DNA from: Clostridia bacterium
Lineage (GTDB): Bacteria; Bacillota; Clostridia; UMGS1883
Direction of reading: 5' to 3'
Length of the DNA stretch: 64,000 nt
NCBI GenBank assembly: GCA_045656645.1
Contig: JAZORN010000103.1
Location: forward strand, 18,319 to 82,318
The notes beneath the pieces are model-generated. The model ran no database searches, had not been told where the DNA came from, and saw only the letters and a list, made by a program, of their open reading frames with translations. Below are positions 1 to 64,000 of the stretch, piece after piece (within the stretch, counting starts at the first letter, position 1; every line of letters starts with the position of its first letter). The translations under genes were made by a program, and so were the position numbers.

Positions 1-1900
1 TATACCTGAACAACCGTGCTTCCGTCGCCCACAATCACTTCTTGGGTAATCGGCTTCGGCGTAAAGCCTGCGTAGTTTTTCTCTTCAGCTGTTGTTGTAT
101 CTTCAGTTTTTCCTGATTTTGCAGTCGTTTCGGCAAGTGTATAGCCTTCACCGGACACATTCTGCTTATAATGCTCTATCTTATAAGATGCCTGTCCCGG
201 TGTCCAGATTGCATATAAGTTGTAGGTCGCATCCTGTGTATCGCAAAGATTTACTACAATTGCACCGTCGTCATAAGTTTTTTCGTTATCTGTCCAGCCT
301 GCGAACACATAACCCGGATTTTCAAACTTATTCACTGCAAGGCTTGTATTTGCATCATAAGTTAAGGTCTGTTCAGAGGTTTTTGCAGTTTCCAGACCAT
401 TATGGAATACAACCTTATAGGTAATCGGTGCCCATTTTGCGTAGGCTTTAATCTTAGTTGCCGGCATCGCTTCCATCGGAACATTCCAGCCATCAAAGAT
501 ATAGCCCGTGCGCTCAGGTGCTGTATCTACAACCGGCTCTGTAACACTGCCACCATAGATGACAGAGGTCGTTACAATAACTTCATCTTTATGGTTAAGC
601 CACTCAACATCAAAATACGCTCTGTTGTAATAAAGCTTCAAGACAAGACTTCCGTCCGGTGCAACTTTTCCTGATTTGATATTGTTTGCATTTTCTTCAT
701 CAAACGCAAAACCGGAAATCGCTGCCGGAACAGCATTTACGTCAGTGTCGGTCTTGCCGCTTAAGAGAGAATCTTGCGCATACTTTGTATATGTACCGTC
801 AAGCTCGGCAAGATAATGCTCTACCTTATAAGCCACACCGTCTGCCGGATCCCATTTTGCATAAAGGGTAATTTCGTTTGCAGGCATTTTATCGGAAGTA
901 AAATTAACCGCATCCGTATACGCTTCATCCATATACCAACCCGCAAATACATAACCTTGCTTTGTAGGCTCTGTTTCCGGCTTCATAATCTTCTTACCGT
1001 AGGCAACCGGAATTGCCTGTATTGCCGCAGCACCCTTTGTATCAAAGTTTACATTGTAAAGATTTCTCTTATAATACAGTTTGATAACGAGTGTTCCGTC
1101 TGCAAGAATGGCTGCCATTTCAGCTTCCTGGGCGTTTACGGTAGCTTTTTCAAGCGTCATTCCCTCTATATCTGTTTTTGCCAGTGCACTAACATCTAAA
1201 GCCGTATTGGTTTCGCCCTGTTTTTCCTCAAAGGAATTCAAACTGTAGCCGTCTTCATCTGCTCTTTCTAAGTAGTGCTCAACTCTGTACGGAGTTTCTG
1301 TATCAGGAACCCATGTCGCTGTAAACACACTGTCCTGAGCAGGCATTACAACCGGCACTTCCTTATCCCAGCCGTCGAACAAATATCCGAGCTTTGTTAC
1401 GATCGGCGTTGAAACATTCGCACCATAGTAGAGACTAAATACAGTTGGATTCTTATCATCTTCGCCAGCTTTAAATATTACGTTGTACTTGTTTCGTTCA
1501 TAGTAAACCTGAAGCACAAGACTTCCGTTTGCCTTAACCACACCTTGTACTGTCTCAACAGGCGAGAATCCTTCGTAATCATTCGGCTGTGCTATAACAA
1601 TAGACTCTGTTGTTCCTTTAAGAATAACAGTATCGTCTGTTACAAGGTCAAATTTCTTTGAACCGAGCTGTCTTAAATAATGCTCAACCTTGTATGGTGT
1701 ATCCGTTGCAGGCGTCCATTTTGCATATAAAGTAAAGCTTGTATCGTTTTTGCCCGGAAGATTGGTTGTAGAACCGGTGTAAGGTCTAGTGAGTGCTTCA
1801 TCCTTATACCATCCTGCAAATACATAACCCTGCTTTGTAGGATTTTGTGGCCAAGTAATAGCCTCATTTCCTGCACCGCTTAAGGTTTTAACTTGAGTTC
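1..1900 (-). repeat. In-frame tandem domain repeats inside the surface-protein gene, period about 400-650 bp.
   Basis: A recurring DNA motif, (c)cattttgcata(t)aa(a)g, which is the reverse complement of the codons for LYAKW, occurs near 223, 435, 855, 1315 and 1720. Each is followed by codons for P-YKVEHY(L/K). Confidence 0.7.
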
Positions 1901-4900
1901 CGCCGTTAGAATTAAATGCAATGTATCTGACACCCTCCGGATCAGACCAACTGATTTTCAATGTGCGGCTCGGTGTTGTAGAAGTATATGCCAAAGGCGC
2001 ACCCTTGAACACAATCTTCATTTCCGTTTCTTCTTTAACCGAATTGCCCGGATTTACAACAATCCGGTTATTTTCTGCGTCATAACTGAATTTTTTATTA
2101 TCAAATTCAATATGGAAATAATCTGTTATTGGTTTATCTTCGTCGTCTGCGAAATCAATATAGTCTTTAGGTACAAGTGGAGTGCCGCGGTTGCCCTTTT
2201 CTTCGCTTGTGGACCAGTTGCCTTCCTCGTCCTTTTCTCCGCCGTATACTTCACCGCTCTTTAAATCCATATACTTCATTTCAAAGAGCTCTGTCGGAAG
2301 ATCAAGTGTTTCCTCAAGCATTTCTTGCGTATAAATATCCTCGCTTTGTTCGTAAGCAAAGTCTAGAATATTCTCCGATTGGCCTATCTCAAGGAACGGC
2401 CATTGATTTGAATACAGACTCGGCGTCCATGCATATTTACCATTTAGCACCTCGGCGACGAAATTCACATCCAGATAAGCGCCGATTTCAATCAGCATTG
2501 CACCGGACATGGATTTCTCTTTAACCCATTCCTTTTTCGTTGTGCCGTCTTCTTGTTCCACAGGCTGATGGTAATTTGTGATACTCAGGTAAAAATATCC
2601 CCAGAACTGCGCATATAGACCACCTTCAGCCTGAACACCTATGCCATCGACCTTAACGGAGAACAGACCAACCAGCACTTTTGCTCTTACGCCGGCTTTG
2701 ATTCCCATCATACCCATGACATAGAAGTCAAATTTATAACCATTTGTGCCAACATCAACGCTTTCCGATTCGGCTTCTTTGTTCATAACCGAAATATGAA
2801 TGGTGTGCTTTTTGGATGCCTCATAGCAGAAGCTTACACCAAGCGCAACATTCAGGTTTGCCGAAACTACAAAGTCAACCTTTACGCCGTAGGCAAGAAC
2901 ACCATATGGGTCTACGGTGCCTGACTTATCAATAATATTGAACTCAAAAATGTCTATCCAAGCATCATTGGCATTTTCCATGAAGTCCTTGTACTTATCC
3001 TCAAGACCTCCACCGTGGCTTCCCTCTGCCTCTGCCATAACCTTTTTGTATTTTTCTGATGCCTTCTTTATGCTTTCGCTAAGCTTGAAGAGTTTCTTGG
3101 TTCCCCACTCTGCTCCGTCATTTGCCGGCCACGGCATACCTGCATCTACTTCGTCCTGATCAAGTTTTGCAGTTGCGGTAATACCGATACCTGTGTACGA
3201 ACCGATACCGACACTGGCATTCATTTCATAGTCGGCAATGTATGGGAATATCCATTTCTTCTTCCATACAGCACCGCCGTCCGCAGTAAAACCAAGTAAA
3301 ACTTCCTCTTCAAAAAGAGCTGTAAGTTCCAAATGAAGTTTCTTTTTACTGCCTTCTTTTTGAACATCATACTCAAACTTTGCTGAAATTTCGATTCTTA
3401 CACCTGTACTGTCTTCGAAATGTTCCAGTTTTGGTGTGATTGTTACGGAAACCTGAATAGTGCTGTCTTCGGCAGTTTCAAAAAGATTACCCATCAGATG
3501 GATATCTCCATCTTCAAACTTTCTGCCATCAGGATAGATAATAATCAAATCCTCCGGTTTGGTATCCTCACCGAAAACCTCTTGAACTTCTTCCGTAAGA
3601 AGTGATGCCTCAGCAAGATATTGCGCAGCCTCCTGAATAAAGTTGCTTCCCATAAGCTGTGCATTAACAGCTTCTTCAATCTTCTGCTTATCTAAAGCAT
3701 CCTCGATTTCTTCTTCCGAGAGTTCTTTTTCGTTGAACATATCCATTGAGGCAAGAACATCAGCCTCTGCTGCCTCGGCATAAGTAATCGTAGCAGTTTC
3801 TTCGGAATATTCTATCGCAGTAATTCTGGCATAACCTGCATTTTGAGCCGCACCGCCAAATTCACCGGTATAAAAGCCAATAAAATCTCCGACTTCAACA
3901 ATAGTCTGAGAATCAAGATTCATAACCTTGTATTCATCCCCGGAAAAATCAAGCTTATCTTTGTCGATAACTAAACTTCCGGCATCAAAACTCTCTACAC
4001 CATCGCCTTCGTCAATATCAATCGGCAATACATCGGGCGTAAAAAGAACGTCTGTTGTTTCTGCCACTTTGTAATAATATGTATTTGAATCTATTGCGGT
4101 AATTTCAAGGTATGCCACATCGCCGTCATGGTCGCTTAAAACACTTCTTTCTGACGGCTTTGTTCCTGAATAAACCGCAACTGTGTCACCCACAGCTATT
4201 CCGCTACCATTATAGGTAAAGCTGCCGTTGCCTTCCGTTGCCTGGTATGTAGCCTCACCATCTTCTGAAAATGTTGCTTTATAAAGACCTGAATATGCAA
4301 GTACATTTTCTTTATCTACCTGAGAAAGTTCTTCATCCGCATTAATATATTTGATTCCGTCATTGATCTGCAGTTCAAGAGCTTCCTCTTTGGCTACAAT
4401 AACATTGTAAAAGCGAACATATTCGTCTGTTTCATCTCCGTTGGCAAACGTTGCAACATAAGTCATTTCGTCATTTAAAAGTTCAATCTGATATGTGTCG
4501 CCTGCTGTGTAACCGTTGTTATTCTTTATGGTATAAAGTCCATTTGACCCGCTTATTGTAAGCGTTTCTTCAGGCAGCAGTGCATTTGCATCCTCTACAC
4601 CGTCTGTTCTGTCAGGAGAAGAAATATTTTTAAAAGTAAAGTCTACTCCAAGTTCCGGCTTGGTATCTGCTTTGATTTTGATTTCAAAGTTTACCGGAGC
4701 ATCTTCCTGTGTAATAAAATTCTGCTTTCCGCTTGGCTCCATGAGCGCTACTTCGCTGAGTTTTGCATACACATCAACGTCACCGGTCAACACATCGTCG
4801 CTCTTAACCGGTTTTGTCAATTCTTCATCATAGTACCAGCCGATGAAAATCTGATTGTCCGCCTGTGCAGGCACGGAAACAAGACTCAAAAGAGAGCGTG

Positions 4901-5795
4901 ATTTTGCCATTTCTTCAACAGTTTCATCGCCAATGTGCTTAGTTACTTTGTAATAGACCGTTTTGCTTCCACCACTTGATGTAGGCTTTTTAACAGGTTC
5001 ATCTTTCTTCGCATCTTCCGCCTCTGTAACTTTTGGGACATTTGGCTCACTATACCATACTTTTACAGATTTATCTGTACGCTCGCAAAGTGTCGCAGTT
5101 TCAGCACGTGTCGCCTTGCTGTACGGGTCAAAGCTTTTACCGTCTCCATTCAAAAGGCCAACAGACCAAAGCTTTAAAACAGAATCTTTAGCCCACGAAG
5201 CAACCGATGAAATATCCGCAGGTGTAGTATCAACCTTTTTCCCTGTATCATATTCCACATCGAATGCGTCAAAATATCTTACAAAGAAAGTTGCCATTTC
5301 CTGTCTTGTTACAGGGCTGTTTGGAGAGAATTTATCTTCACCCGTGCCGCCCGTAATATCGTGTTTTTTTGCCCATGCCACATATGGGGCATAATACGCA
5401 TCCTTTGAAACATCCGAAAATTCGCTCTGGGCTTGATAGGAGGATGCATCAACACCTGCCATTCTGCCTAGAACGGTAACGAACATAGCTCTTGTAAGTT
5501 CGCCTTTCGGATCAAATTGATTGGCACTTACTCCTGAAAATATGCCATTCTCCTTAACATATTTTACAGAATCATAGTACCAACTGTCTTTTGAAACATC
5601 CGAAAAGTCAGATAGATTTTCTAAAATTTCTCCAGCATCTATTGTGAGCTGTTTCTCGGTTGTTTCATCGTTTTCCGATGTCTTTTGAACAGCTTGTGCG
5701 ATATTCTCTGTTGCAAAAACCGAAACAACATTTGTCGGTATAACAGTAAATATCATAACAAGTGTTAAAAGCATCGCCATAATTCTTTTTGACAT
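1..5795 (-). CDS. Giant secreted cell-surface protein, partial (more than 1931 aa; 3' end leaves the window). It has a signal peptide, three SLH repeats, a central unassigned region, and C-terminal tandem YxVEHY / Listeria-Bacteroides-type (…GYxFxGW…LYAKW) modules.
   Basis: Absent from the ORF track because there is no stop codon inside the window. I translated the minus strand by hand from the ATG at 5795 (RBS GGAAGGAGAA, 5801-5810). It reads MSKRIMAMLLTLVMIFTVIPTNVVSVFA, followed by three SLH-like segments (FSDVSKDSWYYDSVKYV…, FSDVSKDAYYAPYVAWA…, VASWAKDSVLKLWSVGLLNG…). I found no stop codon in the stretches I translated (5795 down to about 1680, and the repeat region near the left edge). 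Confidence 0.85.
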   Translation of the reverse strand, partial: MSKRIMAMLLTLVMIFTVIPTNVVSVFATENIAQAVQKTSENDETTEKQLTIDAGEILENLSDFSDVSKDSWYYDSVKYVKENGIFSGVSANQFDPKGELTRAMFVTVLGRMAGVDASSYQAQSEFSDVSKDAYYAPYVAWAKKHDITGGTGEDKFSPNSPVTRQEMATFFVRYFDAFDVEYDTGKKVDTTPADISSVASWAKDSVLKLWSVGLLNGDGKSFDPYSKATRAETATLCERTDKSVKVWYSEPNVPKVTEAEDAKKDEPVKKPTSSGGSKTVYYKVTKHIGDETVEEMAKSRSLLSLVSVPAQADNQIFIGWYYDEELTKPVKSDDVLTGDVDVYAKLSEVALMEPSGKQNFITQEDAPVNFEIKIKADTKPELGVDFTFKNISSPDRTDGVEDANALLPEETLTISGSNGLYTIKNNNGYTAGDTYQIELLNDEMTYVATFANGDETDEYVRFYNVIVAKEEALELQINDGIKYINADEELSQVDKENVLAYSGLYKATFSEDGEATYQATEGNGSFTYNGSGIAVGDTVAVYSGTKPSERSVLSDHDGDVAYLEITAIDSNTYYYKVAETTDVLFTPDVLPIDIDEGDGVESFDAGSLVIDKDKLDFSGDEYKVMNLDSQTIVEVGDFIGFYTGEFGGAAQNAGYARITAIEYSEETATITYAEAAEADVLASMDMFNEKELSEEEIEDALDKQKIEEAVNAQLMGSNFIQEAAQYLAEASLLTEEVQEVFGEDTKPEDLIIIYPDGRKFEDGDIHLMGNLFETAEDSTIQVSVTITPKLEHFEDSTGVRIEISAKFEYDVQKEGSKKKLHLELTALFEEEVLLGFTADGGAVWKKKWIFPYIADYEMNASVGIGSYTGIGITATAKLDQDEVDAGMPWPANDGAEWGTKKLFKLSESIKKASEKYKKVMAEAEGSHGGGLEDKYKDFMENANDAWIDIFEFNIIDKSGTVDPYGVLAYGVKVDFVVSANLNVALGVSFCYEASKKHTIHISVMNKEAESESVDVGTNGYKFDFYVMGMMGIKAGVRAKVLVGLFSVKVDGIGVQAEGGLYAQFWGYFYLSITNYHQPVEQEDGTTKKEWVKEKSMSGAMLIEIGAYLDVNFVAEVLNGKYAWTPSLYSNQWPFLEIGQSENILDFAYEQSEDIYTQEMLEETLDLPTELFEMKYMDLKSGEVYGGEKDEEGNWSTSEEKGNRGTPLVPKDYIDFADDEDKPITDYFHIEFDNKKFSYDAENNRIVVNPGNSVKEETEMKIVFKGAPLAYTSTTPSRTLKISWSDPEGVRYIAFNSNGGTQVKTLSGAGNEAITWPQNPTKQGYVFAGWYKDEALTRPYTGSTTNLPGKNDTSFTLYAKWTPATDTPYKVEHYLRQLGSKKFDLVTDDTVILKGTTESIVIAQPNDYEGFSPVETVQGVVKANGSLVLQVYYERNKYNVIFKAGEDDKNPTVFSLYYGANVSTPIVTKLGYLFDGWDKEVPVVMPAQDSVFTATWVPDTETPYRVEHYLERADEDGYSLNSFEEKQGETNTALDVSALAKTDIEGMTLEKATVNAQEAEMAAILADGTLVIKLYYKRNLYNVNFDTKGAAAIQAIPVAYGKKIMKPETEPTKQGYVFAGWYMDEAYTDAVNFTSDKMPANEITLYAKWDPADGVAYKVEHYLAELDGTYTKYAQDSLLSGKTDTDVNAVPAAISGFAFDEENANNIKSGKVAPDGSLVLKLYYNRAYFDVEWLNHKDEVIVTTSVIYGGSVTEPVVDTAPERTGYIFDGWNVPMEAMPATKIKAYAKWAPITYKVVFHNGLETAKTSEQTLTYDANTSLAVNKFENPGYVFAGWTDNEKTYDDGAIVVNLCDTQDATYNLYAIWTPGQASYKIEHYKQNVSGEGYTLAETTAKSGKTEDTTTAEEKNYAGFTPKPITQEVIVGDGSTVVQV

Positions 5796-5891
5796 ATTTT
5801 TTCTCCTTCCTGTAAACATTGTTTGCCTTGGATTATAATTTTCTGATTTATCGCATATACAGTACAACCTTTCATTTCGTTTTACTGAAAG

Positions 5892-5900
5892 ATTATAACA
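5892..5900 (-). promoter_or_regulatory. Extended -10 element (TGtTATAAT) upstream of the giant surface-protein gene.
   Basis: The minus strand reads TGTTATAAT at 5900-5892, about 97 nt upstream of the ATG at 5795. No good -35 hexamer is present, because the terminator hairpin occupies that position. Confidence 0.45.
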
Positions 5901-5926
5901 AAAAAACTCCCCGAAAAGGGGAGTTT
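5899..5926 (-). terminator. Rho-independent terminator after the histidine kinase gene.
   Basis: Stem ACTCCCC (5906-5912) pairs with GGGGAGT (5918-5924) around loop GAAAA. On the minus strand the hairpin is followed by a T-run. Confidence 0.7.
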
Positions 5927-5962
5927 GGCATAGATTGCATTTTTTTGGCACAGATTGCATTT
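5927..5962 (-). promoter_or_regulatory. Two 16-bp direct repeats with a 20-bp period; candidate LytTR regulator binding site.
   Basis: GGCATAGATTGCATTT (5927-5942) and GGCACAGATTGCATTT (5947-5962) match at 15 of 16 positions. They lie about -42 to -77 relative to the TSS predicted from the extended -10. Confidence 0.4.
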
Positions 5963-5966
5963 CTGT

Positions 5967-7226
5967 TTAAAAATTCAGGCAGATTTTTGCAATAAACTTT
6001 TCGTTTTTGACAATAAAATCATACATACCTTCATAAGAATTTGTTACCGCAATCACAGAACTGATTCCGATACCATAATCTGTTTCATCAAATTTCAGAT
6101 TGGGTTTGCACGGATTTTCAATTTTCACAAGCAATCGATTTTCTTTTTCTCTTATATCCACATCAACGATTGTATCATCTGACTTCAGCTTTTTCACAGC
6201 GTTAATTGCATTTTCAAAAAGGTTCGCAATTACAATAACCAGATCTTTTGGCGATATGGGGATGTCGTATCCGGCAGAAGCTGAAATGTTCACTTTAACA
6301 CCATCTTCTTTCGCTTTTTTCTCATATACCGAAAGAACCGTATTTATTGTTGCATTTTTACAATAATCATTTCCCTCAAACCTGCCCACGTCATCTTCTA
6401 CAAGTGTTTTTAAGTAGTCTTTTACGGTTTCAATATCATTTTTGTTTGCAAACTCTAAAAGCACAAGGTTGTGATGGCGTCTGTCATGTCTTGCCATGCG
6501 GTCTGCCGCCATTTGCAAATTTTCTTTTTCAATCTGCAAAAGAAGAAGCTCGTTTTGCTGTTCTGTTTCACGTTTCACCGCAACCTCTGTCATATTTTTG
6601 ATATTGGAAAATATGACGGGATATACTGCAAAAATTGAAATACTCAGAAACAAAAACGGTACAAATTCAGACATATAAATGCTTGTGATTTTAACAGGAA
6701 ATACGGAGGTTGCCACTATAGTAATTACAAATATGCAATTCACAAAAACAAGCGGATACCAACCTGTTACAATACTTTTTGACGCGGCACGGCAGAGCGG
6801 GCAAACGCATTTCAAAAAGTAAAATATAACGCCAACCATAAGAGTAGCGTGAATAATCGTTCTAACTATAGCATACATACCGGGAAAAGCGCCCTGTATC
6901 GCCATAAAGAGCGCCATGAATATGCAGAAGAAAATGGAGTATGTAAGAATAGTAAACAGCCTTTGAGAAAATCTGCCTTTTGTAGTTGCAAAAAAAATAA
7001 TGTATTGAAAAACATAGGCAGTGACAAACCCCAAAAAGAATTTCAAACCAGCATCTTTCGTCACAAATTCAGAAAAACACCCGATGATTCCCTGAAAGAC
7101 AACCCAGATACCCCAGACGAAAAAGGTTGTTTTTTTACTGTACTTCAAATCGGATGAATATATACCCGAAATGGCGTGCGACACGAGAACAACTAACTGT
7201 TCAAACGCAAGTAATATCATAGCCAT
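5967..7226 (-). CDS. Membrane sensor histidine kinase, AgrC/ComD-like GHKL type (partner of a LytTR regulator).
   Basis: The N-terminal half is polytopic and hydrophobic. The C-terminal half has an HDRRHH H-box-like motif and NLFENAINA (N-box). The gene lies 3 nt downstream of a LytTR response regulator gene. Confidence 0.85.
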   Translation of the reverse strand: MAMILLAFEQLVVLVSHAISGIYSSDLKYSKKTTFFVWGIWVVFQGIIGCFSEFVTKDAGLKFFLGFVTAYVFQYIIFFATTKGRFSQRLFTILTYSIFFCIFMALFMAIQGAFPGMYAIVRTIIHATLMVGVIFYFLKCVCPLCRAASKSIVTGWYPLVFVNCIFVITIVATSVFPVKITSIYMSEFVPFLFLSISIFAVYPVIFSNIKNMTEVAVKRETEQQNELLLLQIEKENLQMAADRMARHDRRHHNLVLLEFANKNDIETVKDYLKTLVEDDVGRFEGNDYCKNATINTVLSVYEKKAKEDGVKVNISASAGYDIPISPKDLVIVIANLFENAINAVKKLKSDDTIVDVDIREKENRLLVKIENPCKPNLKFDETDYGIGISSVIAVTNSYEGMYDFIVKNEKFIAKICLNF

Positions 7227-7229
7227 TCT

Positions 7230-7967
7230 TTAATTCTCCTCTCCTGCATACTGAAGTTCCCAAAAAGCTTCTTTTATTGCGTTATGCGCACCACGCGGAA
7301 GAAGTAACTTCGTATTGTTATTAAAGCAAACTTCCAAAGTAGATATGCTTTTAACTTTGTTGAGATTTATTACGTAAGCACTTCCGGCACGAACAAATCC
7401 GCCAAATTGTAAAAGGTTTTCAAAAAGTTCCGAAACTGTCATCCTCGCACGCACTTGATCACCGTGAGTAAAATTCAAATACTGGTAGTGAGAGCGCGAC
7501 TCGGTATAAAGTATATTGCTTATATTGATATTTTCAATTCCGTTTTCAGTTTTCAGCATTATAAACTTTGCCCTAAGCTTTTCGGCTTTTTCGACTGCAA
7601 CATCCATTGCCTCGAAAAACTTTTCGCACTTAAGCGGCTTTATAAGATAGCGAAGTGTATCTGTTTCAAGACTTTCGGGAGCATGTTCTATTGATGTTGT
7701 CAAGAATACAATAGGGCTTTCAATGCCTTTTCTGCGGAGTTCTCTTGCAAGGTCTGTGCCCATTTCATCACCGATATACACATCGAGCAGAAATATATCA
7801 AACAAGTCTCCGTTATCAAGTGCGTTTAAAAGCGAACTTGCAGAATTAAACGGAAAAACTTCAAGTTCCGACTTTCCGCATAGCTTAGAATATTTTTTTA
7901 TATAGGATGAAACCTCTTCCAAAATTACAGTTTCATCATCGCATATAGCTATTCTCAATGCTTTCAC
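7230..7967 (-). CDS. LytR/AlgR-family response regulator (REC + LytTR DNA-binding domain).
   Basis: The N-terminus (IAICDDE…DIFLLDV…) is a receiver domain. The C-terminal ~100 aa (…ILYTESRSHYQYLNF…SGFVRAGSAYVINLNKV) is LytTR-like. The start is GTG at 7967, or TTG at 7958. Confidence 0.9.
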   Translation of the reverse strand: MKALRIAICDDETVILEEVSSYIKKYSKLCGKSELEVFPFNSASSLLNALDNGDLFDIFLLDVYIGDEMGTDLARELRRKGIESPIVFLTTSIEHAPESLETDTLRYLIKPLKCEKFFEAMDVAVEKAEKLRAKFIMLKTENGIENINISNILYTESRSHYQYLNFTHGDQVRARMTVSELFENLLQFGGFVRAGSAYVINLNKVKSISTLEVCFNNNTKLLLPRGAHNAIKEAFWELQYAGEEN

Positions 7968-8175
7968 CTTACTTTCTTACCAAACTTAAAAACCATTCAT
8001 CTTCCGGCAGAGCAATATTGTTTTATTTCACGATAATTTTGCTACAACAAAATTTCGCAAACTTCTTCCCTTTTTTACAGATTTCGACCGAATTCTGTAT
8101 TTTTTTCGACTTGAAAATTTCTTTTTCAGCATCATTCAACATAATTCTCACTCGTGTCAAGTCAGGAACAAAAAA

Positions 8176-8412
8176 TCATCTTTTGAATTTATTTATCCAG
8201 TCTAAAATTTCGTCATATTTCATATCGCCCGAAGCAACCGATAAACCAAAGTCAACCACATCAGCATTTGTGCAATTCATTTTTATACCTTCTGCTTCCA
8301 AAAAGGTTAGCATAACATATACGCCAATTCTTTTATTTCCATCAACGAATGCATGATTGGATATTAAAGAAAAGCCAAGACTTGCTGCTATTATATACGA
8401 ATTATGCAGATA
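8176..8412 (-). pseudogene. doc: Truncated Doc (Fic-fold death-on-curing) toxin; only the C-terminal ~77 codons remain.
   Basis: The minus-strand frame reads …IIAASLGFSLISNHAFVDGNKRIGVYVMLTFLEAEGIKMNCTNADVVDFGLSVASGDMKYDEILDWINKFKR*, which contains the Fic/Doc motif HxFxDGNKR. An in-frame TGA lies just upstream, there is no start codon and no N-terminal ~50 aa, and no phd gene is adjacent. Confidence 0.65.
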
Positions 8413-8437
8413 TTGTCAACCTGTTATTCACGCAAAA

Positions 8438-8464
8438 GGCATCTTAACTTTTCGTTAAGATGCC
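8438..8464 (-). terminator. Rho-independent terminator downstream of the ftsZ-distal small gene.
   Basis: Perfect 11-bp stem GGCATCTTAAC/GTTAAGATGCC, followed by TTTTG on the minus strand. Confidence 0.7.
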
Positions 8465-8475
8465 TTAATCTTTTT

Positions 8476-8877
8476 TTATTCGATTGGCTCGATAGGCTCT
8501 GTTTCAGCCTCATCATATTCCTGCTGCGCATCAAAAACCTCTGCATCCTGCGCATCCTCATCGGCATAGGAAATATCATCAACACCTACTTCATCAGTGT
8601 TTTTAATATCGTCTGCCTTTTTGCGGAGAACTGCAATCTCCTCCTCAATGGCATCTATAGCCAAAAGCTTTTCCTTTATATATTCTACAACATCGGTATT
8701 TGCCTTATATGCCTTATACGCATCAAAGCCGATTTCCTTGTAGAGAGCCTTTACATTATTCTGCTTTTCAGCAATTTCAAGCTTTATTTTAGCAACGCCA
8801 TAAAGCTTTTTTCCCTGCTTACCTGATGCTACGGCAACATCTGCCGCAACTTTTTTTACTTTATCAAGAAACTCCAC
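8476..8877 (-). CDS. Hypothetical acidic coiled-coil protein (133 aa) immediately downstream of ftsZ.
   Basis: ORF in the track. RBS AGGAGAGAA is upstream of the start codon. The N-terminal segment is amphipathic (KVKKVAADVAVASGKQGKK…) and the C-terminal tail is rich in D/E. I do not recognise a family. Confidence 0.6.
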   Translation of the reverse strand: MEFLDKVKKVAADVAVASGKQGKKLYGVAKIKLEIAEKQNNVKALYKEIGFDAYKAYKANTDVVEYIKEKLLAIDAIEEEIAVLRKKADDIKNTDEVGVDDISYADEDAQDAEVFDAQQEYDEAETEPIEPIE

Positions 8878-8901
8878 GTTTTTCTCTCCTTTAAATTATA
8901 A

Positions 8902-9954
8902 TCAATCAAAGCTGGGTTTCTGCAAAAAGCTTGGGATTTCCAAATCGCCGTTTGCATCAGAGCCTATTGCACCGAAAAAGTCATTTTTGTCCTTTTTCTT
9001 TCCGTCAAGACCTGTTGCAATAACAGTGATGATAACATCATCCTCAAGACTTTCGTCAATAGCCGCACCGAAGATAACATTTGCATCCTCATCAACACAA
9101 TCACCGATAAGCTGTGCAGCCGCATTTGTTTCGTGAAGGTTGAGGTTTGCGCCACCGATAACGTTGATAAGAACACCGGTTGCACCGTCGATAGTAGTTT
9201 CGAGAAGTGCACTTTCGATAGCCATTCTTGCAGCTTCCTCTGCACGGTTTTCACCGCTTGCACGACCGATACCCATATGTGCAAGACCTGCATCCTTCAT
9301 AACTGTTGTAACGTCAGCAAAGTCAACATTGATAAGACCTGCGCCAACGATAAGGTCGGATATACCCTGAACGCCCTGACGAAGAACCTCGTCAGCATCC
9401 TTGAATGCGTCAATAAGACTTGTTTTATTGCTGCTGATATCAAGAAGTCTGTCATTGGGAATTACAACGAGTGTATCAACATTTCCCTTAAGCTGCTCGA
9501 TACCTTCTTCAGCCTGAATCATACGTCTTCTGCCCTCAAAACCGAAAGGCTTTGTAACGATAGATACTGTAAGAACGCCAAGCTCCTTAGCAATGCTTGC
9601 AACAACGGGTGCCGCACCGGTACCTGTGCCGCCGCCCATACCTGCAGTTACGAATACCATATCTGCATCCTTGAGCACCTGCTCAATCTCGCCACGGCTT
9701 TCCTCAGCGGCTTTTTTACCGATTTCAGCCTTGCCGCCTGCGCCCTGACCCTTTGTCAGCTTGTCCCCTATCTGGATTTTCTGACTTGCCTGGCTCTTTG
9801 TAAGTGCCTGCTTATCTGTATTTACAGCGATAAATTCAACGCCCTTAATTCCTGCTTCAACCATTCTGTTTACAGCATTGTTTCCGCCGCCGCCTACGCC
9901 GACAACCTTAATCTTCTGAGCTGCGCCCAGTTCATCTGCATATTCCATTCTCAT
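8902..9954 (-). CDS. ftsZ: Cell division GTPase FtsZ.
   Basis: Contains [13 protein letters not shown] and the tubulin signature [11 protein letters not shown]. Confidence 0.97.
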
Positions 9955-10012
9955 TGGATTTCCTCCTCTATATGTATCATATTTATAAACACGTATAACG
10001 AGTATATATTAT

Positions 10013-10041
10013 ATAATACACCTAAATGCACTCAGTTTCAA
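10013..10041 (-). promoter_or_regulatory. Sigma-A-like promoter for ftsZ.
   Basis: On the minus strand: TTGAAA (10041-10036), a 17-nt spacer, then TATTAT (10018-10013). Confidence 0.5.
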
Positions 10042-10055
10042 GAGAAATTTTAAAA

Positions 10056-10841
10056 TTATTCGCTTTTTACTTCCTGATTTTTTCTATAGGTTAATCTCTC
10101 AAGGTCAATATAGCCTTTTGGGTTTTCACCAATTTGCTCAAGTATAGGACCGAAGCATTCCATTTTATACCCTATTTTTGCTGTAGTTCCAATACTTACA
10201 CGTAAATCTCTGCCCTTGTAATAAAAGCTGATATTTTTAAGGTCTGACATATCAATCTCACGCATATCAAATACATAGCCCTGCTTTGAAAATTCGTGAA
10301 GGCAGGTAAAGAGTGCCTTAAGCTGCTCCTCATCCTCTGATTTAAGGACATTACCCACCTTGTATTTAACGCCTTTAAGACCTTTTATAAGGGGAAGATT
10401 TGGGGTGCTTGCCGTTTGCTCTCCTTTATCTTTGTCACCGCCACTCATTCCGTCGGTAATGTCAACGCACCTTCCGTCTGCCGTTATGATTGCATAGCCC
10501 TCCTGCGCCTTTATATAGGCGACACCTACCTCCTCAACAACAGTAATATCAATAGTTGAGGGCAGGCGCCGCTTTATCTTAACACTTTCAATATAACCCA
10601 TTGATTTTATATTATCCTTAGCCTGATTAAGACTTACACCGAAAATATTTATACCCGTCGTAATCTTACTGTTTTTTACAATCTGTTCATCCTTCACAAC
10701 AGAATTTCCGTGTACGGATATTTCCTTTATATCAAACATAGGTGTCAGCAGCATTATCGAAACAAGTGCCGATATTAAAATTATAAATGTCAGCGCCGCT
10801 ATCTGTTTTTTCTGTTTTCTTTTGAATTTTTTCATTTTCAT
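10056..10841 (-). CDS. ftsQ: Cell division protein FtsQ/DivIB (POTRA domain).
   Basis: Single N-terminal TM segment, followed by a POTRA-like segment (FDIKEISVHGN…). Its position between murA and ftsZ fits. Confidence 0.85.
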   Translation of the reverse strand: MKMKKFKRKQKKQIAALTFIILISALVSIMLLTPMFDIKEISVHGNSVVKDEQIVKNSKITTGINIFGVSLNQAKDNIKSMGYIESVKIKRRLPSTIDITVVEEVGVAYIKAQEGYAIITADGRCVDITDGMSGGDKDKGEQTASTPNLPLIKGLKGVKYKVGNVLKSEDEEQLKALFTCLHEFSKQGYVFDMREIDMSDLKNISFYYKGRDLRVSIGTTAKIGYKMECFGPILEQIGENPKGYIDLERLTYRKNQEVKSE

Positions 10842-10850
10842 AATTTCCCT

Positions 10851-12098
10851 CTATACTCTTACTATATCTGCACCTAACGAAGTGAGCATATCCTCCAGCT
10901 TAACATACCCTCTGTCGATATATTCTATTCCTTCAAGACGGCTTTCTCCCTGCGCACCAAGCGCCGCCACTGTAAGTGCCGCACCGCCACGAAGGTCCAT
11001 AGCACGTATTCTGGCACCGTAAAGACTATTTCCTTTAATAATTGCAACCCTTGCATCCTGCAAAATATCTGCGCCCATTTTTTTAAGCTCGGGAATTATT
11101 TTATACCTGCTGTCAAATATATTTTCCACAATAACGCTTGTTCCCTCGCTGTAACAAAGTGCCGCCATTATGACCGACTGCGCATCTGTCGGAAAGCCCG
11201 GGTAAACCTGCGTTTTTATCATATCAGCAGGAAGAGCCTTTTTTGGGGCACGTATATACATTTTATCCTTGAAAAACTCTATTTTTGCACCGCTCTCCCG
11301 AAGAACAGACACAACGGCACCCAGATGTTCTTTTCTTACATTTAAAAGCTCAATTTCACTTTTTGTTGTCATTGCCGCACACATTAATGTCGATGCAACA
11401 ATTCTGTCGGGGATTATTTTATGCTCTGCCCCACGCAATGATGCCTTACCTTTTATTCTTATAAATTCAGTTCCTGCACCGCTTATATCTGCGCCCATTT
11501 TGTTAAGAAAGTCGCACATATCAACAATCTCAGGCTCTTTTGCCGCATTGGAAATTGTCGTTTCTCCTTTAAGGCGTACACTGGCAAGAATAATGTTTTC
11601 CGTTGCGCCAACACTCGGGAAACTCAGGTGAATATCAGCAGGGTGCATTCTCTCGCACGATGCCTCAATAAACCCGTTTTCCTCACGAATTTCTATACCA
11701 AGCTCCCGAAGTGCCTTGAGGTGTAAATCAATCGGGCGGTTTCCAAGCTCGCACCCGCCGGGACTGCAAAGGCGTGCCTTCCCCAGTTTTCCGCATAATG
11801 CCCCTAAAAATATAATGGAACTGCGCATTTCACGCATCAAATCTTCGGGAATTTCCCACCTGTCTGCAGATAGAGCATCTATTTTTAAAACGTCATTTTC
11901 AAGGCTCACACTGCAGCCTATGGTTTCAAGTATTTTTACCGTGTGTATTACATCGCTTAAAAGCGGACTGTCATATATACGGCACACATCACCAGAAAGC
12001 AACGCTGCCGCCATTATGGGAAGCACCGCATTTTTTGCCCCGTGCACCCGCACTCTGCCGTCAAGCCGTCTGCCGCCGTTTATTATGTATCCGTTCAA
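10851..12098 (-). CDS. murA: UDP-N-acetylglucosamine 1-carboxyvinyltransferase MurA.
   Basis: Contains RVHGAKNAVLPIMAAALL and later …CELGNRPIDLHL…. The likely start is TTG at 12098 (RBS GGGGGTG); the track ORF extends to 12113. Confidence 0.92.
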   Translation of the reverse strand: MNGYIINGGRRLDGRVRVHGAKNAVLPIMAAALLSGDVCRIYDSPLLSDVIHTVKILETIGCSVSLENDVLKIDALSADRWEIPEDLMREMRSSIIFLGALCGKLGKARLCSPGGCELGNRPIDLHLKALRELGIEIREENGFIEASCERMHPADIHLSFPSVGATENIILASVRLKGETTISNAAKEPEIVDMCDFLNKMGADISGAGTEFIRIKGKASLRGAEHKIIPDRIVASTLMCAAMTTKSEIELLNVRKEHLGAVVSVLRESGAKIEFFKDKMYIRAPKKALPADMIKTQVYPGFPTDAQSVIMAALCYSEGTSVIVENIFDSRYKIIPELKKMGADILQDARVAIIKGNSLYGARIRAMDLRGGAALTVAALGAQGESRLEGIEYIDRGYVKLEDMLTSLGADIVRV

Positions 12099-12183
12099 AT
12101 ACCACACCCCCAAGAAATCATAGCGGGGCGAAATCTTCCGCCCGATATCATATTATGCCATTGGGGGTATAAGGGTGAATAGA

Positions 12184-12461
12184 TAACCGAAACGAAGTAA
12201 TCCGTGTTCTGTTTTTTGCTTTCTGTTTTCCGCCATTACTGCGTTGAAAGCCTTGCATATACGTCAGTATATGCTGTATGTTTGCCTTGTACTGACGAAA
12301 AACAGTGTGCAAAAAATTCTGCGAACCCAAAATGCCTCAAAATTGAGATTTTTCAAGGCGGCAGGGCGAAGGAATACTGTTTCGTATTTCGAGACCGACA
12401 ACGAAGAAAAAGCCGATTTTCAGTCATTTTGGGCAGAACAGGGATTACTTCGTTTCGGTTA
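12184..12461. repeat. Family-A structured intergenic repeat, copy A1 (278 bp, perfect 20-bp terminal inverted repeats).
   Basis: TAACCGAAACGAAGTAATCC (12184-12203) is the inverted repeat of GGATTACTTCGTTTCGGTTA (12442-12461). About 90% identical to 20937-21213. Confidence 0.85.
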
Positions 12462-13557
12462 ATGTTTCACGTATGCAGTTATAAATTGTCTCGCACGCAT
12501 CTGTGATACCAATTTTTTTGCTGCACTGTTGCATTTCTTTAAGCTTATCAGTGTTTTTAAGCACTGTTCCTATTTCTTCTGCAAGCCTCTGTCCCGAAAG
12601 CTCGCTTTCAAGGACTACCTTAGCCGCACCGTTTTTTTCAAGATAACGCGCATTATATTCCTGATGATTATGCGCCACATAAGGACTTGGGATAAGAACT
12701 GCCGCCTTACCGAGTGCCGTTATCTCACTTACTGTAATTGCGCCTGCCCTACCTACTATCATATCGCAAACGCCAAAAACCTCCTCCATATTATATATAT
12801 ACGGAAGAATTTTTACATTTTTCTGCTTTTCTATGTTTACGCCTTCCTTTGAAAGCGTTTGAGAAACTTCCTCGTAATGTCTCTCACCTGTTGCCGCAAT
12901 AAGATTAAATCCATCAATGCGTCCGTTTTTCACCATATCAATAAGGGCAGCATTCATTTTTTCTGCACCAAGCGAACCGCCGAACATCAGGACAATCGGC
13001 TTTTCATCAAAATTACAGCTTGCACGAAGAACATCCCTGTCGTGCGGAGTAAAAAGGTCAGGTCTTAACGGATTTCCCGTGAGCACCATTTTCTTTGCCT
13101 TCATCATATTACGTGTTTCGTCAAAGCTGATTGCCGTTATATCTGCTTTTTGAGAAAGCATTTTTATCGCAAGTCCGGGAAAAACATTCTGTTCGTGAAT
13201 AAGTGTCGGGATTTTGAGTGATGCGGCAGAGTTTACCACCGGAGCGCATACATATCCTCCCGTGCCGATTACAACGTCAGGTTTAAACTCTTTTATAATA
13301 CGGCGTGACTCCCGTATGCTCTTTATATAGTTTATGAAAACCTTTATATTCTGGGGGCTTAAACTTCTTTTAAGTCCCATAACCTCTATAAACTTAATAT
13401 CATATCCGCATTTGGGGACAAGCTTTTTTTCAAGACCGTGCTGTGTTCCCACAAAGAGAAACTCGCTGTCCTTTTCTTTTTCCCTGATATAATTTGCTAT
13501 TGCAATAGCAGGATTTATATGCCCTGCCGTACCGCCGCCCGTGAGTAGTACACGCAT
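12445..13557 (-). CDS. murG: Undecaprenyldiphospho-muramoylpentapeptide beta-N-acetylglucosaminyltransferase MurG.
   Basis: Starts MRVLLTGGGTAGHINPA at ATG 13557 (RBS AAGGGG); the track ORF begins 22 codons earlier. The last 5 codons and the stop lie inside the right terminus of repeat A1. Confidence 0.93.
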   Translation of the reverse strand: MRVLLTGGGTAGHINPAIAIANYIREKEKDSEFLFVGTQHGLEKKLVPKCGYDIKFIEVMGLKRSLSPQNIKVFINYIKSIRESRRIIKEFKPDVVIGTGGYVCAPVVNSAASLKIPTLIHEQNVFPGLAIKMLSQKADITAISFDETRNMMKAKKMVLTGNPLRPDLFTPHDRDVLRASCNFDEKPIVLMFGGSLGAEKMNAALIDMVKNGRIDGFNLIAATGERHYEEVSQTLSKEGVNIEKQKNVKILPYIYNMEEVFGVCDMIVGRAGAITVSEITALGKAAVLIPSPYVAHNHQEYNARYLEKNGAAKVVLESELSGQRLAEEIGTVLKNTDKLKEMQQCSKKIGITDACETIYNCIRETLTETK

Positions 13558-13573
13558 ATCTTTTCTGCCCCTT

Positions 13574-14695
13574 TTACAATTTTTTGACCGAGCTTGTTCT
13601 GGAAATATTAAGCAGTATTCCAACGCCCGAAAGCATTACTATCATTGATGTTCCGCCTGCGCTGAAAAACGGAAGTTGCATTCCCGTTGAGGGAAGTATC
13701 GACAGAACAACACCGATATTTATAAGCATCTGTATACCTATTATTGACGTTATTCCAAAAGCCATATATGTACCGAAACGGTCCTTTGCATTAAGTGCAA
13801 TACTCATTCCTCTCCATACGAAAAGAACGAAAAGCCCTATTACTAGAAGTCCGCCTATAAATCCAAGCTCCTCACATACAACCGCATATATGTAGTCATT
13901 ATGTGCCTCGGGCAAATATCTGTATTTCTGCCTTGACTGGCCAAGGCCAAGACCGAAAAGCCCGCCCGAGCCTACTGCATAGAGCGACTGAATTATCTGC
14001 CAGCCTATACCCCTTTCATATGCAAACGGGTCAATAAGCGCACGAAAACGGTCAAGTCGGTAGCTTGCCGAAAATGCAATTCCTATAAAGCCCAGTACTC
14101 CAAGACCACCGAGGGCATAAAGGTATTTCATCGGAAGCCCTGCCGCAACCATCATCATTACACTGATAACGGCAAGAACAACTGCCGCAGAAAGATGACT
14201 CTGCAGCACGCATGCCGCACCAAAAAGTGCCAGTATCATTGCAGATATTCCTAAGTTTTTCATATCGTTTGTAAGGTCAGATGTCCTTTTATCAGAAAAT
14301 CTTGACGCATAGTATATTACAAGAGCAAACTTTGCAACCTCTGAGGGCTGAAAGCTTATCGGGCCGAGGGAAATCTGCCTTGTCGCACCGTGTGATGCAA
14401 AACCGATTACAGGAACTATGTACATAAGGAAAAGTGTTCCCGTAACAATAAGCTTTGACAGCTTCTTATATATATGATAATCGTAATTTGACGTAATAAA
14501 CATTAAAAAACAGCCTATTGCACTGAGGGACCCCTGCTTTAAAATAATAGAATATACATTTCCTTCCTCTAATGCTTTGGGTGAACTTGCTGAAAAGAGC
14601 ATAATCAGACCAAACAAAAGAAGAAATATTATTATCATAAGCATTACAAAGTCTACCTGACCTGACCTTGAAATTCTTTTGCCTGTGTCCTTCAT
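13574..14695 (-). CDS. ftsW: SEDS-family peptidoglycan glycosyltransferase FtsW/SpoVE.
   Basis: Polytopic protein with the motif …QPSE(V)AKF…. The likely start is MKDTGKR at 14695 (RBS GGAAGGG); the track ORF extends into the repeat leader. Confidence 0.9.
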   Translation of the reverse strand: MKDTGKRISRSGQVDFVMLMIIIFLLLFGLIMLFSASSPKALEEGNVYSIILKQGSLSAIGCFLMFITSNYDYHIYKKLSKLIVTGTLFLMYIVPVIGFASHGATRQISLGPISFQPSEVAKFALVIYYASRFSDKRTSDLTNDMKNLGISAMILALFGAACVLQSHLSAAVVLAVISVMMMVAAGLPMKYLYALGGLGVLGFIGIAFSASYRLDRFRALIDPFAYERGIGWQIIQSLYAVGSGGLFGLGLGQSRQKYRYLPEAHNDYIYAVVCEELGFIGGLLVIGLFVLFVWRGMSIALNAKDRFGTYMAFGITSIIGIQMLINIGVVLSILPSTGMQLPFFSAGGTSMIVMLSGVGILLNISRTSSVKKL

Positions 14696-14823
14696 TCTTA
14701 TAACCCTTCCTTTCACTATGTTCAAAGTATAAACCAGTAAAATAAATTCAAAATGCAAAGCATTTTGCTCCATACCTCTTCACTTTTCGCTCTTACCTCT
14801 TACCTGCCTGATTTTATTCAGGC
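14696..14823 (-). repeat. Family-D conserved leader, copy D1 (about 128 nt ending at the ftsW start codon).
   Basis: It can be aligned along its full length with 33333-33461. The distal 47 nt are identical, and the RBS-proximal TTGAACryArTGAAAGGAAkGGTTATA is shared. Confidence 0.7.
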
Positions 14824-14833
14824 TTGCTCCTCC

Positions 14834-15775
14834 TTATAATGCTAAATAGCTCACGATGCAAAGCAGTGCAGTTATAATACAAAATACCGTTACTACCTTT
14901 GTTTCTTTCCATCCGCACATTTCAAAATGATGGTGTACGGGCGCCATTTTAAATACACGTTTTTTTGTTTTCTTATAATAGCTTACCTGAATAATTACAC
15001 TGAGCGCCTCAAAAAGAAAAACAAATGCGCTGATTATAATAAAAAGCTCCAGTCCTGCACTCACGGCAACTGCGGCAATAATTCCGCCTATGAAAAGGCT
15101 ACCCGTATCGCCCATAAACACCTTTGCAGGATATGCATTATATATAAGAAATCCTAAAAGTCCGCCTGCAAGCGCACCTGAAATGATTGACGCCTCCTGA
15201 TTTACACAAAGCGTAGCACAAGAAACTGCAAAAAACAATGCTACAATCGAGCCTACACCTGATGCAAGACCGTCAAGACCGTCTGTAAGATTTGCACTGT
15301 TCGTTGTTGCAAGAAGTACAAACATTACAAAGGGAATATATAAAAATCCCATATCAAAATTTATATCAGTAAAAGGAATTCTTGTCTGTGACTTATCAAG
15401 CACTGCATATACAAAAACGGCATAAAGCACGCTTACTACAGTCTGTGCCAGAAACTTCTGCAAAGCTGTAAGTCCCTGATTTTGCTTTTTTACAACCTTT
15501 GCATAGTCGTCAATAAAGCCTATAAGACCGAACAATGCTCCACAAAGCAAAACCGCTCCGCCCTCGCTGCTGCGCACAAAAAACACAGAAGCAAGAATAC
15601 ATGAAAGAATAAAGCCTATTCCTCCCATTGTCGGTGTTCCCTGTTTCTTTTCGTGCCACTTCGGGCCGTCCTCGAGTATTGTCTGTCCGAACTTAAGCCG
15701 TCTTAAAAACGGAATGAGAAGCGGCTCGCAAAGTGCGGCAATTATGAAGCTTATTATACACGCTTTTATCCACAT
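14834..15775 (-). CDS. mraY: Phospho-N-acetylmuramoyl-pentapeptide transferase MraY.
   Basis: Contains …TPTMGG…, NLTDGLDGLA and MGDTGSL motifs. Confidence 0.95.
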   Translation of the reverse strand: MWIKACIISFIIAALCEPLLIPFLRRLKFGQTILEDGPKWHEKKQGTPTMGGIGFILSCILASVFFVRSSEGGAVLLCGALFGLIGFIDDYAKVVKKQNQGLTALQKFLAQTVVSVLYAVFVYAVLDKSQTRIPFTDINFDMGFLYIPFVMFVLLATTNSANLTDGLDGLASGVGSIVALFFAVSCATLCVNQEASIISGALAGGLLGFLIYNAYPAKVFMGDTGSLFIGGIIAAVAVSAGLELFIIISAFVFLFEALSVIIQVSYYKKTKKRVFKMAPVHHHFEMCGWKETKVVTVFCIITALLCIVSYLAL

Positions 15776-15784
15776 CGTTTATCA

Positions 15785-17215
15785 TTACCTTTCAGCAAGT
15801 ATTTCCTTTACAACTATGCGTTCATCAAAATCGTGCTTGATATGCTCGATTTCCTGATACGTTTCGTGTCCTTTTCCTGCAAGGATAATTATATCGTCTT
15901 CCTCTGCAATTTCCATTGCTTTCTTAATTGCTTCTTTCCTGTTTTCTATAACGATATGATTATCCTTTTTCATACCTTTAAGGATATCCTTTATAATATC
16001 CATAGGCACTTCACATCTTGGATTATCACTCGTTACAACTGCTATATCGGAAAGATTTTCTGCAATTTCACCCATTTTAGGTCTCTTCGTTGCATCACGG
16101 TTTCCACCGCAGCCAAACACTGTTATAACACGTTTTTTTGCAAAGGCACGCACTGCCGAAATAATATTTATAAGTCCGTCGGGAGTATGCGCATAGTCAA
16201 TAATCAGGGTGTATGGGGTATTTGTATGCAAAACCTCTATTCTTCCCTTAACGGGCTTTGCCAGGACAAGACCTTTTTCAATATCTGTATCACTGATTCC
16301 GATATTTTTGCACACACATATAGCGGCAAGGGCATTATATACAGAAAATTTACCGGGGATACCCAAACGCATTTCGTGTATTCCCGCTTTGTCGCAAAGG
16401 TCAAATATTACTCCACGCTCACTCATTTTAAGGTTTTGCGCCCTTACATCGGAAGGCTTTTCGTACGAATACGTAATTACATTTTCTCCTGCATTGTCAA
16501 GGATAACATTTGCATACTCATCATCAGCATTTATCGCCGCAGACCTGCACATTTTAAAAAGCTTTGCCTTGGCAAGTGCGTAGTTATCCATCGTCTTGTG
16601 AAAATCAAGGTGATCCTGAGTAATGTTTGTTATTACTGCCGTTTCAAATTCCACACCGTATACCCTGTCAAGCTCTAAGGAATGGCTTGAAACCTCCATC
16701 ACGACATACTCCCCGCCGCTTTTTTCCATTCTGGAAAAGATTTCAAAAAGGTCAAGCGACTCGGGTGTAGTTCTGCTGCTCTCTATTATTTCATCACCTA
16801 TAATTATCTGATTTGTTCCTATAAGGTCACAACGAAGTCCTTTAAGCATCAATATCTGACGCACAAGATATGTCGTTGTCGTTTTTCCGTTTGTGCCTGT
16901 AATACCGATTATTTTAAGCTTTCTTTCAGGGTGTCCGTAAAACGCAGCACCCACCATTGCCAGTGCTCTTCTTGAATTGTCAGTTTTTATATATGTGCAA
17001 CCGCAGGAAATCTCCTCTTCCCCTATAACTGCCGCCGCACCGTTTTTTACGGCACTTTCTATATATTTATGGCCGTCTGTCTCAAATCCCTTTATCGCAA
17101 CAAAGAGATACCCCGGCTTTACCTCACGTGAATCGTAGGCAATTCCGCTTATTTCAATCTCGGTGTCGCCGATAATTTTTTTATTTATGTCTGAAATCAG
17201 ATTACTTAATTTCAT
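15785..17215 (-). CDS. murE: UDP-N-acetylmuramoyl-L-alanyl-D-glutamate--2,6-diaminopimelate ligase MurE.
   Basis: Mur ligase P-loop GITGTNGKTTT, and DNPR near the C-terminus. Confidence 0.92.
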   Translation of the reverse strand: MKLSNLISDINKKIIGDTEIEISGIAYDSREVKPGYLFVAIKGFETDGHKYIESAVKNGAAAVIGEEEISCGCTYIKTDNSRRALAMVGAAFYGHPERKLKIIGITGTNGKTTTTYLVRQILMLKGLRCDLIGTNQIIIGDEIIESSRTTPESLDLFEIFSRMEKSGGEYVVMEVSSHSLELDRVYGVEFETAVITNITQDHLDFHKTMDNYALAKAKLFKMCRSAAINADDEYANVILDNAGENVITYSYEKPSDVRAQNLKMSERGVIFDLCDKAGIHEMRLGIPGKFSVYNALAAICVCKNIGISDTDIEKGLVLAKPVKGRIEVLHTNTPYTLIIDYAHTPDGLINIISAVRAFAKKRVITVFGCGGNRDATKRPKMGEIAENLSDIAVVTSDNPRCEVPMDIIKDILKGMKKDNHIVIENRKEAIKKAMEIAEEDDIIILAGKGHETYQEIEHIKHDFDERIVVKEILAER

Positions 17216-17227
17216 TTTCTACCTCCG

Positions 17228-19420
17228 TCAATCCGCTTCACGTTGTACAAATTTCACATAAATGGCGGTGCCCTCAGCAACCTCACTTTTTGCCTGCGGG
17301 CTTTGCGTTACTGCAATATAATCAGCAGGCAATGCCCCTGATGCCCCGGGTACATCAAGCTTCATCACAAGCTTTGCACCCTCTATAGCACTGCGGGCAT
17401 TTTCATACGTCATTCCCGTAACATCGGGAACAATTGCTGTTCCGCGTCTTGGCTCCTCCTGAGTGTAGGCAAGAACAACTGAGCCTTTATGAAGTCTGGT
17501 ACCCGACTCGGGTATCTGATTTGTAATTTTTCCGCCGTTTCCTTTGATTTTTATTATAAGGCCTACATTCTGAAGCTTCTGCGTTGCCTCCTCTACAGTA
17601 TTTCCTACAACAGACGGAACAGATACGGAAATAGTCTGTGCAGTTTCCTCTGTATACTGCGGTTCATAACCAAGATAGGGCAGTACATCCTGAACAATCT
17701 TTCCTACTGCAGGTGCGGCAATCGCACCGCCGCCCGTTGCCCCCGCATTCGGCTCGTCAAGAAGCAGCAGGCATACTATCTGCGGATTGTCAGCAGGCGC
17801 AAAGCCTACGAATGATGCTATATATTTTCCGCTGTTTCTGGGAAGCTTTTCACTCGTACCCGTTTTTCCGCCTATTCGAAAACCGTTTATATAAGCACCG
17901 CTACCCGTACCCTCGGAAACAACCTGCTCAAGTATAGTTCTCATAGCACTGCTCGTTTCCTCTGAAACGATATTACGTACAGTTTCAGGCTCAAAGCTCT
18001 GTGTTATTTTTCCGTCGGGGTCTGTGTATGCCTTTATAATCCTCGGCTTCATTAAATTTCCGCCGTTTATTACTGCCGATACTGCCGAAACCATCTGCAG
18101 AGGTGTTACAGTAAACGTCTGACCGAATGACGATGTAGCCAAATCCACAACACCGAGAGAATCGTGGAACGCACCCGCCGATTCACCGGGGATTGTAAAT
18201 CCCGTTTTTTCCGTAAGCCCAAACGCAGTAAAGTATTTTCTAAATGCAGTCGCACCAAGTCTTGCGCCAAGCTCCATAAACACAGGGTTACACGAATTCA
18301 TAACGCCCTGCGCAAAGCTTTCTTCGCCGTGTCCCGTTCTTTTCCAGCAGTGTATATCACGGTTTGCAACGTGGCGCACACCCGTGCACGTAAACACATC
18401 AGAAACCTTTGCCACACCTTCTTCAAGTGCTGATGCCGCAACAATGGTCTTAAAGGTAGAACCGGGCTCGTAGGAGTCTATAACCGCTTTATTACGCCAC
18501 ATTTTTGTTACTGCAGTGCTGTATGCCTTCTCGTATTCCTCTCCTTCAAGCTCCAGAGAGTCAAGCTGCTCTAAAAGAAGCTGGTCGGTTATAACACGAG
18601 GCTCATTAAGGTCATATGTAGGTACTACCGCCATAGCAAGTATTTCCCCCGTGTGCGGATCCATAACGATTGCCGCACCTCCGTTACCGAGCAGATTTTC
18701 CTCATATGCCTGCTGAAGATGCTTCTCTGTGTAGCGCTGTATGGTTTCGTCTATTGTCAGCACAACACCTTTTCCGTCCTGCGCCTCAATATAATTTTCA
18801 TATTTAAACGGCATATCATTGTTTGCAACGTCCTTTGCCGCAACAATACGTCCGTCAACACCGCTCAGCTCTTCATCAAGTACGTTTTCAAGTCCCTCAA
18901 GTCCCTGATTGTCACTTCCCGTAAAACCTATTACCTGCGCCGCAAGGGAGCCGTAGGGATAATAACGCTTTGCATCCTCCTCAAAATGTATTCCCGTGAG
19001 GTTTTCCTGACGGAGACGGTCTGCCTTGCTTTTTTCCACCTGCTTTGATATTACAACAGACTGTCTGTCAGTGCGTGCAATTTTTTCACGAACACTATCC
19101 TCACGCACACCGAGAATTTTTACAAGAGCTGCAGTTACTGCATCGGCATTTTTCACCTTTGCTATTTCCTGCGGATTGATAGTTACCCTCTCAGCAGTGG
19201 CACTCTGTGCAAGCACCTTCATATTACGGTCATAAATAGAGCCACGCTTTGCAGTAATTACACTGTCACGTGTCTGCTGCTCTGCCGCCTGCTTTTTATA
19301 GTTGCCACCCTTTATAAACTGTATCCAGAAAAGGCGGAGAATAAGCACCATTACACCCACAAGGAACAGTGCCATCATTGCTTTTATTCTCTTTTTTACA
19401 CCCACTCGTTTTTTCGGCAC
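17228..19420 (-). CDS. Class B penicillin-binding protein (FtsI/SpoVD-like) with C-terminal PASTA repeats.
   Basis: N-terminal TM segment. Transpeptidase motifs STFK and KTGT are present. There are two C-terminal PASTA-like segments (VPSVVGNTVEEA…, VPDVTGMTYENA…). Confidence 0.92.
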   Translation of the reverse strand: MPKKRVGVKKRIKAMMALFLVGVMVLILRLFWIQFIKGGNYKKQAAEQQTRDSVITAKRGSIYDRNMKVLAQSATAERVTINPQEIAKVKNADAVTAALVKILGVREDSVREKIARTDRQSVVISKQVEKSKADRLRQENLTGIHFEEDAKRYYPYGSLAAQVIGFTGSDNQGLEGLENVLDEELSGVDGRIVAAKDVANNDMPFKYENYIEAQDGKGVVLTIDETIQRYTEKHLQQAYEENLLGNGGAAIVMDPHTGEILAMAVVPTYDLNEPRVITDQLLLEQLDSLELEGEEYEKAYSTAVTKMWRNKAVIDSYEPGSTFKTIVAASALEEGVAKVSDVFTCTGVRHVANRDIHCWKRTGHGEESFAQGVMNSCNPVFMELGARLGATAFRKYFTAFGLTEKTGFTIPGESAGAFHDSLGVVDLATSSFGQTFTVTPLQMVSAVSAVINGGNLMKPRIIKAYTDPDGKITQSFEPETVRNIVSEETSSAMRTILEQVVSEGTGSGAYINGFRIGGKTGTSEKLPRNSGKYIASFVGFAPADNPQIVCLLLLDEPNAGATGGGAIAAPAVGKIVQDVLPYLGYEPQYTEETAQTISVSVPSVVGNTVEEATQKLQNVGLIIKIKGNGGKITNQIPESGTRLHKGSVVLAYTQEEPRRGTAIVPDVTGMTYENARSAIEGAKLVMKLDVPGASGALPADYIAVTQSPQAKSEVAEGTAIYVKFVQREAD

Positions 19421-19498
19421 TGCTTTCTCCTCCTTTAATACGAAAACACAAAAAGGGATATGGCTGTTTTTTATCCGCCACTTCCCTTTAGTATTATA

Positions 19499-19981
19499 TT
19501 AATATAGATATTCCAATATAACCGACATACGGTTTATAAATGCACTCAGCACATTTGTTTCTTCAGTTTTAAGAACCTCACCGTTGTCCGTATTTCCAAG
19601 GGAAATATACTTTATCTGGTTTTTCATCGGTGGTCTGAGTCCGAGGCGTTGTGCCTCCTGCTCAATTTTTTTCATATCGAGGTTCCCCTCTGCCTTCATA
19701 CGGGTTTCAACAACCTTTGCGTTTATAAGCTCAAGCTCTGCACGTGCAGAGGAAAGCTCACTGTATTCCTTTGCTATTGCACCGTAACGGAAAAGCACCA
19801 CAAACGCCATTGTAAAAATCAGCATAGCTGCCGCTACGATGCGTTTTTTGATTTCCTTTGCTTTTTTTCTGCTGTACGCCTTTTTTACAGGCGCTGTTTT
19901 AACAGAAGCTGTTTTTCCTTTATTCGTTTCATCATATGTATAGTATTCAGTTTTCAAAGCGCTTGAACCCTTTATATACAT
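19499..19981 (-). CDS. ftsL: FtsL-like septum formation protein.
   Basis: Single TM segment followed by a coiled coil. Positioned between rsmH and the PBP gene. Confidence 0.7.
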   Translation of the reverse strand: MYIKGSSALKTEYYTYDETNKGKTASVKTAPVKKAYSRKKAKEIKKRIVAAAMLIFTMAFVVLFRYGAIAKEYSELSSARAELELINAKVVETRMKAEGNLDMKKIEQEAQRLGLRPPMKNQIKYISLGNTDNGEVLKTEETNVLSAFINRMSVILEYLY

Positions 19982-19996
19982 TCCTTAAAACTCCTG

Positions 19997-20920
19997 TCAG
20001 ATAATTTTTTCTATAGTGCGCAGCTTACTGCTTCTTGCACGTGGGTTTTCATCAATTTCTTTATCAGTGGGGATAAGCGGTTTGCGGCTTACCGTTTTTA
20101 CAGTGGGTCTGTTTCCGCATACGCACATTGGAAAATCCTTCGGGCATGTGCATCCCTTTTCGAGCGATGCAAAAGTTGTCTTAACAATTCTGTCCTCAAG
20201 GCTGTGAAAGGTTATTATTCCCATTCTTCCACCCTTTTTCAGTAGCTCCACACTGTCCCTTATGGTACTCTCGAGGATTTTCAGTTCCCCGTTAACCTCT
20301 ATCCTTATTGCCTGAAATGTCCTTTTCGCAGGATGAGGTCCGTCTTTCCTTGCTGAAAGCGGTATTGCCGCCTTTATTATGTCTACAAGCTGAAACGTCG
20401 TTTCAATACTTGCCTTTTCTCTTTCTTCTATAATGAAGTTTACAATTCTGCTTGCCCAGCGTTCCTCGCCGTAGGTGGATATCACCCTGAAAAGCTCTTC
20501 GGATGAATATGTATTTACAACCTCACGTGCTGTAAGATTCTCGCGTCGGTCCATTCGCATATCAAGCGGTGCATCCTGCATATAGGAAAATCCACGCTCT
20601 GCATCATCAAGTTGCGGAGAGGATACTCCCAAATCAGCAATTATTCCGTCAAACTTTTCTATATCAAATGACTTTGCAATTTCCTTTATATCAGAGAAAT
20701 TACTGTGAACTGCCGTGAAATTCTTCCCTTTAAATCTTTCACGTGCATTTTCTATAGCGATAATATCGCGGTCAACACCTACTACACTTCCGCCTTTTTC
20801 AAGTATCAGCGCAGTGTGTCCGCCTCCGCCCAGTGTAAGGTCGGCGTATATGCCGCCTTTTTTAACATTTATGCTTTCAACCGTTTCGTTTAGCAGTACC
20901 GTAGTATGGTTAAATTCCAC
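19997..20920 (-). CDS. rsmH: 16S rRNA (cytosine1402-N4)-methyltransferase RsmH.
   Basis: Starts (M)EFNHTTVLLNE and contains DLTLGGGGH. GTG start at 20920, RBS GGAGGAG (20926-20932). Confidence 0.95.
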   Translation of the reverse strand: MEFNHTTVLLNETVESINVKKGGIYADLTLGGGGHTALILEKGGSVVGVDRDIIAIENARERFKGKNFTAVHSNFSDIKEIAKSFDIEKFDGIIADLGVSSPQLDDAERGFSYMQDAPLDMRMDRRENLTAREVVNTYSSEELFRVISTYGEERWASRIVNFIIEEREKASIETTFQLVDIIKAAIPLSARKDGPHPAKRTFQAIRIEVNGELKILESTIRDSVELLKKGGRMGIITFHSLEDRIVKTTFASLEKGCTCPKDFPMCVCGNRPTVKTVSRKPLIPTDKEIDENPRARSSKLRTIEKII

Positions 20921-20936
20921 TCTGACTCCTCCATTT

Positions 20937-21213
20937 TAACCGAAACGAAGTAATCCGGACTCTGTTTTTTGCTTTCTGTTTTCCGCCATTACTGCGTTAA
21001 AAGCCTTGCATATACGACAGTATATGCTGCATTTTTGCCTTGTACTGACGAAAAACCGTTTGCAAAAAATTCCTTGAACCCAAAATGTCTCAAAATTGAG
21101 ATTTTTCAAGGCGGCAGGGCGAAGGAATACTGTTTCGTATTTCAAGACCGACAACGAAGAAAAAGCCGATTTTCAGCCATTTTGGGCAGGTTCGGATCAC
21201 TTCGTTTCGGTTA
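20937..21213. repeat. Family-A structured intergenic repeat, copy A2.
   Basis: Same termini (TAACCGAAACGAAGTAATCC … GATCACTTCGTTTCGGTTA) and same interior as A1. It ends 4 nt from the rsmH Shine-Dalgarno sequence. Confidence 0.85.
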
Positions 21214-21488
21214 AGCACACGGGAATCGAACTCCGTATGGTTTTAAAATAGAAATTTTGCATAATACTGCAGAAAATTCTGCAAATATACGTCAGTATTA
21301 TTCTTGAATTTTCTTTGTCTTATATCAAAAGTTCTTATTTTAAAACTCTTCGACCTTAAACGCAGAGAAATTTAGCGCAATTTTGATGCGAAGGACGAAG
21401 ATAGGCTGACGCCTTTCGAGGACGACAAATTGAAAGTGTGCAAATTTATCAAGTTTAAGGCATACGGGGTTCGACTCCCGTGTGCTTA
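21214..21488. repeat. Family-C structured intergenic repeat (275 bp, ~27-bp inverted termini).
   Basis: AAGCACACGGGAATCGAACTCCGTATG (left terminus) is the near-inverted repeat of CATACGGGGTTCGACTCCCGTGTGCTT (right terminus). It abuts the mraZ stop codon (21489-21491) on one side and copy A2 on the other. Confidence 0.8.
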
Positions 21489-21923
21489 TCAGAAGCTGAT
21501 TTCCTCAAGACTTTCGGCAGCTTCTTCAACGGTCATTTCTTCCTCACTCTGAATATATTCCTGCCAACGCTGTGCATCCCAGATTTCCACACGTTTGCTG
21601 ACACCGATTATTACAACCTCTTTAGTCAGCATTGCGTGTTCACGGTGAGGGGCTGTTATAAGCACCTTACCCTGTTTATCAGGCTCCGCCTCTGCCGCAC
21701 CTGAAAGAAACATACGCTGCAAGTGACGTGCACTCTTCTGGTTTGAAGGAAGCTTCGAAAGATTTTCTGCAAGCTCCTCCCATGCATCCATAGGATATAC
21801 AAACAAGCACCCTTCAAAGCCCTTGGTGATCACAAACTGCTCGCCGAGCTGCTCACGAAACTTTGCAGGGATAATTACTCTGCCTTTAGCGTCAATATTA
21901 TGTGAGTACTCGCCAACGAACAT
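21489..21923 (-). CDS. mraZ: Transcriptional regulator MraZ.
   Basis: Starts MFVGEYSHNIDAKGRVIIPAKFR, with a second SpoVT/AbrB-like half. Confidence 0.95.
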   Translation of the reverse strand: MFVGEYSHNIDAKGRVIIPAKFREQLGEQFVITKGFEGCLFVYPMDAWEELAENLSKLPSNQKSARHLQRMFLSGAAEAEPDKQGKVLITAPHREHAMLTKEVVIIGVSKRVEIWDAQRWQEYIQSEEEMTVEEAAESLEEISF

Positions 21924-21935
21924 TCAAATCACCTC

Positions 21936-21971
21936 CACTTTCTTGCACTTTTTTGCACTTTCCTACACTTT
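21936..21971 (-). promoter_or_regulatory. Four MraZ-box-like direct repeats (AAAGTG) with an exact 10-nt period.
   Basis: On the plus strand CACTT(T) occurs at 21936, 21946, 21956 and 21966. On the minus strand this reads AAGTGtaggAAAGTGcaaaaAAGTGcaagAAAGTGgagg, running into the mraZ RBS. Confidence 0.6.
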
Positions 21972-21977
21972 GAATAT

Positions 21978-22006
21978 ATTTTACTATACATTTTCATAAA
22001 TTTCAA
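21978..22006 (-). promoter_or_regulatory. Sigma-A-like promoter of the mraZ/dcw operon.
   Basis: On the minus strand: TTGAAA (22006-22001), a 17-nt spacer, then TAAAAT (21983-21978). Confidence 0.55.
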
Positions 22007-22188
22007 TAGTTTTTTAAAAATTTTTTAAGTTTATTCTTAATTTTTTCGGCAGTTTTGGTTTTTACCAAAATATGCCGTATAACCGAACTTTTTATACCAT
22101 ATTTTGTGTTTAAAACTTTTTCTTTTTAACACAAAATTTAACAATTAATTTCATAATTATTAAATTTCTTAATATTTTAAAATTTCAC

Positions 22189-22217
22189 TTGCAATTATGC
22201 TCATTTTGTATTATAAT
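22189..22217 (+). promoter_or_regulatory. Sigma-A-like promoter of the tRNA-Pro transcription unit.
   Basis: TTGCAA (22189-22194), a 17-nt spacer, then TATAAT (22212-22217). Confidence 0.55.
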
Positions 22218-22242
22218 TCACAATGTTGAGGCTTTAAATAAA

Positions 22243-22300
22243 GATGCCGCAGGCAGTCTGCGACAACTTTTTAAGTAACTTCAACTAAATAATGACTATT
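22243..22300 (+). repeat. 58-nt direct repeat, copy 1 (leader duplicated upstream of tRNA-Pro).
   Basis: Matches 22561-22618 at 52 of 58 positions. It starts with GATGCCGCAGG, the same 11-mer found in the variable loop and T-stem of the tRNA-Pro gene. Confidence 0.85.
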
Positions 22301-22560
22301 TCGCCCGAAAAGATAACAGCGTAAGCGAAATCTTTTCGGAGAGGAAGAATAAACGGTTGCGTGCAGAGTTCTGCGTTAGCATAACGACGCAAAGCCTACC
22401 TTTATTCTGACGACGTAGCGACGCCTGCTTTGGGCAACACATCTGAGCGCATCCTGCGGATGATACAGCGAGGATTTGTTGGGGCAGCGGTCGACAGATG
22501 GCAAGGCAATTTATTGCCGAAGATAGATGTCGGGCACCGCAACGTGGCGGCATAGCCGAG
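22301..22560 (+). ncRNA. Unassigned, highly structured 260-nt segment co-oriented with tRNA-Pro and carrying tRNA-Pro-derived fragments. Candidate ncRNA, or a degenerate insertion-bearing tRNA copy.
   Basis: It lies between the predicted promoter and the tRNA. Several clean helices are visible: CCGAAAAGAT/ATCTTTTCGG; AGAATAAA/TTTATTCT enclosing a three-way junction TTGCGT[GCAG…CTGC][GTTA…TAAC]ACGCAA; and GGCAA/TTGCC. Positions 22415-22434 match tRNA positions ~19-37 at 19 of 20. Confidence 0.35.
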
Positions 22561-22618
22561 GATGCCGCAGGCAGTCTGCGACAATTGTTTAAAAGACTTT
22601 AACTAAATAATGACTATT
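22561..22618 (+). repeat. 58-nt direct repeat, copy 2, immediately 5' of tRNA-Pro.
   Basis: See copy 1. Confidence 0.85.
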
Positions 22619-22619
22619 A

Positions 22620-22695
22620 CGGGGTGTAGCGCAGCTGGTAGCGCGCCTGCTTTGGGAGCAGGATGCCGCAGGTTCAAGTCCTGTCACTCCGACCA
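22620..22695 (+). tRNA. tRNA-Pro (anticodon UGG), CCA encoded.
   Basis: Manual cloverleaf: acceptor CGGGGTG/CACTCCG, D-stem GCGC/GCGC, anticodon stem CCTGC/GCAGG with loop TTTGGGA, T-arm GCAGG-TTCAAGT-CCTGT, 3' ACCA. Confidence 0.95.
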
Positions 22696-22700
22696 AAAAA

Positions 22701-22732
22701 ACAGTTGGTGCTTTTGCATCATCTGTTTTTTT
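22701..22732 (+). terminator. Rho-independent terminator after tRNA-Pro.
   Basis: Stem ACAGTTGGTGC/GCATCATCTGT, followed by a T7 run. Confidence 0.8.
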
Positions 22733-22895
22733 ATTATTGAAGAGGACTTGAACCTTAAGAAGGCAAACGCCGTTAAGAAAACGATTGATAATCGTTTTTA
22801 GGTGTTTGGTGCGCAGTCCGGTACCGAAATGCTTTAGCATTTGGGTGGGCAAGCAGTCAAGACGCCATAGGCGGCTGTGTCCTGTCACCAAGGGC

Positions 22896-22932
22896 AAAAA
22901 ACAGCACCGACCAAACGGTCGATGCTGTTTTT
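22896..22932. terminator. Bidirectional hairpin terminator downstream of the aminotransferase operon.
   Basis: ACAGCACCGACC-aaac-GGTCGATGCTGT, flanked by an A-run and a T-run. Confidence 0.6.
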
Positions 22933-22958
22933 CATTTGCACAATATTGTTCGTAAAGT

Positions 22959-24239
22959 TTACTTAACGTGCTTTGCAAGAATTTCCTTGAAGCTGTCAAT
23001 ACACTTATTGATATGCACCTCTTCCCAAGAGGGATGAAGGAACAGACATACTGTTTCACTGCGAAGTGAATGTGCCTTCGCGCAGTATGATTTGTCATAC
23101 TGTACTGACTTTTCGTCTGTGTATTCCTTTGACTCAAACGGGAACTTTGTAGAGCCAAAACCATTGTGGTTTTTGTACGCCTCTTCCTCATACGCTTCGG
23201 GCCACTGTATTCCGTAGCAGGGGGTGCCGCCTGCTGCAAGCTCCTTGAGTATTACAGATGCATCACAGTCAAGCACGCTCAGGTCAAGAAGCATCGGATA
23301 CCACCAGTATGCATTCTTTCTCTCCTCCGTGTTTACGGGAAGTGCCTTTATTCCCTTTAAGCCTGAAAATGCCTCGTCATACATTTTTGCATATTTAAAA
23401 CGTCTTGCAAGATTCCAAGAATCAAATCTCTTCATTTCGTTTATACCGATAAGAGATTGCATCTCCGTCATTCTGTAGTTGAAGCCTACTCTTCTGTGGA
23501 TGTAAGGAAGCTTTTCTTCAAGTGCAAGCATATTCATTCTCGCCTTTACGTCATAGCCGTGGTCACGGAATGAACGACATTCCCAACCTGTTTCCTCATC
23601 ATTTGTTACAACCATACCGCCTTCGCCGCCTGTTGTAAAGTGCTTTGACTGACAGAATGAGAAGCAGCCTACGTCACCGATAAGACCTGCCTTGATACCC
23701 TTGTACTCGCCACCGATACACTGTGCACAGTCCTCAACAACTTTAAGGTTATGCTTCTTTGCAATCTCGAGAACGGGGCCCATATCTGCAACAACGCCGT
23801 AAAGGTGTACTACGATAATAGCCTTTGTTCTTTCTGTGATAAGTGCCTCGATACAAGCGGGATCAATTGTATGGTCATCTGTTACATCTGCAAATACGGG
23901 GATAGCACCTGCCTGAACTACTGAAAATGATGATGCAATAAATGAGTATGATGGAACAATAACCTCATCCCCCGGTCCGATATTAAGACTTGCAAGAGCA
24001 ATATGAAGTGCTGCAGTACCGTTTGTGCAGGAGATTGCCATTTTAGCACCCATCCATTTTGCAAACATTTCTTCAAACTCCATACCTCTTTTACCTGTCC
24101 AGTAGCTTACCTTACCTTCTTTAAGGGGATTTGCAATTTCTTCAAAGGTTTCAGGTGCAAACTGAGGCCAACCGGGAAAACCGATTTCCTCAATACCTGC
24201 GCCATTCATTACTATTTCTTTTTCTGCCATTTTTAACAA
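22959..24239 (-). CDS. DegT/DnrJ/EryC1/StrS-family PLP-dependent aminotransferase (426 aa).
   Basis: Fold-type I sugar aminotransferase pattern, including FSFCQSKHFTTGGEGGMVVTN (catalytic Lys retained). Confidence 0.85.
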   Translation of the reverse strand: MLKMAEKEIVMNGAGIEEIGFPGWPQFAPETFEEIANPLKEGKVSYWTGKRGMEFEEMFAKWMGAKMAISCTNGTAALHIALASLNIGPGDEVIVPSYSFIASSFSVVQAGAIPVFADVTDDHTIDPACIEALITERTKAIIVVHLYGVVADMGPVLEIAKKHNLKVVEDCAQCIGGEYKGIKAGLIGDVGCFSFCQSKHFTTGGEGGMVVTNDEETGWECRSFRDHGYDVKARMNMLALEEKLPYIHRRVGFNYRMTEMQSLIGINEMKRFDSWNLARRFKYAKMYDEAFSGLKGIKALPVNTEERKNAYWWYPMLLDLSVLDCDASVILKELAAGGTPCYGIQWPEAYEEEAYKNHNGFGSTKFPFESKEYTDEKSVQYDKSYCAKAHSLRSETVCLFLHPSWEEVHINKCIDSFKEILAKHVK

Positions 24240-24254
24240 CTCCTTATTTTTATA

Positions 24255-25568
24255 TTACTTACCTGCCTGCATCTCGCTCACTGCCTCAAGAACACTGTCA
24301 GCCATATAGCAAAGCTGTTCATCGCTGAGTCCATATAGCGGAAGATGCGTAAATCTCTTATAGAAAACTTCCTCACAGTTAGGACATAATTTTGCAATTT
24401 CTTCGGGATTATATCCCATCTCTTCAACAATTTTAAATCTGTAAAGAGGTCCGAAGTGAGCAATCTGTGTAACACCCTTTTCCTCAAGCTTTTTCTTAAG
24501 AACCTGGATGTCTCCGCCTGCTTTTTGCGGGTCAATCTGCAAAAGATACAGATGGAAAGTTGGCTTAATATCGTCATTTCCCAAATCCTGCGGAATAATT
24601 GCATCGTTTGCAGCAAATCTTTCTGTAAGATACGCTGCCGCACGTCTTCTCTCCTCAATAATTTCTTCATTACGCGAAATCTGAAGAGTAAGACCTAAGC
24701 CCTGAATTTCAGTGGTTGATGCATTACCGGGTACAAAGGGGGCGTATTTACCCTGAATAGGCGTTATATTGTAAAGCCAGTCCTTGATAGGGCAACTGAA
24801 ATCAAGTCCTAAGAAACGTGCTCTTTTCATTTCTGCTCCGAAGCCGGGAATATTTGTTGTCGCAATACCGCCCTCTCCAAAAGAGGTAATATTTTTAACC
24901 TCGTGCATAGAAAACGCTGCAAAATCACCGATTGTACCGATTTTCTTGCCTTTATACATTGCACCAAATGCGTGTGCCGCATCTTCAAGAACAAGTATAT
25001 TATGTTCTTTTGCAAGCTTCATAATGGGGTCCATATCCACGGGGTAACCGCCTATATGTACAGGAACAATCATCTTTGTCTTATCTGTAATCTTTCTTGC
25101 AACGTCAGCGGGGTCCATATTAATTGTTTTGGGGTCTACGTCTGCAAATACAAGCTTTGCCCCTACTGCAAGCGGATATGCCATTGTTGCAACAAAGGTA
25201 ATTGCAGGAACAATAACCTCGTCACCCGGCTTTAAGTTTGCATATTTATACGCAATTTCAAAGCCTGCCGTTGCATTTGTTACAAAAGTAGCTGTTGTTG
25301 TTCCAAGGTACTCATTACACTTCTTTTCGGCTTCTTCAACCTTACTGCCGAGAGAGAGCTTTCCCGGAGGTGTTGCGAGAGCATCAAGCTTTTTAACCTG
25401 CTGCCACACAGCTTCAAGAGCATCATCATACTCCTTACCCTCGCCCTGCATTAAAAACTTAATAATTTCCATTAAGTCCTGAACATTGTAGTTTTCTCCT
25501 ACTGCCGCCCACGGCACTTTTGTCGCTCCTGTGTTGTAACGAAAATCTGTTGATTTACCCATTTTCAT
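24255..25568 (-). CDS. DegT/DnrJ/EryC1/StrS-family PLP-dependent aminotransferase (437 aa), paralogue of the downstream gene.
   Basis: Contains FSMHEVKNITSFGEGGIATTN (Lys retained). Same architecture as 22959-24239. Confidence 0.85.
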   Translation of the reverse strand: MKMGKSTDFRYNTGATKVPWAAVGENYNVQDLMEIIKFLMQGEGKEYDDALEAVWQQVKKLDALATPPGKLSLGSKVEEAEKKCNEYLGTTTATFVTNATAGFEIAYKYANLKPGDEVIVPAITFVATMAYPLAVGAKLVFADVDPKTINMDPADVARKITDKTKMIVPVHIGGYPVDMDPIMKLAKEHNILVLEDAAHAFGAMYKGKKIGTIGDFAAFSMHEVKNITSFGEGGIATTNIPGFGAEMKRARFLGLDFSCPIKDWLYNITPIQGKYAPFVPGNASTTEIQGLGLTLQISRNEEIIEERRRAAAYLTERFAANDAIIPQDLGNDDIKPTFHLYLLQIDPQKAGGDIQVLKKKLEEKGVTQIAHFGPLYRFKIVEEMGYNPEEIAKLCPNCEEVFYKRFTHLPLYGLSDEQLCYMADSVLEAVSEMQAGK

Positions 25569-25593
25569 TCCTCCTGTTTTTTAATATTTATCA

Positions 25594-26217
25594 CTAAAAT
25601 TCAGGCTCATACGCCTGCTGACGCTCCTCCCAGACAATTTCCCTTACCTCTATATCCTTGATTTTCAGCTTAGTGGAATACGGCGAAAATCCCACATGCC
25701 CGCCAACAAAAGGATTCATATCTATAAGCTCCTGTATAAGAACATCATCAACAATTAAAAAGTTATGTCCGTTAATTGCACCTGTTGTAATTCTTACCTC
25801 CTCACCCGGGGTATAGTTATACAGCGGTGTCAATGAACGTGTTTCGTTTTCAGGGAAACGCTCAATACCGCTCTTCCCCTCATACCATCCGTTAAGTCCT
25901 GATATATAGGATTTTTTAAGATAATTTATATCATCGTCCCAAGTGGTATTGTAAACAGCATTAAGATCCCTTGTCGCAGGCAGAACACTTGCCATAGCAA
26001 AGCTGAACATTACGTCCTTATCAAATCTCTTTTTACTAAGAAGAATACCGCCCTTGTTTTCAGGCTCACACCCTATAAGGTATCCGTCCTGATATGACCA
26101 CGTGCCACCCTTGTCATCCCATATATCCCGCCAGTTTTCGTCAGGCTTATATGAAAGCACCACGGGTGAAGCATCTACATCTATTTTTTTGCCTAAAAGC
26201 AATATTTCTTTTTTCAT
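25594..26217 (-). CDS. Hypothetical protein, possibly ConA-like lectin/glucanase fold (DUF1961/YesU-like).
   Basis: The likely start is MKKEILLLG at 26217 (RBS AAAGGGG). The beta-rich composition and the W/Y/G pattern are reminiscent of YesU-type proteins. This assignment is from memory only. Confidence 0.45.
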   Translation of the reverse strand: MKKEILLLGKKIDVDASPVVLSYKPDENWRDIWDDKGGTWSYQDGYLIGCEPENKGGILLSKKRFDKDVMFSFAMASVLPATRDLNAVYNTTWDDDINYLKKSYISGLNGWYEGKSGIERFPENETRSLTPLYNYTPGEEVRITTGAINGHNFLIVDDVLIQELIDMNPFVGGHVGFSPYSTKLKIKDIEVREIVWEERQQAYEPEF

Positions 26218-26368
26218 TTTATCGCCCCTTTTTTCTAATATTATTTTATCAAATACGTGTTTTTTTAAAAAGATACTTTTTTCCTTGTTTTTTGAATTAT
26301 ATTCCCCGAAACAGAAAATTATTGACAAAAACGCACACTGTGCTATACTAAAAACGGGAGTGGTATAT

Positions 26369-27193
26369 ATGGTTATAAGCTATGATATTGATAAAATAAA
26401 TGCCGCACTTGAAGATTTTTACAAGGCGACGGATATTAATATGAATTTACTCAAAGCAGACTTTTCCTTTGTTGGCGGCCGCTCGCACAGAGAAAATAAC
26501 CGCTACTGCGAGGCTATCCAGAATACCCCGAAAGGGAAAAAGGAATGTCGGTTTTCTGATATAAGACTGCTTGAAAAATGCAGAGAAACCAAAAAGCCTC
26601 AGATGCATATATGCCCCGCAGGACTTATTGACGCCGCTGCCCCCATTTTTTATAACGATGTAATTATCGGTTATATCATATTTGGCGAAATGAAGGCAGA
26701 CATCCCATTTTCCGATTATAAAGAATATCTGTCATCACTTGGTCTTGATACCGAAGAAATGGAGAAAAATTACAATGCCATTTTCGCCTTTAATTCTGAA
26801 AAAATACAAAGTGTATCAAATATTGCGAGTATGCTTGCAAAGCATCTTTTGCTTGAAAATATGCTCAAACCCGACTTTGATGAAAATATGCAGAAGGCAG
26901 TTGCCTTTATCAATGAAAATCTGTGCAATGACTTAAGCATCCGTAATATATCAAAAAATATAAACGTATCAAAAAGCGTGCTGTATAAACGCTTTCACGC
27001 CTGTTTTAACTGTACGGTCAGCGAATATATCAACACACGGCGTGTTGAAAAATCAATTGAGCTTTTGATGCGAACTGACCTTTCAATTGAGGAGATTTCT
27101 CAAAAGGTTGGGTTTTCAAGCGCATCATATTACAGTAAAATTTTTAAAAAAGAAAAAGGGATTTCTCCCCTTAATTACAAAAAGAGGCTGTGA
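26369..27193 (+). CDS. AraC-family transcriptional regulator with an N-terminal PocR-type sensory domain.
   Basis: The start is ATG at 26369 (RBS GGGAG). The N-terminus (…CEAIQNTPKGKKECRFSD…HICPAGLIDAAAPI…) is PocR-like. The C-terminus has tandem HTH_AraC motifs (…SVLYKRFHACFNCTVSEYIN…IEEISQKVGFSSASYYSKIFKK…). It is divergent from the aminotransferase operon. Confidence 0.8.
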   Translation: MVISYDIDKINAALEDFYKATDINMNLLKADFSFVGGRSHRENNRYCEAIQNTPKGKKECRFSDIRLLEKCRETKKPQMHICPAGLIDAAAPIFYNDVIIGYIIFGEMKADIPFSDYKEYLSSLGLDTEEMEKNYNAIFAFNSEKIQSVSNIASMLAKHLLLENMLKPDFDENMQKAVAFINENLCNDLSIRNISKNINVSKSVLYKRFHACFNCTVSEYINTRRVEKSIELLMRTDLSIEEISQKVGFSSASYYSKIFKKEKGISPLNYKKRL

Positions 27194-27217
27194 CAAAACT
27201 CACAGCCTCTTTTGGCA

Positions 27218-28585
27218 TTATTTAAAGTAATTTATAATCCCGATAACAAATATTCCCAGCACAAGCACGGGAAGAACATATGTGTAATAAAAGCGCATCC
27301 ATTTTGCGATTTTAAGACCTTTTCCGCAGTTTGCTTCTTCCACGAATTTATCCCAACCAAATCCGTGCTTTGACATAGCAAATATAATAAACACGATTGA
27401 GCCAAGAGGAAGAAGGAGGTTTGACACAATAAAGTCCTCCAGGTCCATAATGGTTGTTCCCTCTCCAAGAGGTTGTATCCCGCTTAAAATGTTAAAGCCG
27501 AGTGCGCACGGAAGTGAAAGCACAAGCAGGATTACTGCATTTATAACGCAGGCTTTTTTGCGGCTTATATTAAATAAATCAAGCGTACACGAAATTATAT
27601 TTTCAAACACTGCAAAAACTGTTGAAAGTGCCGCAAATGTCATAAATATAAAGAACAAGGTTCCCCACAATCTTCCTAAGGGGAGATTATTAAATATATT
27701 CGGCAGGGTTACAAAGAGCAGCTTTGGCCCGCTGTTTACGCTGACACCATATGAAAAGCACGCAGGGAAAATAATAAGACCTGACGAAATTGCCACAAAG
27801 GTATCTAAAAGCGCGACATTGACAGATTCTCCTAAAAGCGAGCGTTCTCTTCCTATATAGCTACCAAAAATCGCCATAGAACCTATTCCTATGCTGAGAG
27901 TAAAAAATGCCTGATTCATTGCGGCAATAATTACGTTTATTATGCCATGCTCCAGAAGCTTATTAATATCGGGCATAAGATAGAATTTAAGTCCTTCCCC
28001 GCTTCCCGGAAGAAAAATACTGTTGAGTGAAAGCACCACCATAATTCCCAGAAGGGCAATCATCATAAGCTTTGTTATTTTTTCAAGACCGTTTTGTACG
28101 CCCATACCGCAAACAAGGAAACCTGTTACAACCGTAATTGCCATATAGACCGTCATACTGACGGGGTCCGCGCATACGCTGTCAAAAGCCGCACCTATCT
28201 CTTCGGGGGAAAGCCCTGCAAATGTGCCACGTGCCGTCATAACAAAATATTTAATCATCCACCCTGCCACAACTGTATAAAACATCATCAGAAGATAGTT
28301 TGCCGCCATAGCCACGTACCCGTGTATATGCCACTTTTGTCCGGGCTTTTCAAGCTCCTGATAAAGCTTAACAGGACTTTTATGTGCTGCACGTCCGAGT
28401 GTAAATTCCACACTGAGTGCAGGAACACCCATAACAAGTAAGCAGATAAGATATATTAAAACAAATATGCCTCCGCCGTATTGCCCTACCATATAGGGGA
28501 ATTTCCATACATTACCTATTCCAATTGCACAACCTGCACTTATGAGTATAAATCCAAGTCTGCTTTTAAGCTTTTCTCTGCCCAT
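27218..28585 (-). CDS. Sodium-dependent neurotransmitter:sodium symporter (NSS/SNF) family transporter.
   Basis: Contains GFILISAGCAIGIGNVWKFPY and is polytopic. Confidence 0.9.
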   Translation of the reverse strand: MGREKLKSRLGFILISAGCAIGIGNVWKFPYMVGQYGGGIFVLIYLICLLVMGVPALSVEFTLGRAAHKSPVKLYQELEKPGQKWHIHGYVAMAANYLLMMFYTVVAGWMIKYFVMTARGTFAGLSPEEIGAAFDSVCADPVSMTVYMAITVVTGFLVCGMGVQNGLEKITKLMMIALLGIMVVLSLNSIFLPGSGEGLKFYLMPDINKLLEHGIINVIIAAMNQAFFTLSIGIGSMAIFGSYIGRERSLLGESVNVALLDTFVAISSGLIIFPACFSYGVSVNSGPKLLFVTLPNIFNNLPLGRLWGTLFFIFMTFAALSTVFAVFENIISCTLDLFNISRKKACVINAVILLVLSLPCALGFNILSGIQPLGEGTTIMDLEDFIVSNLLLPLGSIVFIIFAMSKHGFGWDKFVEEANCGKGLKIAKWMRFYYTYVLPVLVLGIFVIGIINYFK

Positions 28586-28710
28586 ATATGTAACCTCCGT
28601 TAATTTATATAGCCGAAAAATACCGAAATTTCGTCATTTCAGGCATGTTCAGATTTTTCTCTTTCGGCGATCTGCTATATTTTACCACACAACAGAATTT
28701 TTGTAAATAG

Positions 28711-28741
28711 GGGATGTAAAAATAGGCTTTTTACATCCCCA
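28711..28741 (-). terminator. Hairpin terminator.
   Basis: GGGGATGTAAAAA-taggc-TTTTTACATCCCC. Confidence 0.7.
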
Positions 28742-28746
28742 TATCA

Positions 28747-29181
28747 TCAAAGATAACAGCGTATATCTACCGCGAGCTTTTCCTCAAGGTTTATAAGGCG
28801 TTTTGTAATATCCTTTGAAACCTCATCTGCTGCTTCGTATTTGTTAAGATATTTGTTAAGGGATTTTACACCCATATTGCATCCATCGGTCATAAGGTCT
28901 GCTATTGTGGCATCAGTTTCGTTCATTGCGAGCTTCATATTTGTTTTCATCCAGCTCATTCCCTTTGCAATTGCTGCTGGCTCTTTTCCGTCATCATTAA
29001 ATTTATCAAGAATTTCCTGAAGCTCACGGTCTAATTTTTCGTGTTCTTCCTTGCAGTCAGTAAGAATTTTTTCAAGACGATCACTTGTAACAGAGCCTAA
29101 AACATCTTCTATCGAAGACACACCCATTTTAACACCTGCATCACATTCCCTAAGAAGTTTTATTGTATCCTGTTCAATCAT
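28747..29181 (-). CDS. Hypothetical all-helical protein (~144 aa).
   Basis: ORF in the track. The likely start is MIEQDTIK at 29181 (RBS AAAGGAAG). The heptad-rich sequence suggests a four-helix bundle. I am not confident of any family assignment. Confidence 0.5.
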   Translation of the reverse strand: MIEQDTIKLLRECDAGVKMGVSSIEDVLGSVTSDRLEKILTDCKEEHEKLDRELQEILDKFNDDGKEPAAIAKGMSWMKTNMKLAMNETDATIADLMTDGCNMGVKSLNKYLNKYEAADEVSKDITKRLINLEEKLAVDIRCYL

Positions 29182-29282
29182 TGTTTTTCTTCCTTTCTTT
29201 CTCAGATACAATAATTATTCCCTTTAAATGTACGATAATTCAAAAAAGCAGTTGTAAAAAATTTACAACTGCTTTTTGCCAA

Positions 29283-31214
29283 CTATTTTTTTGCTGTCAT
29301 CTTTTGCATAACAATCATAATTGCCACAAGGCTTATTCCGATTGTATCAGTAACAGCACCCGGATATATCAGTAAAAGTCCGCCTACAAGGCTCAAAATC
29401 CGCTGATACCATGTCATATTTTTAAACAAATATCCCTCAAGCGATGCCGATACTGCAAAAATACCTATCAGTGAGGTTATGCTTATCAGAATAACCTCCC
29501 ACGCTGTGGTGTCAATGAAAAGCATTGCGGGATTAAGTGCAAACACATACGGCACGATAAATGCACCGATTGCAAGCTTCGTCGCAGTAAATGCCGTTTT
29601 CATCGGATTTGCCTGCGCAATCGCCGCACCTGCATATGCCGCCAGTGCCACGGGCGGAGTGAGGTCTGCCACTATACCAAAATAGAATACAAAGAAATGT
29701 GCCGCAATATTCGGAACGCCCATACGCACTAAAATAGGTGCACAGGTTGCCGCCATAATGCAGTAATTTGCTGTCGTAGGAACACCCATTCCCAGAACGA
29801 TGCAGCACAGCATTGTTAAAAACAGTGCAACTATAACCTGACTTCCTGCCAGTGCCACAATACCGTTAATCATTATGTTGGCAAGTCCCGTCATTGTTAT
29901 TGTTCCTGCAATTATACCTGCAACACCGCAGGCCGCTGCAACGGTTATCGTTCCCTGACCGCCCGCTACAAGAGCCTCCCATATTCTTTTGGGAGTTATA
30001 CGGTTTTCCTTGTTAAATATACTTACAACAATAGCCGCAACAATGGCAATTGCCGCCGCATACTGAATAGAACGTGTGCTTGTTCCCACAAGGTAAATAA
30101 GTATTATAAGCGGAAGCAAAAGATATGTCTGCTTAACAAGAGGTAAAAACCTTGGAAGCTCTTCCTTTGTAAGACCTCTTAATCCTTCCTTCTTCGCCTC
30201 AAGATGCACTGTGATGAAAATACCTGCAAAATAGAGCATTGCGGGCAGTATCGCACGCACTACTATATTACTGTACGGCACACCTACATAGTCTGCCATC
30301 AGGAATGCGGCTGCACCCATAATCGGCGGCATAATCTGACCGCCCGTAGATGCAGATGCCTCTGCCGCAGCAGCAAATTCGCCCTTATAGCCTGTTTTTT
30401 TCATAAGCGGAATTGTAACTGAGCCTGAGCCAACCGTGTTTGCCACAGAAGAGCCTGAAACCATACCCTCAAGCGCACTTGCAACAACAGCAACCTTTGC
30501 AGGACCGCCTGAAAACCCACCGACAACGGCGTTTGAAATTTTTATAAAGAAATCGGCAATACCCGTACGTTCTAAAAACGCACCGAAAATAATAAACACC
30601 ACTATAAATTTGGAGCAAACATTGATAGGTGTGGACAAAACACCCTCTTTTCCGTAGAAAAGATAGTGAATAATATAATTAAGCTTGCCCCAGAGGGTTG
30701 GGTTTGATAATCCCCAGATAAGAGCATAAACGACAAAGCAGGATGCTACAATAACGATCGGAAGTCCTACACTTCTTCTGCACACCTCTGCCAGTGATAT
30801 TATTCCTGCAACACCTATTATAATCTGATACCACTCAAAGTTACTGCCTTGCTGAATAATTGTCATAGCGTTTGCCGTATAGTATAAAAACGCGCCACTG
30901 CCGCAAATCATCAGCAATATATCATACCACGGTATATAATTAACCTTCTGAAGTCCTTTTCGTGCAGGATACATAAGATATCCTATAAAAATAATAAATG
31001 CTACAAACGACGTAAGACGGATTTCCTCAAGCCAGCTTGTAAAAAGTGTTACGTAAATACAAAACAAAGAAAACGCCGCTAATATGCAGTTTACCGCAAT
31101 CTTTGCCTTTCCTTCCCAAATCCTGACATTTGACTCACGGTCAAACTTCTGCATAACTGCCTGAAGGTCCATAGCCTCAGCCTCGACAGGATTTTTTCTT
31201 TTACCTGAAAACAT
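29283..31214 (-). CDS. TRAP transporter fused permease (TAXI-type, DctQM-like).
   Basis: Large polytopic protein directly downstream of a TAXI solute receptor gene. The likely start is MFSGKRK at 31214 (RBS AGGAGG). Confidence 0.88.
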   Translation of the reverse strand: MFSGKRKNPVEAEAMDLQAVMQKFDRESNVRIWEGKAKIAVNCILAAFSLFCIYVTLFTSWLEEIRLTSFVAFIIFIGYLMYPARKGLQKVNYIPWYDILLMICGSGAFLYYTANAMTIIQQGSNFEWYQIIIGVAGIISLAEVCRRSVGLPIVIVASCFVVYALIWGLSNPTLWGKLNYIIHYLFYGKEGVLSTPINVCSKFIVVFIIFGAFLERTGIADFFIKISNAVVGGFSGGPAKVAVVASALEGMVSGSSVANTVGSGSVTIPLMKKTGYKGEFAAAAEASASTGGQIMPPIMGAAAFLMADYVGVPYSNIVVRAILPAMLYFAGIFITVHLEAKKEGLRGLTKEELPRFLPLVKQTYLLLPLIILIYLVGTSTRSIQYAAAIAIVAAIVVSIFNKENRITPKRIWEALVAGGQGTITVAAACGVAGIIAGTITMTGLANIMINGIVALAGSQVIVALFLTMLCCIVLGMGVPTTANYCIMAATCAPILVRMGVPNIAAHFFVFYFGIVADLTPPVALAAYAGAAIAQANPMKTAFTATKLAIGAFIVPYVFALNPAMLFIDTTAWEVILISITSLIGIFAVSASLEGYLFKNMTWYQRILSLVGGLLLIYPGAVTDTIGISLVAIMIVMQKMTAKK

Positions 31215-31284
31215 TATAATCCTCCTATGGGTAGCCGCTGAAAAAAGGCTGCGGCAAAGATTGTCGCAGCCTTTTTTATTAATA

Positions 31285-32244
31285 TCAGTCAACTGCTACT
31301 GTAATACCCTTTTCCTCAAAATATTTTGCAGCACCCTTATGGAAAGGAACTGTCATACCGCTTGTTGCGTTTTCAAGGCTAAGCTCTGCGCCCTTTGCAT
31401 TTTCTGCAGCAATAGCTTCTGCATTATCAAAGATAGCTGCTGTAAGCTTATAAACATCCTCCTCTGTTGCATCACTGCTTACAATCAGAGTTGCCTTAAC
31501 TGTAACTGTCTTAACTGTTTCTTTCTGTCCTGCATATGTGTTTGCAGGAACTTCATATACCGTATAGAAGGGGCAAGCTGCCATAATCTTTTCTGCAATC
31601 TCACCGTCAATGGGAACAAGATATGCACTGTTTGTTGTGCAAAGCTCCGTAATTGCAGGAGTAGGTGCACCTGCAACGATAAATGCCGCATCAATCTTTC
31701 CGTCCTTTAAGGCATCTGCACTGTCAGCAAATGACTGGTACTGAGCCTTAATATCCTTTTCTGTAAGACCTGCTGCTGTTAAAACATCAATTGCATTGAA
31801 ATAAACGCCTGAACCGGGAGCACCGATAGAAACCGACTTACCCTTAAGGTCATAAACACTCTTGATATCAGGATTCATTGTTACAAGCTGCAGCGCCTCT
31901 GCATAAAGACCTGCAACAGTGCGGAAAGAATCAACCTTACCCTCCTGCTCGAAAGCACGTGTTCCTTCCCATGCATATGACATAACATCAGACTGAACTG
32001 TACCGAGCTGATAGTTGCCTGATGCAATACCCTGAATGTTTGCCTTTGAACCGTCTGTAGAAACTACAGTAACATTAACATTTGCATTGTTAGTAATATA
32101 CTGACCGAGGACACCGCCGTAGCCGTAGTATGTACCTGCTGTTCCGCCTGTACCCATTGTCATCTTTGTTCCTGCTGTGCCGGAGCACGCTGTGAGTGCA
32201 AGCACAAGAGAAAGTGCAAGCACAATTGACATAATCTTTTTCAT
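31285..32244 (-). CDS. TAXI-family TRAP transporter solute-binding lipoprotein.
   Basis: Lipobox LALTAC, followed by MGTGGTAGTYYGYGGVL, typical of the TAXI family. Confidence 0.9.
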   Translation of the reverse strand: MKKIMSIVLALSLVLALTACSGTAGTKMTMGTGGTAGTYYGYGGVLGQYITNNANVNVTVVSTDGSKANIQGIASGNYQLGTVQSDVMSYAWEGTRAFEQEGKVDSFRTVAGLYAEALQLVTMNPDIKSVYDLKGKSVSIGAPGSGVYFNAIDVLTAAGLTEKDIKAQYQSFADSADALKDGKIDAAFIVAGAPTPAITELCTTNSAYLVPIDGEIAEKIMAACPFYTVYEVPANTYAGQKETVKTVTVKATLIVSSDATEEDVYKLTAAIFDNAEAIAAENAKGAELSLENATSGMTVPFHKGAAKYFEEKGITVAVD

Positions 32245-32380
32245 TATTTTTCCTCCTTAAAATAATATCCTGATTATATTATACACCATTTTTCAAATTT
32301 TTTCAAGTAATAATTTTCTTTACGTTTTTTGTCCTCACATCTCTACTTCTTTCAAATATAATGAATAGTGGAGGTGCTGT

Positions 32381-33184
32381 ATGGATAATGTTGTTTTAAT
32401 GGCACTGATTGCAACACTCGGCACCTGGTTTGTAACTGCTCTGGGTGCTGCAACAGTTGCCTTTTTTAAATCTCCTAATCCTAAAATATTGAATTTAATG
32501 CTGGGATTTGCATCAGGAGTTATGATTGCCGCAAGCTTCTGGTCACTTCTTCAGCCTGCTATAGAACGAGCCGAGGCGGAGTGTTCTCTCCCTGCATATT
32601 TTGTTGCAACAACAGGTTTTTTATTCGGTGCAATATTTATGTGGGCATCTGACAAGGCTGTGAGTTTCGCCAGAAAAAGAACGCAAAACCTGAGCGGCAA
32701 ATCCAGCGAGCGGCTCAATCGCATAATTATGCTCATACTTTCAATAACTCTTCATAACATACCCGAAGGATTAGCCGTCGGCGTTGCGTTTGGAGCACTG
32801 ACAAATGTAGGTATAAGCAGCGAAACCCTTATGGGCGCTATAACCATTGCAATTGGCATAGGGCTGCAGAATTTCCCCGAGGGGGCGGCAGTTTCTCTTC
32901 CTCTGCGCAGAGAAGGCTACAGCAGAAGAAAGAGCTTTTTATACGGTCAGGCATCAGGAATGGTCGAACCGATAGCAGGTGTAACGGGCGCAATGCTTGT
33001 AGTATATGTAGAAAAGATTTTACCCTATGCCCTTTCTTTTGCAGCAGGTGCAATGATACTCGTTGCCGTTCACGAGCTTATTCCCGAATGTCAGAAAGGG
33101 CGGAAAACTCATCCGTATTTTTCTACAATGGGAATTATATCAGGTTTTGCCGTAATGATGCTGCTTGATGTAATGCTTGGGTGA
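32381..33184 (+). CDS. ZIP-family divalent metal (zinc) transporter.
   Basis: Contains HNIPEGLAVG and LQNFPEGAAV motifs, with 8 predicted TM segments. Confidence 0.9.
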   Translation: MDNVVLMALIATLGTWFVTALGAATVAFFKSPNPKILNLMLGFASGVMIAASFWSLLQPAIERAEAECSLPAYFVATTGFLFGAIFMWASDKAVSFARKRTQNLSGKSSERLNRIIMLILSITLHNIPEGLAVGVAFGALTNVGISSETLMGAITIAIGIGLQNFPEGAAVSLPLRREGYSRRKSFLYGQASGMVEPIAGVTGAMLVVYVEKILPYALSFAAGAMILVAVHELIPECQKGRKTHPYFSTMGIISGFAVMMLLDVMLG

Positions 33185-33185
33185 C

Positions 33186-33216
33186 AATAAAAAGGATGCA
33201 GACTTATTCTGCATCC
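33186..33216 (-). terminator. Hairpin terminator of the small ORF.
   Basis: GGATGCAGA-cttat-TCTGCATCC, followed by TTTTTATT on the minus strand. Confidence 0.6.
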
Positions 33217-33332
33217 TCTCCTCCGGGGCCGTCCCTGCGAACTTCTTTATCATTAGGACGGTCTAAACCGGTAGAAACCCACCTGTTATCTGTGGCGGTC
33301 TTCTCTTTCTCATTTTCTTTCTTGTTTTCCAT
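33204..33332 (-). CDS. Candidate small hydrophilic protein (42 aa), below the ORF-track cutoff.
   Basis: ATG at 33332 is preceded by GAAAGGAATGG. Translation: MENKKENEKEKTATDNRWVSTGLDRPNDKEVRRDGPGGEDAE*. A terminator follows immediately. It shares the ftsW-type family-D leader. Confidence 0.4.
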   Translation of the reverse strand: MENKKENEKEKTATDNRWVSTGLDRPNDKEVRRDGPGGEDAE

Positions 33333-33461
33333 AAATATAACCATTCCTTTCATTGCGTTCAAGGCAAAAACAGTATACTATAAATTCAAAATGCAAAGCA
33401 TTTTGCTCCATACCTCTTCACTTTTCTCTTTTACCTCTTCCCTGTCTGAATTTATTCAGAC
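33333..33461 (-). repeat. Family-D conserved leader, copy D2.
   Basis: See 14696-14823. The distal hairpin GTCTGA…TCAGAC differs from GCCTGA…TCAGGC in D1 by a compensatory base-pair change. Confidence 0.7.
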
Positions 33462-33499
33462 TTTTCACCCCACAGATAGTATTGTCCTTTATTTAGTTT

Positions 33500-33982
33500 T
33501 TATTCTTTCCTTACACCGTCAATATGGATAAAACGTGCCCTCTGATAATTGTACGAGGATAGCGGCTTATTTATCACATCACGGCTGTGTGCCGCAACTA
33601 AAATCCTCGGTTTTACAGAAATAATAACGGGCGAATGGTAAAAATCACCGTTTCTGTTTCCGAGCTGCACAATATCACCCGGCAAGACCTCCCGTCTGTT
33701 TACTTCCCTTCCGAAAGGTCCTACAGACTGATTATTTACAAGAAAATCATAGAGAAACTCTACCCCTGTCCACGACGGTGTTCTGTCTGAAGAGGACAGA
33801 TAATACCACCCGAAAACCGGTGTAAAATTCATTACCCCCGCACCTGCGTAAATGCACTGCGAGGCAAAATTGGTGCAATCACCGCCTATATTTTGAAAAT
33901 CATAATAAAGCGGATTTCTGCTAAGTGCCCATTTTTTAGCGTAGTCTACTGCAGCATCTCTGTCGTAAGGTATTTCCCTCAT
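33500..33982 (-). CDS. Putative amidase-domain protein (Amidase_6-like).
   Basis: Contains YDRDAAVDYAKKWA…GGDCTNFASQCIYAG. The likely start is MREIPY at 33982 (RBS AGAGGGGG). Confidence 0.7.
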   Translation of the reverse strand: MREIPYDRDAAVDYAKKWALSRNPLYYDFQNIGGDCTNFASQCIYAGAGVMNFTPVFGWYYLSSSDRTPSWTGVEFLYDFLVNNQSVGPFGREVNRREVLPGDIVQLGNRNGDFYHSPVIISVKPRILVAAHSRDVINKPLSSYNYQRARFIHIDGVRKE

Positions 33983-34030
33983 ATATAACACCCCCTCTGT
34001 TAATTTATGTAACATAGGGGGTGATTGTTC

Positions 34031-34792
34031 TTATTCAAACATCCATTTTAATACATACTGTATATATTCGTCCCAGAACTCCCATGAATGTGTTCCTGCT
34101 GACTCTTTGTATGTATAATCATAATCAAGGCTTTCAAATTCTTTTCTCAGCTTCTGGTTATCCTCATACAAAAAGTCCTCCGTTCCTACACCCATATATA
34201 TACGGGGCTTTAAAGGATTTTTATTTTGCTCCCCCGCAATTACAAGAAGGTCTTCATTTTCAGGCACAGAAAGCTCATCACCAAAAACAGGCTTCAGCGC
34301 ATCAGGAAACAGCTTGGTTGCCTCCTTAATGTCTGCCACAGAGGAAAGTCCCGCTGCAGCGCAAAAGGCATCACTTCTTTTTAGTCCAATCTTTAATGCA
34401 CCGTAACCGCCCATCGAAAGGCCTGCAATAAAATTATCTTCGCGCTTTTTGGATATATTAAAAAACTCCTGCATCAGACGGGGAAGGTCACGGGCTATAT
34501 ATGTATAATATTTTTCCCCGTGCTTCATATCAGTGTAAAAGCTCTTTCCGCCAAAGGGCATAACAACACAAATTCCGTACTTTTGCGCATAGCGCTCTAT
34601 AGATGTTCTGCGCATCCATATAGTGTGATCATCACTTAATCCGTGAAGAAGATAGAGGCATTTATACTTTTCCTTTTTTGCGTTGTTTTCCACACCTATC
34701 TCCCCGCCCGTGCTTTGCTGGGGAACTATAACATTTACTGTTGTCTGCACACCCAAAGCCTCACTGAATAAATTCATCTGACAAAAAGCCAT
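34031..34792 (-). CDS. Alpha/beta-hydrolase esterase (esterase D / tributyrin esterase-like).
   Basis: Contains YLLHGLSDDH and the nucleophile elbow GLSMGG. Confidence 0.85.
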   Translation of the reverse strand: MAFCQMNLFSEALGVQTTVNVIVPQQSTGGEIGVENNAKKEKYKCLYLLHGLSDDHTIWMRRTSIERYAQKYGICVVMPFGGKSFYTDMKHGEKYYTYIARDLPRLMQEFFNISKKREDNFIAGLSMGGYGALKIGLKRSDAFCAAAGLSSVADIKEATKLFPDALKPVFGDELSVPENEDLLVIAGEQNKNPLKPRIYMGVGTEDFLYEDNQKLRKEFESLDYDYTYKESAGTHSWEFWDEYIQYVLKWMFE

Positions 34793-34796
34793 TATC

Positions 34797-35231
34797 TCAA
34801 ATCCTTTCCATCATAACGTGCACTATTCCCTCTTCCAGAAACTCATCGGAAACGGTGCAAAATCCCATTTTTTCATAAAATCCCATTGCCTGCTTTTGTG
34901 CGTGAACGCTTATTTTTTCGCAGTCAAAATGTTTTTTTATTTCTTCAATACTTTTTTTCATAAGAGTGCTTCCCACGCCTTTTTTATGTTCAAGAGAAAG
35001 CACCCTGCCCACTGTCACTTTCTTTTTTTCTTTGTCTGACATATATGCACGTAAATATGCCCTTACCCTTTTTCCGTCAGACAGAAAGCAGTGCAGACTT
35101 TCATAATCCACATCATCAAGGTCCTGACAGATTATATTTTGCTCAAGCAGAAAAATCTGCGCCCTTGACTTTAAAATTTCATAAAGCTCACACGTGGTAA
35201 GCTGTGAAAATTCCTTTGCAAAAAACTCCAT
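34797..35231 (-). CDS. GNAT-family N-acetyltransferase (ElaA-like).
   Basis: Contains …LYEILKSRAQIFLLEQN… and …GVGSTLMK…. The likely start is ATG at 35231 with a GGAGG RBS. Confidence 0.8.
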   Translation of the reverse strand: MEFFAKEFSQLTTCELYEILKSRAQIFLLEQNIICQDLDDVDYESLHCFLSDGKRVRAYLRAYMSDKEKKKVTVGRVLSLEHKKGVGSTLMKKSIEEIKKHFDCEKISVHAQKQAMGFYEKMGFCTVSDEFLEEGIVHVMMERI

Positions 35232-35325
35232 AATTTCCTCCGTTTTTAACTGATTACCCATATTATAACAGTTTAAATTAAGAAAGGCAACTTTTATTAA
35301 ATAAAAAGTTGCCTTAAATTTATAC

Positions 35326-36678
35326 TTATTCTTTAAAATGTTCTTTTGTAAGCTTTGTTACAACTCTGTACAAGCCTATAACACCAATCATATTGGGAAT
35401 AATCATAAGGCCGTTCATTGTTTCGGAAATGCTCCATATCAAATCAAGATTACCTACGGCACCTATAAATACAACTGCCACATAGATACATCTGTAAATA
35501 AATATGGCTCTATCTGACTTTTTTACAAGGTACTGTATACAAACTTCGCCATAATACGCCCAGCCGAGTATTGTGGAAAGTGCAAAAAATATGGTTGCAA
35601 GAGTAACACCTATTCCGCCGACTGTCGGTATAGCCGAATTAAAAGCTGCGATACTGAGCGCAGATCCCTGATACTCTCCCGTATTCCAAAGTCCTGACGA
35701 AAGGACAATCAGACCTGAAAGAGTACAGATAACAATAGTTGTAAAGAACACCTCAAACATTCCCCAAAGACCCTGCTTTACGGGGTCTTTGGTGCTTGAT
35801 GCGGCGTGTGCTATAGGCGCACTTCCAAGGCCTGCCTCATTAGAAAAAACTCCCCTTGAAAATCCGTAATGCATAGCCGTCATAATACCATAGCCTGCTA
35901 CGCCTCCGCCTGCCGCCCTTATGTTAAACGCTTCTTTAAAAATCAGGCTAAATGCCGCAGGTATTTTATCAATATTTAAAATCAAAGCAACAACAGAACA
36001 CACAACATAAAACACTGCCATAAGAGGGACAAGCTTTTCATTAACAGATGCTATGCGGCGCATTCCGCCTAAAATTACACCTGCCGCAATTATTGTAAGC
36101 ACTGCGCCCGTTATCCACGGTGCAATATTGAACATACTGTTAAGCGCAACAGCTATAGAATTGGACTGCGTGGCATTTCCTGTGCCCATACACGCAAACA
36201 TTGCAAAGATTGCAAACAGTGCGGCAAGCCACTTTAATTTAAGTCCGTTTCGTATGTAATACATCGGTCCGCCGACCCATTCACCCTTTGAATTCTTTTC
36301 ACGGAAATGAAGAGACAGAACTATTTCGGCATATTTTGTAACCATTCCAAGAAGGGCACTTACCCACATCCAGAAGATTGCACCCGGTCCGCCCGATACA
36401 ATAGCAGTTGCAATACCTGCTATACTGCCCGTACCGATAGTTCCCGCCATTGCTGTCGCAACAGCCTGAAACGGACTTACACCCGATGCGTCCTTTTCGT
36501 GCTGATTACTCGAAAAAACACCCAGAATAGTATTTTTAAGCATATAGCCGAACTTTCGAAACTGCAAAAACTTTGTTTCTGATGACAAAAACAGACCCAT
36601 CCAAATTAGTAGTGCAAGCATAACGGGACCCCAGACGATGCCGTTAAGCCTGGCGTTTATTTCGCTTATTAACTCCAT
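35326..36678 (-). CDS. Alanine/glycine:cation symporter (AGCS family).
   Basis: Contains SPFQAVATAMAGTIGTGSIAG. The likely start is MELISEINARLNG at 36678 (RBS AAGGAG). Confidence 0.9.
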   Translation of the reverse strand: MELISEINARLNGIVWGPVMLALLIWMGLFLSSETKFLQFRKFGYMLKNTILGVFSSNQHEKDASGVSPFQAVATAMAGTIGTGSIAGIATAIVSGGPGAIFWMWVSALLGMVTKYAEIVLSLHFREKNSKGEWVGGPMYYIRNGLKLKWLAALFAIFAMFACMGTGNATQSNSIAVALNSMFNIAPWITGAVLTIIAAGVILGGMRRIASVNEKLVPLMAVFYVVCSVVALILNIDKIPAAFSLIFKEAFNIRAAGGGVAGYGIMTAMHYGFSRGVFSNEAGLGSAPIAHAASSTKDPVKQGLWGMFEVFFTTIVICTLSGLIVLSSGLWNTGEYQGSALSIAAFNSAIPTVGGIGVTLATIFFALSTILGWAYYGEVCIQYLVKKSDRAIFIYRCIYVAVVFIGAVGNLDLIWSISETMNGLMIIPNMIGVIGLYRVVTKLTKEHFKE

Positions 36679-36691
36679 ACCTTTTAACTCC

Positions 36692-37144
36692 TTACTTGTT
36701 TTCGGGAAGCAGACAAACCTCGCACTTGTTTGTTGACAGCACAACAGATGTGCGTGTCAGTGATACACCGCTTATACATTTTATATAGTTTAAAATTTCT
36801 TCGAGGGTTTTTCCCGTCTTTGTGACAACCTTTAAAATAAAGTCAAAGTCACCTGCGATATAGTAACACTCTGCAACAGAACTGTTTTCCTTTATTTTTT
36901 CAACAAAATTTTCGTAGTGCTTAGGATGCTCTAAACTGACATATATAAACGCAAAAAGCTCTCTCCCCAAAGCGCTCTGATTAATTATGGTTGTATACTG
37001 CTGTATCATTCCCGAGCTTTCAAGCTTTTTAATTCTTTCAATCACGGCAGAAGTAGACAAATTTATCTTTGTGCCTATGTTTGTTGCGTTCTCACGTGCG
37101 TTTTCCTTTAAGCAGGTTAATATTTTGTAATCTATAGCATCCAT
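36692..37144 (-). CDS. Lrp/AsnC-family transcriptional regulator.
   Basis: Starts MDAIDYKILTCLKENAR…, with a C-terminal RAM/AsnC_trans_reg domain. RBS GGAGGG. Confidence 0.88.
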   Translation of the reverse strand: MDAIDYKILTCLKENARENATNIGTKINLSTSAVIERIKKLESSGMIQQYTTIINQSALGRELFAFIYVSLEHPKHYENFVEKIKENSSVAECYYIAGDFDFILKVVTKTGKTLEEILNYIKCISGVSLTRTSVVLSTNKCEVCLLPENK

Positions 37145-37292
37145 TTTAAATCCCTCCATTTATTAGATTATACGAAAACCGAAAAAAAAAGTAAATATCC
37201 TCATAAAATAACAGTATTTTTTTGTGAAAAAAATAATTATTAGAAATTTTTTACTTTTTTATATTATTTTGGCGAATTTTTTACGGCAAAAA

Positions 37293-37334
37293 AAGGGGTG
37301 TAAAAAAACTTGTTTTTTTACACCCCCTTTTTTG
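37293..37334 (-). terminator. Long perfect hairpin terminator.
   Basis: GGGGTGTAAAAAAA-cttg-TTTTTTTACACCCC, flanked by A-runs and T-runs. Confidence 0.7.
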
Positions 37335-37588
37335 GGGGATAGGAAAAAATGCTTCAGAACGGACAAACTGAGCCAACAAAGCCCATATATGGGCTTTGTT
37401 GGGTTACCCGAAGGCGTACGTGGGTACGTCAAGAGGCGAAGTTTGTTCGTAGCAAAAAGGCTTATAAACTAAGAAAAATCGAATGAAATAAGATTTTTCA
37501 ACCAAATTCAGATGTTTTACAAACTATAAACCACCTGAATTTCGTATCTTTATCGCCTTTTTGCGGTCTGGACTTTTTTTACATCCCC
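37335..37588 (+). repeat. Family-B structured intergenic repeat, copy B1 (254 bp).
   Basis: Outer inverted termini GGGGATAGGAAAAAA… / …TTTTTTTACATCCCC. Conserved core CAGAACGGACAAACT…AGTTTGTTCGTAGCAAAAAGGC…GCCTTTTTGCGGTCTG, shared with 41652-41881 and, inverted, with 59393-59599. Confidence 0.85.
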
Positions 37589-37593
37589 ATTTG

Positions 37594-38436
37594 TCAACCG
37601 ATTATTTTTTCTTTATACTTCATTGTTGTGTTATAGCCTATATCATACATTTTCTGTATCTTGGCGGGATCTCTTTCAGTACGCTTCCAGTCTGAGGTAT
37701 CCTCCTCGGGGGCAATGAGAATAATTCTGCCTGCCTTTTCAAGTTCCAAAAGACGGTGATGCGCATCGTTATACATCTTGGTACGGTTTTCAAGTGCCTT
37801 TTTTAATTCAGGATATTTTTTGTATAAAAAGCTGCTGATACCGATTGCAGGCTCGACCTCTTTTTCATAGCTGCGTTCACGTGTGATAATGACAATCAGC
37901 TTTTCACATCCGTCATCAAGTGCTTTCTGAAAGGGGATAGAGTCAGTAATGCCACCATCCATATAAAGCTTACCGTTTATTTTGATTGGCTGGAAAAGAA
38001 GAGGGAGAGCACAGCTTGCAATAACTATCTGCCATGATTTATCCTCGCTCGTTACGGGAAGATACTCGCACTTGCCCGTTTCTATATTCGTAAGAGCCGC
38101 AATAACAGTGCATCCTGAATTATCATACGCCTCATAATCAAAAGGCAAATATTTATTGGGAAGCTCGTCAAAAACGAATTTTAAGTTGTAAAGACTGCGG
38201 TTTTTGGGGTTGAGCCAATGCCTGAGGCCCATATAACGCTTATCAGGAAGATAGTGAAGACCGATCTGAAGTCCGCGGCCACGCTGCCCCGATACATACG
38301 ATATTCCGTTGGCAACACCTGCAGATGTACCGATGAGGTAATCCGTTTTCACCCCTAAATCTGTAAGTGCATCAAGCGCCCCCACTGTAAAATATCCCCT
38401 GCTGGCACCGCCCTCAAGCACAAGTCCTGATTTCAT
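37594..38436 (-). CDS. Patatin-like phospholipase.
   Basis: Contains GGASRGYF and the GTSAG nucleophile motif. Confidence 0.88.
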   Translation of the reverse strand: MKSGLVLEGGASRGYFTVGALDALTDLGVKTDYLIGTSAGVANGISYVSGQRGRGLQIGLHYLPDKRYMGLRHWLNPKNRSLYNLKFVFDELPNKYLPFDYEAYDNSGCTVIAALTNIETGKCEYLPVTSEDKSWQIVIASCALPLLFQPIKINGKLYMDGGITDSIPFQKALDDGCEKLIVIITRERSYEKEVEPAIGISSFLYKKYPELKKALENRTKMYNDAHHRLLELEKAGRIILIAPEEDTSDWKRTERDPAKIQKMYDIGYNTTMKYKEKIIG

Positions 38437-38487
38437 AGTGTGTTCCTCCCAAAAAACTTAGTGTTAATTCTATTATATCTGTATTAA

Positions 38488-39357
38488 TCAAATGTTTTCA
38501 AGGTCCCTTTGTATTTGATTTTTAAGTTCATCTATACTTTGAAATTTAATTTCAGGGCGAAGAAAATCAATAAATTCAATTTTAATTTCTTTTCCGTAAA
38601 GATTTCCCTCAAACTGTGGAATATACGTTTCCGTACGCAGATTTTCACCGCCTACGGTAGGATTAATTCCTGCGTTTGTAATCGCCTTATATATGGTATT
38701 ATCTACCCATACCTGCGTTTTGTATACTCCGTTTTTAAGCTGCGCGCAAAAATTGTCAGGAAATACATTTGCAGTTGGAAAACCAAGCGTTCTCCCAAGA
38801 TGCTTCCCGTGGTGCACTTTCCCAAAAATGCAGAAGCTTCTTCCTAAGAGATGATTAGCCTGCATTATGCTTCCTTCTTTAAGAAGTGTCCTGATACGGC
38901 TTGAAGAAACACTCTCTCCGCCTGACATAATTGCAGGAATACTCTGTGTTTTAAAGCCATATTTTTCACCGTAACTCTTTAAAAGCTCCACATCACCCGT
39001 TCCGCCCTTGCCAAAGCGGTAGTTATAGCCGCACACTGCATATTTTACATTATATTTTTTTATAAGTATTTCAAGGATGAAATCCTCTGCACTCATATCA
39101 AGAAGGCTTTTATCTGTTTTAAGAAATTCCGTTTCTGCACCAAGTGTGCTTATAAGCCGTACCTTTTCATCATTTTCTGTAAGATAACGTGCAGTGTCGG
39201 GGCGCAGAATTTCAGTGGGTGACTTGTCAAAGGTCAGCGCTACGGGCGTAAGGTTATTTTGTTTTGCGTAATCTACAGCAGTTTGTATTATTTTCTGATG
39301 GGCAATATGCACTCCGTCAAAAAAACCAAGCGCAACTGCACAAGCTGTATTTATCAT
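38488..39357 (-). CDS. ribF: Bifunctional riboflavin kinase / FAD synthetase.
   Basis: Contains ALGFFDGVHIAHQ, with C-terminal riboflavin kinase motifs (GFPTAN). Confidence 0.93.
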   Translation of the reverse strand: MINTACAVALGFFDGVHIAHQKIIQTAVDYAKQNNLTPVALTFDKSPTEILRPDTARYLTENDEKVRLISTLGAETEFLKTDKSLLDMSAEDFILEILIKKYNVKYAVCGYNYRFGKGGTGDVELLKSYGEKYGFKTQSIPAIMSGGESVSSSRIRTLLKEGSIMQANHLLGRSFCIFGKVHHGKHLGRTLGFPTANVFPDNFCAQLKNGVYKTQVWVDNTIYKAITNAGINPTVGGENLRTETYIPQFEGNLYGKEIKIEFIDFLRPEIKFQSIDELKNQIQRDLENI

Positions 39358-40256
39358 TGATAAAACCCCTTTATAAGCTTAAGACATTCTCTGCCGTCCG
39401 AAATTGCCGCCTCTGAAAGGGCGATAAACTTACCGTTTTCGTCATAAATACGGAAAATATCTCCCTGCTTTTTACCACGAAAATATATCGGTACACCGTT
39501 TTTTACCCTGTCTGCCCTTTTTTTGTCAAGGTATATAGCTTCGTAGTTTTTAAATACTGTGTCAAGGGGGAGAATGGCTTTTTCTGCTTCACCCTTTTCG
39601 CCAAGCAGTATAAGCTCATCAGGCGTAATGGAATTTTCTATACAAAAATCGCCTGATGCTGTTCTGCAAAGCTCGCTTATGCATCCACCGCAGCCTAAAG
39701 CGTCGCCAATATCTGCCGCCAGTGTACGTATATATGTACCCTTAGAGCAATGCACGCTTATTTTTACATACGGAAGATTAATTTCCCTGATATCAATGGA
39801 AAAAACGGTGATTTTACGTGCTTTACGCTCAACATCTATTCCCTGACGGGCAAGATTATAAAGCCTTTCCCCGTTAAGCTGAATTGCACTGTACATAGGG
39901 GGGATCTGGTCTATTTCGCCAACGAAAGAGGAAATTACCCTTTTTATATCTTCTTCTGTTACATTTACTTCGTTTGTCTGGATAATTGTCCCCGCCATAT
40001 CAAGTGTGTCTGTTTTTGTGCCTAAAAGAACGGTTGCATCATAGCGTTTATCCTCAGCGACAAGAAAATCTGCCGCCTTTGTTGCACTGCCTACCAAAAT
40101 AGGGAGTACACCGCACGCCTCAGGGTCAAGTGTGCCCGTATGCCCTACTTTTTTCATATTAAGCGCCTTGCGCACAATACTTACGCATCTGTGCGAAGAA
40201 CCGCCCACGGGCTTATTAAGAATTATTATTCCACAGTATTGATTGTTCATAAACAT
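39354..40256 (-). CDS. truB: tRNA pseudouridine(55) synthase TruB.
   Basis: Contains KVGHTGTLDP. Confidence 0.93.
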   Translation of the reverse strand: MFMNNQYCGIIILNKPVGGSSHRCVSIVRKALNMKKVGHTGTLDPEACGVLPILVGSATKAADFLVAEDKRYDATVLLGTKTDTLDMAGTIIQTNEVNVTEEDIKRVISSFVGEIDQIPPMYSAIQLNGERLYNLARQGIDVERKARKITVFSIDIREINLPYVKISVHCSKGTYIRTLAADIGDALGCGGCISELCRTASGDFCIENSITPDELILLGEKGEAEKAILPLDTVFKNYEAIYLDKKRADRVKNGVPIYFRGKKQGDIFRIYDENGKFIALSEAAISDGRECLKLIKGFYQ

Positions 40257-41203
40257 CCTTTCAAGCTTTCCACAAGCTTTCTTTCAGCCTCGTCAATAGT
40301 GACGTTTTCAAACGTACAGCCTGCAGCCTTTTTATGACCGCCACCGCCAAAACTGCGTGCAATCGGCTCGATATTGTAATCTCCGAGACTACGCAGGTTA
40401 ACACGGATTTTTCCGTCTTCAAGCTCCTTTAAAAATGCGCTTATCATAACACCGTCAATGCTTCTGGGAAGCTGCGAAAGCGCATCTGTATCAGAGGGCT
40501 TAGCTCCGTATTTATTAAGTGTCTGCATTGTTATTTTTGCAGTAGCTATCTTTCCGTCCTCATAAAGGCAGATTGAATTTATCGCCTCCGCCTTTAATTT
40601 AAGCTGTGTCAGGGTATTTCTTTCATAAAGCATACTGCAAAGCTCTGTAGCATTTATTCCCGCCTCGGTAAGTGCAATCAGAATTTCGTACGTGCGCTTA
40701 TTTACAGATGCATACTGAAAAGAGCCTGTGTCCGAGGAAATGGCACAGTAAAGGTAGCTTGCAATGCTCTTTGTAATTTCTAAATTTGCCGCAGTGAGCA
40801 TTTCGAAAACAAGTTCGCCTGTGGCAGAGCGTGACGGCTCTACATAAGAAAGAGCGGCAAAAGTTTGGCTTTGGTGGTGGTGGTCAACACACACTGTATT
40901 ATCGTTTTGTGTGAAGAATTTACCCCACGCCCCCATTCTGTCAGGAGCACCTACATCAAGTGCGCAGTAACATTCATAATCAGGCTTTTGTGAGCCTTCC
41001 GTATAAATTACAACATCAGTTTCCATAAAACCGAGATGACGGGAAAGGGGTTCATCTGTAAAAATGTCAGCTTTTTTCCCAAGAGCACGAAGTGCACCCC
41101 TTAAGGCAAACGCACTTCCTATGCAGTCCCAGTCAGGATTTACGTGTACAAAAATGGCAACCGAGCGGCACTTTAAAAGATGCTCAATCACTATTTTTTG
41201 CAT
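40247..41203 (-). CDS. DHH/DHHA1-family phosphoesterase (NrnA-like oligoribonuclease/pAp phosphatase).
   Basis: Contains HVNPDWDCIGS, a DHH motif (VCVDHHH) and GGGH (DHHA1). Confidence 0.85.
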   Translation of the reverse strand: MQKIVIEHLLKCRSVAIFVHVNPDWDCIGSAFALRGALRALGKKADIFTDEPLSRHLGFMETDVVIYTEGSQKPDYECYCALDVGAPDRMGAWGKFFTQNDNTVCVDHHHQSQTFAALSYVEPSRSATGELVFEMLTAANLEITKSIASYLYCAISSDTGSFQYASVNKRTYEILIALTEAGINATELCSMLYERNTLTQLKLKAEAINSICLYEDGKIATAKITMQTLNKYGAKPSDTDALSQLPRSIDGVMISAFLKELEDGKIRVNLRSLGDYNIEPIARSFGGGGHKKAAGCTFENVTIDEAERKLVESLKGCL

Positions 41204-41217
41204 AGCAACTACTCCTT

Positions 41218-41565
41218 TCAGTCGTTACTTTCAATATCGTGAAGAAGCTTATTTATATGTGCACCGTATTCAATGGAGGTGTCCTCCACAAATGAAAATT
41301 CCGGAACACAGCGAAGCTTTATACGGCTTCCGATTTCACGTCTGATATACCCACGGGCAGCGGTGAGCGCCTTAAGCGCATCCTTTTTTTCATCAGCAGA
41401 GCCCATAACGCTGATATATGCCTTCGCATAACTTAAATCACTTGTCACATTTACGCTGACAACACTTGTCATCATAGGAATTCTCGGGTCTTTAAGCTCA
41501 CGGATAACACTGCTTAATTCCTTTTTTATTTCTTCAGATATTCTGTCTGTTCTTTTAAAAGACAT
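41218..41565 (-). CDS. rbfA: Ribosome-binding factor A.
   Basis: Contains RISEEIKKELSSVI…VNVTSDLSYAKAYIS. Confidence 0.93.
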   Translation of the reverse strand: MSFKRTDRISEEIKKELSSVIRELKDPRIPMMTSVVSVNVTSDLSYAKAYISVMGSADEKKDALKALTAARGYIRREIGSRIKLRCVPEFSFVEDTSIEYGAHINKLLHDIESND

Positions 41566-41651
41566 AACATTTCCCTTCTTTCAAAAATAAGTAAATGAGA
41601 GATTTCCTCATTTACTTATTTTATCTTTATTGTAGATAATTATTAGATTTA

Positions 41652-41881
41652 GGGATAGGAAAAAAGGTTCAGAACGGACAAACTAAACCCCGAAGGGGCT
41701 TGCCCGAAGCTGTATGTGTATACAGCGAGAGGTGAAGTTTGTTCGTAGCAAAAAGGCTTAGTACAAAGAAAAACAGAGCGTAGTGAGGTTTTTCAACATT
41801 ACATACATAAAACTGAAAATTTGCACTTTCCTAAAGTTAATATTTCTTGCCTTTTTGCGGTCTGGGCATTTTTAACATCCC
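41652..41881 (+). repeat. Family-B structured intergenic repeat, copy B2 (230 bp), between infB and rbfA.
   Basis: It begins 1 nt from the infB stop codon (41883-41885). It has the same core as B1 but different hairpin sequences. Confidence 0.85.
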
Positions 41882-41882
41882 G

Positions 41883-44174
41883 TTAGCGAGCGACTTCTTC
41901 CATTACGAAGCATTCAACATTGTCGCCCTCTTTAATATCGTTGAAACGTACGAAGCCCATACCGCATTCATAGCCGCTTGCAACTTCTTTAACGTCATCC
42001 TTGAAACGCTTGAGTGAATCAAGCTCACCCTCATGGATAACGATACCGTCACGTACAATTCTTACGCTGCAGTTGCGCTGAATTTTACCGTCTGTAACAT
42101 AACATCCGCCGATTGTACCTACACCGCTTACCTTGAAGGTCTGACGGATTTCTGCGTGACCGATAACAGCCTCACGGAAGGTAGGTGCAAGCATACCCTT
42201 CATAGCTGCCTCAATTTCCTCAATAGCCTCATATATTACACGGTACATACGCATATCAACCTTGTTAAGCTCTGCCGCATTTCTGCCGCCCACATCAGGA
42301 CGTACGTTAAAGCCAACAATAATTGCATTTGATGCAGATGCGAGGGTAACGTCGCTTTCAGTGATAGCACCTACTGCGCCGTGAATTACTCTTACACGTA
42401 CTTCCTCGTTTGAAAGCTTTTCAAGGCTCTGCCTTACAGCCTCAACACTACCCTGGACGTCAGCCTTAACGATAATATTAAGGTCTTTTACATCACCCTG
42501 CTGAATCTGGCTGAAGAGGTCATCAAGGTTAACTCTCTGACGTGCCTTGTTGGCATCGTCTTTTATCTTCTGCTTTCTTGTTTCAACAACGTGACGTGCG
42601 GCACGCTCGTCGCTTACTACATAGAACGGATCGCCGCCATCGGGTGTTTCGCTGAGACCTACAATCTCAACAGGGGTGGAGGGAACAGCCTCTTTAATCT
42701 TCTTTCCGTGATCGTCAACCATTGCCCTTACTCTGCCCACTGCAGTACCCGTAACAATGATGTCGCCCTGTCTGAGTGTTCCGTTTTGTACAAGAACTGT
42801 TGCAACGGGACCTCTGCCCTTATCGAGCTTCGCCTCAATAACAGTACCTCTTGCCTGACGGTTGGGGTTAGCCTTAAGCTCCTTCATTTCGGCGGTGAGA
42901 AGCACCATTTCAAGAAGTGAATCAATATTCTTACGCTGTTTTGCACTAACCTCTACGCAGATAACATCGCCACCCCATTCCTCGGGAACAAGGCCGTGCT
43001 CTGTAAGCTCCTGCTTAACTCTGTCAGGATTAGCACCGTCTTTATCTATCTTATTGATTGCTACAATTATACTTACCTCAGCAGCCTTTGCGTGGTTAAT
43101 AGCCCCGATAGTCTGGGGCATAATACCGTCGTCTGCCGCTACAACGAGGATTGCAATGTCCGTAACAAGGGCACCGCGGGCACGCATTGCGGTAAACGCC
43201 TCATGTCCGGGGGTATCAAGGAATGCAATCTGATTTCCGTTTATATTTACCATATATGCACCGATGTGCTGTGTGATACCGCCAGCCTCGCTTGCCGTAA
43301 CGTTTGTTGAGCGGATTGCGTCAAGAAGACTTGTTTTACCGTGGTCAACGTGACCCATTACGCAGACAACAGGGGGACGGGGAAGAAGGTCCTTTTCTTC
43401 ATCGGGAGCTTCTGCATCACTTAAAAGACGTTCTTCTTCGGTGATGATGATTTCTCTTTCAACCTCTGCGCCCATATCCTCTGCAATAAGTGCAGCAACA
43501 TCATATTCAATATCCTGCGTGATTGCCGCCATAATTCCAAGCTGCATAAGACGCTTTATAATTTCTGTAGCGCCCACCTTGAGCTTTTGTGCAAGGTCAC
43601 CCACAGTAATTGTATCGGGAATAATGATGTGAAGCGGCTGCTTCTTTTCTTCCTTTTTGGGCTTTGGCATTTCAGGCTGCTTGGGCTGACTTTTCTTTTG
43701 CGGCTGCTGCTTGTTTTTATTCTTCTTAACTCTCTGCTTATTTGTTTCCGTATCCTTGATTTCAGGGGCAAGCTCTTCAGCCTTTTCCTTTGCAAGCTGC
43801 ATATCAAGGTCAACGGCATTTGTTCTTGTGTCAACATAACGCACATTTTTTGTGGGGGTAATAACCTCATCAATGCTTTCTTCTGCAGGAGCGGAAATTT
43901 CGGTGGCTTTTTCCTCTTTCTCAGCCTTTTTTGTTGCTTTAGCTTCCTGCTCCTTAAGAGCCTTTTCCTGATGTGCGTTTACATATTCTTCTATAGTAGA
44001 GCCGTCATCAAATTTTTGTGTATAGTAATCCATCACAACGCTCATCTCGTAAACATCAAGAGAAGCGGCTGTGCTTTTCGTAATCCCCATAACATCGGAA
44101 AGCATTTTTACAATTTCCTTACCGGGAACATTTATAGCTTTTGCTATTGCGCTGATTTTCTGTTTTGCGATCAT
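41883..44174 (-). CDS. infB: Translation initiation factor IF-2.
   Basis: GTPase motifs [17 protein letters not shown] and NKID. Confidence 0.97.
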
Positions 44175-44195
44175 ATTTTAGCACCTCCGTAAATT

Positions 44196-44510
44196 TTAGA
44201 GCGTATCACTCGGCACCATCTTTTTTATGATGGCATTGGCAAAGCCTTCATCACATATTGCAATCACGGGCATATCTTTTTTTCCTGCCGCACGGCTTAA
44301 AGAAGCCTTGTCAGAATAAAAAACAATCTTAATGCCTTCGGTGCGGCATTTCCCCTCAATCCGTCTTTTGTTGCTGGTGCCAATATCCTCCGCCGCTATA
44401 ACGAGACTTGCACGCCCTTCATCAATTGCCTTTTCTGTCATAAAAACTCCAAAGGCTGCCTTGTTTGCACGAACAGCCAGACCAATCATACCAAGTAATC
44501 TATCGTTCAT
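44196..44510 (-). CDS. L7Ae/L30e-family RNA-binding protein (YlxQ-like).
   Basis: Size and its position between ylxR and infB. Contains GLAVRANKAAFG. Confidence 0.8.
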   Translation of the reverse strand: MNDRLLGMIGLAVRANKAAFGVFMTEKAIDEGRASLVIAAEDIGTSNKRRIEGKCRTEGIKIVFYSDKASLSRAAGKKDMPVIAICDEGFANAIIKKMVPSDTL

Positions 44511-44758
44511 TAAATCAGTTCCTTTTTAATGTTTTCTTTTAACTCGGGCGGAAGTGCAGCTTTGAAAGCACGTTCAAACGAACGCTGTTTTTCAAATTTC
44601 TCTCTGCACTCGCCATTTTTGCATATGTATGCACCGCGCCCCGGAAGCTTTCCCTGCGTATCAAGGTTAAACTGACCATCAAATTTTACAACACGCAAAA
44701 GCTCTTCCTTAGGCTTCATTTGCCTGCATACAACGCACATTCTGAAAGGGATGGACAT
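44510..44758 (-). CDS. YlxR/RnpM (DUF448) RNA-binding protein.
   Basis: Contains [19 protein letters not shown]. Confidence 0.88.
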
Positions 44759-45805
44759 TTATATCTCCTTTCCGCTTTCACCGCCGTCACTTTTGATATC
44801 TATTTTCCAGCCGGTAAGTCTTGCTGCAAGACGGGCATTCTGTCCCTCTTTACCGATTGCAAGAGAAAGCTGAAATTCAGGAACGGTTACAAGTGCGGAT
44901 TTATTCTTTTCATCAATTTCCACGCTTAATACCTTTGCGGGGTTAAGTGCCGCGCTGATATACTCTGCAGGGTCTTCGCTGTAAGCAATAACATCAATTT
45001 TTTCGTCGTTAAGCTCCTCAACAATGCCTGCAACACGTGTACCCTTCTGACCTACGCAAGCACCTACGGGGTCAATACTCGGATTGTCGGAATATACTGC
45101 AAGCTTACTGCGGCTGCCCGCCTCACGTGCGATGCTTTTTATCTGAACTGTGCCGTCAGCAATCTCGGGAACCTCCTGCTCAAAGAGCTTTTTAACAAGA
45201 CCGGGATGTGTTCTTGATACCATTAAGTTTACACTTCTTGTTGTCTTTTTAACCTCAAAAACATAAACCTTAAGTCTGCGGCCGGGGGTATAATCCTCAC
45301 CGGGGATTTGCTCACTCGGTGTAAGGAGAGCCTCTGCAGAGCCAAGGTCAACCATAACGCCTCTGCGGTCAAGCTTTTCAATCTTACCGCTCATAACGTC
45401 GTTTTCCTTGTCACTGTACTCGTCATACATATTTCCACGCTCTGCCTCGCGGATTTTCTGCACAACCATCTGTTTTGCTGTCTGTGCGGCAATACGGCCG
45501 AATTTTGCAGGCGAAGCCTCAAAATCAACGCTGTCACCAATCTGGTAACGCTTATTGATTTTCTGTGCCTCCTCGAGTGAAAGCTCGGTTGCATCGTCCT
45601 CTACTTCTTCCACAACTGTCTTTGTGCAATAAACTCTCATATCTCCCGTTTCACGGTTAACCTCTGCAAAACAGTTGTAGCCATTGCCGAAATTTTTCTT
45701 GTAAGCGGTTACGAGTGCCGCCTCAAGAGCCTCAAACATTACTTCTTTTTTAATGCGTTTTTCCTTTTCAAGTGCGTCAAGCGCCAGTATAAGCTCGTTA
45801 TTCAT
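44759..45805 (-). CDS. nusA: Transcription termination/antitermination factor NusA.
   Basis: N-terminal domain, S1 domain and two KH domains (…[15 protein letters not shown]…). Confidence 0.96.
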
Positions 45806-45824
45806 TTTTTGTTAAACACTCCTA

Positions 45825-46280
45825 TCAAAAATTAAAAGCCAGACGTACAGATGCCGCCTTTTGCTTTTCAATTTGTATTTCTTTTCCGTCTGTTTCTATG
45901 GTAATGATACCGTCATTGTATCCTTTAAGAATACCTGAGTAGTCTTTCTTTCCGTCAAGCGGAGCGAAAAGCTTTATCTCAATTTCCTCGCCCATAACCT
46001 TTTCAAAGTGCCAGTCACGTGAAAGCACACGGTCAATTCCCGGGGAAGAAACCTCAAAAATATACGCTTCCTTAATAAAGGAAAGGTTATCAAGCAGGGG
46101 GCTTATCTCACGGCTGACATTTTCGCAGTCCTCAATCGTAACGCCGCCCTCCTTATCTATGAAAAGACGCAGGAAGTATTCACTACCTTCCTTTTTATAT
46201 TCTGTTTCATAGATGTATACGCCGTGGCGCTGGCAGACATCAAGGGCAATTTTTTCAAGTGCCTCATCAATTTTTGCCAA
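45825..46280 (-). CDS. rimP: Ribosome maturation factor RimP.
   Basis: Contains …YFLRLFIDKEGGVTIEDCENVSREISPLLD…. The likely start is TTG at 46280, 7 nt after AAAGGAGA; the track ORF (to 46349) begins inside a leader hairpin. Confidence 0.85.
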   Translation of the reverse strand: MAKIDEALEKIALDVCQRHGVYIYETEYKKEGSEYFLRLFIDKEGGVTIEDCENVSREISPLLDNLSFIKEAYIFEVSSPGIDRVLSRDWHFEKVMGEEIEIKLFAPLDGKKDYSGILKGYNDGIITIETDGKEIQIEKQKAASVRLAFNF

Positions 46281-46456
46281 GGTATCATCTCCTTTAGGAC
46301 TATTTGTTTGGTAATAATACGAAAGAGTGGGCCGCAAGCCCACTCTCATACTCTTTTTGCATTATATCACCTAAATATATATAATGCAAGTATTTTTTGA
46401 AAAAAATTCAATTATTTACTACATTATTAATATAATAAACGGAAAGGAGTGTTTTT

Positions 46457-47197
46457 ATGCCGACAATATATCTTAGTCCCTCTACGCAGGAGGGAAATAT
46501 GTACGTTACGGGCGGAAGCGAAGAATATTATATGAATCTGATTGCAGATGCAATGGTTCCCTATCTTAGGTCAAGCGGAATACAGTATACAAGAAATACA
46601 CCCGATATGACAGCTTCAAGCTCTATTGCGCAGTCGAATATGGGCAATTACGACCTGCACCTTGCTCTCCATTCAAATGCGGCACCCGAGGGGCAATATG
46701 GGCAGGTGCGTGGTGTAGAGGTATATTATTCCCCCGGAAGTACACGGGGAAGACGTGCGGCAGACATTTTTGCACGCAATCTTAAAAGTATATATCCCGT
46801 GCCGTCCCTTGTGCGGACAATTCCCACCACCATAATCGGTGAGGTTACGCAGACACGTGCCCCTGCCGTATTTTTAGAGCTTGGTTACCACGATAATGTA
46901 GACGATGCAACGTGGGTGGAGGAAAACATACAAAGGATAGCCGCAAATTTAGTTCTTTCACTGACACAGTATTTTGGAATTCCGTTTGTAGAACCCGTTC
47001 CTCCAAGAACGGGCACAGTAAATGTTTCAAGCGGAACGCTCAATCTTCGTTCCCGTCCCAATACGTCCTCAAGGATAATTGCATCTATGCCTAATGGTGC
47101 AACTCTCAGCGTGCTCGGTCAGTGGCAGGACTGGTATGTTGTAAATTACAGAGGACTTGTGGGGTATGCCGCATCAAGGTTTGTAAATATTACGTAA
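46457..47197 (+). CDS. N-acetylmuramoyl-L-alanine amidase with a C-terminal SH3b domain.
   Basis: Amidase_3-like HLALHSNA…ELGYHDN. The C-terminus reads GTVNVSSGTLNLRSRPNTSS…DWYVVNYRGLVGYAASRFV. Confidence 0.85.
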   Translation: MPTIYLSPSTQEGNMYVTGGSEEYYMNLIADAMVPYLRSSGIQYTRNTPDMTASSSIAQSNMGNYDLHLALHSNAAPEGQYGQVRGVEVYYSPGSTRGRRAADIFARNLKSIYPVPSLVRTIPTTIIGEVTQTRAPAVFLELGYHDNVDDATWVEENIQRIAANLVLSLTQYFGIPFVEPVPPRTGTVNVSSGTLNLRSRPNTSSRIIASMPNGATLSVLGQWQDWYVVNYRGLVGYAASRFVNIT

Positions 47198-47286
47198 ATA
47201 TACTTGATAAATCTTTGTAACTGTTATATAATCAGCATATGTGGACAGAAAGTCCGTATATGCTGATTTTGCAGGGGGAAAGATAT

Positions 47287-47946
47287 ATGACCTTTTTTGT
47301 TATAGCAATTCTTATTGGATTTATATTTGTTAATTACAGTGCAAACCATATTCCGAAAACGGGACGTGATGCAGATGCATCGGGTGAAATTATTGAGGCT
47401 GTTATAGTAAACCGTGCGAAAAGCGCTGACAGAAGTGCTGTTATGAAGCTTGTACATAACAAACGTAATTTTCAGGTAAAGATGAAACCCACGGAGGCAC
47501 ATCTGTGGATAAAGGGAGACACTGTAAGAATTATTCTTTCTAAAAACACAAAAAAATACAGAGTTCTTTTTGGTGAGTATTTCAGGGAAAATGAAACGCG
47601 CATACGTGATTATGCACTGTCAATGCTTGAAAAGAGAATTAATGTGAATTTCGTTGCCGCAAAGCTTTCCAAATATACAAAAGAAAGCTTTGAAGCAATT
47701 AAAGCCTCAAAGCTTGAGTCACAGCGTATTTACACCTTTGTAACACTTATGGGAATACTTGATATATATACAGTTGTTACAGGTGTGGCAGGTGCAGTAT
47801 TTCTTATCTGGTGTGCAAAGAAAACACCGTCATTTGGTGATCTGATTGTACCGCTTTTGGTTATCGTCGTTCTTATATGGATGCTTTATAATACAAATGA
47901 AACGTGTAAGGGTATTATAAAGAAAGCCGAAAAAGAACGCAAGTAA
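47287..47946 (+). CDS. Hypothetical membrane protein (3 predicted TM segments).
   Basis: ORF in the track. The likely start is MTFFVIAIL at 47287 (RBS GGGGGAAAG). No family recognised. Confidence 0.5.
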   Translation: MTFFVIAILIGFIFVNYSANHIPKTGRDADASGEIIEAVIVNRAKSADRSAVMKLVHNKRNFQVKMKPTEAHLWIKGDTVRIILSKNTKKYRVLFGEYFRENETRIRDYALSMLEKRINVNFVAAKLSKYTKESFEAIKASKLESQRIYTFVTLMGILDIYTVVTGVAGAVFLIWCAKKTPSFGDLIVPLLVIVVLIWMLYNTNETCKGIIKKAEKERK

Positions 47947-49077
47947 TTACGTCCTTATTGGTGAAAAACGAAATTCCTCTCCGCCTTCTGTGCCGTGTGC
48001 GAGGTTATAAACATCGGTGCTTCGGCATTCAAGGAGGAAAATATCATCGTCTTTTACACAGCCGCCTCTTGTCCTTATGGGAAGTGAGGCGGTTTTTTTC
48101 ATTGCCTTTAAAACTTTGCTGCCCGTTTCATTGAAGGCGAGCGGGCGTATATATGTCGGCTCGGGAGCAGTTTTAAAGCAGTTATTTATAAGAAGATTGC
48201 AAAGAATTCTCCTTATTCTGCTTTGCGTGTAACGTCTGGTGGAAACTTCCGATACTATTTCGTCAAAGGTGTTCAGGTGTGCTGCCTTTTTAAGACGCAC
48301 GGCAAGTTCTTCATTGCAATCGGGGATAAGGCAAAGCTCCTCTGCGCTTACTGTTTTCAGGCGCAATGCAATGAAAGCATCAAAATTTTTCATAAAAAGA
48401 GGGGAGGAATCATAATTATAAAGCATATACTTGTCCGCATCCTCGCCACTTTCAATAATTGAACGCACAAACGATGCCGATGGGATTTCTTTTTCGCAGG
48501 ATTTTTCGTTATAGCCTGCCCCCATACGCTTTATTGTGACGGGTTTTATATCAGCGCGTATGGCTTTAAGCGCACGTATGTATTCTACGGCAAGAATATT
48601 GTTGGGGCTTTCAAGAAGAGTTGCGTCTGCCCCCATTTTAAAAAGTGCATAGGTGCGTGCGGCAGGAAAAGAAGCACCACGGGAAAGCTTTTCGTCAAGC
48701 GCTTTGCGAAAAGAGGGACTTTCTTCGTTTAATATATCTGCTAAAGAAGTCAGTGCGTCAATATCTCCGCACTCACTCCCAAACCACAGCTTATCTATGA
48801 CGTTGCACGCATCAAGGATTTTGACACCGCCTCTTGCAAAACCTTCGGCAGACGAAAGGGCAAAAGCGGCAGGAAGCTCCAAAACGAGGTCAACGCCGTT
48901 TTTTAGTGCGGCGCAGGCACGCTCAGCCTTGCTATATATACTGCATTCTCCTCGCTGAACAAAATTACCGCTCATTATTGCAATTACTGCGTCACTTTCT
49001 TTGCGCATATTGTCAATTAAGAGCTTATGTCCTGCGTGAAAAGGGTTAAATTCTGCAATTAAAGCACTTATTTTCAT
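47947..49077 (-). CDS. tmcAL: tRNA(Met) cytidine acetate ligase (TmcAL / YlbM, UPF0348).
   Basis: Starts MKISALIAEFNPFHAGHKLLI… and contains MSGNFVQRGE. Confidence 0.8.
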   Translation of the reverse strand: MKISALIAEFNPFHAGHKLLIDNMRKESDAVIAIMSGNFVQRGECSIYSKAERACAALKNGVDLVLELPAAFALSSAEGFARGGVKILDACNVIDKLWFGSECGDIDALTSLADILNEESPSFRKALDEKLSRGASFPAARTYALFKMGADATLLESPNNILAVEYIRALKAIRADIKPVTIKRMGAGYNEKSCEKEIPSASFVRSIIESGEDADKYMLYNYDSSPLFMKNFDAFIALRLKTVSAEELCLIPDCNEELAVRLKKAAHLNTFDEIVSEVSTRRYTQSRIRRILCNLLINNCFKTAPEPTYIRPLAFNETGSKVLKAMKKTASLPIRTRGGCVKDDDIFLLECRSTDVYNLAHGTEGGEEFRFSPIRT

Positions 49078-49175
49078 AAAATCACTCGCTTTTTTGCTAA
49101 AAGTTATTGAAAATTCCATATTTATATTATATACTATATGATTAGAAAAATAAAGTTTTTTGGAGGAATATTTTT

Positions 49176-50177
49176 ATGAGTAAATTTTTGGACACAATTA
49201 AGGAGAGAGCGAGAGCTGATAAGAAAACTATCGTTCTTCCCGAATCAATGGACAGACGTACCTGGGAAGCGGCAGAAACAATTCTTAAAGAAGACATTGC
49301 AAACATCGTAATCATCGGTACTCCCAAAGAGGTTGAGGAAAATTCCAAAGGACTTGACATCAGCGGTGCAACAGTAATCGACCCCTTTACATACGAAAAA
49401 ACAGAAGAGTACTTAAACCTTTTTGTAGAGCTCAGAAAATCCAAGGGTGTAACATACGAGCAGGCAAAGGAAATCGTGCTCGGTGACTATATGTATTATG
49501 CGTGCCTTATGGTTAAGGCAGGCGACGCAGACGGTGTTGTTTCAGGTGCGTGCCACTCAACTGCAAACACACTTCGTCCTTCTCTTCAGATTATCAAGAC
49601 AAAGCCCGGTGTAAAGCTTGTTTCAGCTTTCTTCCTTATGGTTGTTCCGGATTGTGAGTACGGTGCAAACGGCACATTCGTATTTGCTGACAGCGGTCTT
49701 GTTCAGAACCCCAATAGTGAAGAGCTTGCAGCAATCGCAGCTTCTTCTGCAGAAAGCTTTGAGCTTTTAGTTGGGGAAAAGGCATATGTTGCTATGCTTT
49801 CTCATTCAACAAAGGGCAGTGCAGCACACGCTGATGTTGATAAGGTTACAGAGGCTACACGTATCTGTAAGGAAACCTTCCCTGAAGTATGTGTTGACGG
49901 TGAATTACAGCTTGATGCGGCAATTGTTCCGTCAGTTGGTTCTTCAAAGGCTCCCGGTTCACCCGTTGCAGGTAAGGCAAACGTACTTGTATATCCTGAC
50001 CTTGATGCAGGTAATATCGGATACAAGCTTGTTCAGCGTCTTGCAAAGGCAGAGGCATACGGCCCTGTTACTCAGGGTATTGCAATGCCCATCAACGACC
50101 TTTCAAGAGGTTGCAGTGCAGAGGATATCGTAGGCGTTGTAGCAATCACATGTGTACAGGCTCAGGCACAGAAATAA
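49176..50177 (+). CDS. pta: Phosphate acetyltransferase.
   Basis: The PTA_PTB pattern is present throughout (…GDADGVVSGA…SHSTKGS…). Confidence 0.93.
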   Translation: MSKFLDTIKERARADKKTIVLPESMDRRTWEAAETILKEDIANIVIIGTPKEVEENSKGLDISGATVIDPFTYEKTEEYLNLFVELRKSKGVTYEQAKEIVLGDYMYYACLMVKAGDADGVVSGACHSTANTLRPSLQIIKTKPGVKLVSAFFLMVVPDCEYGANGTFVFADSGLVQNPNSEELAAIAASSAESFELLVGEKAYVAMLSHSTKGSAAHADVDKVTEATRICKETFPEVCVDGELQLDAAIVPSVGSSKAPGSPVAGKANVLVYPDLDAGNIGYKLVQRLAKAEAYGPVTQGIAMPINDLSRGCSAEDIVGVVAITCVQAQAQK

Positions 50178-50210
50178 TTATTTGAAAATTATCGAAAGGA
50201 AGTTTTTATA

Positions 50211-51404
50211 ATGAAAATTCTTGTTATCAATGCAGGAAGCTCATCCCTTAAATATCAGCTTATCGATATGGATAATAAGGCTGTTATGGCGAAGGGCCTT
50301 TGCGAAAGAATTACTATCGACGGAAGTAAGCTTAACCACACCCCCGCAGGCGGTGAAAAGGTTGTAATTGAAAGCCCCATGCCCACCCATGCAGAGGCTA
50401 TCAAGCTTGTAATTGATGCACTCGTTGACAAAAACCACGGCGTTATTTCTTCTATGAGTGAGATTGGTGCTGTTGGTCACCGTGTTGTTCACGGCGGTGA
50501 AAGCTTCAGCGAAAGTGTTGTTATCACTGATGAAGTTAAAGAGGCAATCAAGGGATGTATCGAGCTTGCGCCCCTCCACAACCCTGCAAACCTTATCGGT
50601 ATTGAGGCTTGTGAAAAGGTAATGCCAAATGTTCCTCAGGTTGCAGTTTTTGACACTGCTTTCCATCAGACAATGCCCGAGGAGGCATATCTCTACGGTA
50701 TCCCCTATGAGTATTATGAAAAGTATAAAATCAGACGTTACGGCTTCCACGGTACAAGCCATAACTACGTTTCAGGCAAGGCGGCAGAGCTTCTCGGAAA
50801 ATCTATCGAGGACCTTAAAATTATTACCTGCCACCTTGGAAACGGCTCCAGTGTTGCAGCTGTTAAGAACGGTAAGGTAATTGATACAACAATGGGACTT
50901 ACACCTCTTGCAGGTATCCTTATGGGTACAAGAAGCGGTGACATCGACCCCGCAATCGTAACCTTCCTTATGGAAAAGGAAAACCTTGGCATCGAAGAAA
51001 TCAATGCAGTTCTTAATAAGAAGAGCGGTGTTCTTGGTGTAAGCGGTGTTTCAAGTGACTTCCGTGACCTTGCAGATGCAGCTGATAAGGGTAATAAGCG
51101 TGCAGAGGCAGCGCTCAAGATGTTCTGCTACGGAATAAAGAAATATATCGGTAGCTATGCAGCAGCAATGGGCGGAGTAGATGCAGTAGTATTTACAGCC
51201 GGTGTAGGTGAAAATGACAGTGCTACACGAAAAGGTATTACAGAAGGTCTCGAGTTCCTCGGAATAAAGATTGACGCAGAGAAGAATAAGCTTCGCGGTC
51301 AGGCAATCGATGTTTCAGCAGAGGGTGCAACAGTAAGAACTCTTGTTATTCCTACTGACGAGGAAATGATGATAGCTACAGAAACACAGAGATTGACAAA
51401 ATAA
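50211..51404 (+). CDS. ackA: Acetate kinase.
   Basis: Contains [17 protein letters not shown] and GHRVVHGG. Confidence 0.97.
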
Positions 51405-51407
51405 TTG

Positions 51408-51436
51408 TTGACAATTAAAATTTTTGATAGTATAAT
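51408..51436 (+). promoter_or_regulatory. Consensus sigma-A promoter for yceD-rpmF.
   Basis: TTGACA (51408-51413), a 17-nt spacer, then TATAAT (51431-51436). Confidence 0.65.
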
Positions 51437-51463
51437 ATGTAGGCGCCTGCTTTTGGGCGTTAG

Positions 51464-51973
51464 GTGTTTGATATGAAGATAAATATTGCATCTGTACTGA
51501 AAAATGAGGGTGCTTCGATGAATTTTTCGGGCTTAGTGGAGCTTGGGAAGACTAAGTTTATGGGCAGCACTCTTGATTTTGAGAAACCGCTCGAAATTGA
51601 CGGCAATGTTCTTAACATTGGCGGCACAATAGAAATAAGGGCGCAGATAAAGGGAGAATATGTCACGCAGTGCTCCCGTTGCGGTGATGATGTCAGAGAA
51701 AGCCTTTTTGCAGAGCTTTTTGAAAGCATAGCAGGTGACTTTTCCGATGCAGACGAGGAGTGCGTAAGTATCCAGGGCACAGTTATGGATATTGGCGGTG
51801 CGGTTGATGCGTGCATATTTAACAGTATTCCGCTGCAGTTTCTTTGCAGTGAGGAATGCAAAGGATTGTGCCACGTATGCGGCATAAACCTTAATAAAAA
51901 TAAATGCAATTGCGAAGAAGAGGTCTATGACCCGAGATTCGCCATCTTTAGAAATTTGAGTAAAGAGGTGTAG
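51464..51973 (+). CDS. YceD/YlbN (DUF177) protein.
   Basis: Its position upstream of rpmF, plus a C-terminal CxxxCxGLCxxCGxNLN motif. Confidence 0.85.
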   Translation: MFDMKINIASVLKNEGASMNFSGLVELGKTKFMGSTLDFEKPLEIDGNVLNIGGTIEIRAQIKGEYVTQCSRCGDDVRESLFAELFESIAGDFSDADEECVSIQGTVMDIGGAVDACIFNSIPLQFLCSEECKGLCHVCGINLNKNKCNCEEEVYDPRFAIFRNLSKEV

Positions 51974-51976
51974 AAA

Positions 51977-52159
51977 ATGGCAGTTCCAAAGAGAAGAACT
52001 TCTAAGGCAAGAAGAGATAAAAGAAGAGCTAATTGGAAGCTTGAGGTTCCCGGTATGGTTAAATGCTCAAACTGCGGTGAGCTTATAAAGGCACACATCG
52101 TTTGCAAGCATTGCGGATACTACAAGGGCGTTCAGGTTGTTAACAAGGCAGCTAACTAA
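51977..52159 (+). CDS. rpmF: 50S ribosomal protein L32.
   Basis: Starts [18 protein letters not shown] and has a CxxC…CxxC zinc ribbon. Confidence 0.96.
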
Positions 52160-52172
52160 TCACAAAAGACAA

Positions 52173-52210
52173 TTTACCGTCCCGTATTTTCGGGACGGTA
52201 AATTAATTTG
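52173..52210 (+). terminator. Rho-independent terminator after rpmF.
   Basis: 12-bp stem TTTACCGTCCCG/CGGGACGGTAAA, followed by a T-rich tract. Confidence 0.7.
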
Positions 52211-52230
52211 CCTTTGTAAAAAATTAATAT

Positions 52231-52305
52231 GCCCCCGTAGTAAAGAGGATATTACAAGCCCCTCCTAAGGGCTAGTCATCGGTTCGATTCCGGTCGGGGG
52301 TGCCA
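52231..52305 (+). tRNA. tRNA-Arg (anticodon CCU), CCA encoded.
   Basis: Manual cloverleaf: acceptor GCCCCCG/CGGGGGT, D-stem GTAA/TTAC, anticodon stem AGCCC/GGGCT with loop CTCCTAA, T-arm ATCGG-TTCGATT-CCGGT. Confidence 0.92.
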
Positions 52306-52311
52306 TAAAAA

Positions 52312-52344
52312 AAGACATTTTTCGCATTGAAAAATGTCTTTTTT
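52312..52344 (+). terminator. Rho-independent terminator after tRNA-Arg.
   Basis: Stem AAGACATTTTTC/GAAAAATGTCTT, followed by TTTT. Confidence 0.75.
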
Positions 52345-52520
52345 CAGTTATATTTGCCTGCGGCAAGTTATATTGCTACGCAGTTATATTCGGCAACGCC
52401 GAGTGATATTGTGCTTCGCACGGTTTAATGGCAAATATAATATCACTGAAACAATCAGGTTTCAATAACACTTTTGCTTTGCAAAAATATCACTCTGTAC
52501 GAAGTACAGAATATCACTTA
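52345..52520. repeat. Family-F hairpin array, left arm of a long inverted repeat.
   Basis: Seven short hairpins separated by AGTTATATT / AATATCACT spacers. It is the reverse complement of 54597-54771. Confidence 0.85.
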
Positions 52521-52565
52521 GACAAAAAAGTAGCCAAAATTAAATGTTTTATAGCCATTTTTATA

Positions 52566-52594
52566 TTGAAATTTGTTTTTTGATGGCTTATAAT
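52566..52594 (+). promoter_or_regulatory. Sigma-A promoter of the nucleotidyltransferase/kinase pair.
   Basis: TTGAAA (52566-52571), a 17-nt spacer, then TATAAT (52589-52594). Confidence 0.6.
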
Positions 52595-52639
52595 GATTAT
52601 AATAGGTGACTTTTTGAAAAATTTCAGGAGGTATGTACG

Positions 52640-53497
52640 ATGAAGGATATTACATTAGTTGTGATGGCGGCAGGAATGGGAAGCAGATTTGGCGGTCTTA
52701 AGCAGGCGGAGAGTATTACCCCCGACGGTAAGGCTATTATTGACTTTTCTGTATTTGATGCTAAAAAGGCAGGCTTTACAAAGGTTGTTTTCATTATCCG
52801 TGAGGATATGAAGGAGGATTTCATCCGCCTTGTAGGAAGCCGTATTGAAAAAACAATTAAGACAGAGTATGTTATGCAGGATTTGTCTCAGCTTCCCGCA
52901 GGAAGAACGAAGCCCTTTGGTACAGGTCACGCAATACTGTGCTGTAAGGACAGCGTGAAGGAGCCTTTTGCAATAATAAATGCTGATGACTATTACGGCA
53001 GCAATGCGTTCTTTGAAATGGCAGAGCATTTAAAAAATGCAAAGAAGGGCGAATTTGCAATGACTGCGTATGAGCTTTCAAATACTTTAAGCCCTAACGG
53101 AACTGTTTCACGCGGTGTGTGCAGTGTGGAAGAAGGCTTCCTTACCGACGTAACAGAGGTTACGAAGATTAATTCTGATATGACATGTGTAATTGACGGA
53201 AAGGATGTTACCCTTGATGCAAAGACACCTGTATCTATGAACCTCTGGGGACTTACACCCGATGTTTTTGAGCAGATTGAAAAGGATTATCAGACATTCC
53301 TTAAAGAGGCTGATTTGTCAAAGGATGAATTTTTCATTCCTACAATTATAAATGATATGGCAAAATCAGGCAAAGCAACCATAAAAGTATATACTAATAA
53401 GGATAAGTGGTACGGCATTACATACAGAGAGGATTTGCCCGAGCTTAAAGAGGCTATAGGAGGATACATCAATGCAGGATTATATGAAGGAATATAA
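52640..53497 (+). CDS. Sugar-1-phosphate nucleotidyltransferase family protein.
   Basis: N-terminal VVMAAGMGSRFGGLKQ, which is the GxGxR(F)x…K nucleotidyltransferase signature. Confidence 0.72.
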   Translation: MKDITLVVMAAGMGSRFGGLKQAESITPDGKAIIDFSVFDAKKAGFTKVVFIIREDMKEDFIRLVGSRIEKTIKTEYVMQDLSQLPAGRTKPFGTGHAILCCKDSVKEPFAIINADDYYGSNAFFEMAEHLKNAKKGEFAMTAYELSNTLSPNGTVSRGVCSVEEGFLTDVTEVTKINSDMTCVIDGKDVTLDAKTPVSMNLWGLTPDVFEQIEKDYQTFLKEADLSKDEFFIPTIINDMAKSGKATIKVYTNKDKWYGITYREDLPELKEAIGGYINAGLYEGI

Positions 53498-54539
53498 TGT
53501 ATTAAAGAGCTTTGCCATTGAGGGTGAGGTTAAAAGTATTGCTCCCTATGGTGAGGGACATATAAATTCTACGTTTCTTGCAGAAACAACAGTAAAAAAC
53601 TACATTTTGCAGAAAATCAACACTGTTGTTTTCAAACAGCCTGAAAACGTTATGAATAACATTTTACTTGTAACAGAGCATATTGAGAAAAAGGGTGCGC
53701 TTTCCCTTACCGTTATTAAAACAAATGCTGGGGAGCCTATGCTCAAAACAGAGGACGGATGCTACAGAGTATATGACTTTATAGAAAATTCACTTACATT
53801 GCAAAAGGCAGAAAGTGCAGAGGATTTTTGTAATGCAGGATTTTCTTTTGGTGAATTTCAGAAGGCTCTTTCTGACTTTGATGCAAGTAAATTAAGTGAA
53901 ACTATAGCACGCTTCCACGATACTCCCAACCGCTTTGAAAACTTTAAGAAAGCGGTAGAGGAGAATAAGTCGGGAAGACTTGACACCTGTAAGGAAGAGA
54001 CAGAGTTTGTGCTTGAACGTAAGGATACATATGATAAAATTGTAAAATCCCTTGCCGATAAGTCTATTCCCCTTCGGGTAACACACAACGATACAAAGCT
54101 TAATAATATCCTTATGGACCCTGAAACAAGAAAGGGTAAGGCAGTTATCGACCTTGATACGGTTATGCCCGGCTCAATGCTTTATGACTTTGGTGATTCA
54201 ATCCGTTTTGGTGCAAGCACAGCCGCAGAGGATGAAAAGGACCTTGACAAGGTGCATTTTGATATCGAGCTTTTCCGTGCGTATGCTGAAGGATTTTTAG
54301 GTGCACTTGGCGACAGTATTACAGAAAAAGAGCGTGAACTGCTTCCATACAGTGCATACCTTATGACAATTGAGTGCGGAATGCGTTTCCTGACAGACTA
54401 TATTGACGGCGATGTATATTTTGCAACAAAATATCCCGAGCATAATCTCGTAAGATGCCGTACACAGTTTAAGCTTGCTTATGAGATGCAGCAGCAGGAA
54501 AAAGAAATGTCAAAGGTTATAGATGAAATATTAAGATAA
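53472..54539 (+). CDS. APH-fold sugar kinase, N-acetylhexosamine 1-kinase (NahK)-like.
   Basis: Contains GEGHINSTF, the Brenner motif VTHNDTKLNNIL, and DLDTVMPG. The start overlaps the upstream gene. Confidence 0.7.
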   Translation: MQDYMKEYNVLKSFAIEGEVKSIAPYGEGHINSTFLAETTVKNYILQKINTVVFKQPENVMNNILLVTEHIEKKGALSLTVIKTNAGEPMLKTEDGCYRVYDFIENSLTLQKAESAEDFCNAGFSFGEFQKALSDFDASKLSETIARFHDTPNRFENFKKAVEENKSGRLDTCKEETEFVLERKDTYDKIVKSLADKSIPLRVTHNDTKLNNILMDPETRKGKAVIDLDTVMPGSMLYDFGDSIRFGASTAAEDEKDLDKVHFDIELFRAYAEGFLGALGDSITEKERELLPYSAYLMTIECGMRFLTDYIDGDVYFATKYPEHNLVRCRTQFKLAYEMQQQEKEMSKVIDEILR

Positions 54540-54548
54540 AGGAAAAAA

Positions 54549-54575
54549 GGCATCTGCATTGCAGGTGCCTTTTTG
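54549..54575 (+). terminator. Rho-independent terminator after the kinase gene.
   Basis: Stem GGCATCTGC/GCAGGTGCC, followed by TTTTT. Confidence 0.7.
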
Positions 54576-54596
54576 AAAATAGTATAAAAAGTAGTT

Positions 54597-54771
54597 TTAG
54601 TGGTATTCCATCTTTGATGGAGTGATATTTTTGCAGCGCAAAAGTGTTATTGCAAACTATGTTTGCAATTATATTATATTTGCCTTTTAACTGTGCGGAG
54701 CACAATATCACTCGGCGATAGCCGAATATAACTGCGAAGCAATATAACTTGCCGTAAGGCAAATATAACTG
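54597..54771. repeat. Family-F hairpin array, right arm of the inverted repeat.
   Basis: See 52345-52520. Confidence 0.85.
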
Positions 54772-54805
54772 AAAAAAGCGTACTGAAACTTCAGTACGCT
54801 TTTTT
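54772..54805 (-). terminator. Rho-independent terminator after tRNA-Gly.
   Basis: Stem AGCGTACTGAA/TTCAGTACGCT, flanked by A6 and T6 runs. Confidence 0.75.
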
Positions 54806-54806
54806 C

Positions 54807-54881
54807 TGGAGCGGAAGACGAGATTCGAACTCGCGACGTTCACCTTGGCAAGGTGACGCTCTACCACTGAGCCACTCCCGC
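54807..54881 (-). tRNA. tRNA-Gly (anticodon GCC), CCA encoded.
   Basis: The minus strand reads GCGGGAGTGGCTCAGTGGTAGAGCGTCACCTTGCCAAGGTGAACGTCGCGAGTTCGAATCTCGTCTTCCGCTCCA, which folds into a standard cloverleaf. Confidence 0.95.
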
Positions 54882-55021
54882 ATAACGATATTAGTATAGC
54901 AGATAAAGTTTGATTTGTAAAGAGTTTTTTTAAAATTTTTTTGCGCTCTTCATTATTATTGACAATCAGGAGGCTTTGATGTAAAATATATTAGGAATTT
55001 TTTTCTTAGGAGAGAGTACGA

Positions 55022-56605
55022 ATGAGGAAAATATCTTCTGCGATATTTATGATAATGATTATGCTGGGCTTTGCCATATGCGCAGAGGCGGCAGATTACG
55101 TTTACAGTGCGTCAGTGGATGGAATGATAGAACTTCACCTTTCCCCTGATGAGGAAAGCTACAAAATAACTGATATTCCCGCCTGTTCAAAAATGAAGCT
55201 TATTAAGACGCAGCGCACGTGGGGGCTTGTTGAGTTTAAAAACAAGTGCGGTTGGATAAATCTCAGCTTTACACGTGATACGTATGATGAGGCGGCAGAG
55301 GCAACGGGTAATGACAGCACAAAAAATGTAAAGGTAAATTCAGCAGAGGACAAAGCGGTGCTTTATAATGTGCCGTCGCTTTCAGAAGTGCTCGGAAGTG
55401 AACAAAAATATGTAGTTCCAAATGATATGGTGCTTCAGATAAAGCGTGAAACGGCATCAGGCTGGGGTCTTGTATCAATGAACGGAAAATATGCGTGGAT
55501 ACAGACAAAAGAAACAAAACAATATGAAACACAGACTGAAAAGGAAACGGAAAAATACGGAATATATTATGTGTATGTGCTTTCAGACGGAGGATGCGGG
55601 CTTGAGCTTAAGGATGCCCCGCAGGGAAAAAACTTATATGCAGTAATTCCCGATTGTATAAAGCTTACAGTAAGGGAAACAAAAGGTAATTATGCGTATG
55701 TTTCCTATGACGGAATAAACGGATGGATAGACCTTCGTTATACAACACAGTCGCTTTCAAATGCACAGTCTAATGCGGGAACTTTAGTAAATGTTGAGTA
55801 TGAGGTTACACCTCTTGACGGTCTTGAAAGTCAGGATATATTAAGCGTTCCCTCAGAAAATGAGGGCGATGGCGGCTTTGTCGTCGGAAGTGTGAAAAAA
55901 GGTAGTGCAGTGTTTGTACAGAGGAGCACTTTAAACGGATGGTGCCTTGTAAATTACGGCGGAAAACTCGGATGGCTGCCGCCGGGCTCTGCTGTTCCTG
56001 CACAAACTCAGCAGACAGACATAATTACACCTTTTGGTGAGGCACGTGAAGGATATGTAAGTACAATAGAAAGTAAGGGTATGAAGCTTTATACTCTGCC
56101 GGGGGAAGAGGATGCTGTGGCAACTATTCCCGAGGGGGTACGGGTAAAGTCCATTGCTCAAAAGGACGGCTATGAATATGTATGCTGTGACTATGCCGCA
56201 GGATGGGCAAGGCCTATGCAGACAGCTCCTACGCAGGAGGAAGTGTTTACTTCCAATCAGTTAAAAAGGAAAGAATATTATCTTATAGATGATGAAACTA
56301 TGCTTATGAGTCTGCCTACATATTCTGCGGAATGTGAGAGTGAGGAACTGCTCATCTGTACGGTAGGAACATATTTTGAGGTTTCAAAGATTGTGAGCAC
56401 GGGAAAACGCAAATGGGGCTTTACACAGATAGACGGGAAGAAAGGTTTTATAAACCTTGCCTGTGCAGAGGAGACCACATCTCCGCTTGTAATAGGTGTC
56501 AGTGCACTTCTTACCATAGCAGCACTTGTTTTTGCCGTTTTAGGATTAAAAAAGATATTAAAGAAAAGAAAAGCTACTGCACAAAAAGCAGGAAAGGATG
56601 CATGA
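55022..56605 (+). CDS. Secreted, membrane-anchored protein with about six SH3b-like repeats.
   Basis: Signal peptide (…AICAEAA). Recurring …GW(G/C)LV…G(K/I)xGW(I/L)… modules. C-terminal TM segment followed by a basic tail. Confidence 0.75.
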   Translation: MRKISSAIFMIMIMLGFAICAEAADYVYSASVDGMIELHLSPDEESYKITDIPACSKMKLIKTQRTWGLVEFKNKCGWINLSFTRDTYDEAAEATGNDSTKNVKVNSAEDKAVLYNVPSLSEVLGSEQKYVVPNDMVLQIKRETASGWGLVSMNGKYAWIQTKETKQYETQTEKETEKYGIYYVYVLSDGGCGLELKDAPQGKNLYAVIPDCIKLTVRETKGNYAYVSYDGINGWIDLRYTTQSLSNAQSNAGTLVNVEYEVTPLDGLESQDILSVPSENEGDGGFVVGSVKKGSAVFVQRSTLNGWCLVNYGGKLGWLPPGSAVPAQTQQTDIITPFGEAREGYVSTIESKGMKLYTLPGEEDAVATIPEGVRVKSIAQKDGYEYVCCDYAAGWARPMQTAPTQEEVFTSNQLKRKEYYLIDDETMLMSLPTYSAECESEELLICTVGTYFEVSKIVSTGKRKWGFTQIDGKKGFINLACAEETTSPLVIGVSALLTIAALVFAVLGLKKILKKRKATAQKAGKDA

Positions 56606-57168
56606 AAATGAGAAAGAATTATGAACTTGAGGTTGCAGGTGTTAAAAGAGAGCTGCCGATGTTTGCGGTAAATGACAAAATTTCGATAGCTGCATTTATA
56701 ATTTTCGGTGATGTGGAGCTTACCGTAGCGTGTGCGGGCGAGCTTCTTAAAAAAGTGCCCGAACACGATATTATGATTACGGCAGAGGCAAAGAGTATAC
56801 CACTTATTCACGAAATGGCACGTCAGAGCGGTGTTAACGGATACGTTGTTGCCCGTAAAAAGCAGAAGGTATATATGAGTGATGTTGTGGAGGTAAGTGT
56901 TAATTCCATCACTACACAGAGCGAGCAGAAGCTCTACTTAGGCAGTGAAGATGCGCAGAAGCTTAAGGGAAAACGTGTGCTTATAGTTGATGACGTTATA
57001 AGCACAGGTGAATCGCTTTGCGCCCTTGAAAAGCTTGTTGAGGCAGCAGGCGGAAATATCGTGGGCAGGGCGGCTGTTCTTGCAGAGGGCGATGCCGCAC
57101 AAAGACCTGAGCTTACATTCCTTGAAAAACTGCCGCTTTTTGATGCTGACGGAAATATTTTGGAATAA
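56602..57168 (+). CDS. Phosphoribosyltransferase (purine/adenine PRT-like).
   Basis: PRPP-binding motif VLIVDDVISTGESL. The start ATG at 56602 overlaps the upstream stop codon (ATGA). Confidence 0.8.
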   Translation: MKMRKNYELEVAGVKRELPMFAVNDKISIAAFIIFGDVELTVACAGELLKKVPEHDIMITAEAKSIPLIHEMARQSGVNGYVVARKKQKVYMSDVVEVSVNSITTQSEQKLYLGSEDAQKLKGKRVLIVDDVISTGESLCALEKLVEAAGGNIVGRAAVLAEGDAAQRPELTFLEKLPLFDADGNILE

Positions 57169-57182
57169 ATCTTAAAAAGTGG

Positions 57183-57211
57183 TTGACAAAAACTAAAAGC
57201 AATGTTATAAT
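57183..57211 (+). promoter_or_regulatory. Consensus sigma-A promoter of infC-rpmI-rplT.
   Basis: TTGACA (57183-57188), a 17-nt spacer, then TATAAT (57206-57211). Confidence 0.65.
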
Positions 57212-57218
57212 AGCGTAG

Positions 57219-57371
57219 CAATAAAGAAGAAGTTACCGCTTCTCACCTCACGGGGTTTACTTGTGTGGTTAATAATTATGGGCGTTTTTATGATGCTTGT
57301 TTTTTGGAGCGGTAGGTTTTTCCTGCCGCTTTTGTTATGTGCGGCACAAATTTTCTTTGGAGGTGTTTTCC
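57219..57371 (+). promoter_or_regulatory. infC operon leader with an intrinsic terminator/attenuator (L20-leader-like).
   Basis: About 150-nt leader. Hairpin GCGGTAGG-ttttt-CCTGCCGC followed by TTTTGTT at 57309-57336, upstream of the infC RBS. Confidence 0.5.
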
Positions 57372-57881
57372 ATTAGCAAGGAAATGATGATTAACGAAGA
57401 AATCAGGGATAGTGAGGTCAGGGTAATAGACAGCGACGGAAGTCAGCTTGGTATTATGCCTACAGGCGATGCGCTTGATGCCGCTATAAAGAGAAATCTT
57501 GATTTGGTGAAGATTTCACCTAATGCAAATCCCCCCGTATGTAAAATTATGGATTACGGTAAATATCGTTTTGAGCTTGCTAAAAAGGAGAAGGAAAACC
57601 GCAAGAATCAAAAGGTTGTTAACCTTAAAGAGGTACGCCTTTCACCCTCAATTGACAACCACGATTTTGAGACGAAGCTTAAAAATGCCTGCAAATTCCT
57701 TAAAAACGGGGATAAGGTAAAGGTTAGTGTTCGTTTCCGTGGCCGTGAAATACATCACGCATCAATCGGGGAGGAAATTCTTGACCGTTTTGTAAAGGGT
57801 GCGGAGGAATTCGGCACCGTTGACAAAAAAGCGAAGCTTGAGGGAAAGAATATGGCGATTACAATTTCGCCCAAAAACTGA
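57372..57881 (+). CDS. infC: Translation initiation factor IF-3, probable ATT start codon.
   Basis: GGAGG (57359-57363), then 8 nt, then ATT at 57372. The product reads (M)SKEMMINEEIRDSEVRVIDSDG…. The track ORF's upstream extension has no RBS. Confidence 0.85.
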   Translation: MSKEMMINEEIRDSEVRVIDSDGSQLGIMPTGDALDAAIKRNLDLVKISPNANPPVCKIMDYGKYRFELAKKEKENRKNQKVVNLKEVRLSPSIDNHDFETKLKNACKFLKNGDKVKVSVRFRGREIHHASIGEEILDRFVKGAEEFGTVDKKAKLEGKNMAITISPKN

Positions 57882-57935
57882 TTATCGGCTAACAGAAGTT
57901 AGTTTAGATATATACACATTGAGAGGAGAGATATT

Positions 57936-58133
57936 ATGCCTAAAATAAAGACACACAGAGCCGCTGCGAAGCGTTTCAGTCTTACAAAGTCAGGTAAGGT
58001 AAAAAGAGCGAAGGCTTTCAAGAGCCACATTCTCACAAAGAAGGACACTAAGAGAAAGAGAAGACTGAGAAAGGGCGCCCTTGCAGACGTTACAAACGCA
58101 AAAGTTATAAAGAAGCTTATACCTTATAAATAA
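57936..58133 (+). CDS. rpmI: 50S ribosomal protein L35.
   Basis: Starts [14 protein letters not shown]. Confidence 0.96.
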
Positions 58134-58152
58134 GAATTAGGAGGACTAAAAA

Positions 58153-58506
58153 ATGGCTCGAGTTAAGGGTGCACTCAGCACCAGAAAAAGACATAAAAAA
58201 ATATTGAAGCTTGCTAAAGGCTACAGAGGTGGCAAGTCCAAGCTTTACAGAATTGCCAATCAGGCAGTTATGAAATCACTTTCTTACGCATATGTTGGAA
58301 GAAAGCTCAAGAAGAGAGATTTCCGTTCTCTCTGGATTACAAGAATCAGTGCCGCTTGTAAGATGAATGATATCAACTATTCACGTTTTATGAACGGTCT
58401 GAAGAAGGCAAACATCGAAATCAACAGAAAGATGCTTTCAGAAATCGCTATAAACGATCCTGCAGCATTTACACAGCTTGTTGAAACTGCAAAAAGCAAT
58501 CTTTAA
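58153..58506 (+). CDS. rplT: 50S ribosomal protein L20.
   Basis: Starts [26 protein letters not shown]. Confidence 0.96.
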
Positions 58507-58565
58507 TTTAAAAAACCGTTTCCGCACATACGCGGGAGCGGTTTTTGAGTAAATTGGATTTGGTG

Positions 58566-59348
58566 ATGAGGACTATGGTTATTACAAGCCGTGACAATAA
58601 AATATTTAAGCTTGCAAGCCGTCTTAAAAGTGCAAGAGGCAGAAACGAGGAAAAGCTCTTTCTTATCGAGGGGGCACGAAGTGTTCGTGATGCCTACGAT
58701 AAGGGGGCAGATTTTCACTGCATAATTTTATCTGAAAATGCGCAGTTGCAGTTTAAGGCAGATTGTCCGATTTATACCTTTGCGCCCAAGCTTTTCGGGG
58801 AAATTTCTGAGACGGTGACACCGCAGGGTATTATAGCTGTCTGCCGTATGAGAAAGTGCAGTTTAGAGGACATTCTTGCGAAAAACAGTGACCTTGTAAT
58901 ACTGTGTGAGGCTCTGCAGGACCCGGGAAATATAGGCACAATAATACGAACTGCACACGCAGCATTCTGCGGCGGCGTAATCCTTAGTAAGGGATGCTGT
59001 GATTTATATAATCCAAAAATAGTACGTGCGACTATGTCAGGTATGTTTTCAGTGCCCGTTGTGCAGGGGATAAGCGCAAAGGATGCAGTGGAAACATTTT
59101 CAAAAAATGGCTATGCTGCTGTTGCAGGTGCACTCACAGAAAAATGCGTTGACCTTTATGATGCAGATTTAAAGGGAAAGCATCTTATAATAATCGGTAA
59201 CGAGGGAAACGGTGTTACAAAGGAAACCCTTTCTATGTGTGACAAGGTGGTTAAAATACCTATGCATCCCGATGCAGAAAGCCTTAACGCTGCAGTTGCA
59301 GGCAGCGTAATGATGTATGAACATTACCGCCAAAACACAAAAAAATAA
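58566..59348 (+). CDS. TrmH/SpoU-family RNA 2'-O-methyltransferase.
   Basis: Contains DPGNIGTIIRTA, …IIGNEGNGV… and SLNAAVAGSV. The start is uncertain (ATG at 58566 or 58575); the track ORF begins at 58545, inside the rplT terminator. Confidence 0.85.
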   Translation: MRTMVITSRDNKIFKLASRLKSARGRNEEKLFLIEGARSVRDAYDKGADFHCIILSENAQLQFKADCPIYTFAPKLFGEISETVTPQGIIAVCRMRKCSLEDILAKNSDLVILCEALQDPGNIGTIIRTAHAAFCGGVILSKGCCDLYNPKIVRATMSGMFSVPVVQGISAKDAVETFSKNGYAAVAGALTEKCVDLYDADLKGKHLIIIGNEGNGVTKETLSMCDKVVKIPMHPDAESLNAAVAGSVMMYEHYRQNTKK

Positions 59349-59392
59349 ATTTACTCTTTACAAACTGCAAATTTTAGTGTAAGTTATTATAA

Positions 59393-59599
59393 GGGCTGCG
59401 ATAAAATGCACAGACCGCATAAAGCATAGAAAAGTTTATATAAAGGCGCTTAATGAAATAAAGAAGCAAAGTAAATTCAAGGTAAAAATGCATTATGCTA
59501 CGAACAAACTTCGCCTCTCGACGTACCATCGTACGCCTTCGGGTAACCCAAGCTGCGCTTGGCTCAGTTTGTCCGTTCTGCACTATTTTCTCTTCGCCC
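59393..59599 (-). repeat. Family-B structured intergenic repeat, copy B3 (207 bp, inverted orientation).
   Basis: The reverse complement contains CAGAACGGACAAACTGAGCC…CCCGAAGGCGTACGATGGTACGTCGAGAGGCGAAGTTTGTTCGTAGC. Confidence 0.8.
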
Positions 59600-59630
59600 G
59601 AAAGATGTGTTTTAAGAAAGGTCGGAGCTT

Positions 59631-60734
59631 ATGGATAAGCGTCTTATATGGGCGATAAAATCTTCATATGTTACTCCTACCCGCAAAAAGCTTGAAGAGC
59701 TTCGGGCAAGAGAGGATTTATTTGATGAAGACCTTATTGATATAAGGGATAAAAAGTGTATGTGGGCGGTTTCGAGCTTTGAAAGGGCTATTGAAAAGGG
59801 ATGCCACATAGTTACCTATATTGACGATATTTATCCTGAGGCTTTTCGTGAAATATCACTGCCACCACCTGTTCTTTATGTGAGAGGCAATGTCCATGCA
59901 CTCAGCCACGGTGTTTATGCGGGAATGGTAGGCTGCCGCAAAAGTGATGACTACGGACTTAGAATGGGAATGCAGCTTGCACGCGAAATAGGCCAAACTG
60001 GTGCAGGTATAGTTTCAGGCGGTGCAGAGGGTGTTGATGCTGCGTGCCATCAGGGTGCAATTATGGCAGGTGTGCCTACAATTGCAGTTTTCGGCTGTGG
60101 CGTTGATATAAGCTATCCCCCTTGTAATGCGGAGCTTTTTGAAAGAATTGAAAAAAGCGGCGGAGCCCTTATAAGTGAATTCCCTATGGGATTTTCACCC
60201 TCGAAAAAGACATTTCCGCAGAGAAACAGACTTATTGCCGCTCTTTCAACGGCAGTTGTGGTTGTGCGTGCGGGAAAGAACAGTGGTTCGCTTATTACAG
60301 CAAATCAGGCGATAAATATGAATAAAACGGTTTTTGCCGTTCCCGGAAATATTGATGACGGTTTAAGTATCGGCACAAACGAGCTTATCCGTGACGGTGC
60401 ATTTGTGCTTCTTAGCGCAATGGACGTTATAGATGAGCTTATTGAAAGAAAGCCTGACTTTTTTGTAAGGGAAAAGGAAGAAAAACCAAAAATAGAAATC
60501 CTTCCGTATGAAAAACCGACCAAAAAAGTGAAAACGAATGTAGTTCTTTCGGAATATGAAAAAGAAATTGTAAATATAATAAATGACGGATACACGGCGC
60601 TCCCCGATATAGAAGGACAGATAAGCTTTGATGCATCACGGCTTACGGCTCTTCTGACAATGATGGAAATGAAGGGTGTTATAAAGCGGGGAAGCGATAA
60701 AAAATATAAATTGACAAGCGGAGGAGAATGTTAA
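59631..60734 (+). CDS. dprA: DNA processing protein DprA (Smf).
   Basis: Contains …PPVLYVRGN…GMVGCRK…SGGAEGVDAACHQGA…FPQRNRLIAAL. Confidence 0.92.
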   Translation: MDKRLIWAIKSSYVTPTRKKLEELRAREDLFDEDLIDIRDKKCMWAVSSFERAIEKGCHIVTYIDDIYPEAFREISLPPPVLYVRGNVHALSHGVYAGMVGCRKSDDYGLRMGMQLAREIGQTGAGIVSGGAEGVDAACHQGAIMAGVPTIAVFGCGVDISYPPCNAELFERIEKSGGALISEFPMGFSPSKKTFPQRNRLIAALSTAVVVVRAGKNSGSLITANQAINMNKTVFAVPGNIDDGLSIGTNELIRDGAFVLLSAMDVIDELIERKPDFFVREKEEKPKIEILPYEKPTKKVKTNVVLSEYEKEIVNIINDGYTALPDIEGQISFDASRLTALLTMMEMKGVIKRGSDKKYKLTSGGEC

Positions 60735-62812
60735 TGGCAAATTATCTTGTAATAGTTGAGTCACCGGCAAAGGCGAAAACCATTAACAAATATCTGGGCA
60801 AGAACTATACGGTAATCGCATCTATGGGACATATGCGTGATTTGCCAAAAAGTCAGCTCGGAATAGATATTGAAAATAATTATGAGCCTAAGTATATTAC
60901 CATAAGGGGCAAGGGCGACCTTCTTTCAAAGCTTAAAAAAGCGGCGAAGAGTGCGGACAAAGTATATCTTGCAACTGACCCTGACCGTGAGGGTGAGGCA
61001 ATTAGCTGGCATCTTGCGCAAATTCTTGATATAGATGAAAAGCAGAAATGCAGAATTACATTTAACGAGGTTACAAAAACAGCCGTAACGGCATCTCTTA
61101 AAGAGGCACGCCCGATTGACAGTAACCTTGTAGACGCTCAACAGGCCCGCAGAGCGCTCGACAGAATCGTGGGATATAAAATAAGCCCCATACTCTGGAA
61201 AAAGGTTAAAAAGGGTCTTAGCGCAGGCAGAGTGCAATCTGTTGCTACAAAGCTTGTGGTAGACCGTGAGCGTGAGATAAATGCGTTTGAGCCGAAGGAG
61301 TATTGGTCGCTTAACGCAAATCTAAAGGTGGCAGGGGAGAGAAAGGCGCTTCTCGCACGTTTTTACGGTGTTAACGGAAAGAAGAAGGAGCTTAAAAGCT
61401 TCGACGAAGCGCAGAAGATACAGCAAATGGCATCTAAGGGTGATTTTGTTGTAACAAAGGCGAGTTACAGCGAAAAAATGCAGCAGCCCTCACCGCCCTT
61501 TACTACCAGCACCCTCCAGCAGGAGGCGAGCAGGAAGATGGGCTTTACATCAAGAAGGACTATGTCTGCGGCACAGCAGCTTTATGAAGGTGTTGCACTT
61601 CCCTCAAAGGGAACGTTGGGTCTTATCACATATATGAGAACAGACTCCCTCAGAATTACACCGCAGGCGCAGGAGGCTGCACGCAGTCTTATTTCGCACA
61701 AGTACGGTGCGCAGTATACTCCCAAATCCCCCAGAGTATATAAAACGGGAAAAAATGCGCAGGATGCGCATGAGGCAATAAGACCTACAGATGTTAATAT
61801 TCTTCCTGAAAGCATTAAAGAGGCAGTAAGTGCCGACCTTTACAAGCTTTATAAGCTTATCTGGGAAAGATTTGTTGCAAGTCAGATGTCAAATGCAGTG
61901 TATGATACATTAAATGCGGAATTTGATGCATCGGGCGCAACCTTCCGTGCAAGCAGTAAGTCGCTTAAATTCGCAGGATACCGTGCAGTATATATTGACG
62001 GCAGTGAAGAAAACGAGGAAAAGGATGAAAAGCGTCTTATAAAGATAGAGGAAGGTATGCACCTTCACGCAGAGGAAATTGAGCAGGAGCAGCATTTTAC
62101 AGAGCCGCCTGCAAGATATACAGAAGCCTCTCTTATAAAAACAATGGAGGAAAACGGTATTGGAAGACCAAGTACCTATGCCCCCACAATAAGCACAATC
62201 TTAGGAAGAGACTACGTCGTGCGTGAAAAACGTATGTTAAAGCCGACGGAGCTTGGCGAGGTTGTAACCGATATTATGGCTGAAAACTTCTCTGATATTG
62301 TTGATGTTGACTTTACCGCAAATATGGAAAAGCAGCTTGATGATATTGAAGAGGGCAGCGAAAAGTGGATAGATGTTATAGACGAATTTTATAAACCGTT
62401 TAAGAGCGTTCTTGAAAAGGCTGAAAAATCTATTGAAAAAATAGAATTAAAGCCTGAGGAAAGCGATGAAATCTGCGAAAAATGCGGCAGAAGAATGGTT
62501 ATAAAGCTTGGTAAATACGGAAAATTCCTTGCATGCCCCGGATTTCCCGAGTGCCGTAATGCAAAGCCCATTTTGCACGATACTGGTGTAAAATGCCCTA
62601 AATGCGGAGGGCGTATTGTTGCACGTAAAAGTCAGAAGGGTAAGAAATATTTCTCGTGCGAGAATGCGCCCAACTGTGACTTTTTGCTCTGGGATGAACC
62701 TATTAAAACTCCCTGCCCGACATGCGGCAGCGTTATGACTAGAAAGTATATCAAGAGAAAGAGTATAACAGTTTGCTCTAACTCTGAGTGCGAGAGTAAT
62801 AAAAAACAGTAA
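60734..62812 (+). CDS. topA: DNA topoisomerase I.
   Basis: Starts MANYLVIVESPAKAKTI (TOPRIM domain). The active-site region contains …YMRTDS…. Three C-terminal Cys4 zinc ribbons. The start overlaps the dprA stop codon. Confidence 0.96.
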   Translation: MANYLVIVESPAKAKTINKYLGKNYTVIASMGHMRDLPKSQLGIDIENNYEPKYITIRGKGDLLSKLKKAAKSADKVYLATDPDREGEAISWHLAQILDIDEKQKCRITFNEVTKTAVTASLKEARPIDSNLVDAQQARRALDRIVGYKISPILWKKVKKGLSAGRVQSVATKLVVDREREINAFEPKEYWSLNANLKVAGERKALLARFYGVNGKKKELKSFDEAQKIQQMASKGDFVVTKASYSEKMQQPSPPFTTSTLQQEASRKMGFTSRRTMSAAQQLYEGVALPSKGTLGLITYMRTDSLRITPQAQEAARSLISHKYGAQYTPKSPRVYKTGKNAQDAHEAIRPTDVNILPESIKEAVSADLYKLYKLIWERFVASQMSNAVYDTLNAEFDASGATFRASSKSLKFAGYRAVYIDGSEENEEKDEKRLIKIEEGMHLHAEEIEQEQHFTEPPARYTEASLIKTMEENGIGRPSTYAPTISTILGRDYVVREKRMLKPTELGEVVTDIMAENFSDIVDVDFTANMEKQLDDIEEGSEKWIDVIDEFYKPFKSVLEKAEKSIEKIELKPEESDEICEKCGRRMVIKLGKYGKFLACPGFPECRNAKPILHDTGVKCPKCGGRIVARKSQKGKKYFSCENAPNCDFLLWDEPIKTPCPTCGSVMTRKYIKRKSITVCSNSECESNKKQ

Positions 62813-62836
62813 AATCCACATTAATTTAACAAGTAG

Positions 62837-62877
62837 CAGAGCTGTAAAAAGTTGGTTTTTTACAGCTCTGATTGTTT
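62837..62877 (+). terminator. Rho-independent terminator after topA.
   Basis: CAGAGCTGTAAAAA-gttgg-TTTTTTACAGCTCTG. Confidence 0.75.
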
Positions 62878-62898
62878 CGAAGAATGAAGGGAAAAGTT

Positions 62899-64000
62899 AT
62901 GGAGCTTAAAATAATCGGCGGTGGACTTGCAGGGTGTGAGGCTGCCTGGCAGGCTGCAAACAGAGGTATAAAGGTAAAGCTTTACGAGATGAAGCCGTCT
63001 GTTTTTTCGCCTGCGCATACAAATGAAGATTTATGCGAGCTTGTCTGCTCAAACTCTTTAAAGGGGAACGGTCTTGACAATGCCTGCGGTCTTTTAAAGG
63101 AAGAAATGCGCAGAATGGACAGCCTTGTTATAGCCGCAGCAGATAAGACAAGTGTTCCTGCAGGCGGTGCACTGGCGGTAGACCGTGACAAGTTTTCTGC
63201 CCTTGTTACAAAGCATATAAAGGAGCATCCCAATATAGAGCTTACACGCGAAACTGTAAGTGATATAAACACAGACGAATATACAATTGTTGCAACGGGG
63301 CCTCTTACCCATAGTGCGCTTACAGAGCCGATATTAAAGCTTACGGGTGAAAAATCACTCTTTTTCTTTGATGCGGCGGCACCCGTTGTCACACGTGAGA
63401 GCATTGATGAAAGTATAACATATCTTGCCGCACGCTACGGCAAAGGAACGCCTGACTATATAAACTGTCCTATGGAAAAGGACGAGTATGAGGCATTTTA
63501 TAATGCACTTATAAGTGCCGAGCGTGCACCGCTTCACGAAGAGGTGGAAAATATAAAGGTGTTTGAGGGATGTATGCCCGTTGAAATTATGGCGCAAAGG
63601 GGAAGGGAAACACTGTGCTTCGGCCCTCTTAAACCAAAGGGACTTCCCAATCCCAGAACGGGGAGAGAGCCATATGCAGTATTGCAGCTTCGCAGGGATA
63701 ATACCGAGGGTACTCTGTATAATCTTGTAGGCTTTCAGACGAACCTTAAATTCGGGGAACAGAAGAGAGTTTTCTCGATGATACCGGGACTAAGTAACGC
63801 TGAATTTGTTCGCTACGGCGTAATGCACCGTAATACGTATATTAACTCTCCGCTTGTCCTTGAAAATGATTACAGTCTTTTAAAGTACCCTAAAGTCTTT
63901 TTTGCAGGACAGATAACGGGTGTAGAGGGTTACGTGGAGTCGGCATCCTCGGGGTTAGTTGCAGGTATAAATGCCGCACGGAAAATCCTCGGCAGAGATA
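62899..64000 (+). CDS. trmFO: Methylenetetrahydrofolate--tRNA-(uracil54-C5)-methyltransferase TrmFO, partial (3' end leaves the window).
   Basis: Not in the ORF track because the frame is open to the window end. Hand translation from ATG at 62899 gives [23 protein letters not shown]…LVCSNSLK…[13 protein letters not shown]. Confidence 0.92.

Follow-up and report, generated by a model that had tools for sequence, protein, structure and literature searches.

Two repeat copies in the dcw cluster

The window, i.e. the whole stretch of 64,000 nucleotides analysed in this work, carries on its minus strand a division and cell-wall (dcw) gene cluster in the order mraZ, rsmH, PBP, Mur ligase, mraY, ftsW, murG, murA and ftsQ, as mapped with Pfam, which also confirmed murA at 10851-12113, murG at 12445-13623, rsmH at 19997-20920 and mraZ at 21489-21923. 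Two copies of a repeat had been recognized in this cluster in an earlier note, and both have been confirmed: A1 at 12184-12461 and A2 at 20937-21213 share an identity of about 92-94% (92.4% by blastn, 94% over 253 ungapped nt), and their homology ends precisely at the termini. The terminal 20-mer TAACCGAAACGAAGTAATCC is found without mismatches at 12184-12203 on the plus strand, at 12442-12461 on the minus strand and at 20937-20956 on the plus strand, and with one mismatch at 21194-21213 on the minus strand; shuffled sequences gave no match to it. The inverted termini of 20 bp, described earlier as perfect in both copies, are thus perfect in A1 but not in A2, the right arm of which carries the mismatch.

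A1 proper is a unit of 276 nt (12185-12460, minus strand) that begins with A, ends with T and is flanked by T12184 and A12461. A2 proper has 275 nt and the same A...T form (20938-21212, minus strand). The strand of A1 that folds, referred to here as the sense strand, is the minus strand, hence the strand of the dcw genes. Its minimum-free-energy fold (-105.7 kcal/mol, z = -9.2) is predicted to be closed by a terminal helix, P1, of 20 bp followed by one C.C mismatch and then 7-8 bp (27-28 bp in total). In transcript sense the 5′ arm of P1 corresponds to 12433-12461 and the 3′ arm to 12184-12212 (both minus strand), as indicated by the matching inverted termini and the fold.

A1 was previously placed between murG and murA, but it is not strictly intergenic, as the TAA stop codon of murG (12447-12445) lies 17 nt inside the element, in its terminal repeat and in the 5′ arm of P1. 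The last five codons of murG (LTETK) and its stop codon are therefore derived from the element. Reading of the sequence shows that two of the three frames entering the element reach a stop codon within 20 nt, which limits the damage at gene ends. A putative promoter of murA (TTCACC, 16 nt, TG-CATAAT, matching TGnCATAAT; 12152-12179, minus strand), recognized by its match to the consensus, is located 4 nt downstream of A1 and is conserved in the related genomes G001 and G009, in which the site is empty. The 3′ end of A2 lies 6 nt ahead of the Shine-Dalgarno sequence GGAGGAG of rsmH and 17 nt ahead of its GTG start codon at 20920. This ribosome binding site with the start codon (20920-20932, minus strand) is native to the site, the empty site of G009 having the identical GGAGGAGTC..GTG of rsmH. 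When A2 was folded in its context the element closed on itself, and the Shine-Dalgarno sequence of rsmH was unpaired in the centroid structure.

On its other side A2 abuts, without any spacer, a further element of the same superfamily. This C-type element (275 nt, 21213-21487, minus strand) starts 1 nt past the stop codon of mraZ (21491-21489), has inverted arms of 56 nt, is a full-length match to the covariance model (136.9 bits), and its left arm is homologous to the A′/A″ subfamilies. The order in the window, in transcript sense, is TGA-T-(C-type element)-(A2)-A-AAATGGAGGAG, and this array fits a second element that entered the T^A step where the first one ends. C-type ends also directly adjoin family-A copies at two other places in the host genome, on contigs C72 and C74, and the same arrangement is seen in four of the 20 distant copies. 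The termini of the C-type element, about 30 nt each (AAGCACACGGGAGTCGAACCCCGTATG), look like a tRNA T-arm.

Other repeats are present in the window. Family B repeats were noted at 37399-37470, 41697-41764 and 59480-59551, and this family is probably another branch of the same repeat population; in the host genome about 28 loci of B-type repeats were found by blastn and about 37 loci of C-type repeats. A direct repeat of 84 nt (93% identical; 14742-14825 and 33380-33463) covers the start of ftsW, the upstream hairpin and the ribosome binding site, and its second copy probably precedes a paralogous gene of the FtsW/RodA/SpoVE type. Another direct repeat, of 61 nt (89% identical; 22243-22303 and 22561-22621), lies upstream of mraZ, and its second copy ends at a tRNA gene (22620-22692).

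Spread of the family and empty sites

The earlier note proposed that the copies be counted by BLASTN and that empty sites be sought, and both many further copies and empty orthologous sites have been found. The host genome is a MAG of 2.14 Mb in 109 contigs, 85% complete, in which BLAST and a profile HMM detected 11 close full-length copies (79-100% identity), about ten divergent full-length copies of 274-278 nt, and fragments. These copies form three subfamilies, one of which is a mosaic of the other two. By blastn 32 of 61 relatives match the family. A covariance model, R1, was built from an alignment of 48 copies (21 of the host, 27 of congeners). Among 399 Clostridia genomes sampled, at least 98, belonging to 54 of 216 genera, contain full-length matches to it of 270-278 nt; this count is a lower bound, with four candidates scored per genome. 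The hosts found by pattern scan, all of them MAGs, are assigned to Clostridia, Acutalibacteraceae, Oscillospiraceae, Ruminococcus, Eubacterium and Ructibacterium, and come from ruminant, horse and human guts. A search of Rfam with A1, A2, the C-type element and 14 diverse copies gave no match at E <= 1, plasmid and phage collections contained no match to the family, and the literature search on the element family returned general reviews of bacterial repeats only. The exact-protein look-up of RsmH and MurA, used to find contigs of the same species, matched no record. This superfamily of elements of uncultured gut Clostridia is apparently undescribed.

The sites of A1 and A2 are both empty in all 20 congeners checked, among them G001, G009 and G023, and the flanks are collinear. 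The gap between mraZ and rsmH is 20-90 bp in all 20, and that between murG and murA is 50-90 bp in 19 of them, the exception being G004 with about 650 bp. When the joined flanks of 18 other host copies were searched for, at least 12 copies were absent at the orthologous sites of G001 and/or G009, and one was shared with G001. Absence of copies at orthologous sites of sister species indicates that the family has moved since the species split, and, as judged from the sequences compared, the insertions of A1 and A2 are recent. We consider it very probable that A1 and A2 arose by separate, lineage-specific insertion of a mobile element of about 275 nt that neither codes for protein nor moves autonomously and that belongs to a large superfamily of gut Clostridia.

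Insertion into a division and cell-wall operon was at first regarded as unusual. In this clade it is not, as the dcw cluster of a distant congener, G004 (locus L067), also carries two related, C-like elements, at 1690-1965 and 8985-9260 of that locus, one in the murG-murA spacer and the other between an ftsL-like and a PBP gene, where it ends at the ribosome binding site of the PBP gene. Such insertions are thus tolerated repeatedly, and the copies in the window are probably passengers at tolerated positions, with A1 at the 3′ end of murG supplying the stop codon through its built-in TAA.

Members of the family have been observed in various other contexts. At 8899-9173 of contig C57 in the host (G000) a family-A copy lies in a coding sequence, 22 codons into an ORF for a membrane protein that is intact in G001 and G009, and an ORF restarts inside the end of the element. 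One member lies in a 23S-5S rRNA spacer (L040:223-494), one is directly upstream of a tRNA gene (3′ flank of L024/L027), and one is placed beside or within a weak match to the TPP riboswitch (L042:1369-1645). In G000 most contig ends share overlaps of 141 nt and stop inside repeats of 200-300 nt; it is small repeat elements, rather than IS elements, that fragment the host assembly.

Orientation towards neighbouring genes was scorable for 74 of 79 unique sites, and the gene downstream of the 3′ end of the element is co-oriented with it in 49 cases and opposite in 25 (p = 0.007). Of 49 copies classed as co-directional 18 are antisense to their genes, so that orientation is a bias and not a rule. 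GC skew follows gene orientation, and a bias for the replication strand is therefore inseparable from one for the transcribed strand. Copies adjoin a Shine-Dalgarno sequence in 28 of 77 cases versus 13 of 77, a genuine pattern, though one that may simply reflect very short spacers.

A conserved Y-shaped fold and the insertion junctions

The alignment of 48 copies was also used to derive a consensus structure with RNAalifold. It has the shape of a Y, made of the terminal helix P1 (about 24 bp) and two arms, P2 and P3. In this structure 95.8% of the cells are paired, compared with 80.3% in shuffles, double (compensatory) changes occur at 44 of 64 pairs (30.5 +/- 2 in shuffles), and the covariation score is 0.455, against 0.173 for shuffles and 0.07-0.10 for controls with slid partners. 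Covariation, which the earlier note proposed to examine, is strong. As the copies are related, the shuffle controls overstate the significance; the slid controls, together with the count of different pair types, nevertheless make the fold secure.

Pairing of the termini over 20-28 nt was found in every copy. At positions 5-16 P1 takes at least nine unrelated sequences, which are always self-complementary; examples of these middle parts are GCCGAAACGAAG, GCCGAAAGAGAG, GCCATTGAAGGA, GCGTGACAGTAG and AGCAGATGTGTT. The fixed parts of P1 are the outer AGC/GCT and the inner ATCCGAAC/GTTCGGAT. Extension of the helix into the flanks was also examined, and the outermost pair showed a slight excess (0.71 vs 0.62 +/- 0.03), with nothing beyond it.

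The two strands of the element are not equivalent. The covariance model scores A1 with 269 bits on the minus strand and 40.6 bits on the plus strand, and A2 with 298.8 and 62.8 bits, respectively. For 20 copies from other families of Clostridia the scores are 208-266 bits in sense and 57-88 bits in antisense orientation, and for 23 copies overall 208-299 and 41-88 bits, a gap that may partly reflect sequence and not structure, since R1 was trained on sense-strand sequences. In the alignment G.U cells outnumber A.C cells (211 vs 56 in total, 157 vs 21 in the arms, 54 vs 35 in P1), and seven pairs have at least ten G.U cells but none has at least ten A.C cells. A sign test of G.U against A.C per pair was not significant (24 vs 15, p = 0.2), and the asymmetry is thus carried by a small number of positions with strong wobble pairing together with the covariance-model scores. 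The evidence that one particular single strand must fold is good, though not conclusive. The orientation of both A1 and A2 places the folding strand in the operon transcript, which should consequently carry self-contained, Y-shaped RNAs. RNase III acts on transcribed RNA with a near-perfect duplex of at least about two turns; the host has an rnc gene, and cleavage by RNase III of the predicted P1 duplex, once co-transcribed, is plausible. Effects of A1 and A2 on expression would be a by-product and not a conserved regulatory design.

Both copies had been described as flanked by TA; the TA dinucleotides are in fact the outermost bases of the 278-bp unit itself and no target duplication. Among 78 unique sites the inner terminal bases are A in 75 and T in 76, whereas the outer flanking bases are T in 55 and A in 55 (about 70% each), and TA...TA is read at the ends of some 60-70% of the copies. 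If TA were duplicated, decay would affect the four positions alike, so near-invariant inner bases next to variable outer ones argue that no TA is duplicated. Non-TA flanks are seen even in young copies: L129 shares 98.5% identity with L096, yet its flanks are A on one side and C on the other (A...C). In comparison with the empty site of G012 the flanks of L115 are identical at 62 of 62 positions and the unit AGCCAA...TTGGCT stands between T and T, which excludes both a 2-nt duplication and a 1-nt duplication of A. For L147 and L104 the target in the empty relatives is C^A, yet the element has T as its inner 3′ base, which excludes any 2-nt duplication as well as a 1-nt duplication of T. The sole model that fits the three pairs is insertion of an A...T unit between two bases, with a preference for T^A and no duplication; it rests on these three clean filled/empty pairs and on the base-frequency statistics, many of the junctions compared with G001 and G009 being disturbed by small indels or substitutions next to the element.

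The target profile is weakly palindromic, with T 53% and T 70% before the insertion point and A 70% and A 58% after it. Insertions in the loop of a pre-existing hairpin were noted for L129, L096 and L106/L025, with flanks such as GGGCATT...AATGCCC and GCACCGCT...AGCGGTGC, and there are hints of a preference for hairpin loops as targets. The terminal helix itself could be ruled out as a guide in target choice, as copies with identical termini have unrelated flanks.

Origin, possible movement and meaning of the element

The repeat has been tentatively called a MITE, and in part the name holds: it is small (about 275 nt), non-coding, mobile, dispersed (at least 21 copies in the host) and bounded by inverted termini, but no target duplication accompanies it and no matching transposase was found. 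In a search of the host genome and of 862 kb of related loci no pair of family-type termini had the spacing of an IS element; when termini matching at distances of up to 9 kb were considered, they delimited only units of about 275 nt and one deletion derivative of 200 nt, and split covariance or HMM matches represented only insertions of 53-55 nt. No cognate autonomous IS with matching ends was found in the host, in these loci or in the collections of plasmids and phages, the genomes all being MAGs. MAGs often lose multi-copy IS elements, and the missing transposase is for this reason weak evidence. The sole transposase-like multi-copy ORF seen by eye in the host is apparently of the IS256 type; this type generates target duplications of 8-9 bp, which do not fit, and the candidate was rejected.

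Four other explanations of the repeat have been weighed against the insertion of a non-coding mobile element as set out above. In its classical form a MITE would be a deletion derivative of an IS630/Tc1-mariner-type element, moved by a terminus-binding DDE transposase with duplication of TA. Inverted termini of at least 20 nt, small size, many copies and the TA...TA ends of 60-70% of them are what such an origin would give, and ERIC and Correia repeats are likewise flanked by TA (PMC3184786). The invariance of the inner bases next to outer ones at only about 70%, the young copies with non-TA flanks such as L129 and the clean filled/empty pairs without duplication all speak against it. Moreover, the IS630-type domain DDE_3 (PF13358) has no match in the host and was found in one of 39 genomes of the genus, in an IS with unrelated ends, there are no pairs of termini at IS-size spacing, and the terminal repeat is hypervariable even among the copies of a single genome, a variability that a transposase reading the sequence would not tolerate. 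We regard this origin as improbable, and a little more so than movement as single-stranded DNA by a Y1 HUH transposase (RAYT/TnpA) in the manner of REPINs or of IS200/IS605 elements, itself an unlikely explanation. The latter would account for the lack of target duplication, for ends conserved in structure and not in sequence and for the strand-specific fold, and Y1_Tnp (HUH) genes, many of which are RAYT-like with 250-300 aa, were detected in 26 of the 39 genomes of the genus. These RAYT-like genes are, however, flanked by a different REP of their own, ACAGTTTGGGGACG; the family profile HMM (nhmmer) found nothing at their flanks except one C-type copy about 650 nt away, no Y1 gene turned up in either the host genome or G001, and the presence of Y1 is not clearly correlated with that of the element (odds ratio about 1.7). 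IS200/IS605 elements lack inverted termini, have subterminal hairpins and insert 3′ of a strictly conserved motif of 4-5 nt, whereas the repeat described here has long inverted termini and an upstream flank of only T 53%, T 70%. In G023, G027 and G021 (L162-L164) RAYT-like Y1 genes of about 260 aa lie between inverted REPs containing ACAGTTTGGGGACG, and the ACAGTTTGGGGACG REP with the RAYT-like genes looks like a separate REP/RAYT system of the genus.

The two remaining explanations fare worse. A structured RNA dedicated to the dcw cluster, kept for regulation, for example as a stabiliser or as a target of RNase III processing, would agree with the very stable fold (z of about -9), the strong covariation, the sense orientation of both dcw copies, the presence of rnc and the excess of co-oriented sites (49 vs 25, p = 0.007). 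Yet both sites are empty in 20 of 20 congeners, the element occurs in both orientations at about 100 unrelated sites, including a coding sequence, a 23S-5S spacer and tRNA-adjacent positions, 18 of 49 co-directional copies are antisense and no Rfam family corresponds to it, so that the dedicated module suggested earlier is to be considered highly improbable. As to fragments of protein-coding genes or a gene for a small protein, one antisense frame is indeed open over 81-87 codons in nine of 11 close copies, but in divergent copies it is interrupted. None of the frames is open in every copy, no Pfam match falls below E = 0.03 and substitutions track base pairing and not codon positions, in line with the earlier remark that credible coding capacity is lacking; we give a coding origin practically no credence.

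For the mobile element, propagation via a single-stranded folded intermediate of the sense strand may be envisaged. An enzyme acting in trans would cut and join where P1 has its base, at the T^A step, and would read the shape and the short boxes AGC...ATCCGAAC / GTTCGGAT...GCT rather than the sequence of the terminal repeat, with P1 serving as a spacer of fixed length and the junction and boxes being recognised. That the enzyme recognises the folded strand in this manner and cuts across the base of P1 at T^A is put forward as a tentative proposal. With slightly more reserve still, the elements could be seen as a distinct kind of mobile element recognised by shape, in which P1 would be the ruler from the three-way junction to the cut site, and a folded strand of DNA, or possibly of RNA, would be excised and inserted at T^A without duplication by a type of enzyme so far not associated with repeats of this kind. 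Among the favoured targets would be the T^A junctions where resident copies end, and this would account for the arrays in which elements abut.

Several known repeats invite comparison. The RNA of the Correia elements (NEMIS/CREE) of Neisseria is processed by RNase III. Like the element described here, Correia elements are dispersed repeats of small size that lack coding capacity, have long inverted termini and are often placed beside or inside transcription units, with T/A at their ends and a transposase that has not been firmly identified (PMC3184786). They are described as being co-transcribed into hairpin RNA (PMC3184786), the counterpart of which is predicted for the A elements. They differ in having 104-157 bp, confinement to Neisseria, terminal repeats conserved in sequence and a duplicated TA; the A element has about 275 nt, a three-way fold, hypervariable paired termini, no duplication and a distribution across Clostridia. 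ERIC/IRU repeats of Enterobacteriaceae are imperfect palindromes that occur in transcribed intergenic regions in either orientation, with terminal TA, as the A element does, and can affect mRNA stability when transcribed (PMC3184786). ERIC is shorter (about 127 bp), forms a single hairpin without a branched fold of conserved length, and target duplications have been reported for it. RUP of pneumococcus is 107 bp long and its ends match those of IS630-Spn1, its presumed mover. It resembles the A element as a MITE-like repeat of a Firmicute with a stable stem-loop and a location near gene ends (PMC3184786), but for the A element neither an IS630-type partner nor a TA duplication was found. REPINs share with it a hairpin unit kept by compensatory evolution, a presumed single-strand movement and the lack of a classical duplication (PMC3116915); they differ in having about 100 nt, two short REPs, a conserved GTAG-type head and a single-copy RAYT gene which they flank.

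Blocks of 275 nt such as these can readily be taken for riboswitches, small RNAs or regulators specific to an operon, and the covariance model would remove such false leads. In gut Clostridia many gaps between genes are filled by the elements, which also cause breaks in MAG assemblies. A length and fold that are fixed throughout the class, combined with paired ends that are free to vary, no duplication and no known transposase, point to mobilisation by an enzyme that reads structure, and the family offers a natural system for studying the spread of palindromic repeats in bacteria, which for Correia, ERIC and RPE is still an open question. Essential operons tolerate these insertions at the boundaries formed by stop codons and ribosome binding sites, and co-transcription of the elements could alter the processing of the mRNA.

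Follow-up and report, generated by a model that had tools for sequence, protein, structure and literature searches.

Two families of small stop-adjacent repeats in gut Clostridia, probably non-autonomous mobile elements bounded by inverted repeats

The window, the whole 64,000-nt stretch of contig JAZORN010000103.1 analyzed here, comes from a Clostridia lineage of the gut that has not been cultured; the public MAGs with matches carry the labels Clostridia or Oscillospiraceae. Profile searches and sequence reading located all six repeat copies that the original prediction had described, and the identities of the flanking genes were verified with Pfam. A1 (12184..12462, plus strand; nhmmer E 3.7e-59) occupies the murG-murA spacer, carries 37-nt inverted arms, and is 94% identical to A2 over 253 nt. 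The final codons of murG, including the stop at 12445-12447, are provided by the right terminal repeat of A1. A2 (20937..21213, plus strand) adjoins the divergent element C (21212..21488, plus strand; 56-nt inverted arms) via a junction TA common to both, and C lies flush with the mraZ stop codon at 21489-21491. The right end of another A/C-type element persists as a relic at 28611..28668 (plus strand; model positions 217-274; nhmmer E 1.4e-6). The family B elements B1 (37335..37588, plus strand), B2 (41652..41881, plus strand), and the shorter and more diverged B3 (59393..59599, minus strand) are located in the interval from the patatin stop to a terminator-like hairpin, in the infB-rbfA spacer, and between a SpoU/TrmH-family gene and dprA, at distances of 5, 1, and 44 nt from the patatin, infB, and SpoU/TrmH stops, respectively. 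Insertion points near stop codons, as predicted for A1 at murG, C at mraZ, the A2-C junction, and B1 to B3, were all recovered upon reading the sequence. The window further contains small hairpins of a single type: GGGGTGTAAAAAAAC..GTTTTTTTACACCCC at 37295..37326, immediately 5' of B1 when read on the B strand, is like B terminal sequence and terminator-like on both strands; GGGGATGTAAAAA..TTTTTACATCCCC at 28712..28741, 5 nt past the stop of the ORF at 28747-29211, has the B terminal repeat as its arms; and a third (62838..62870) follows the ORF at 60728-62812.

Within A1, an apical motif at 12366..12398 (plus strand) consists of CGAAGG, a 7-bp hairpin, and UUUCGAG..CGACAA, with equivalents in both A2 (21119-21151) and C (21388-21425). 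The B1 motif at 37408..37439 (plus strand) reads CCCGAAGG, hairpin, UCAAGAGGCGA, and recurs at ~41704-41735 in B2 and at 59511-59542 on the minus strand in B3. A motif common to A, B, and C had been proposed. A and C are homologous and alignable across their entire length, motif included, confirming this portion of the claim; the literal pattern, however, misfits B, where three bases instead of two precede the final GA, and it also matches two unrelated sites. The A/C profile had no match at B loci up to E=100, nor did the B profile match A/C copies up to E=10. Overall homology between A/C and B is not detectable, and their common part is confined to a 26-nt module, CGAAGG-hairpin-UCRAG. A covariance model of the A/C apex alone ranked B3 fourth (11.2 bits, E = 0.6) and B1 seventh (10.2 bits, E = 1.2) in the window scan, in register over 26 nt, and missed B2. 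We read this likeness as local, short, and real, rather than as demonstrated homology. A single family of three relatives is contradicted by differences between A/C and B in the strand symmetry of their folds and in orientation; these are probably two separate families of small non-coding mobile repeats, the A/C superfamily and B.

For the A/C superfamily, 37 full-length copies of 272-293 nt (typically ~275 nt) were recovered, bounded by near-perfect terminal inverted repeats of ~26 bp. TA is present at both ends in ~27 of these copies and at one end in nearly all others, such that about one quarter have no TA on one side. The predicted fold is three-armed and symmetrical between strands, with compensatory change in 34 of 54 predicted pairs; the strands are equally foldable, the motif strand being the more stable one in 17 of 37 copies. 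The sequence is CTCCTCC-TTA-TCAG at the empty site and ..TA[A2]TA[C]TA-TCAG at the filled one. The first base of the element is G or A, and in at least 14 copies a TAG or TAA stop is composed of the flanking TA plus this base. A/C elements may be moved in trans by a TA-cutting transposase of the IS630/Tc1-mariner type. Upon insertion into TAA or TAG, the TA and the first purine would rebuild the stop, the gene would stay intact, and the copy would survive. Copies would then be found on stop codons because TAA and TAG contain TA, the element begins with G or A, and the stop is rebuilt. Ordinary MITEs conserve their ends, whereas their interior drifts. Here, ends vary widely between subfamilies, whereas the unpaired motifs of the interior and the overall architecture are kept, with many compensatory changes. 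A conserved interior with varying ends is not predicted by the transposase model and counts against our best explanation.

Family B elements measure 210-285 nt and have imperfect terminal repeats (GGGGATAGGAAAAAA... and ...TTTTTTTACATCCCC). They reside in T-rich tracts adjoining terminator hairpins, the T-rich target strand always being continuous with one given B strand. T content on this strand is 56% in both flanks, and a strong hairpin is found in the 50-nt 5' flank of 19/27 copies compared with 1/27 for the 3' flank. Flush direct repeats of at least 6 nt border 7 of 29 copies (1.2 expected; 0 of 2000 permutations reached 7), and repeats of ~7 bp flank the younger copies; for B2, comparison with the empty allele yields TAA only, or no repeat. 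The fold is well supported, with 97.9% of cells paired, compensatory change in 17 of 42 pairs (reached by 0/500 shuffles), and a covarying conserved domain of 110 nt. It is also specific to one strand: G-T wobbles number 125 vs 7 A-C mismatches, and in all 37 copies the motif strand folds more stably than its complement. That just one strand conserves its internal fold implies a stage as RNA or as single-stranded DNA. Strand-specific folding and strict polarity are not expected from a transposase acting on double-stranded DNA, and speak against the best explanation, under which B would be inserted by a transposase making staggered cuts. Intrinsic terminators start within a few bases of a stop codon; an inserted B element is consequently wedged between stop and hairpin, its motif strand running antisense to the gene.

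All six motif strands in the window are antisense to the flanking genes, as originally noted. As a general rule this orientation holds for B and fails for A/C. In other genomes, among 42 non-redundant full-length A/C copies, the two flanking genes share the motif strand in 11 cases and both run opposite to it in another 11; A/C orientation relative to genes is random. In the B census, 41 of the 45 copies with a called gene on the 3' side have that gene encoded on the other strand, its stop codon facing the element, nearly always at -16 to +27 nt. The 6/6 pattern in the window combines three B copies under the B rule with three A/C copies that agree by chance, the probability of three copies all sharing one given orientation being 1 in 8.

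Comparisons between strains point to mobility. In a relative with 98% MraZ identity (L001), the mraZ-rsmH gap measures 15 nt vs 568 nt in the window, A2 and C are absent, and a 28-nt relic takes the place of A1. Strains with identical RbfA display three alleles of the infB-rbfA spacer: empty (L123), B2, and an unrelated insert (L121, L122, L124). B1 sits at a gene-order break relative to L239, whose patatin is 98% identical and where both the terminator and the downstream genes differ, leaving no clean empty site. A genome scan retrieved 115 stretches, mostly from gut Clostridia/Oscillospiraceae MAGs, with many per single MAG and many at contig ends; annotated plasmids gave no matches. B and A/C copies occur side by side or nested in several MAGs (L020, L021, L024, L049, L010, L196, L203, L224), and in both families degraded copies end up as short hairpins that retain nothing but the two terminal repeats. 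The stated absence of a transposase from the window was upheld for the 20 ORFs scanned; neither a transposase nor an autonomous element with matching ends was found, and the A/C copies have no recurrent protein family as neighbors apart from large paralogous ones. The terminal inverted repeats, the TA flanks of A/C, and the ~7-bp repeats of B point to staggered cutting of a double-stranded target and are at odds with the insertion of a single strand next to a fixed tetranucleotide. We consider it likely that both families are MITE-like, non-autonomous mobile elements bounded by inverted repeats and situated in stop-adjacent sites; the proposed preference of these repeats for positions after stop codons is borne out.

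The strand-specific properties of B invite other readings. B, and perhaps A/C, could chiefly be a functional RNA expressed from the motif strand, namely an antisense or 3'-end small RNA or a terminator module, that is merely spread by transposition, with the CGAAGG-hairpin-UCRAG module as a putative protein-binding site. The strong covariation and the tolerance of G-U on only one strand of B are in line with this reading, as is the observation that in both families the best-conserved interior bases are unpaired and surround the apical motif. Most B copies moreover contain, ~170 nt from the 5' end, an internal terminator-like unit of the form A5-hairpin-U5, and motif-strand B, a large hairpin with a U-rich run behind it, could stop antisense transcription. 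Yet a promoter scan found nothing consistent, neither B nor the sequence preceding it has a conserved promoter, the spacing between the upstream hairpin and B varies from 11 to 24 nt in sequences read by eye, and no Rfam family matches. The motif itself is missing from one A/C subfamily, and the B copy in L021 has ordinary base pairs where the internal loop of the motif should be. Presence or absence varies among strains with identical neighboring proteins, and A/C is strand-symmetrical and randomly oriented. For A/C, the random orientation and a presence that differs between close strains leave the suggested role within the operon transcript, or antisense to it, unsupported; for B such a role may still apply. 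We regard a primarily functional RNA as unlikely.

Movement of single-stranded DNA by a Y1/HUH enzyme, as in IS200/IS605 derivatives or REP/REPIN-RAYT systems, would be strand-specific at replication forks and could thereby explain orientation. It would accommodate the one-stranded B fold, the strict B polarity and hairpin adjacency, and the fact that all six motif strands of the window are the negative-GC-skew strand on either side of a skew switch at ~48 kb. Across copies, however, local skew on the A/C motif strand is negative in just 12 of 24, and B tracks the neighboring gene (41/45) more closely than local GC skew (10/14). A/C exhibits neither strand asymmetry nor orientation bias, IS200/IS605 elements possess neither terminal inverted repeats nor flanking duplications such as the TA of A/C and the ~7-bp repeats of younger B copies, and the search for a Y1 gene retrieved none among the ORFs tested. 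Of the IS200/IS605- or REP-like insertion originally envisaged, strand specificity is thus a fair description of B, while the mechanism is not, and we hold this route to be improbable. Still less credible is the spread of B via an RNA intermediate targeting intrinsic terminators, as in class C group II introns, which insert directly past terminator hairpins in fixed orientation. B occupies such a post-terminator position, directly 3' of a hairpin and T-run on its own strand in 19 of 27 copies, and its fold is RNA-like and strand-specific. At its size B is nevertheless far below a group II ribozyme and is devoid of ribozyme domains, a by-eye check against known intron features revealed no GUGYG 5' end, Rfam intron models gave no match to B1 at E up to 10, and B has inverted repeats and target duplications. 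No reverse transcriptase was present among the window ORFs scanned, and no neighbor gene recurs beside A/C copies.

Returning to MITE-like elements, several known systems can be compared. REP/REPIN-RAYT and IS200/IS605-derived palindromes are likewise hairpin repeats downstream of genes, with strand-specific function and an orientation biased relative to replication; unlike A/C and B, they lack inverted ends and target duplications, and their insertion sites adjoin a short fixed motif. B ends may resemble those of Tn3-derived TIMEs in that they span ~35-40 nt, start with GGGG, and contain TCAGAACGGACAAAC, whose likeness to TCAGTGGAACGAAAAC of the Tn3 end serves as a lead only; Tn3 duplications are 5 bp in contrast to 7 in the clearest B copies. 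TA at both ends is characteristic of RUP and IS630-type MITEs and, alongside them, of the Correia elements of Neisseria and plant Stowaway. A/C differs from RUP and IS630-type MITEs in its length (~275 nt vs 100-160 nt), its conserved three-armed structure, its fixed interior motifs between variable subfamily ends, and in that no IS630-like partner was found. To our knowledge, a stop rebuilt from TA and a purine has not been described for these families. Similarities comprise small size, lack of coding capacity, multiple copies, terminal inverted repeats, a whole-element hairpin, intergenic or intra-operon location, clustering, and mutual insertion (PMC3049150); pneumococcal RUP, BOX, and SPRITE behave alike, forming clusters and inserting within each other, with SPRITE overrepresented at gene 3' ends (PMC3049150, PMC10969869). 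Like B, SPRITE is a small terminator-like repeat near gene 3' ends and between convergent genes, for which no partner transposase is known and co-option as a terminator has been proposed (PMC3049150). B is larger, with long imperfect terminal repeats and its covarying domain, a measured strand-specific fold, near-absolute polarity to stop codon and hairpin, and statistical support for ~7-bp target duplications, which are not establishable for SPRITE. The elements are closest to pneumococcal RUP and SPRITE and are not of the IS200/IS605 type: the families are new, the kind of element is ordinary.

Repeat finding and pattern searches recovered all six copies of the original prediction, namely A1 (12184-12462), A2 (20937-21213), C (21212-21488), B1 (37335-37588) and B2 (41652-41881) on the plus strand and B3 (59393-59599) on the minus strand. 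The neighboring genes had been named correctly (MurG, MurA, RsmH, MraZ, IF-2, RbfA, a patatin-like protein and a SpoU/TrmH-family methylase), and reading the sequence at each copy confirmed the distances to stop codons. A1 and A2 share 94% identity across 253 nt. Long inverted ends are present in every one of the six elements, which fold much more strongly than shuffled sequence on either strand (z-scores -8 to -10). At gathering thresholds, Rfam returned no match at any of the six copies, and searches with A1 and B1 at E up to 10 yielded chance-level matches only. An exact-protein look-up found no record for the MraZ, AsnC-type regulator or SpoU-family protein of the window.

A common interpretation of A, B and C, as initially proposed, did not hold up: A and C belong to one superfamily (A/C), and B is separate. 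A and C align end to end, though their terminal sequences are unrelated. None of the 92 matches to the A/C profile is a B copy, even with E raised to 100 in the window, and the B profile found no A/C copy. Elements of both families measure 210-293 nt (B alone 210-285 nt), contain only short, unconserved ORFs, occur in multiple copies and differ in presence or absence between close relatives. Both families are new but of an ordinary type, displaying the generic features of MITEs and small interspersed repeats: a length below ~500 bp, lack of coding capacity, terminal inverted repeats, target-site duplication and many copies. A literature search found no description of A/C or B elements.

To survey A/C, contigs of one genome per species were searched with a pattern derived from the shared A/C apex, yielding 115 stretches, mostly in MAGs of gut Clostridia or Oscillospiraceae, with many per single MAG and many at contig ends. 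Full-length copies (n=37; 272-293 nt) align well and carry near-perfect terminal inverted repeats of ~26 bp, with compensatory change in 34 of 54 predicted pairs. The structure of the interior is thus preserved between subfamilies whose ends differ. TA is found at both ends in ~27 of the 37, and about a quarter lack it on one side. Duplication of the target, seen as TA on both sides and in one comparison of empty and filled sites, is a feature of MITEs derived from IS630/Tc1-mariner elements. This comparison involves a relative with 98% MraZ identity (L001), whose mraZ-rsmH gap is 15 nt long, compared with the 568 nt of the window. Unoccupied, the site has the sequence CTCCTCC-TTA-TCAG; occupied, it reads ..TA[A2]TA[C]TA-TCAG. 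In at least 14 A/C copies, the TAG or TAA stop codon of the neighboring gene consists of the flanking TA plus the first base of the element (G or A). An element entering the TA of a stop codon thus rebuilds the stop and leaves the protein unchanged, which accounts for the survival of A/C inside essential operons. At the 3' end of murG, where the window has A1, L001 holds a 28-nt relic that still resembles both A ends, and MurG of more distant relatives ends five residues earlier. With an adjacent TTAA that the window has as well, this segment (L001 9575-9605) makes TTATTTCGTTTTAGTTAA the end of murG, a sequence similar to TTACTTCGTTTCGGTTAA at the right end of A, and MurG of L001 retains a five-residue tail, LTKTK, like the A1-encoded LTETK. 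The segment has the appearance of an A element lost by deletion, with part of a protein's C-terminus remaining from it.

Family B differs in its ends and sites. Its terminal inverted repeats read GGGGATAGGAAAAAA / TTTTTTTACATCCCC, or alternatively GGGGATAGGAAAAAA / GGGGATGTAAAAAAA, with weaker similarity out to ~34 nt. In the direction of the host gene, a stop codon is followed by 0-8 A-rich bases, the B element, a few further A-rich bases, a hairpin and a T-run. On the motif strand, which carries the CGAAGG-hairpin-UCRAG module, T content is 56% in both flanks. The 50 nt next to the 5' end contain a strong hairpin in 19 of 27 copies, compared with one of 27 for the 3' end. Flush direct repeats of at least 6 nt surround 7 of 29 B copies (expected 1.2; none of 2000 permutations reached 7). 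These are T-rich and variable with no fixed flanking word, are clearest as 7-nt repeats at five loci (L151, L188, L183, L210 and L174) and are not visible at the three B copies of the window. Layout, T-rich flanks, 5' hairpins and direct repeats together indicate that B inserts next to terminator hairpins, in the T-rich tract there, and that its motif strand runs on from the strand that is rich in T. In the compact genomes considered here, the T-rich tract of a terminator starts almost at the stop codon.

Individual loci illustrate this mobility. One hot spot of insertion is the infB-rbfA spacer. Across strains whose RbfA is identical, it is empty in one contig, contains B2 in the window and holds an unrelated palindromic insert in three others. 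This insert, a ~90-nt element AATGCGAAATGCGGAATGCGAAAT...ACTTCGAATTTCGAACTTCAAACTTCGAATT, replaces B2 at L121 735-865 and likewise in L122 and L124. B1 lacks a clean empty site because the 98% patatin relative (L239) has another terminator and other downstream genes, and a 90% patatin relative shows an ordinary bidirectional terminator. In L239 (1395-1440), the stop codon lies inside the terminator hairpin, followed by a convergent MgsA-like gene; the window differs over 37160-37600, which holds B1, a small hairpin and the AsnC-type regulator, and gene order breaks where the repeat lies. L238 (1040-1320), which is classed as a viral contig, carries a partial B right end directly followed, in tandem, by a full B copy whose 3' end overlaps the TAG stop of spoIVA.

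Both families also meet each other. B and A/C adjoin or nest in several unrelated MAGs, and in two independent arrangements A/C elements occupy the part of B that bears the apical motif. The window contains three small hairpins with arms identical to the terminal sequence of B (GGGGATGTAAAAA..TTTTTACATCCCC), each a short way past a stop codon (28712-28741, 37295-37326 and 62838-62870; arms TGTAAAAA...TTTTTACA); hairpins of this type are found beside many B copies. An internally deleted B of 63 nt was identified at locus L196. The small hairpins may be B-type elements reduced to their two ends, which would now be terminator-like and attract further B insertions.

The window contains additional repeats and RNAs. 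Long inverted repeats at 52361-52495 and 54620-54754, 87-97% complementary and built of GTTATATT/GTGATATT-type units, enclose a block of two genes, one for a nucleotidyl transferase and one for an APH-type phosphotransferase, and in turn lie between tRNA-Arg(cct) and tRNA-Gly(gcc); the right one is a Gut-1 RNA according to Rfam (54700-54771, 51.8 bits). An 84-nt direct repeat (14742-14825 and 33380-33463, 93% identical), one copy of which lies in the ftsW-mraY spacer, adds another repeat family to the cell-wall operon. A 61-nt direct repeat (22243-22303 and 22561-22621, 89% identical) adjoins tRNA-Pro (22620-22695). A ribosomal protein L20 leader at 57218-57343 (Rfam, 66.8 bits) is consistent with a Firmicutes-type genome.

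All six window copies carry the motif strand antisense to the flanking genes, as originally described; as a general rule, this orientation applies to B only. Among 42 non-redundant full-length A/C copies from elsewhere, both flanking genes lie on the motif strand in 11 cases and both on the opposite strand in another 11. For B, a metagenome scan contributed ~75 further copies. A gene was called on the 3' side in 45 copies, and in 41 of them it runs on the opposite strand and points its stop codon at the element, about ten of the 45 rows being the same locus in different samples; separate de-duplication of full-length copies left ~40 sequences. The stop codon of this gene lies at -16 to +27 nt from B in nearly all copies, and the other neighbor is either the next operon gene or a convergent gene. 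Counts are approximate, resting on simple ORF calls, but the contrast between A/C and B is large. Replication polarity was considered as well: all six window motif strands fall on the negative-skew strand, with GC skew changing sign ~48 kb along together with gene strand. At other loci, agreement with local skew, a weak proxy confounded by gene strand, is limited to 10 of 14 B and 12 of 24 A/C copies, so that the gene or terminator is probably the better predictor of orientation. The flip of skew and gene strand at ~47000-48000, with a cumulative skew minimum near 48 kb, could mark a replication origin or a mere change in gene strand; no dnaA lies nearby, and pta-ackA is located at 49-51 kb.

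B also differs from A/C in the strand symmetry of its fold. The motif strand is the more stable one in all 37 B copies analyzed (mean folding energy -79.7 kcal/mol versus -68.3 kcal/mol for the other strand) and in 17 of 37 A/C copies (-104.7 kcal/mol on either strand). At consensus pairs, B shows 125 G-T pairs versus 7 A-C mismatches, distributed over ~19 and ~5 pair positions, respectively; the terminal stems of A/C are about balanced (108 versus 64). In the B fold, 97.9% of cells are paired, and compensatory change occurs in 17 of 42 pairs, a value reached by none of 500 shuffles. The strand-specific fold implies that the motif strand of B is single-stranded at some stage, as RNA or as DNA. 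A promoter scan and inspection of the copies' sequences found no conserved promoter for an RNA from this strand, and a promoter composed of the upstream hairpin and the B 5' end was rejected owing to variable spacing (11-24 nt). AGGA-N6-ATG in some copies raised the possibility of a small protein, which was discarded, as the ATG is often absent and length changes in hairpin 1 break any reading frame. By eye, neither hammerhead, twister, pistol and hatchet ribozymes nor a k-turn fits; a k-turn, in particular, has G-A and A-G pairs at positions where the GAA/GA internal loop of the shared motif has none.

Within each family, no interior part is better conserved than the CGAAGG-hairpin-UCRAG module. 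With a covariance model built from the A/C apex only, B3 came fourth and B1 seventh in the window, aligned in register over the module (11.2 and 10.2 bits; E 0.6 and 1.2), and B2 was missed. Chance placement of the module at that spot amounts to ~1 in 1000 by a rough, post-hoc estimate. The module is absent from one A/C subfamily, and one B copy has ordinary base pairs in place of its internal loop. From these alignments, we take the module to be a real local resemblance between B and A/C, and not evidence of common descent.

How these elements move was weighed against known systems. Strand-specific transposition of IS200/IS605 or REP-RAYT type, put forward on the basis of orientation, is not borne out. 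Such elements have subterminal hairpins in place of terminal inverted repeats and insert 3' of a fixed tetra- or pentanucleotide without target duplication, whereas both families described here possess terminal inverted repeats and target duplications, with TA on both sides of A/C and T-rich flush repeats around B. Ends and flanks suggest a staggered-cut rather than a single-strand transposition. No Y1/HUH transposase gene was present among 20 window ORFs scanned, and no gene recurs beside A/C copies. Class C group II introns have in common with B only their position after terminators, reflected in the 5'-side hairpins (19 of 27 versus one of 27); at 210-285 nt, B has neither ribozyme domains nor a reverse transcriptase. 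Rfam intron models matched none of the six copies at gathering thresholds, nor B1 with E relaxed to 10; the window ORFs scanned include no reverse transcriptase. The B ends may resemble those of the Tn3 family, which is a lead only; the duplication length speaks against a Tn3-derived miniature element (TIME), as 5 bp would be expected and the clearest B copies show 7 nt. Searches for a mobilizing enzyme found no full-length insertion sequence with matching ends in 1.6 Mb of loci, nothing useful by distant blastn of B1 and A1 against annotated plasmids, and nothing convincing among paired B ends 0.6-4 kb apart. Clustering of ORFs around 80 A/C-bearing loci recovered only AraC-like and ABC-ATPase paralogs, and stray B ends proved to be internally deleted or nested copies.

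The behavior of A/C and B matches that of the pneumococcal small repeats RUP, with IS630-like ends, the modular BOX and the terminator-like SPRITE, which cluster, insert into one another and are over-represented between convergent genes, SPRITE lying very close to gene 3' ends (PMC3049150, PMC10969869). A transposase that works on double-stranded DNA leaves the strand-specific fold of B unaccounted for. We also consider a reading that we regard as improbable: B would go beyond a passive MITE and be a mobile unit built on a domain of ~110 nt, with selection on the fold of one strand alone, as RNA or single-stranded DNA. It would be delivered in fixed polarity into the oligo-T tract of intrinsic terminators, with CGAAGG-hairpin-UCRAG, present as well in the otherwise unrelated A/C family of the same genomes, docking a common mobilizing or host factor. 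If true, B would exemplify a bacterial mobility system, directed at terminators and dependent on structure, of a type so far undescribed.

These findings leave the overall view of small repeats in bacteria as it was. Rebuilding of stop codons offers A/C a way for a mobile element to persist in essential operons, mraZ-rsmH and murG-murA, with infB-rbfA to be named alongside, and gene ends are altered by these repeats, as A1 rewrote the last five codons of murG. Many copies at contig ends indicate that the repeats break gut Clostridia MAG assemblies, and models of both families would improve annotation of these genomes. B provides a clean natural data set for how an inverted-repeat element gains near-absolute polarity at terminators, and why one strand keeps its fold.

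Follow-up and report, generated by a model that had tools for sequence, protein, structure and literature searches.

The RtT repeats have been an unexplained curiosity of the Escherichia coli tyrT operon since the late 1970s. As checked on the MG1655 genome, an RtT unit (rttR; tyrT-distal 178-bp repeats; RF00391) opens with canonical positions 59-68 of tRNA-Tyr in antisense orientation, followed by the sense T-stem 5' strand and TTCGA; a scaffold of approximately 68 nt is inserted at T-loop position 58/59, and the unit closes with an 18-19-nt copy of the tRNA 3' end that includes the CCA. The units stand in tandem behind the tRNA, and one of them lies upstream of tyrV within the operon.

The same architecture, consisting of a T-loop scaffold, a 5' antisense closing segment and a CCA tail, recurs around a tRNA-Pro gene that we analyzed within a 64,000-nucleotide stretch of DNA (the window). 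It is found in a structured element that we term module C and in downstream copies of two further elements, modules A and B. Like the RtT units, module C can form a tandem array behind a tRNA (genome G016, 201-nt period), and A and B lie upstream of tRNA-Pro much as one RtT unit lies upstream of tyrV. By this analogy, the arrangement would be a functional analogue of tyrT-RtT-tyrV, and sequence comparison indicates that A, B and C are undescribed repeat families of gut Clostridia attached to tRNA genes in RtT fashion. A literature search covering RtT, repeats linked to tRNAs, and small introns returned nothing relevant. Our best explanation of the locus as a whole, to which we assign a probability of roughly 55%, is a tRNA-Pro operon with accreted small (~110-125 nt) structured RNA modules seated in sockets made of gene copies.

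All parts of the locus are co-oriented on the forward strand and lie between one promoter and two terminators, with mraZ and a DegT aminotransferase gene as neighbors. The sigma-70-type promoter (TTGCAA-17-TATAAT, 22189-22217) matches 10 of 12 consensus positions and is conserved and syntenic across all sister-species loci. Downstream of it, DR1 (22243-22303) comprises a copy of tRNA-Pro positions 43-53 (22243-22253), the fold-back hairpin CGCAGGCAGTCTGCG (22248-22262) and a copy of the leader; we read DR1 as the probable end remnant of an older unit joined to a leader. Module A (22304-22413) separates DR1 from a pseudo-tRNA-Pro 5'-half remnant (22414-22434), which consists of C1 and positions ~19-37 and has G37 as its last base. 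Module B, a two-domain covarying RNA, occupies 22435-22558 and is followed by a segment (22559-22619) holding a copy of tRNA-Pro 41-53 (22559-22571), a fold-back hairpin (22566-22580) and the second leader copy (DR2, from 22561). The intact tRNA-Pro(UGG) at 22620-22695 is the only tRNA called there by ARAGORN and Rfam; the upstream tRNA copy does not make a complete cloverleaf (RF00005), its T-loop and acceptor 3' strand being absent. The intrinsic terminator hairpin of the tRNA unit (22695-22732) precedes module C (22743-22888), and a second terminator hairpin (22897-22932) closes module C. The whole region folds better than shuffled sequences, modestly when taken as one piece (z = -2.8).

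Much of this layout had been anticipated. The original prediction, made from the sequence alone, had named a promoter, two leader copies, tRNA-Pro fragments, an intact tRNA-Pro(UGG) and a terminator, and each was recovered at its position. The leader is indeed duplicated, in DR1 and DR2 copies of 58-61 nt with 89% identity, the latter over 61 nt when DR2 is taken as 22561-22621. A DGR-type template/variable repeat was rejected by eye, as differences between DR1 and DR2 are not adenine-specific. The 11-mer GATGCCGCAGG does occur three times, at 22243, 22561 and 22662, the last of these one base beyond the position first given (22661); the chance expectation is 0.04, and three copies appeared in 0 of 100 shuffles. 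A 13-mer, CGCCTGCTTTGGG, is shared between 22422 and 22644. Rfam assigned no family to 22243-22619, either at the gathering thresholds or at E up to 10, and a search of seven further loci at E up to 1 returned nothing for A, B or C. The 260-nt segment between the leaders had been described as unique, which proved incorrect: it is made of two repeated modules with copies elsewhere in the same genome and in relatives. Within 22000-23100, the Gut-1 RNA model (RF01706) gave no match; elsewhere in the window it matches 54700-54771 beside tRNA-Gly, a hairpin-repeat sequence unrelated to the locus.

Each of the three modules has further copies in the genome of the window, next to other tRNAs and to the tmRNA gene, as well as in sister genomes, and one scaffold family is found at at least 10 different tRNAs, each time with a tail specific for its tRNA. 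Their common layout places the module in a socket formed by a partial copy of the neighboring gene, with the intact gene kept alongside; a short fold-back is often present in the socket. Socket breakpoints fall at tRNA position 0/1, in loops or, for some copies, in stems; the sites involved are the D-region, 37/38, the variable loop and 53-59. Two types can be distinguished. In the upstream type, represented here by A and B, an extra leader and tRNA 5' part are broken at the module, and depending on the copy the break falls at 0/1, within the D-region, in the stem or loop of the anticodon arm (37/38 at this locus) or within the T-region; after the module there is sometimes a short fold-back continuation of the tRNA, and then the leader and intact tRNA. 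In the downstream type, represented here by C, the order is terminator, antisense tRNA piece, module, sense tRNA 3' end (59-76 including CCA) and second terminator. The module copies are mostly diverged (70-94%), which we count against regarding recent movement as demonstrated.

Module B provides the largest sample. Its covariance model matches 22430-22544, and a terminal GGCGGC..GCCG extension reaches to 22558. Across the family, 97.5% of cells are paired, compared with 83.6% in shuffles (0 of 500 shuffles were as good) and 27-57% in slid controls, and 11 of 20 pairs have changed on both sides; the RNA also carries invariant unpaired nucleotides. Covariation support is thus strong, and the standing of B as an undescribed structured RNA family of gut Clostridia is well supported. 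We collected 65 copies in 60 contigs of gut Clostridia MAGs (at least 60 contigs in all) and detected B in 28 of 41 relatives. Every copy upstream of a tRNA (18/18) is accompanied by a direct repeat, 8-59 nt exact, of that tRNA's leader and 5' part, and every copy downstream of a tRNA (15/15) by an antisense piece of at least 9 nt. For the remaining 32 of 65, no tRNA lies within 400 nt, and because this is about half of the copies, a tRNA socket is not a defining feature of B. At an AbrB-like ORF, a duplicated RBS and ATGAAAGCNACNGG are followed by B and then by the intact gene; translation through B was rejected there on account of an in-frame TGA. An antisense 9-mer in B's hairpin (22449-22457) matches tRNA 39-47 at chance level only. 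Scans of viral contigs gave 12 hits for a 16-nt B pattern, of which 5 held a real B, one for the C pattern and four for the A pattern. In a Faecousia MAG, B forms 202-nt inverted repeat copies that flank a housekeeping operon.

The other two modules are likewise structured. Module A combines a P1 hairpin with the conserved stretch AGAGGAAGAAU and a closing helix that encloses inner hairpins, and it ends in UUCUGACGA. It is confined to this genus and was tRNA-linked in all 23 copies of a pattern scan, and compensatory changes are seen even between orthologous copies behind tRNA-Leu(AAG). A hammerhead reading of its CUGACGA was rejected, as by eye the topology does not fit. Module C begins with an antisense T-arm (22743-22755), continues into a scaffold with a conserved AAAACGATTGATAATCGTTTT hairpin and ends in a degenerate sense copy of tRNA 59-68 (22879-22888); this tail is complete (59-76) in G003, G014 and G016. 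Both terminal pieces lie beyond the first terminator and were missing from the earlier inventory of tRNA fragments, whose upstream entries were otherwise borne out. The alifold energy of C is -45.4 on the tRNA strand and -27.8 on the reverse, with 34 G-U and 0 A-C pairs, an asymmetry that rules out a reverse-strand RNA with a PBS-like 18-mer. The only Rfam intron hit was a sub-threshold one inside C (group-II-D1D4-1, 16.6 bits, E = 2.9). In all, selection maintains the modules' fold as RNA transcribed from the tRNA strand.

A comparison with relatives, proposed alongside the original prediction, revealed bare to composite loci at the syntenic site, with the inserted modules conserved. Bare promoter-leader-tRNA units are present in G003, G008 and G013, a pseudo-tRNA (1-36) alone in G007, pseudo-tRNA(1-37)-B-leader-tRNA in G022, G002 and G015, A-pseudo-tRNA(1-37)-B in G021, pseudo-tRNA(1-37)-B-leader-A-tRNA in G023, and A-tRNA in G006. 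Sister species thus have an upstream pseudo-tRNA with an intact 5' half (1-37) and B exactly after G37, and they carry A directly before tRNA position 1 or within the D-loop; in G002, the only two substitutions in this half are compensatory changes in the D-stem. G021 has the full pseudo-tRNA 1-37 at the spot where the window has its remnant, and the window copy is the G021-type arrangement minus pseudo-tRNA positions 2-18. Taken together, the readings first offered for the locus are partly supported. A decayed tandem copy of leader plus tRNA is essentially right, except that the insertions are not unrelated filler but conserved, covarying families present at many other genes. The suggestion of a tRNA-derived structured ncRNA is not supported: the structured parts do not come from tRNA, and tRNA origin is confined to the flanks.

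How might such loci arise? We propose that the modules are, or were, mobile. Junctions suggest partial target duplication, fold-back segments and microhomology with the G-run at the 5' end of B (T/GGG); the last two were read by eye on a few dozen junctions, which is no statistical test. Their origin would resemble templated insertion associated with breaks or template switching, and survivors may be limited to copies that left an intact gene alongside. No single insertion model that we tried fully explains the downstream-type socket, and we identified no mobility enzyme: TnpB was found in 2 of 41 relatives and reverse transcriptase in 11 of 41. Once in place, the modules would be co-transcribed with the tRNA. 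The 3' end of A in relatives is exactly tRNA position 1, the predicted RNase P site, and cleavage there would release an upstream A-B RNA; co-processing from one precursor is plausible. The released RNAs could be stable passenger sRNAs that make use of tRNA-like ends, or the modules could be purely selfish elements.

A more ambitious joint reading, which we regard as speculative and rather unlikely, would place A, B and C in a new class of mobile elements, small (~115 nt) structured RNAs that enter exposed loops of stable-RNA genes and ORF 5' ends. Entry would be RNA- or template-switch-mediated and use microhomology with the element's own G-rich 5' end, and the gene would survive because each insertion duplicates part of the target. 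Activity would reside in the conserved two-domain core of B, either as a ribozyme or as a handle used by a host enzyme, and the E. coli RtT repeats would represent this process in degenerate form.

Among the alternatives to accreted modules in gene-copy sockets, the one that survives best, although we still consider it unlikely, treats the modules as SINE-like retro-elements moved in trans by a reverse transcriptase, with variable duplications produced by target-primed reverse transcription or template switching. Target duplications do vary in length, from 13 to ~110 nt, starting in the AT-rich leader and ending in ..TGG, with microhomology to B's 5' GGG, and the snap-back-like fold-back segments and an orientation co-linear with transcription would fit as well. 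However, the modules have no poly-A or other conserved 3' tail, downstream-type sockets misfit a simple target-primed scheme, and B is present in 28 of 41 relatives whereas reverse transcriptase (PF00078) is present in 11 of 41. Because PF00078 is found in so few relatives, reverse transcriptase as a current requirement is unsupported.

We hold it improbable that the modules are leftover attachment-site arms of tyrosine-integrase elements targeting tRNA anticodon loops and T-loops. Classical integrase sublocations within tRNA genes were reportedly described by Williams in 2002, and module junctions coincide with them. One viral contig (IMGVR_UViG_3300024303_000169) supplies a concrete case, as ~150 nt of B plus tRNA-Pro(GGG) 46-76 forms a direct repeat flanking a ~12-kb element that encodes a tyrosine integrase (PF00589, E = 1.5e-31) and carries GGTCAACA arm repeats; the genome of the window has at least 10 integrase genes (tblastn, two query integrases). 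This attachment-site configuration was seen solely in that contig and in none of the genomic B copies, however, and tblastn with two integrases placed a homolog within 2.5 kb of 0 of 65 B copies and none near the window locus, which lies between mraZ and an aminotransferase gene. Scars of site-specific recombination, as first suggested, are unsupported as a general cause. Strand-specific G-U pairs and compensatory changes argue for selection on RNA rather than on protein-binding DNA arms, and we also count against integrase scars the occurrence of one scaffold family at at least 10 tRNAs with tRNA-specific tails.

Distinctly improbable is the idea that B is a very small intron, self-splicing or protein-assisted, and that composite loci are by-products of homing. 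B does sit at the canonical tRNA intron site 37/38, interrupts AbrB-like genes at one and the same codon (after MKATG) and almost always has G as its last base; at one such gene (L102), the frame resumes right after B, which contains an in-frame TGA. Removal of B could, as its junctions read, restore the AbrB-like ORF of L102 but not the tRNA hosts, all of which are truncated and lack the acceptor strand, so that no tRNA would result even from splicing. At ~115-125 nt, moreover, B is far smaller than group I or group II introns and has neither P/Q/R/S or domain V features nor an Rfam match, with Rfam intron families finding nothing on A or B. It also occurs away from 37/38: in the T-loop, variable loop or D-loop, between genes, and in free-standing form, closed by a terminator of its own.

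We give very little credence to the modules as guide RNAs that would direct a nuclease or recombinase through their tRNA-identical tail, whether as omega RNAs of TnpB or IscB or as bridge RNAs of IS110. Omega RNAs do have such a layout, with a scaffold ahead of 13-20 nt that match neighboring DNA exactly, and the 5' antisense and 3' sense pieces of C address opposite strands, as a bridge RNA would. No protein gene consistently adjoins the modules, though, and copies of the upstream type have their tRNA-identical part on the 5' side of the scaffold. Our protein search covered TnpB, through its zinc-ribbon PF07282; PF07282 registered in 8 of 14 control genomes and in only 2 of 41 genomes, all module carriers, which excludes a TnpB omega RNA. 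The idea that a tandem tRNA duplication is simply decaying, its filler random and without module identity, can be dismissed almost outright: the locus does contain partial copies of the tRNA and a second leader, but the filler consists of conserved, covarying families at many loci in many genomes, and neutral decay is thereby already refuted.

Accreted modules in gene-copy sockets have practical consequences. They affect annotation, leaving MAGs with fragments of pseudo-tRNAs, split starts of ORFs and broken contigs, and module B is a candidate ribozyme, protein handle or regulator for biochemical study. This clade also supplies dozens of independent, polymorphic instances of an RtT-like arrangement, encompassing three scaffolds, several tRNA breakpoints and syntenic empty and filled loci in sister species, and as a result the origin and role of tRNA-linked RNAs become directly testable.

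Of the known systems, group I introns in bacterial tRNA anticodon loops resemble B in that a structured RNA interrupts the anticodon loop of a tRNA copy and ends in G; unlike them, B is ~120 nt long, lacks a group I core or Rfam intron match and has truncated hosts. Short repeats and MITEs such as ERIC, BOX, RUP, Correia and REPIN are similarly dispersed, non-coding, transcription-oriented and often near terminators. The modules differ from these in having no terminal inverted repeats or fixed short target duplication, in adopting a multi-domain RNA-like fold with strand-specific G-U pairs, and in being flanked by partial duplications of the target gene. Tyrosine-integrase attachment sites in tRNA genes share the partial tRNA copies with anticodon-loop and T-loop breakpoints and the preserved intact gene, and one viral contig has a B module as its attachment site; antisense fold-backs and duplications of the 5' part, in contrast, are not products of integrase recombination. 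The RtT repeats come closest in architecture, yet there is no sequence similarity: RF00391 (gathering threshold 45 bits), which scores 133-137 bits on the E. coli units, had no match in 22000-23100 (E up to 10) or at any of the seven other loci searched. The arrangement described here involves three scaffolds that are unrelated to one another and distributed over many different tRNA genes and the tmRNA gene, its sockets extend to position 0/1 and the D-, anticodon and variable loops, and B is found at sites without a tRNA as well, at ORF 5' ends and within intergenic repeats.

The promoter predicted for this locus is present (TTGCAA-17-TATAAT, 22189-22217), matching 10 of 12 consensus positions, as are the two direct repeats, which share 89% identity over 61 nt (DR1, 22243-22303; DR2, 22561-22621), and tRNA-Pro(UGG) itself (22620-22695) with the terminator behind it (22695-22732). 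The recurring string GATGCCGCAGG occurs at three sites, with 0.04 copies expected by chance and three reached in 0/100 shuffles, and CGCCTGCTTTGGG occurs twice. The original prediction took the 260-nt segment between the repeats to be unique; searches of the source genome and 40 relatives instead resolve it into two independently recurring modules, A (22304-22413) and B (22435-22558). No Rfam family matches the region 5' of tRNA-Pro(UGG) at E values up to 10. Pieces of tRNA-Pro are present past the terminator as well, where its T-arm recurs perfectly in antisense (22743-22755) and its positions 59-68 recur in sense orientation (22879-22888), ahead of a second terminator; a third block recurring independently in the same genomes, module C (22743-22888), spans them. 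The elements are co-oriented, with a single promoter and two terminators, and are under selection at the RNA level. In both leader copies, a fold-back hairpin (a short tRNA continuation pairing with itself; CGCAGGCAGTCTGCG) and a T-rich stretch give a weak terminator-like score (22248-22262 and 22566-22580), and these hairpins could attenuate transcription before A and before the tRNA.

All three modules are RNA-like folds under selection. Among 40 diverse copies of B, standard pairs occupy 97.5% of cells versus 83.6% in column shuffles, both sides change in 11 of 20 pairs (matched by 0/500 shuffles), and slid controls are only 27-57% paired. Of the module's two domains (5' and 3'), the 5' one is a hairpin; GCAGCGGUC, GGGCACCGCAA and the loop A-NAAG-GA are invariant or nearly so. 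The consensus fold of C (17 copies) reaches -45.4 kcal/mol on the tRNA strand versus -27.8 on the opposite strand, with 34 G-U and 0 A-C pairs; the 5' antisense piece closes it by pairing with the opening 5-7 nt of the tail, leaving the acceptor-strand-plus-NCCA part single-stranded. Module A (12 copies) retains a P1 hairpin, a conserved AGAGGAAGAAU and a closing helix with inner hairpins, and shows compensatory changes also between orthologous copies behind tRNA-Leu(AAG); its strand support is weaker (-26.7 vs -22.8 kcal/mol).

Within the source genome, C-type copies trail tRNA-Pro(UGG), tRNA-Leu(CAG), tRNA-Ser(GGA), tRNA-Ser(GCU), tRNA-Pro(GGG), tRNA-Arg(ACG) and the tmRNA gene. Every one consists of the host gene's own T-arm as reverse complement, the conserved scaffold, and an exact 17-18-nt copy of the host gene's 3' end that runs from position 59 in the T-loop through CCA. 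The layout is the same for a second copy of A, behind tRNA-Leu(AAG), and a second B lies upstream of tRNA-Arg(ACG), within the T-loop of a pseudo-tRNA-Arg (a truncated extra copy, positions 1-53). The assembly has 48 tRNA and tmRNA genes; a partial downstream antisense self-copy of at least 12 nt accompanies 12 of them, and the exact 17-18-nt tail accompanies 9.

Several other arrangements were seen in this genome. Behind tRNA-Leu(AAG), the A copy ends in a truncated tail that lacks its final A and a terminator, and an MNT-HepT-type toxin-antitoxin pair (PF01909 and PF01934; contig C86 3342-3975, locus L002 1753-2386) begins directly after it. Three identical repeats at contig ends (C7 35400-35509, C51 7062-7171, C98 23244-23353) join the B 5' domain to a different 3' domain and are preceded by CGCCCCTGCGAGGTCGTTTC. 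Pseudo-tRNA-Ser copies (40 and 24 nt exact) that lack a large scaffold lie 5' of both tRNA-Ser(CGA) genes (C96 20161-20400, minus strand; C99 ~29300-29560, plus strand), the former closing as a mini tRNA-like hairpin with a consensus promoter in front. Mini-hairpin arrays of the GTTATATT type come after the terminators of tRNA-Arg(CCU) and tRNA-Gly(GCC) in the window (52336-52420, plus strand; 54700-54771, minus strand), the latter interval matching Rfam Gut-1 at 51.8 bits; on contig C38, this repeat also lies behind the tRNA-Pro(GGG) module, past its second terminator.

The flank and promoter are common to the same locus in all sister species, and the content varies. Genomes G003, G008 and G013 have promoter, ~30-nt leader and tRNA; G007 has a pseudo-tRNA(1-36) in addition, and G016 keeps only the last part of B and the fold-back. 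The order in G022, G002 and G015 is leader, pseudo-tRNA(1-37), B, tRNA positions 38/41 to ~50 folded back, leader and tRNA. G021 has this order with A added directly before pseudo-tRNA position 1, and in G014 A lies in the pseudo-tRNA D-loop; G023 carries pseudo-tRNA(1-37), B, leader, A and the real tRNA, and G006 carries A and the real tRNA. The window locus is the G021 form minus pseudo-tRNA positions 2-18, lost between two GTAGCG repeats, which explains the odd string GTAGCGaCGCCTGCTTTGGG. DR1 starts with positions 43-53 and the fold-back hairpin, the same piece that follows B, so that we read it as left over from an earlier unit. The 5' half of the G002 pseudo-tRNA has two substitutions only, a compensatory D-stem change (C11-G24 to U11-A24), hinting that selection acts on the RNA. 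Copies of C are arrayed in tandem in G016, with a period of 201 nt.

Among the genomes searched, which are MAGs of 60-100% completeness, an exact pattern places A in 15 of 39 genomes of the window's genus and 0 of 48 outside it (reversed-pattern control, 0 matches); all 23 pattern-scan copies abut tRNA position 1 or precede a T-stem-3'/acceptor tail. A covariance model detects B in 28 of 41 relatives, at 1-11 copies each, and a strict pattern finds 65 copies on 60 contigs from gut and rumen Clostridia MAGs (Oscillospiraceae, Faecousia, Acutalibacteraceae, Congzhengia, Acetatifactor). Of the 65, 18 stand before a tRNA on the same strand (Pro, Leu(CAA/UAG/CAG), Arg), and in all of them the leader and 5' part of that tRNA are directly repeated (8-59 nt exact) ahead of B. 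Another 15 stand behind a same-strand tRNA (His, Asn, Gln, Ser, Arg, Met, Trp, Pro), each with at least 9 nt of antisense sequence in front of it; no tRNA lies within 400 nt of the other 32. AbrB/SpoVT-like genes are interrupted by B after codon 5 (MKATG), directly behind ATGAAAGCNACNGG (database loci L102 5120-5300 and 90-240, L078, L092). In L102 the frame resumes immediately after B, with a TGA within B; in L092, B is followed by a spacer, a second RBS and an intact AbrB/SpoVT-like gene, a layout that follows the same logic as the tRNA-Pro locus. Away from tRNAs, B also occurs in a purF-like leader, in 200-nt dispersed repeats and as a free-standing copy that has a terminator of its own. 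At L083 and L119, B adjoins 5S rRNA reverse-complement-like sequence (GCTTAACTTCTGTGTTCGGGATGG), the junction again following ..GGGATGG. With junction rules read by eye, the B 5' junction is nearly always ..T(G)GG beside B's own G-run, which on inspection we read as microhomology. In a Faecousia MAG, two inverted 202-nt B-containing repeats (L082 1-202 and 4073-4274; 99% complementary) flank an lgt/M16-peptidase operon, and several contigs of the assembly break at this B-bearing repeat.

The modules would be co-transcribed with tRNA-Pro, and RNase P cleavage at 22620 would free an A-B RNA; A has its 3' end at exactly this predicted site (tRNA position 1) in G006, in G023 and at three tRNA-Pro(CGG) loci. 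The partial tandem duplication, the microhomology and the fold-backs, with a return arm that stops where the module went in (by eye, for example, AGGATGCCGC|GGCAaCCTGCT in G002, G015 and G016), suggest an origin in which a mobile or templated module inserted at a target that was broken or copied.

General integrase linkage is disfavored, as 0 of 65 B copies have a homolog of either of two query integrases within 2.5 kb; the window locus neighbors mraZ and a DegT aminotransferase gene. The exception is a single viral contig, IMGVR_UViG_3300024303_000169 (L056 5776-7364, L058 9600-9830), with a ~12-kb integrative element carrying a tyrosine integrase and GGTCAACA arm repeats. Its direct repeat comprises ~150 nt of B and tRNA-Pro(GGG) positions 46-76, on its attP side a pseudo-tRNA (positions 13-43) carries B in its variable loop, and another integrase, accompanied by a partial tRNA copy (positions 26-76), lies directly upstream. 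This contig shows that a module of this kind can act as an attachment site. Dependence on a resident reverse transcriptase fits poorly with PF00078 in only 11 of 41 genomes, and PF07282, present in only 2 of 41, excludes a TnpB omega RNA. The modules belong to no known intron or ribozyme family in Rfam.

The nearest comparison is with E. coli RtT, for which we used the RF00391 units of MG1655, one of them between tyrT and tyrV. Each RtT unit comprises GGGGAAGGAT, antisense to canonical positions 59-68; AAGGTTCGA, which covers the 5' strand of the T-stem and the first five T-loop bases; a scaffold of ~68 nt; and the last 18-19 nt of tRNA-Tyr. The modules and RtT have neither sequence nor Rfam membership in common. 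The architecture of antisense piece, scaffold and tRNA 3' tail is common to RtT and the modules, and breakpoint 58/59 is common to RtT and the tail junction of C and of downstream A and B copies.

Follow-up and report, generated by a model that had tools for sequence, protein, structure and literature searches.

The three copies of the B element raise the question of what sort of sequence keeps its hairpins paired while their letters change, and whether it is best regarded as a folded nucleic acid, as a mobile repeat or as both. They lie in a 64,000-nucleotide stretch of DNA from a Clostridia bacterium, the whole of which was analysed and is referred to here as the window. The original prediction placed B1, B2 and B3 in this window, gave them a common architecture of an outer stem and two domains, and took them for a folded nucleic acid rather than a mobile element. 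Positions, orientations and architecture were recovered for all three copies, and a profile HMM of 89 family members matched exactly B1, B2 and B3 in the window (E = 4e-64, 1e-52 and 6e-47). The parts of the three units, together with one solitary hairpin, are as follows.

28710–28740, no strand assigned: solo hairpin of the H type, GGGGATGTAAAAA-taggc-TTTTTACATCCCC.
37295–37326, plus strand: hairpin H of B1, GGGGTGTAAAAAAA-cttg-TTTTTTTACACCCC and then a T-run, intrinsic-terminator-like and part of the mobile unit.
37335–37588, plus strand: main element of B1.
37335–37354, plus strand: left arm of B1.
37355–37358, plus strand: CAGA of B1, pairing with TCTG at 37567–37570 to form P1.
37359–37450, plus strand: domain 1 of B1, from P2 to P2'.
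37373–37402, plus strand: hairpin 1 of B1, 13 perfect pairs with a tata loop, a side hairpin of variable length in the domain-1 junction.
37407–37436, plus strand: in this order, the invariant CCCGAAG, hairpin 2 and the purine strand AAGAGG of B1.
37413–37430, plus strand: hairpin 2 of B1, GGCGTAC-gtgg-GTACGTC.
37452–37461, plus strand: domain-2 stem of B1, pairing with 37555–37564.
37473–37499, no strand assigned: inner hairpin hpT of B1, GAAAAATC...GATTTTTC, with an A-run and a T-run on either side, bidirectional-terminator-like.
37571–37588, plus strand: right arm of B1.
41652–41881, plus strand: main element of B2, without an H hairpin.
41670–41675, plus strand: CAGAAC of B2.
41674–41746, plus strand: domain 1 of B2.
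41748–41757, plus strand: domain-2 stem of B2, pairing with 41849–41858.
41865–41881, plus strand: right arm of B2.
59393–59599, minus strand: main element of B3, lacking an H hairpin; its domain 2 is short and has the stem GCATAA/TTATGC.
59580–59575, minus strand: CAGAAC of B3.
59576–59500, minus strand: domain 1 of B3.

The blocks CAGAACGGACAAACT, CCCGAAG, GAAGTTTGTTCGTAGCA and TGCGGTCTG are identical in B1, B2 and B3. The anatomy differs in part from that first drawn. CAGAAC and ACGGACAAACT, described as separate elements, overlap by two bases, and the junction is thus composed of P1 (CAGA/TCTG), P2 and the domain-2 stem. The extent proposed for B1 is correct for the main element and leaves the unit incomplete, as the 32-nt hairpin at 37295–37326 also belongs to it; the full unit is often larger than first noted, with the terminator-like hairpin H preceding the main element.

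The proposed pairing of hairpin 1, hairpin 2 and the domain-2 stem was found in all three copies, which fold with minimum free energies of -94.3, -69.6 and -65.2 kcal/mol (B1, B2 and B3, respectively) and z-scores of -8.5, -4.6 and -3.4 relative to dinucleotide shuffles. Covariation was assessed on 59 copies aligned with MAFFT over 51 pairs. Pairing cells amount to 90.6% compared with 82.5% for shuffles, none of the 500 attaining the observed value, pairing falls to only 40–51%, about 45%, when the partners are slid, and changes on both sides of a pair reach 264 cells compared with 94 in shuffles, the mutual relatedness of the copies meaning that such counts overstate independent events. All nine pairs of the domain-2 stem covary in this sample, and hairpin 2 contributes three covarying pairs (GU25/CG19/GC12/UA2; CG37/UA21; CG32/UA27). 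Hairpin 1 occurs across the family in 65 distinct versions of 3–14 bp that are nearly always perfect, the pooled versions containing 457 Watson-Crick pairs, 6 G.T, 5 A.C and 1 mismatch. One G.T pair of P2 is fixed in 58 of the 59 copies. RNAalifold also proposes that CCC pairs with G.GG, two column sets that are both invariant and thus can give no covariation signal. In the arms, both partners have changed in 10 of 16 pairs, and pairing is retained in 73% of cells; the outermost stems covary between copies, as had been suggested, and are equally well described as imperfect terminal inverted repeats. The central claim drawn from three copies, that pairing is kept while sequence changes, holds statistically on 59–89 copies. 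Short perfect hairpins could also remain perfect in the absence of selection, through template switching in quasi-palindromes. Orthologous copies in different species are 86–100% identical in domain 1, stems and arms, compared with 72–88% in the flanking coding DNA and down to 63% in the domain-2 interior. Their hairpins remain perfect across species, which fits a locus-specific function better than a purely selfish element.

B1, B2 and B3 are members of a large family of repeats of about 250–300 bases in uncultured gut Clostridia. In gut MAGs of Oscillospirales, an exact-pattern scan identified at least 118 additional loci, the 15-mer and 7-mer that constituted the pattern being conserved across these loci by construction, and nhmmer gave 152 matches in the loci collected. 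Some genomes contain at least 10 copies, and one MAG gives about 10 loci (11 matches) among the matches listed. The family matches no Rfam family, and the original prediction had likewise found no known RNA fold to assign it to: in the whole window Rfam 15 recognised only tRNAs, an L20 leader and Gut-1, all away from the B copies, a permissive search of B1 (E up to 10) gave nqrA-II as its best result, scoring 26.6 bits where the threshold is 55, and six related loci gave zero matches. BLASTN found no match to the element in PLSDB or INPHARED, and a phage origin was rejected because the 35 pattern matches in IMG/VR correspond to chance and none matched the family HMM. The literature consulted contains analogues only (PMC12288879, PMC3049150, PMC8040213) and no account of this repeat family was found in it. 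A small protein was also considered and rejected. The left arm resembles a ribosome-binding site followed by ATG/GTG and B3 holds a 69-codon ORF, yet the frame is unconserved: the stretch across hairpin 1 measures 16, 17, 22, 23, 24, 25, 31 or 35 nt with no period of 3, the position of ATG/GTG changes frame among subfamilies, and B2 has no start codon ahead of CAGAAC.

The family is found at gene ends. From the right arm to the stop codon of the convergent ORF the median distance is 3 nt, and 67 of 77 copies (about 87%) fall within -15 to +10 nt. Of 93 copies, 82 have a convergent gene on the right-arm side, about a third of copies lie between convergent genes, and none of the 73 copies classified on both sides lies between divergent genes. 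In the window, the stop codon of a patatin-like gene (37594–38436, minus strand) is located 5 nt past the right arm of B1. B2 is located between rbfA (41218–41565, minus strand) and infB (41883–44174, minus strand), its arm being in contact with the TAA stop of infB, while B3 is flanked by a SpoU-type methyltransferase gene (58545–59348, plus strand) and dprA (59631–60734, plus strand). An orientation set by replication, which all three window copies would fit, was rejected: 82 of 93 copies are oriented according to the gene they abut, whereas negative GC skew on the element strand, as expected of the replication type, occurs in only 48 of 77.

Two hairpins of the unit, H and hpT, have a G+C-containing stem followed by a T-run and are thus predicted intrinsic (Rho-independent) terminators. 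The H of B1 was listed both by a terminator scan and by a perfect-hairpin scan, with 14 pairs and the tail CTTTTTTGGG. A hairpin of this type lies ahead of 40 of 85 full copies; 33 such hairpins are adjacent to main elements compared with 6 that are solo. At the position of hpT, which in B1 is between domain 1 and the abutting gene, 70 of 83 copies carry a perfect hairpin with 6 bp or more, bordered by an A-run on one side and a T-run on the other. The 5' A-run is richer than the 3' T-run in 57 copies and the reverse holds in 10, which predicts better termination in the gene-sense direction. Domain 1 therefore sits between two terminator-like hairpins, H being about 25 nt away. The proposal that H is a pre-existing host terminator serving as the target was rejected, as paralogues share H and solo H is rare. 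The solo hairpin at 28710–28740, located 5–6 nt past the stop of the ORF at 28747–29211 (minus strand), represents a relative of the family that lacks the core, or else the family in its minimal form. A second solo hairpin of the H type is present in the window at 62837–62870.

The two strands of domain 1 are not equivalent. Mean folding energy is -36.7 kcal/mol for the plus strand and -27.6 kcal/mol for the minus strand, with 82 of 82 copies favouring plus, and DNA energy parameters give the same preference in B1, B2 and B3. The better-folding strand is antisense to the abutting gene. Among the triloops of hairpin 1, 22 of 26 are GNA, 21 of them closed by C-G, with 0 GNA on the other strand; the 70 tetraloops include 2 GNRA and 0 UNCG. 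Loops of the d(GNA) type with C-G closure are exceptionally stable as DNA, the RNA versions being much less so (PMC3201870; PMC13037366). In addition, the invariant CCCGAAG(G) includes CCGAAGG, the mini-hairpin of the RSF1010 priming signal ssiA (PMC13037366). On this thermodynamic background, the DNA-type loops of domain 1 lean towards a folded strand of DNA rather than RNA. The original prediction had left RNA and single-stranded DNA open, and the loop type, the flanking predicted terminators and the lack of an evident promoter incline the choice to the latter: between H and domain 1 no acceptable -35/-10 pair was seen (one copy scanned, other copies read by eye). Against single-stranded DNA stands the observation that in B1, B2 and B3 the favoured strand is the leading-strand template, which is not normally exposed as single-stranded DNA in replication.

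Placement and strand preference bear differently on a cis-acting RNA module of the 3' UTR, which would be co-transcribed with the upstream gene, fold in the sense RNA and affect mRNA stability, processing or read-through. REP, ERIC and BOX elements work in this manner. In a variant of this scheme, based on alternative pairing among four arm-like segments, a ribosome at the stop codon would cover the first arm, and the second arm would pair with the left arm of H and block the H terminator. The contact of about 87% of copies with a stop codon, in sense orientation to the transcript, agrees with such a module, as does the position of H after the element as a predicted terminator. Similarly, B2 is within the infB–rbfA operon and must be transcribed, B2 has only a weak hpT and B3 lacks one, these being the two copies inside gene arrays, and orthologous copies stay in place across species. 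The sense strand is, however, the poorer domain-1 fold in every one of the 82 copies, the fixed G.U pairs become C.A mismatches on it, and RNA-type tetraloops are nearly absent. Since the longer U-run of hpT is in the sense direction, most transcripts should stop before domain 1, and the third of copies lying between convergent genes have no downstream gene to control. The 3'-UTR module and its ribosome-dependent variant are both judged unlikely.

The opposite strand could instead be expressed by a multi-copy small-RNA gene, the plus strand of domain 1 ending at hpT to give a trans-acting or antisense RNA of about 130–140 nt. This explanation is quite improbable, because no sigma-70-type promoter is seen upstream of domain 1 in the one copy scanned, and for about one copy in two H with its T-run about 25 nt upstream leaves no promoter space. 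Covariation extends to P1, the arms and the domain-2 stem, none of which such an RNA would include; the loops are of the GNA triloop type and neither GNRA nor UNCG, and no Rfam family matches. A small RNA would nevertheless agree with the strong plus-strand preference of domain 1, the fixed G.U pair of P2, the run of about 5 T after hpT on the plus strand and the high sequence conservation of domain 1.

The repeat also moves. One MAG contains near-identical paralogues at unrelated loci; their alignment spans the unit from H, left arm included, through the right arm, with unrelated flanks on either side, indicating that H belongs to the mobile unit; tandem copies and internally deleted copies are present. 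Presence or absence of the element varies between strains in which the neighbouring protein is 96–99% identical. Relatives with 99% identical AsnC display three other states of the B1 slot, all ending at the common flank CCGTAAAAA: H alone; a decayed main element with no H, where the ORF now stops within the arm (ATG TAA); and an unrelated 3' region. Relative L119 (RbfA 96% identical) has a different repeat of roughly 100 nt in the slot of B2. Thus, of the initial claim of a folded nucleic acid instead of a mobile element, conserved pairing with changed sequence was supported, while paralogues, derivatives and strain polymorphism identify the family as mobile as well. In 76 copies no target-site duplication was detected beyond shuffled flanks (k = 2–5, offsets 0–2), and the TAA...TAA at B2 was discarded as a target duplication because it is not general across copies. 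The 8-kb surroundings of at least 118 loci yielded neither a linked transposase nor an autonomous transposase-bearing copy with the same termini, in line with the original prediction. Clustering of 850 ORFs from the 118 loci listed gave only AraC paralogues and housekeeping orthologues as recurrent genes near copies. HUH, tyrosine-recombinase and reverse-transcriptase genes were not seen within about 8 kb around any copy, and tblastn gave no match to IS200-type TnpA in the collected loci, a weak test. The conserved pairing, with neither a transposase copy nor a target duplication, speaks more for a single strand that folds than for a simple terminal repeat bound by a transposase.

These data define the standing of an ordinary MITE, in which the arms would be terminal inverted repeats for a DDE transposase encoded elsewhere and the fold incidental or weakly helpful. 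The arms are indeed imperfect inverted repeats, subfamily-specific yet matched, the unit is small, multi-copy and exclusively intergenic, and nested insertions and deletion derivatives exist. A MITE is nonetheless very improbable, given the absence of target-site duplication in the 76 copies and of transposase-bearing copies among the at least 118 loci, the deep multi-helix covariation, a core conserved above the arms, the strand asymmetry of domain 1 and a hairpin 1 of which almost all 65 versions are perfect.

The reading preferred here, tentatively and at slightly less than even probability, is that the family consists of non-autonomous mobile terminator cassettes that sit after stop codons and have a core functioning as folded single-stranded DNA. 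Followed in the direction of the abutting gene, the unit would run from stop codon to arm, three-way junction, second arm, A-run and terminator hairpin H, the junction carrying domain 2 (AT-rich spacer and hpT) and domain 1 (conserved rod and variable side hairpin). hpT and H would end transcription of the flanking genes, making insertion harmless at gene ends and keeping domain 1 free of transcription. The conserved core would not be a gene product; we infer that, when the antisense strand folds as single-stranded DNA, it is recognised by an enzyme acting in trans, candidates being a hairpin-specific HUH nuclease, a tyrosine recombinase or an ssi/sso-type priming enzyme. Complete units would be excised and inserted, or exchanged, at gene ends with no target duplication. 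The polymorphic slots look like replacements and include no clean empty/filled pair, which weakens this reading; homologous or illegitimate recombination could yield them too. The bolder proposal that domain 1 is a chromosomal single-stranded DNA signal, representing a new class of structure-specific sites akin to attC or ssi/sso through which a candidate recombinase, nuclease or primase moves gene-end cassettes, is rather unlikely; it would represent a previously undescribed way of spreading transcription terminators.

The family unites features that are usually found apart, namely mobile-repeat turnover, deep covariation, built-in predicted terminators and stop-codon placement with no target duplication. 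If the cassette reading is true, terminators and 3' ends of housekeeping genes (infB, secA, rbfA) would be swapped as cassettes between strains. A core that functions as single-stranded folded DNA would point to a new structure-specific mobility or priming system in a large, uncultured part of the gut microbiota. The element can alter the C-terminal codons of the neighbouring ORF, and motif screens could mistake it for a riboswitch-like RNA. Many copies lie at contig ends, so that MAG assemblies are broken by the element.

Among known systems, some REP, ERIC, BOX and Correia-type repeats serve as terminators or mRNA stabilisers, and compensatory changes have been reported in ERIC. Like the present family, REP/BIME, ERIC, BOX and Correia-type repeats are non-coding, multi-copy and intergenic, located mostly at gene 3' ends (pneumococcal repeats, PMC3049150), and are foldable imperfect palindromes with modular or nested variants. 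In contrast, the family is unrelated to them in sequence, is hosted by uncultured Oscillospirales, and is larger (250–300 nt), with a three-way junction and a nearly invariant core of about 90 nt. It differs further in its strand-specific fold, its two built-in terminator-like hairpins and a median gap to the stop codon of 3 nt. The arms could mimic a1/a2 of a retron msr-msd, in which a reverse-transcriptase gene adjoins the non-coding RNA, yet no recurrent ORF family is found nearby and a genome holds dozens of copies. A small non-coding module, ssr9 of ISPpu9 (IS110 family) in Pseudomonas putida, spreads using a transposase encoded elsewhere, inserts into palindromic extragenic repeats and has solo copies scattered in the genome (PMC12288879). 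The family has no sequence or structural similarity to ssr9, no DEDD transposase was seen near its copies, and its hairpin arms travel with the unit rather than belonging to the target.

Elements of the IS200/IS605 group and their derivatives, which move by single-strand 'peel and paste', share with the family the lack of target duplication, hairpins on one strand and orientation specificity. In IS200 a terminator hairpin at one end shields against outside transcription. The ends of the family are instead inverted repeats, without two similar subterminal hairpins on one strand, and 5' of its left end there is no constant 4–5-nt target, the flanks being variable and T- or A-rich. Integron attC sites likewise lie directly past the stop of the preceding ORF in fixed orientation, conserve structure while varying in sequence and length, involve no target duplication and differ in content between strains; the strand that folds into the active site is the complement of the coding strand, as is the favoured strand of the family. 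The attC consensus comprises R'' RYYYAAC and R' GTTRRRY over about 57–141 nt. Of these core sites, CAGAAC and G(G/T)TCTG of the family keep only AAC...GTT (CAGAAC/GTTCTG), and its unit of 207–300 nt is 2–4 times longer and branched. Furthermore, the family adjoins housekeeping genes (infB, rbfA, secA) and is dispersed rather than arrayed, with no integrase seen near copies. The single-strand initiation signals (ssi of RSF1010, G4-type origins and sso) are also non-coding and orientation-dependent, span 100–250 nt and function solely when one DNA strand is folded. GNA/GNNA mini-hairpins occur in them, and the CCGAAGG of ssiA lies in CCCGAAG(G) of the family (PMC13037366). Those signals are single-copy on plasmids and phages, whereas the family described here is chromosomal and numbers dozens of copies.

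All three copies of family B in the original prediction were recovered at its coordinates and strands, each main element running from left arm to right arm, and the hairpin sequences quoted for them were right. The copies, with some other RNA features of the window, are as follows.

37335-37588, + strand, B1 main element
41652-41881, + strand, B2 main element
59393-59599, - strand, B3 main element
54700-54771, - strand, Gut-1 RNA match (51.8 bits, threshold 50)
54807-54881, tRNA-Gly, directly beside the Gut-1 match
57218-57343, L20 leader, upstream of infC-rpmI-rplT

The blocks CAGAACGGACAAACT, CCCGAAG, GAAGTTTGTTCGTAGCA and TGCGGTCTG are identical in B1, B2 and B3, and folding z-scores against dinucleotide shuffles are -8.5, -4.6 and -3.4, respectively. 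The further remark that the fold could not be matched to a familiar RNA family agrees with Rfam, where the element found no family match, either with the whole window at gathering scores or with B1 at E up to 10. An exact-pattern scan for CAGAACGGACAAACT-N(10-40)-CCCGAAG, run on a single genome for each GTDB species, gave at least 118 family loci, a sample biased by this way of collecting it, in which the two blocks are conserved by construction and the rest is free to vary. Among the matches listed, all hosts are MAGs labelled Clostridia, Acutalibacteraceae or Oscillospiraceae, many MAG names refer to sheep, goat or deer gut samples, one MAG supplies ~10 loci (11 matches), and contig ends hold many of the matches. 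Searched with a profile HMM built on 89 full copies, the collected loci yielded 152 matches and the window just the three copies. The family was absent from IMG/VR and from PLSDB plasmids and GenBank phages, and literature searches found no description of the repeat. Family B is a real, widespread and apparently undescribed family.

The consensus fold, from RNAalifold on 59 copies aligned with MAFFT, is a three-way junction. P1 (CAGA/TCTG) is one of its helices, P2 closes off domain 1, and the third, a stem of 9-10 bp, closes the AT-rich domain 2. Domain 1 forms a rod in which the 11 pairs of P2, including a G.U pair fixed in 58/59 copies, are followed by a tandem G.A/A.G loop; one R:Y pair of the rod covaries (AU 33, GC 24, GU 2). 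Hairpin 1 leaves the rod as a side branch, beyond which lie the invariant CCCGAAG, hairpin 2 and the purine strand GAGAGG. Covariation, claimed originally from three copies, holds in the 59: over a 51-pair structure and 500 shuffles, cells with both sides changed number 264, as against 94 in the shuffles. Pairing cells amount to 90.6% against 82.5% in shuffles (0/500 reach 90.6%) and to 40-51% when partners are slid, and the covariation score is 0.246 against 0.106. Double changes occur in 9/9 pairs of the domain-2 stem, where pairing holds in 98% of cells; counting by anchors over 67 distinct stems agrees. Hairpin 2 contributes three covarying pairs. Hairpin 1 occurs in 65 distinct versions of 3-14 bp, whose pairs comprise 457 Watson-Crick, 6 G.T, 5 A.C and 1 mismatch. 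As the copies are related, not every event in these counts is independent.

The predicted extent of 207-254 bp stands for the main element; the full unit is larger, a perfect terminator-like hairpin of at least 9 bp (H) being added just 5' of the left arm in 40/85 full copies. H typically reads GGGGyTGTAAAAAAA-loop-TTTTTTTACArCCCC, followed by TTTTT(A). It is part of the unit, since six paralogues in one MAG share H and hairpin 1 while everything outside differs, and one subfamily keeps the H loop CGCAAG across loci and species. H-type hairpins lie beside main elements in 33 cases and solo in 6, and tandem, core-less and internally deleted copies exist. The H-type hairpins of the window are given below.

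37295-37326, H of B1, listed by the terminator scan
28710 and 62837, solo H-type hairpins

The window terminator hairpins at 27180-27213, 29243-29277 and 62837-62870, which begin 4-6 nt past stop codons, have in common with the element arms an inner motif TGTAAAAA...TTTTTACA or CTGTGA...TCACAG; they may be core-less remnants of family B.

Placement is tied to gene ends. With genes called by our own simple ORF rules on loci that are MAG fragments, 82/93 copies have a convergent gene on the right-arm side; the stop codon lies a median of 3 nt from the arm end (frame-based count) and within -15 to +10 nt of it in 67/77. Several copies have the stop codon of the ORF within the arm itself (ATG TAA, TGT TAA or GTG TGA). 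Where both neighbours could be classified (73 copies), a position between divergent genes never occurs, and orientation in tandem gene arrays is 33 to 10. B1 follows the end of a patatin-like gene, B2 separates infB and rbfA within a conserved operon, and B3 has a SpoU methyltransferase gene and dprA as its neighbours. Ordinary terminators of the source genome start ~4-6 nt past stop codons, and thus the element occupies the terminator slot. GC skew on the element's strand is negative in just 48/77 copies; orientation follows the abutting gene, not replication.

These slots turn over. Both slots tested, those of B1 and B2, are polymorphic, and in one MAG a burst of six copies with the same H and hairpin 1 has unrelated flanks. 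In a metagenome contig from a close relative (L119, RbfA 96% identical) the B2 slot holds a different repeat of ~100 nt (2780-2890, infB-rbfA spacer), with GCGAAAT/TTCGAAT-like heptads at both ends, between the infB TAA and the shared flank TAATAA(T/A)TATCTACAATAAAG. This heptad repeat family also occurs in the flanks of loci L001, L015, L022, L042, L044, L050 and L079, and in the window it is not above chance level. Contigs with AsnC 99% identical share the B1-slot flank CCGTAAAAA(A)TTCGCC and display three other states: H alone, with clamp and loop unlike the window H; a decayed main element without H (L236-L242:1134-1345; hairpin 2 lost, P2 broken), on whose insertion the last codons of the upstream ORF were replaced; and 250 nt of unrelated sequence containing an ordinary terminator. 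The ORF upstream of the decayed member, a DUF3048 gene, stops within the element arm (ATC GGA ATG TAA), and therefore the element can rewrite C-terminal codons. The slot changes resemble the swapping of one cassette for another more than plain insertion. Family copies have no detectable target duplication of 2-5 nt, and no protein family recurs near them except AraC paralogues; an ordinary DDE-type MITE is improbable. Some copies are old; orthologous pairs in different species hold the element at the same gene end, as at secA; in such pairs domain 1, stems and arms are 86-100% identical, flanking coding DNA 72-88%, and the domain-2 interior down to 63%.

Some copies carry inserts. The loop and 3' arm of hairpin 2 have in several cases given way to a second structured insert of ~190-220 nt, which begins GCGTCAAAGCAAAG, holds CTTTTCCTTCTCCCCAAAAAGC...GGGGTCCCCGAAAGTCGCAAGACTTTAAGGGGAAGAGGAGCAA and has no Rfam match.

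L109:141-560, L033, L039, L052, L053, L074, L111 and L017, second structured insert; L042 and L063, variants

L033 and the insert-free L002 are orthologous loci. Domain 2 of the copy in L045 (- strand) carries an insert of ~370 nt with a 30-nt direct repeat on either side that comprises the entire inner hairpin (AAAGGGAATCACACATTGGTGCGATTCCCT); this hairpin is apparently targeted or duplicated by a further element.

Domain 1 folds better on the + strand, antisense to the abutting gene, in 82/82 copies (-36.7 vs -27.6 kcal/mol), DNA energy parameters giving the same direction for B1, B2 and B3; domain 2 has no strand bias. Set between this preference and the position past the stop codon, a sense-strand 3'-UTR RNA module is possible but unlikely. 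Hairpin-1 triloops are GNA in 22/26 cases, 21 of those 22 C-G-closed, with none on the other strand, and the 70 tetraloops include 2 GNRA and 0 UNCG. C-G-closed d(GNA) loops have exceptional stability in DNA (PMC3201870), their RNA versions being much less stable (PMC13037366), and the invariant CCCGAAG(G) includes CCGAAGG, known as the mini-hairpin in the ssiA priming signal of RSF1010 (PMC13037366). The loops point to one strand and to DNA. The terminator-like inner hairpin of domain 2 (hpT) lies between abutting gene and domain 1 in 70/83 copies, its longer U-run facing the gene in 57 against 10, and H with its T-run stands on the opposite side of domain 1. hpT is weak in B2 and B3 lacks it, and of the three window copies these two have a co-oriented gene downstream. 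Domain 1 seems to be shielded from transcription. A + strand small-RNA gene would take hpT as its end; H is spaced only ~25 nt from domain 1, no promoter match was found between them, and such a gene is decidedly unlikely. Fold bias, DNA-type loops and flanking hairpins therefore favour, by inference, the + strand of domain 1 working as DNA. Against a DNA role counts that this strand is the leading-strand template in 3/3 window copies, as judged from the GC skew, which flips sign at ~46-48 kb, where genes diverge. Between 44000 and 50000 the skew changes from ~-0.1 to +0.1/+0.17, with the cumulative minimum near 46-48 kb. Genes left of this point are minus-strand and those right of it plus-strand, and the origin of replication probably lies in this region.

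Tentatively, and with somewhat less than even confidence, family B is read as a non-autonomous mobile gene-end cassette, whose hairpins would terminate transcription of the flanking genes and shield the core, and whose conserved core would be the folded single-stranded DNA that an enzyme encoded elsewhere recognises. An IS200/IS605 derivative and a retron were considered and rejected, family B lacking the marks of membership in either. Its members are structured mobile intergenic repeats, unusual in having a conserved core that is strand-specific and DNA-like, in bringing their own terminators, and in turning over at stop codons much as cassettes do. Family B works like the REP/BIME, ERIC, BOX and Correia repeats of other bacteria but is without their defining features. 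Similarly, it resembles integron attC sites in geometry (directly past a stop codon, antisense strand folding, no duplication, strain-variable content), although it lacks the features that define them. A precedent for a small non-coding module that spreads by means of a transposase encoded elsewhere is ssr9 of ISPpu9 (PMC12288879).
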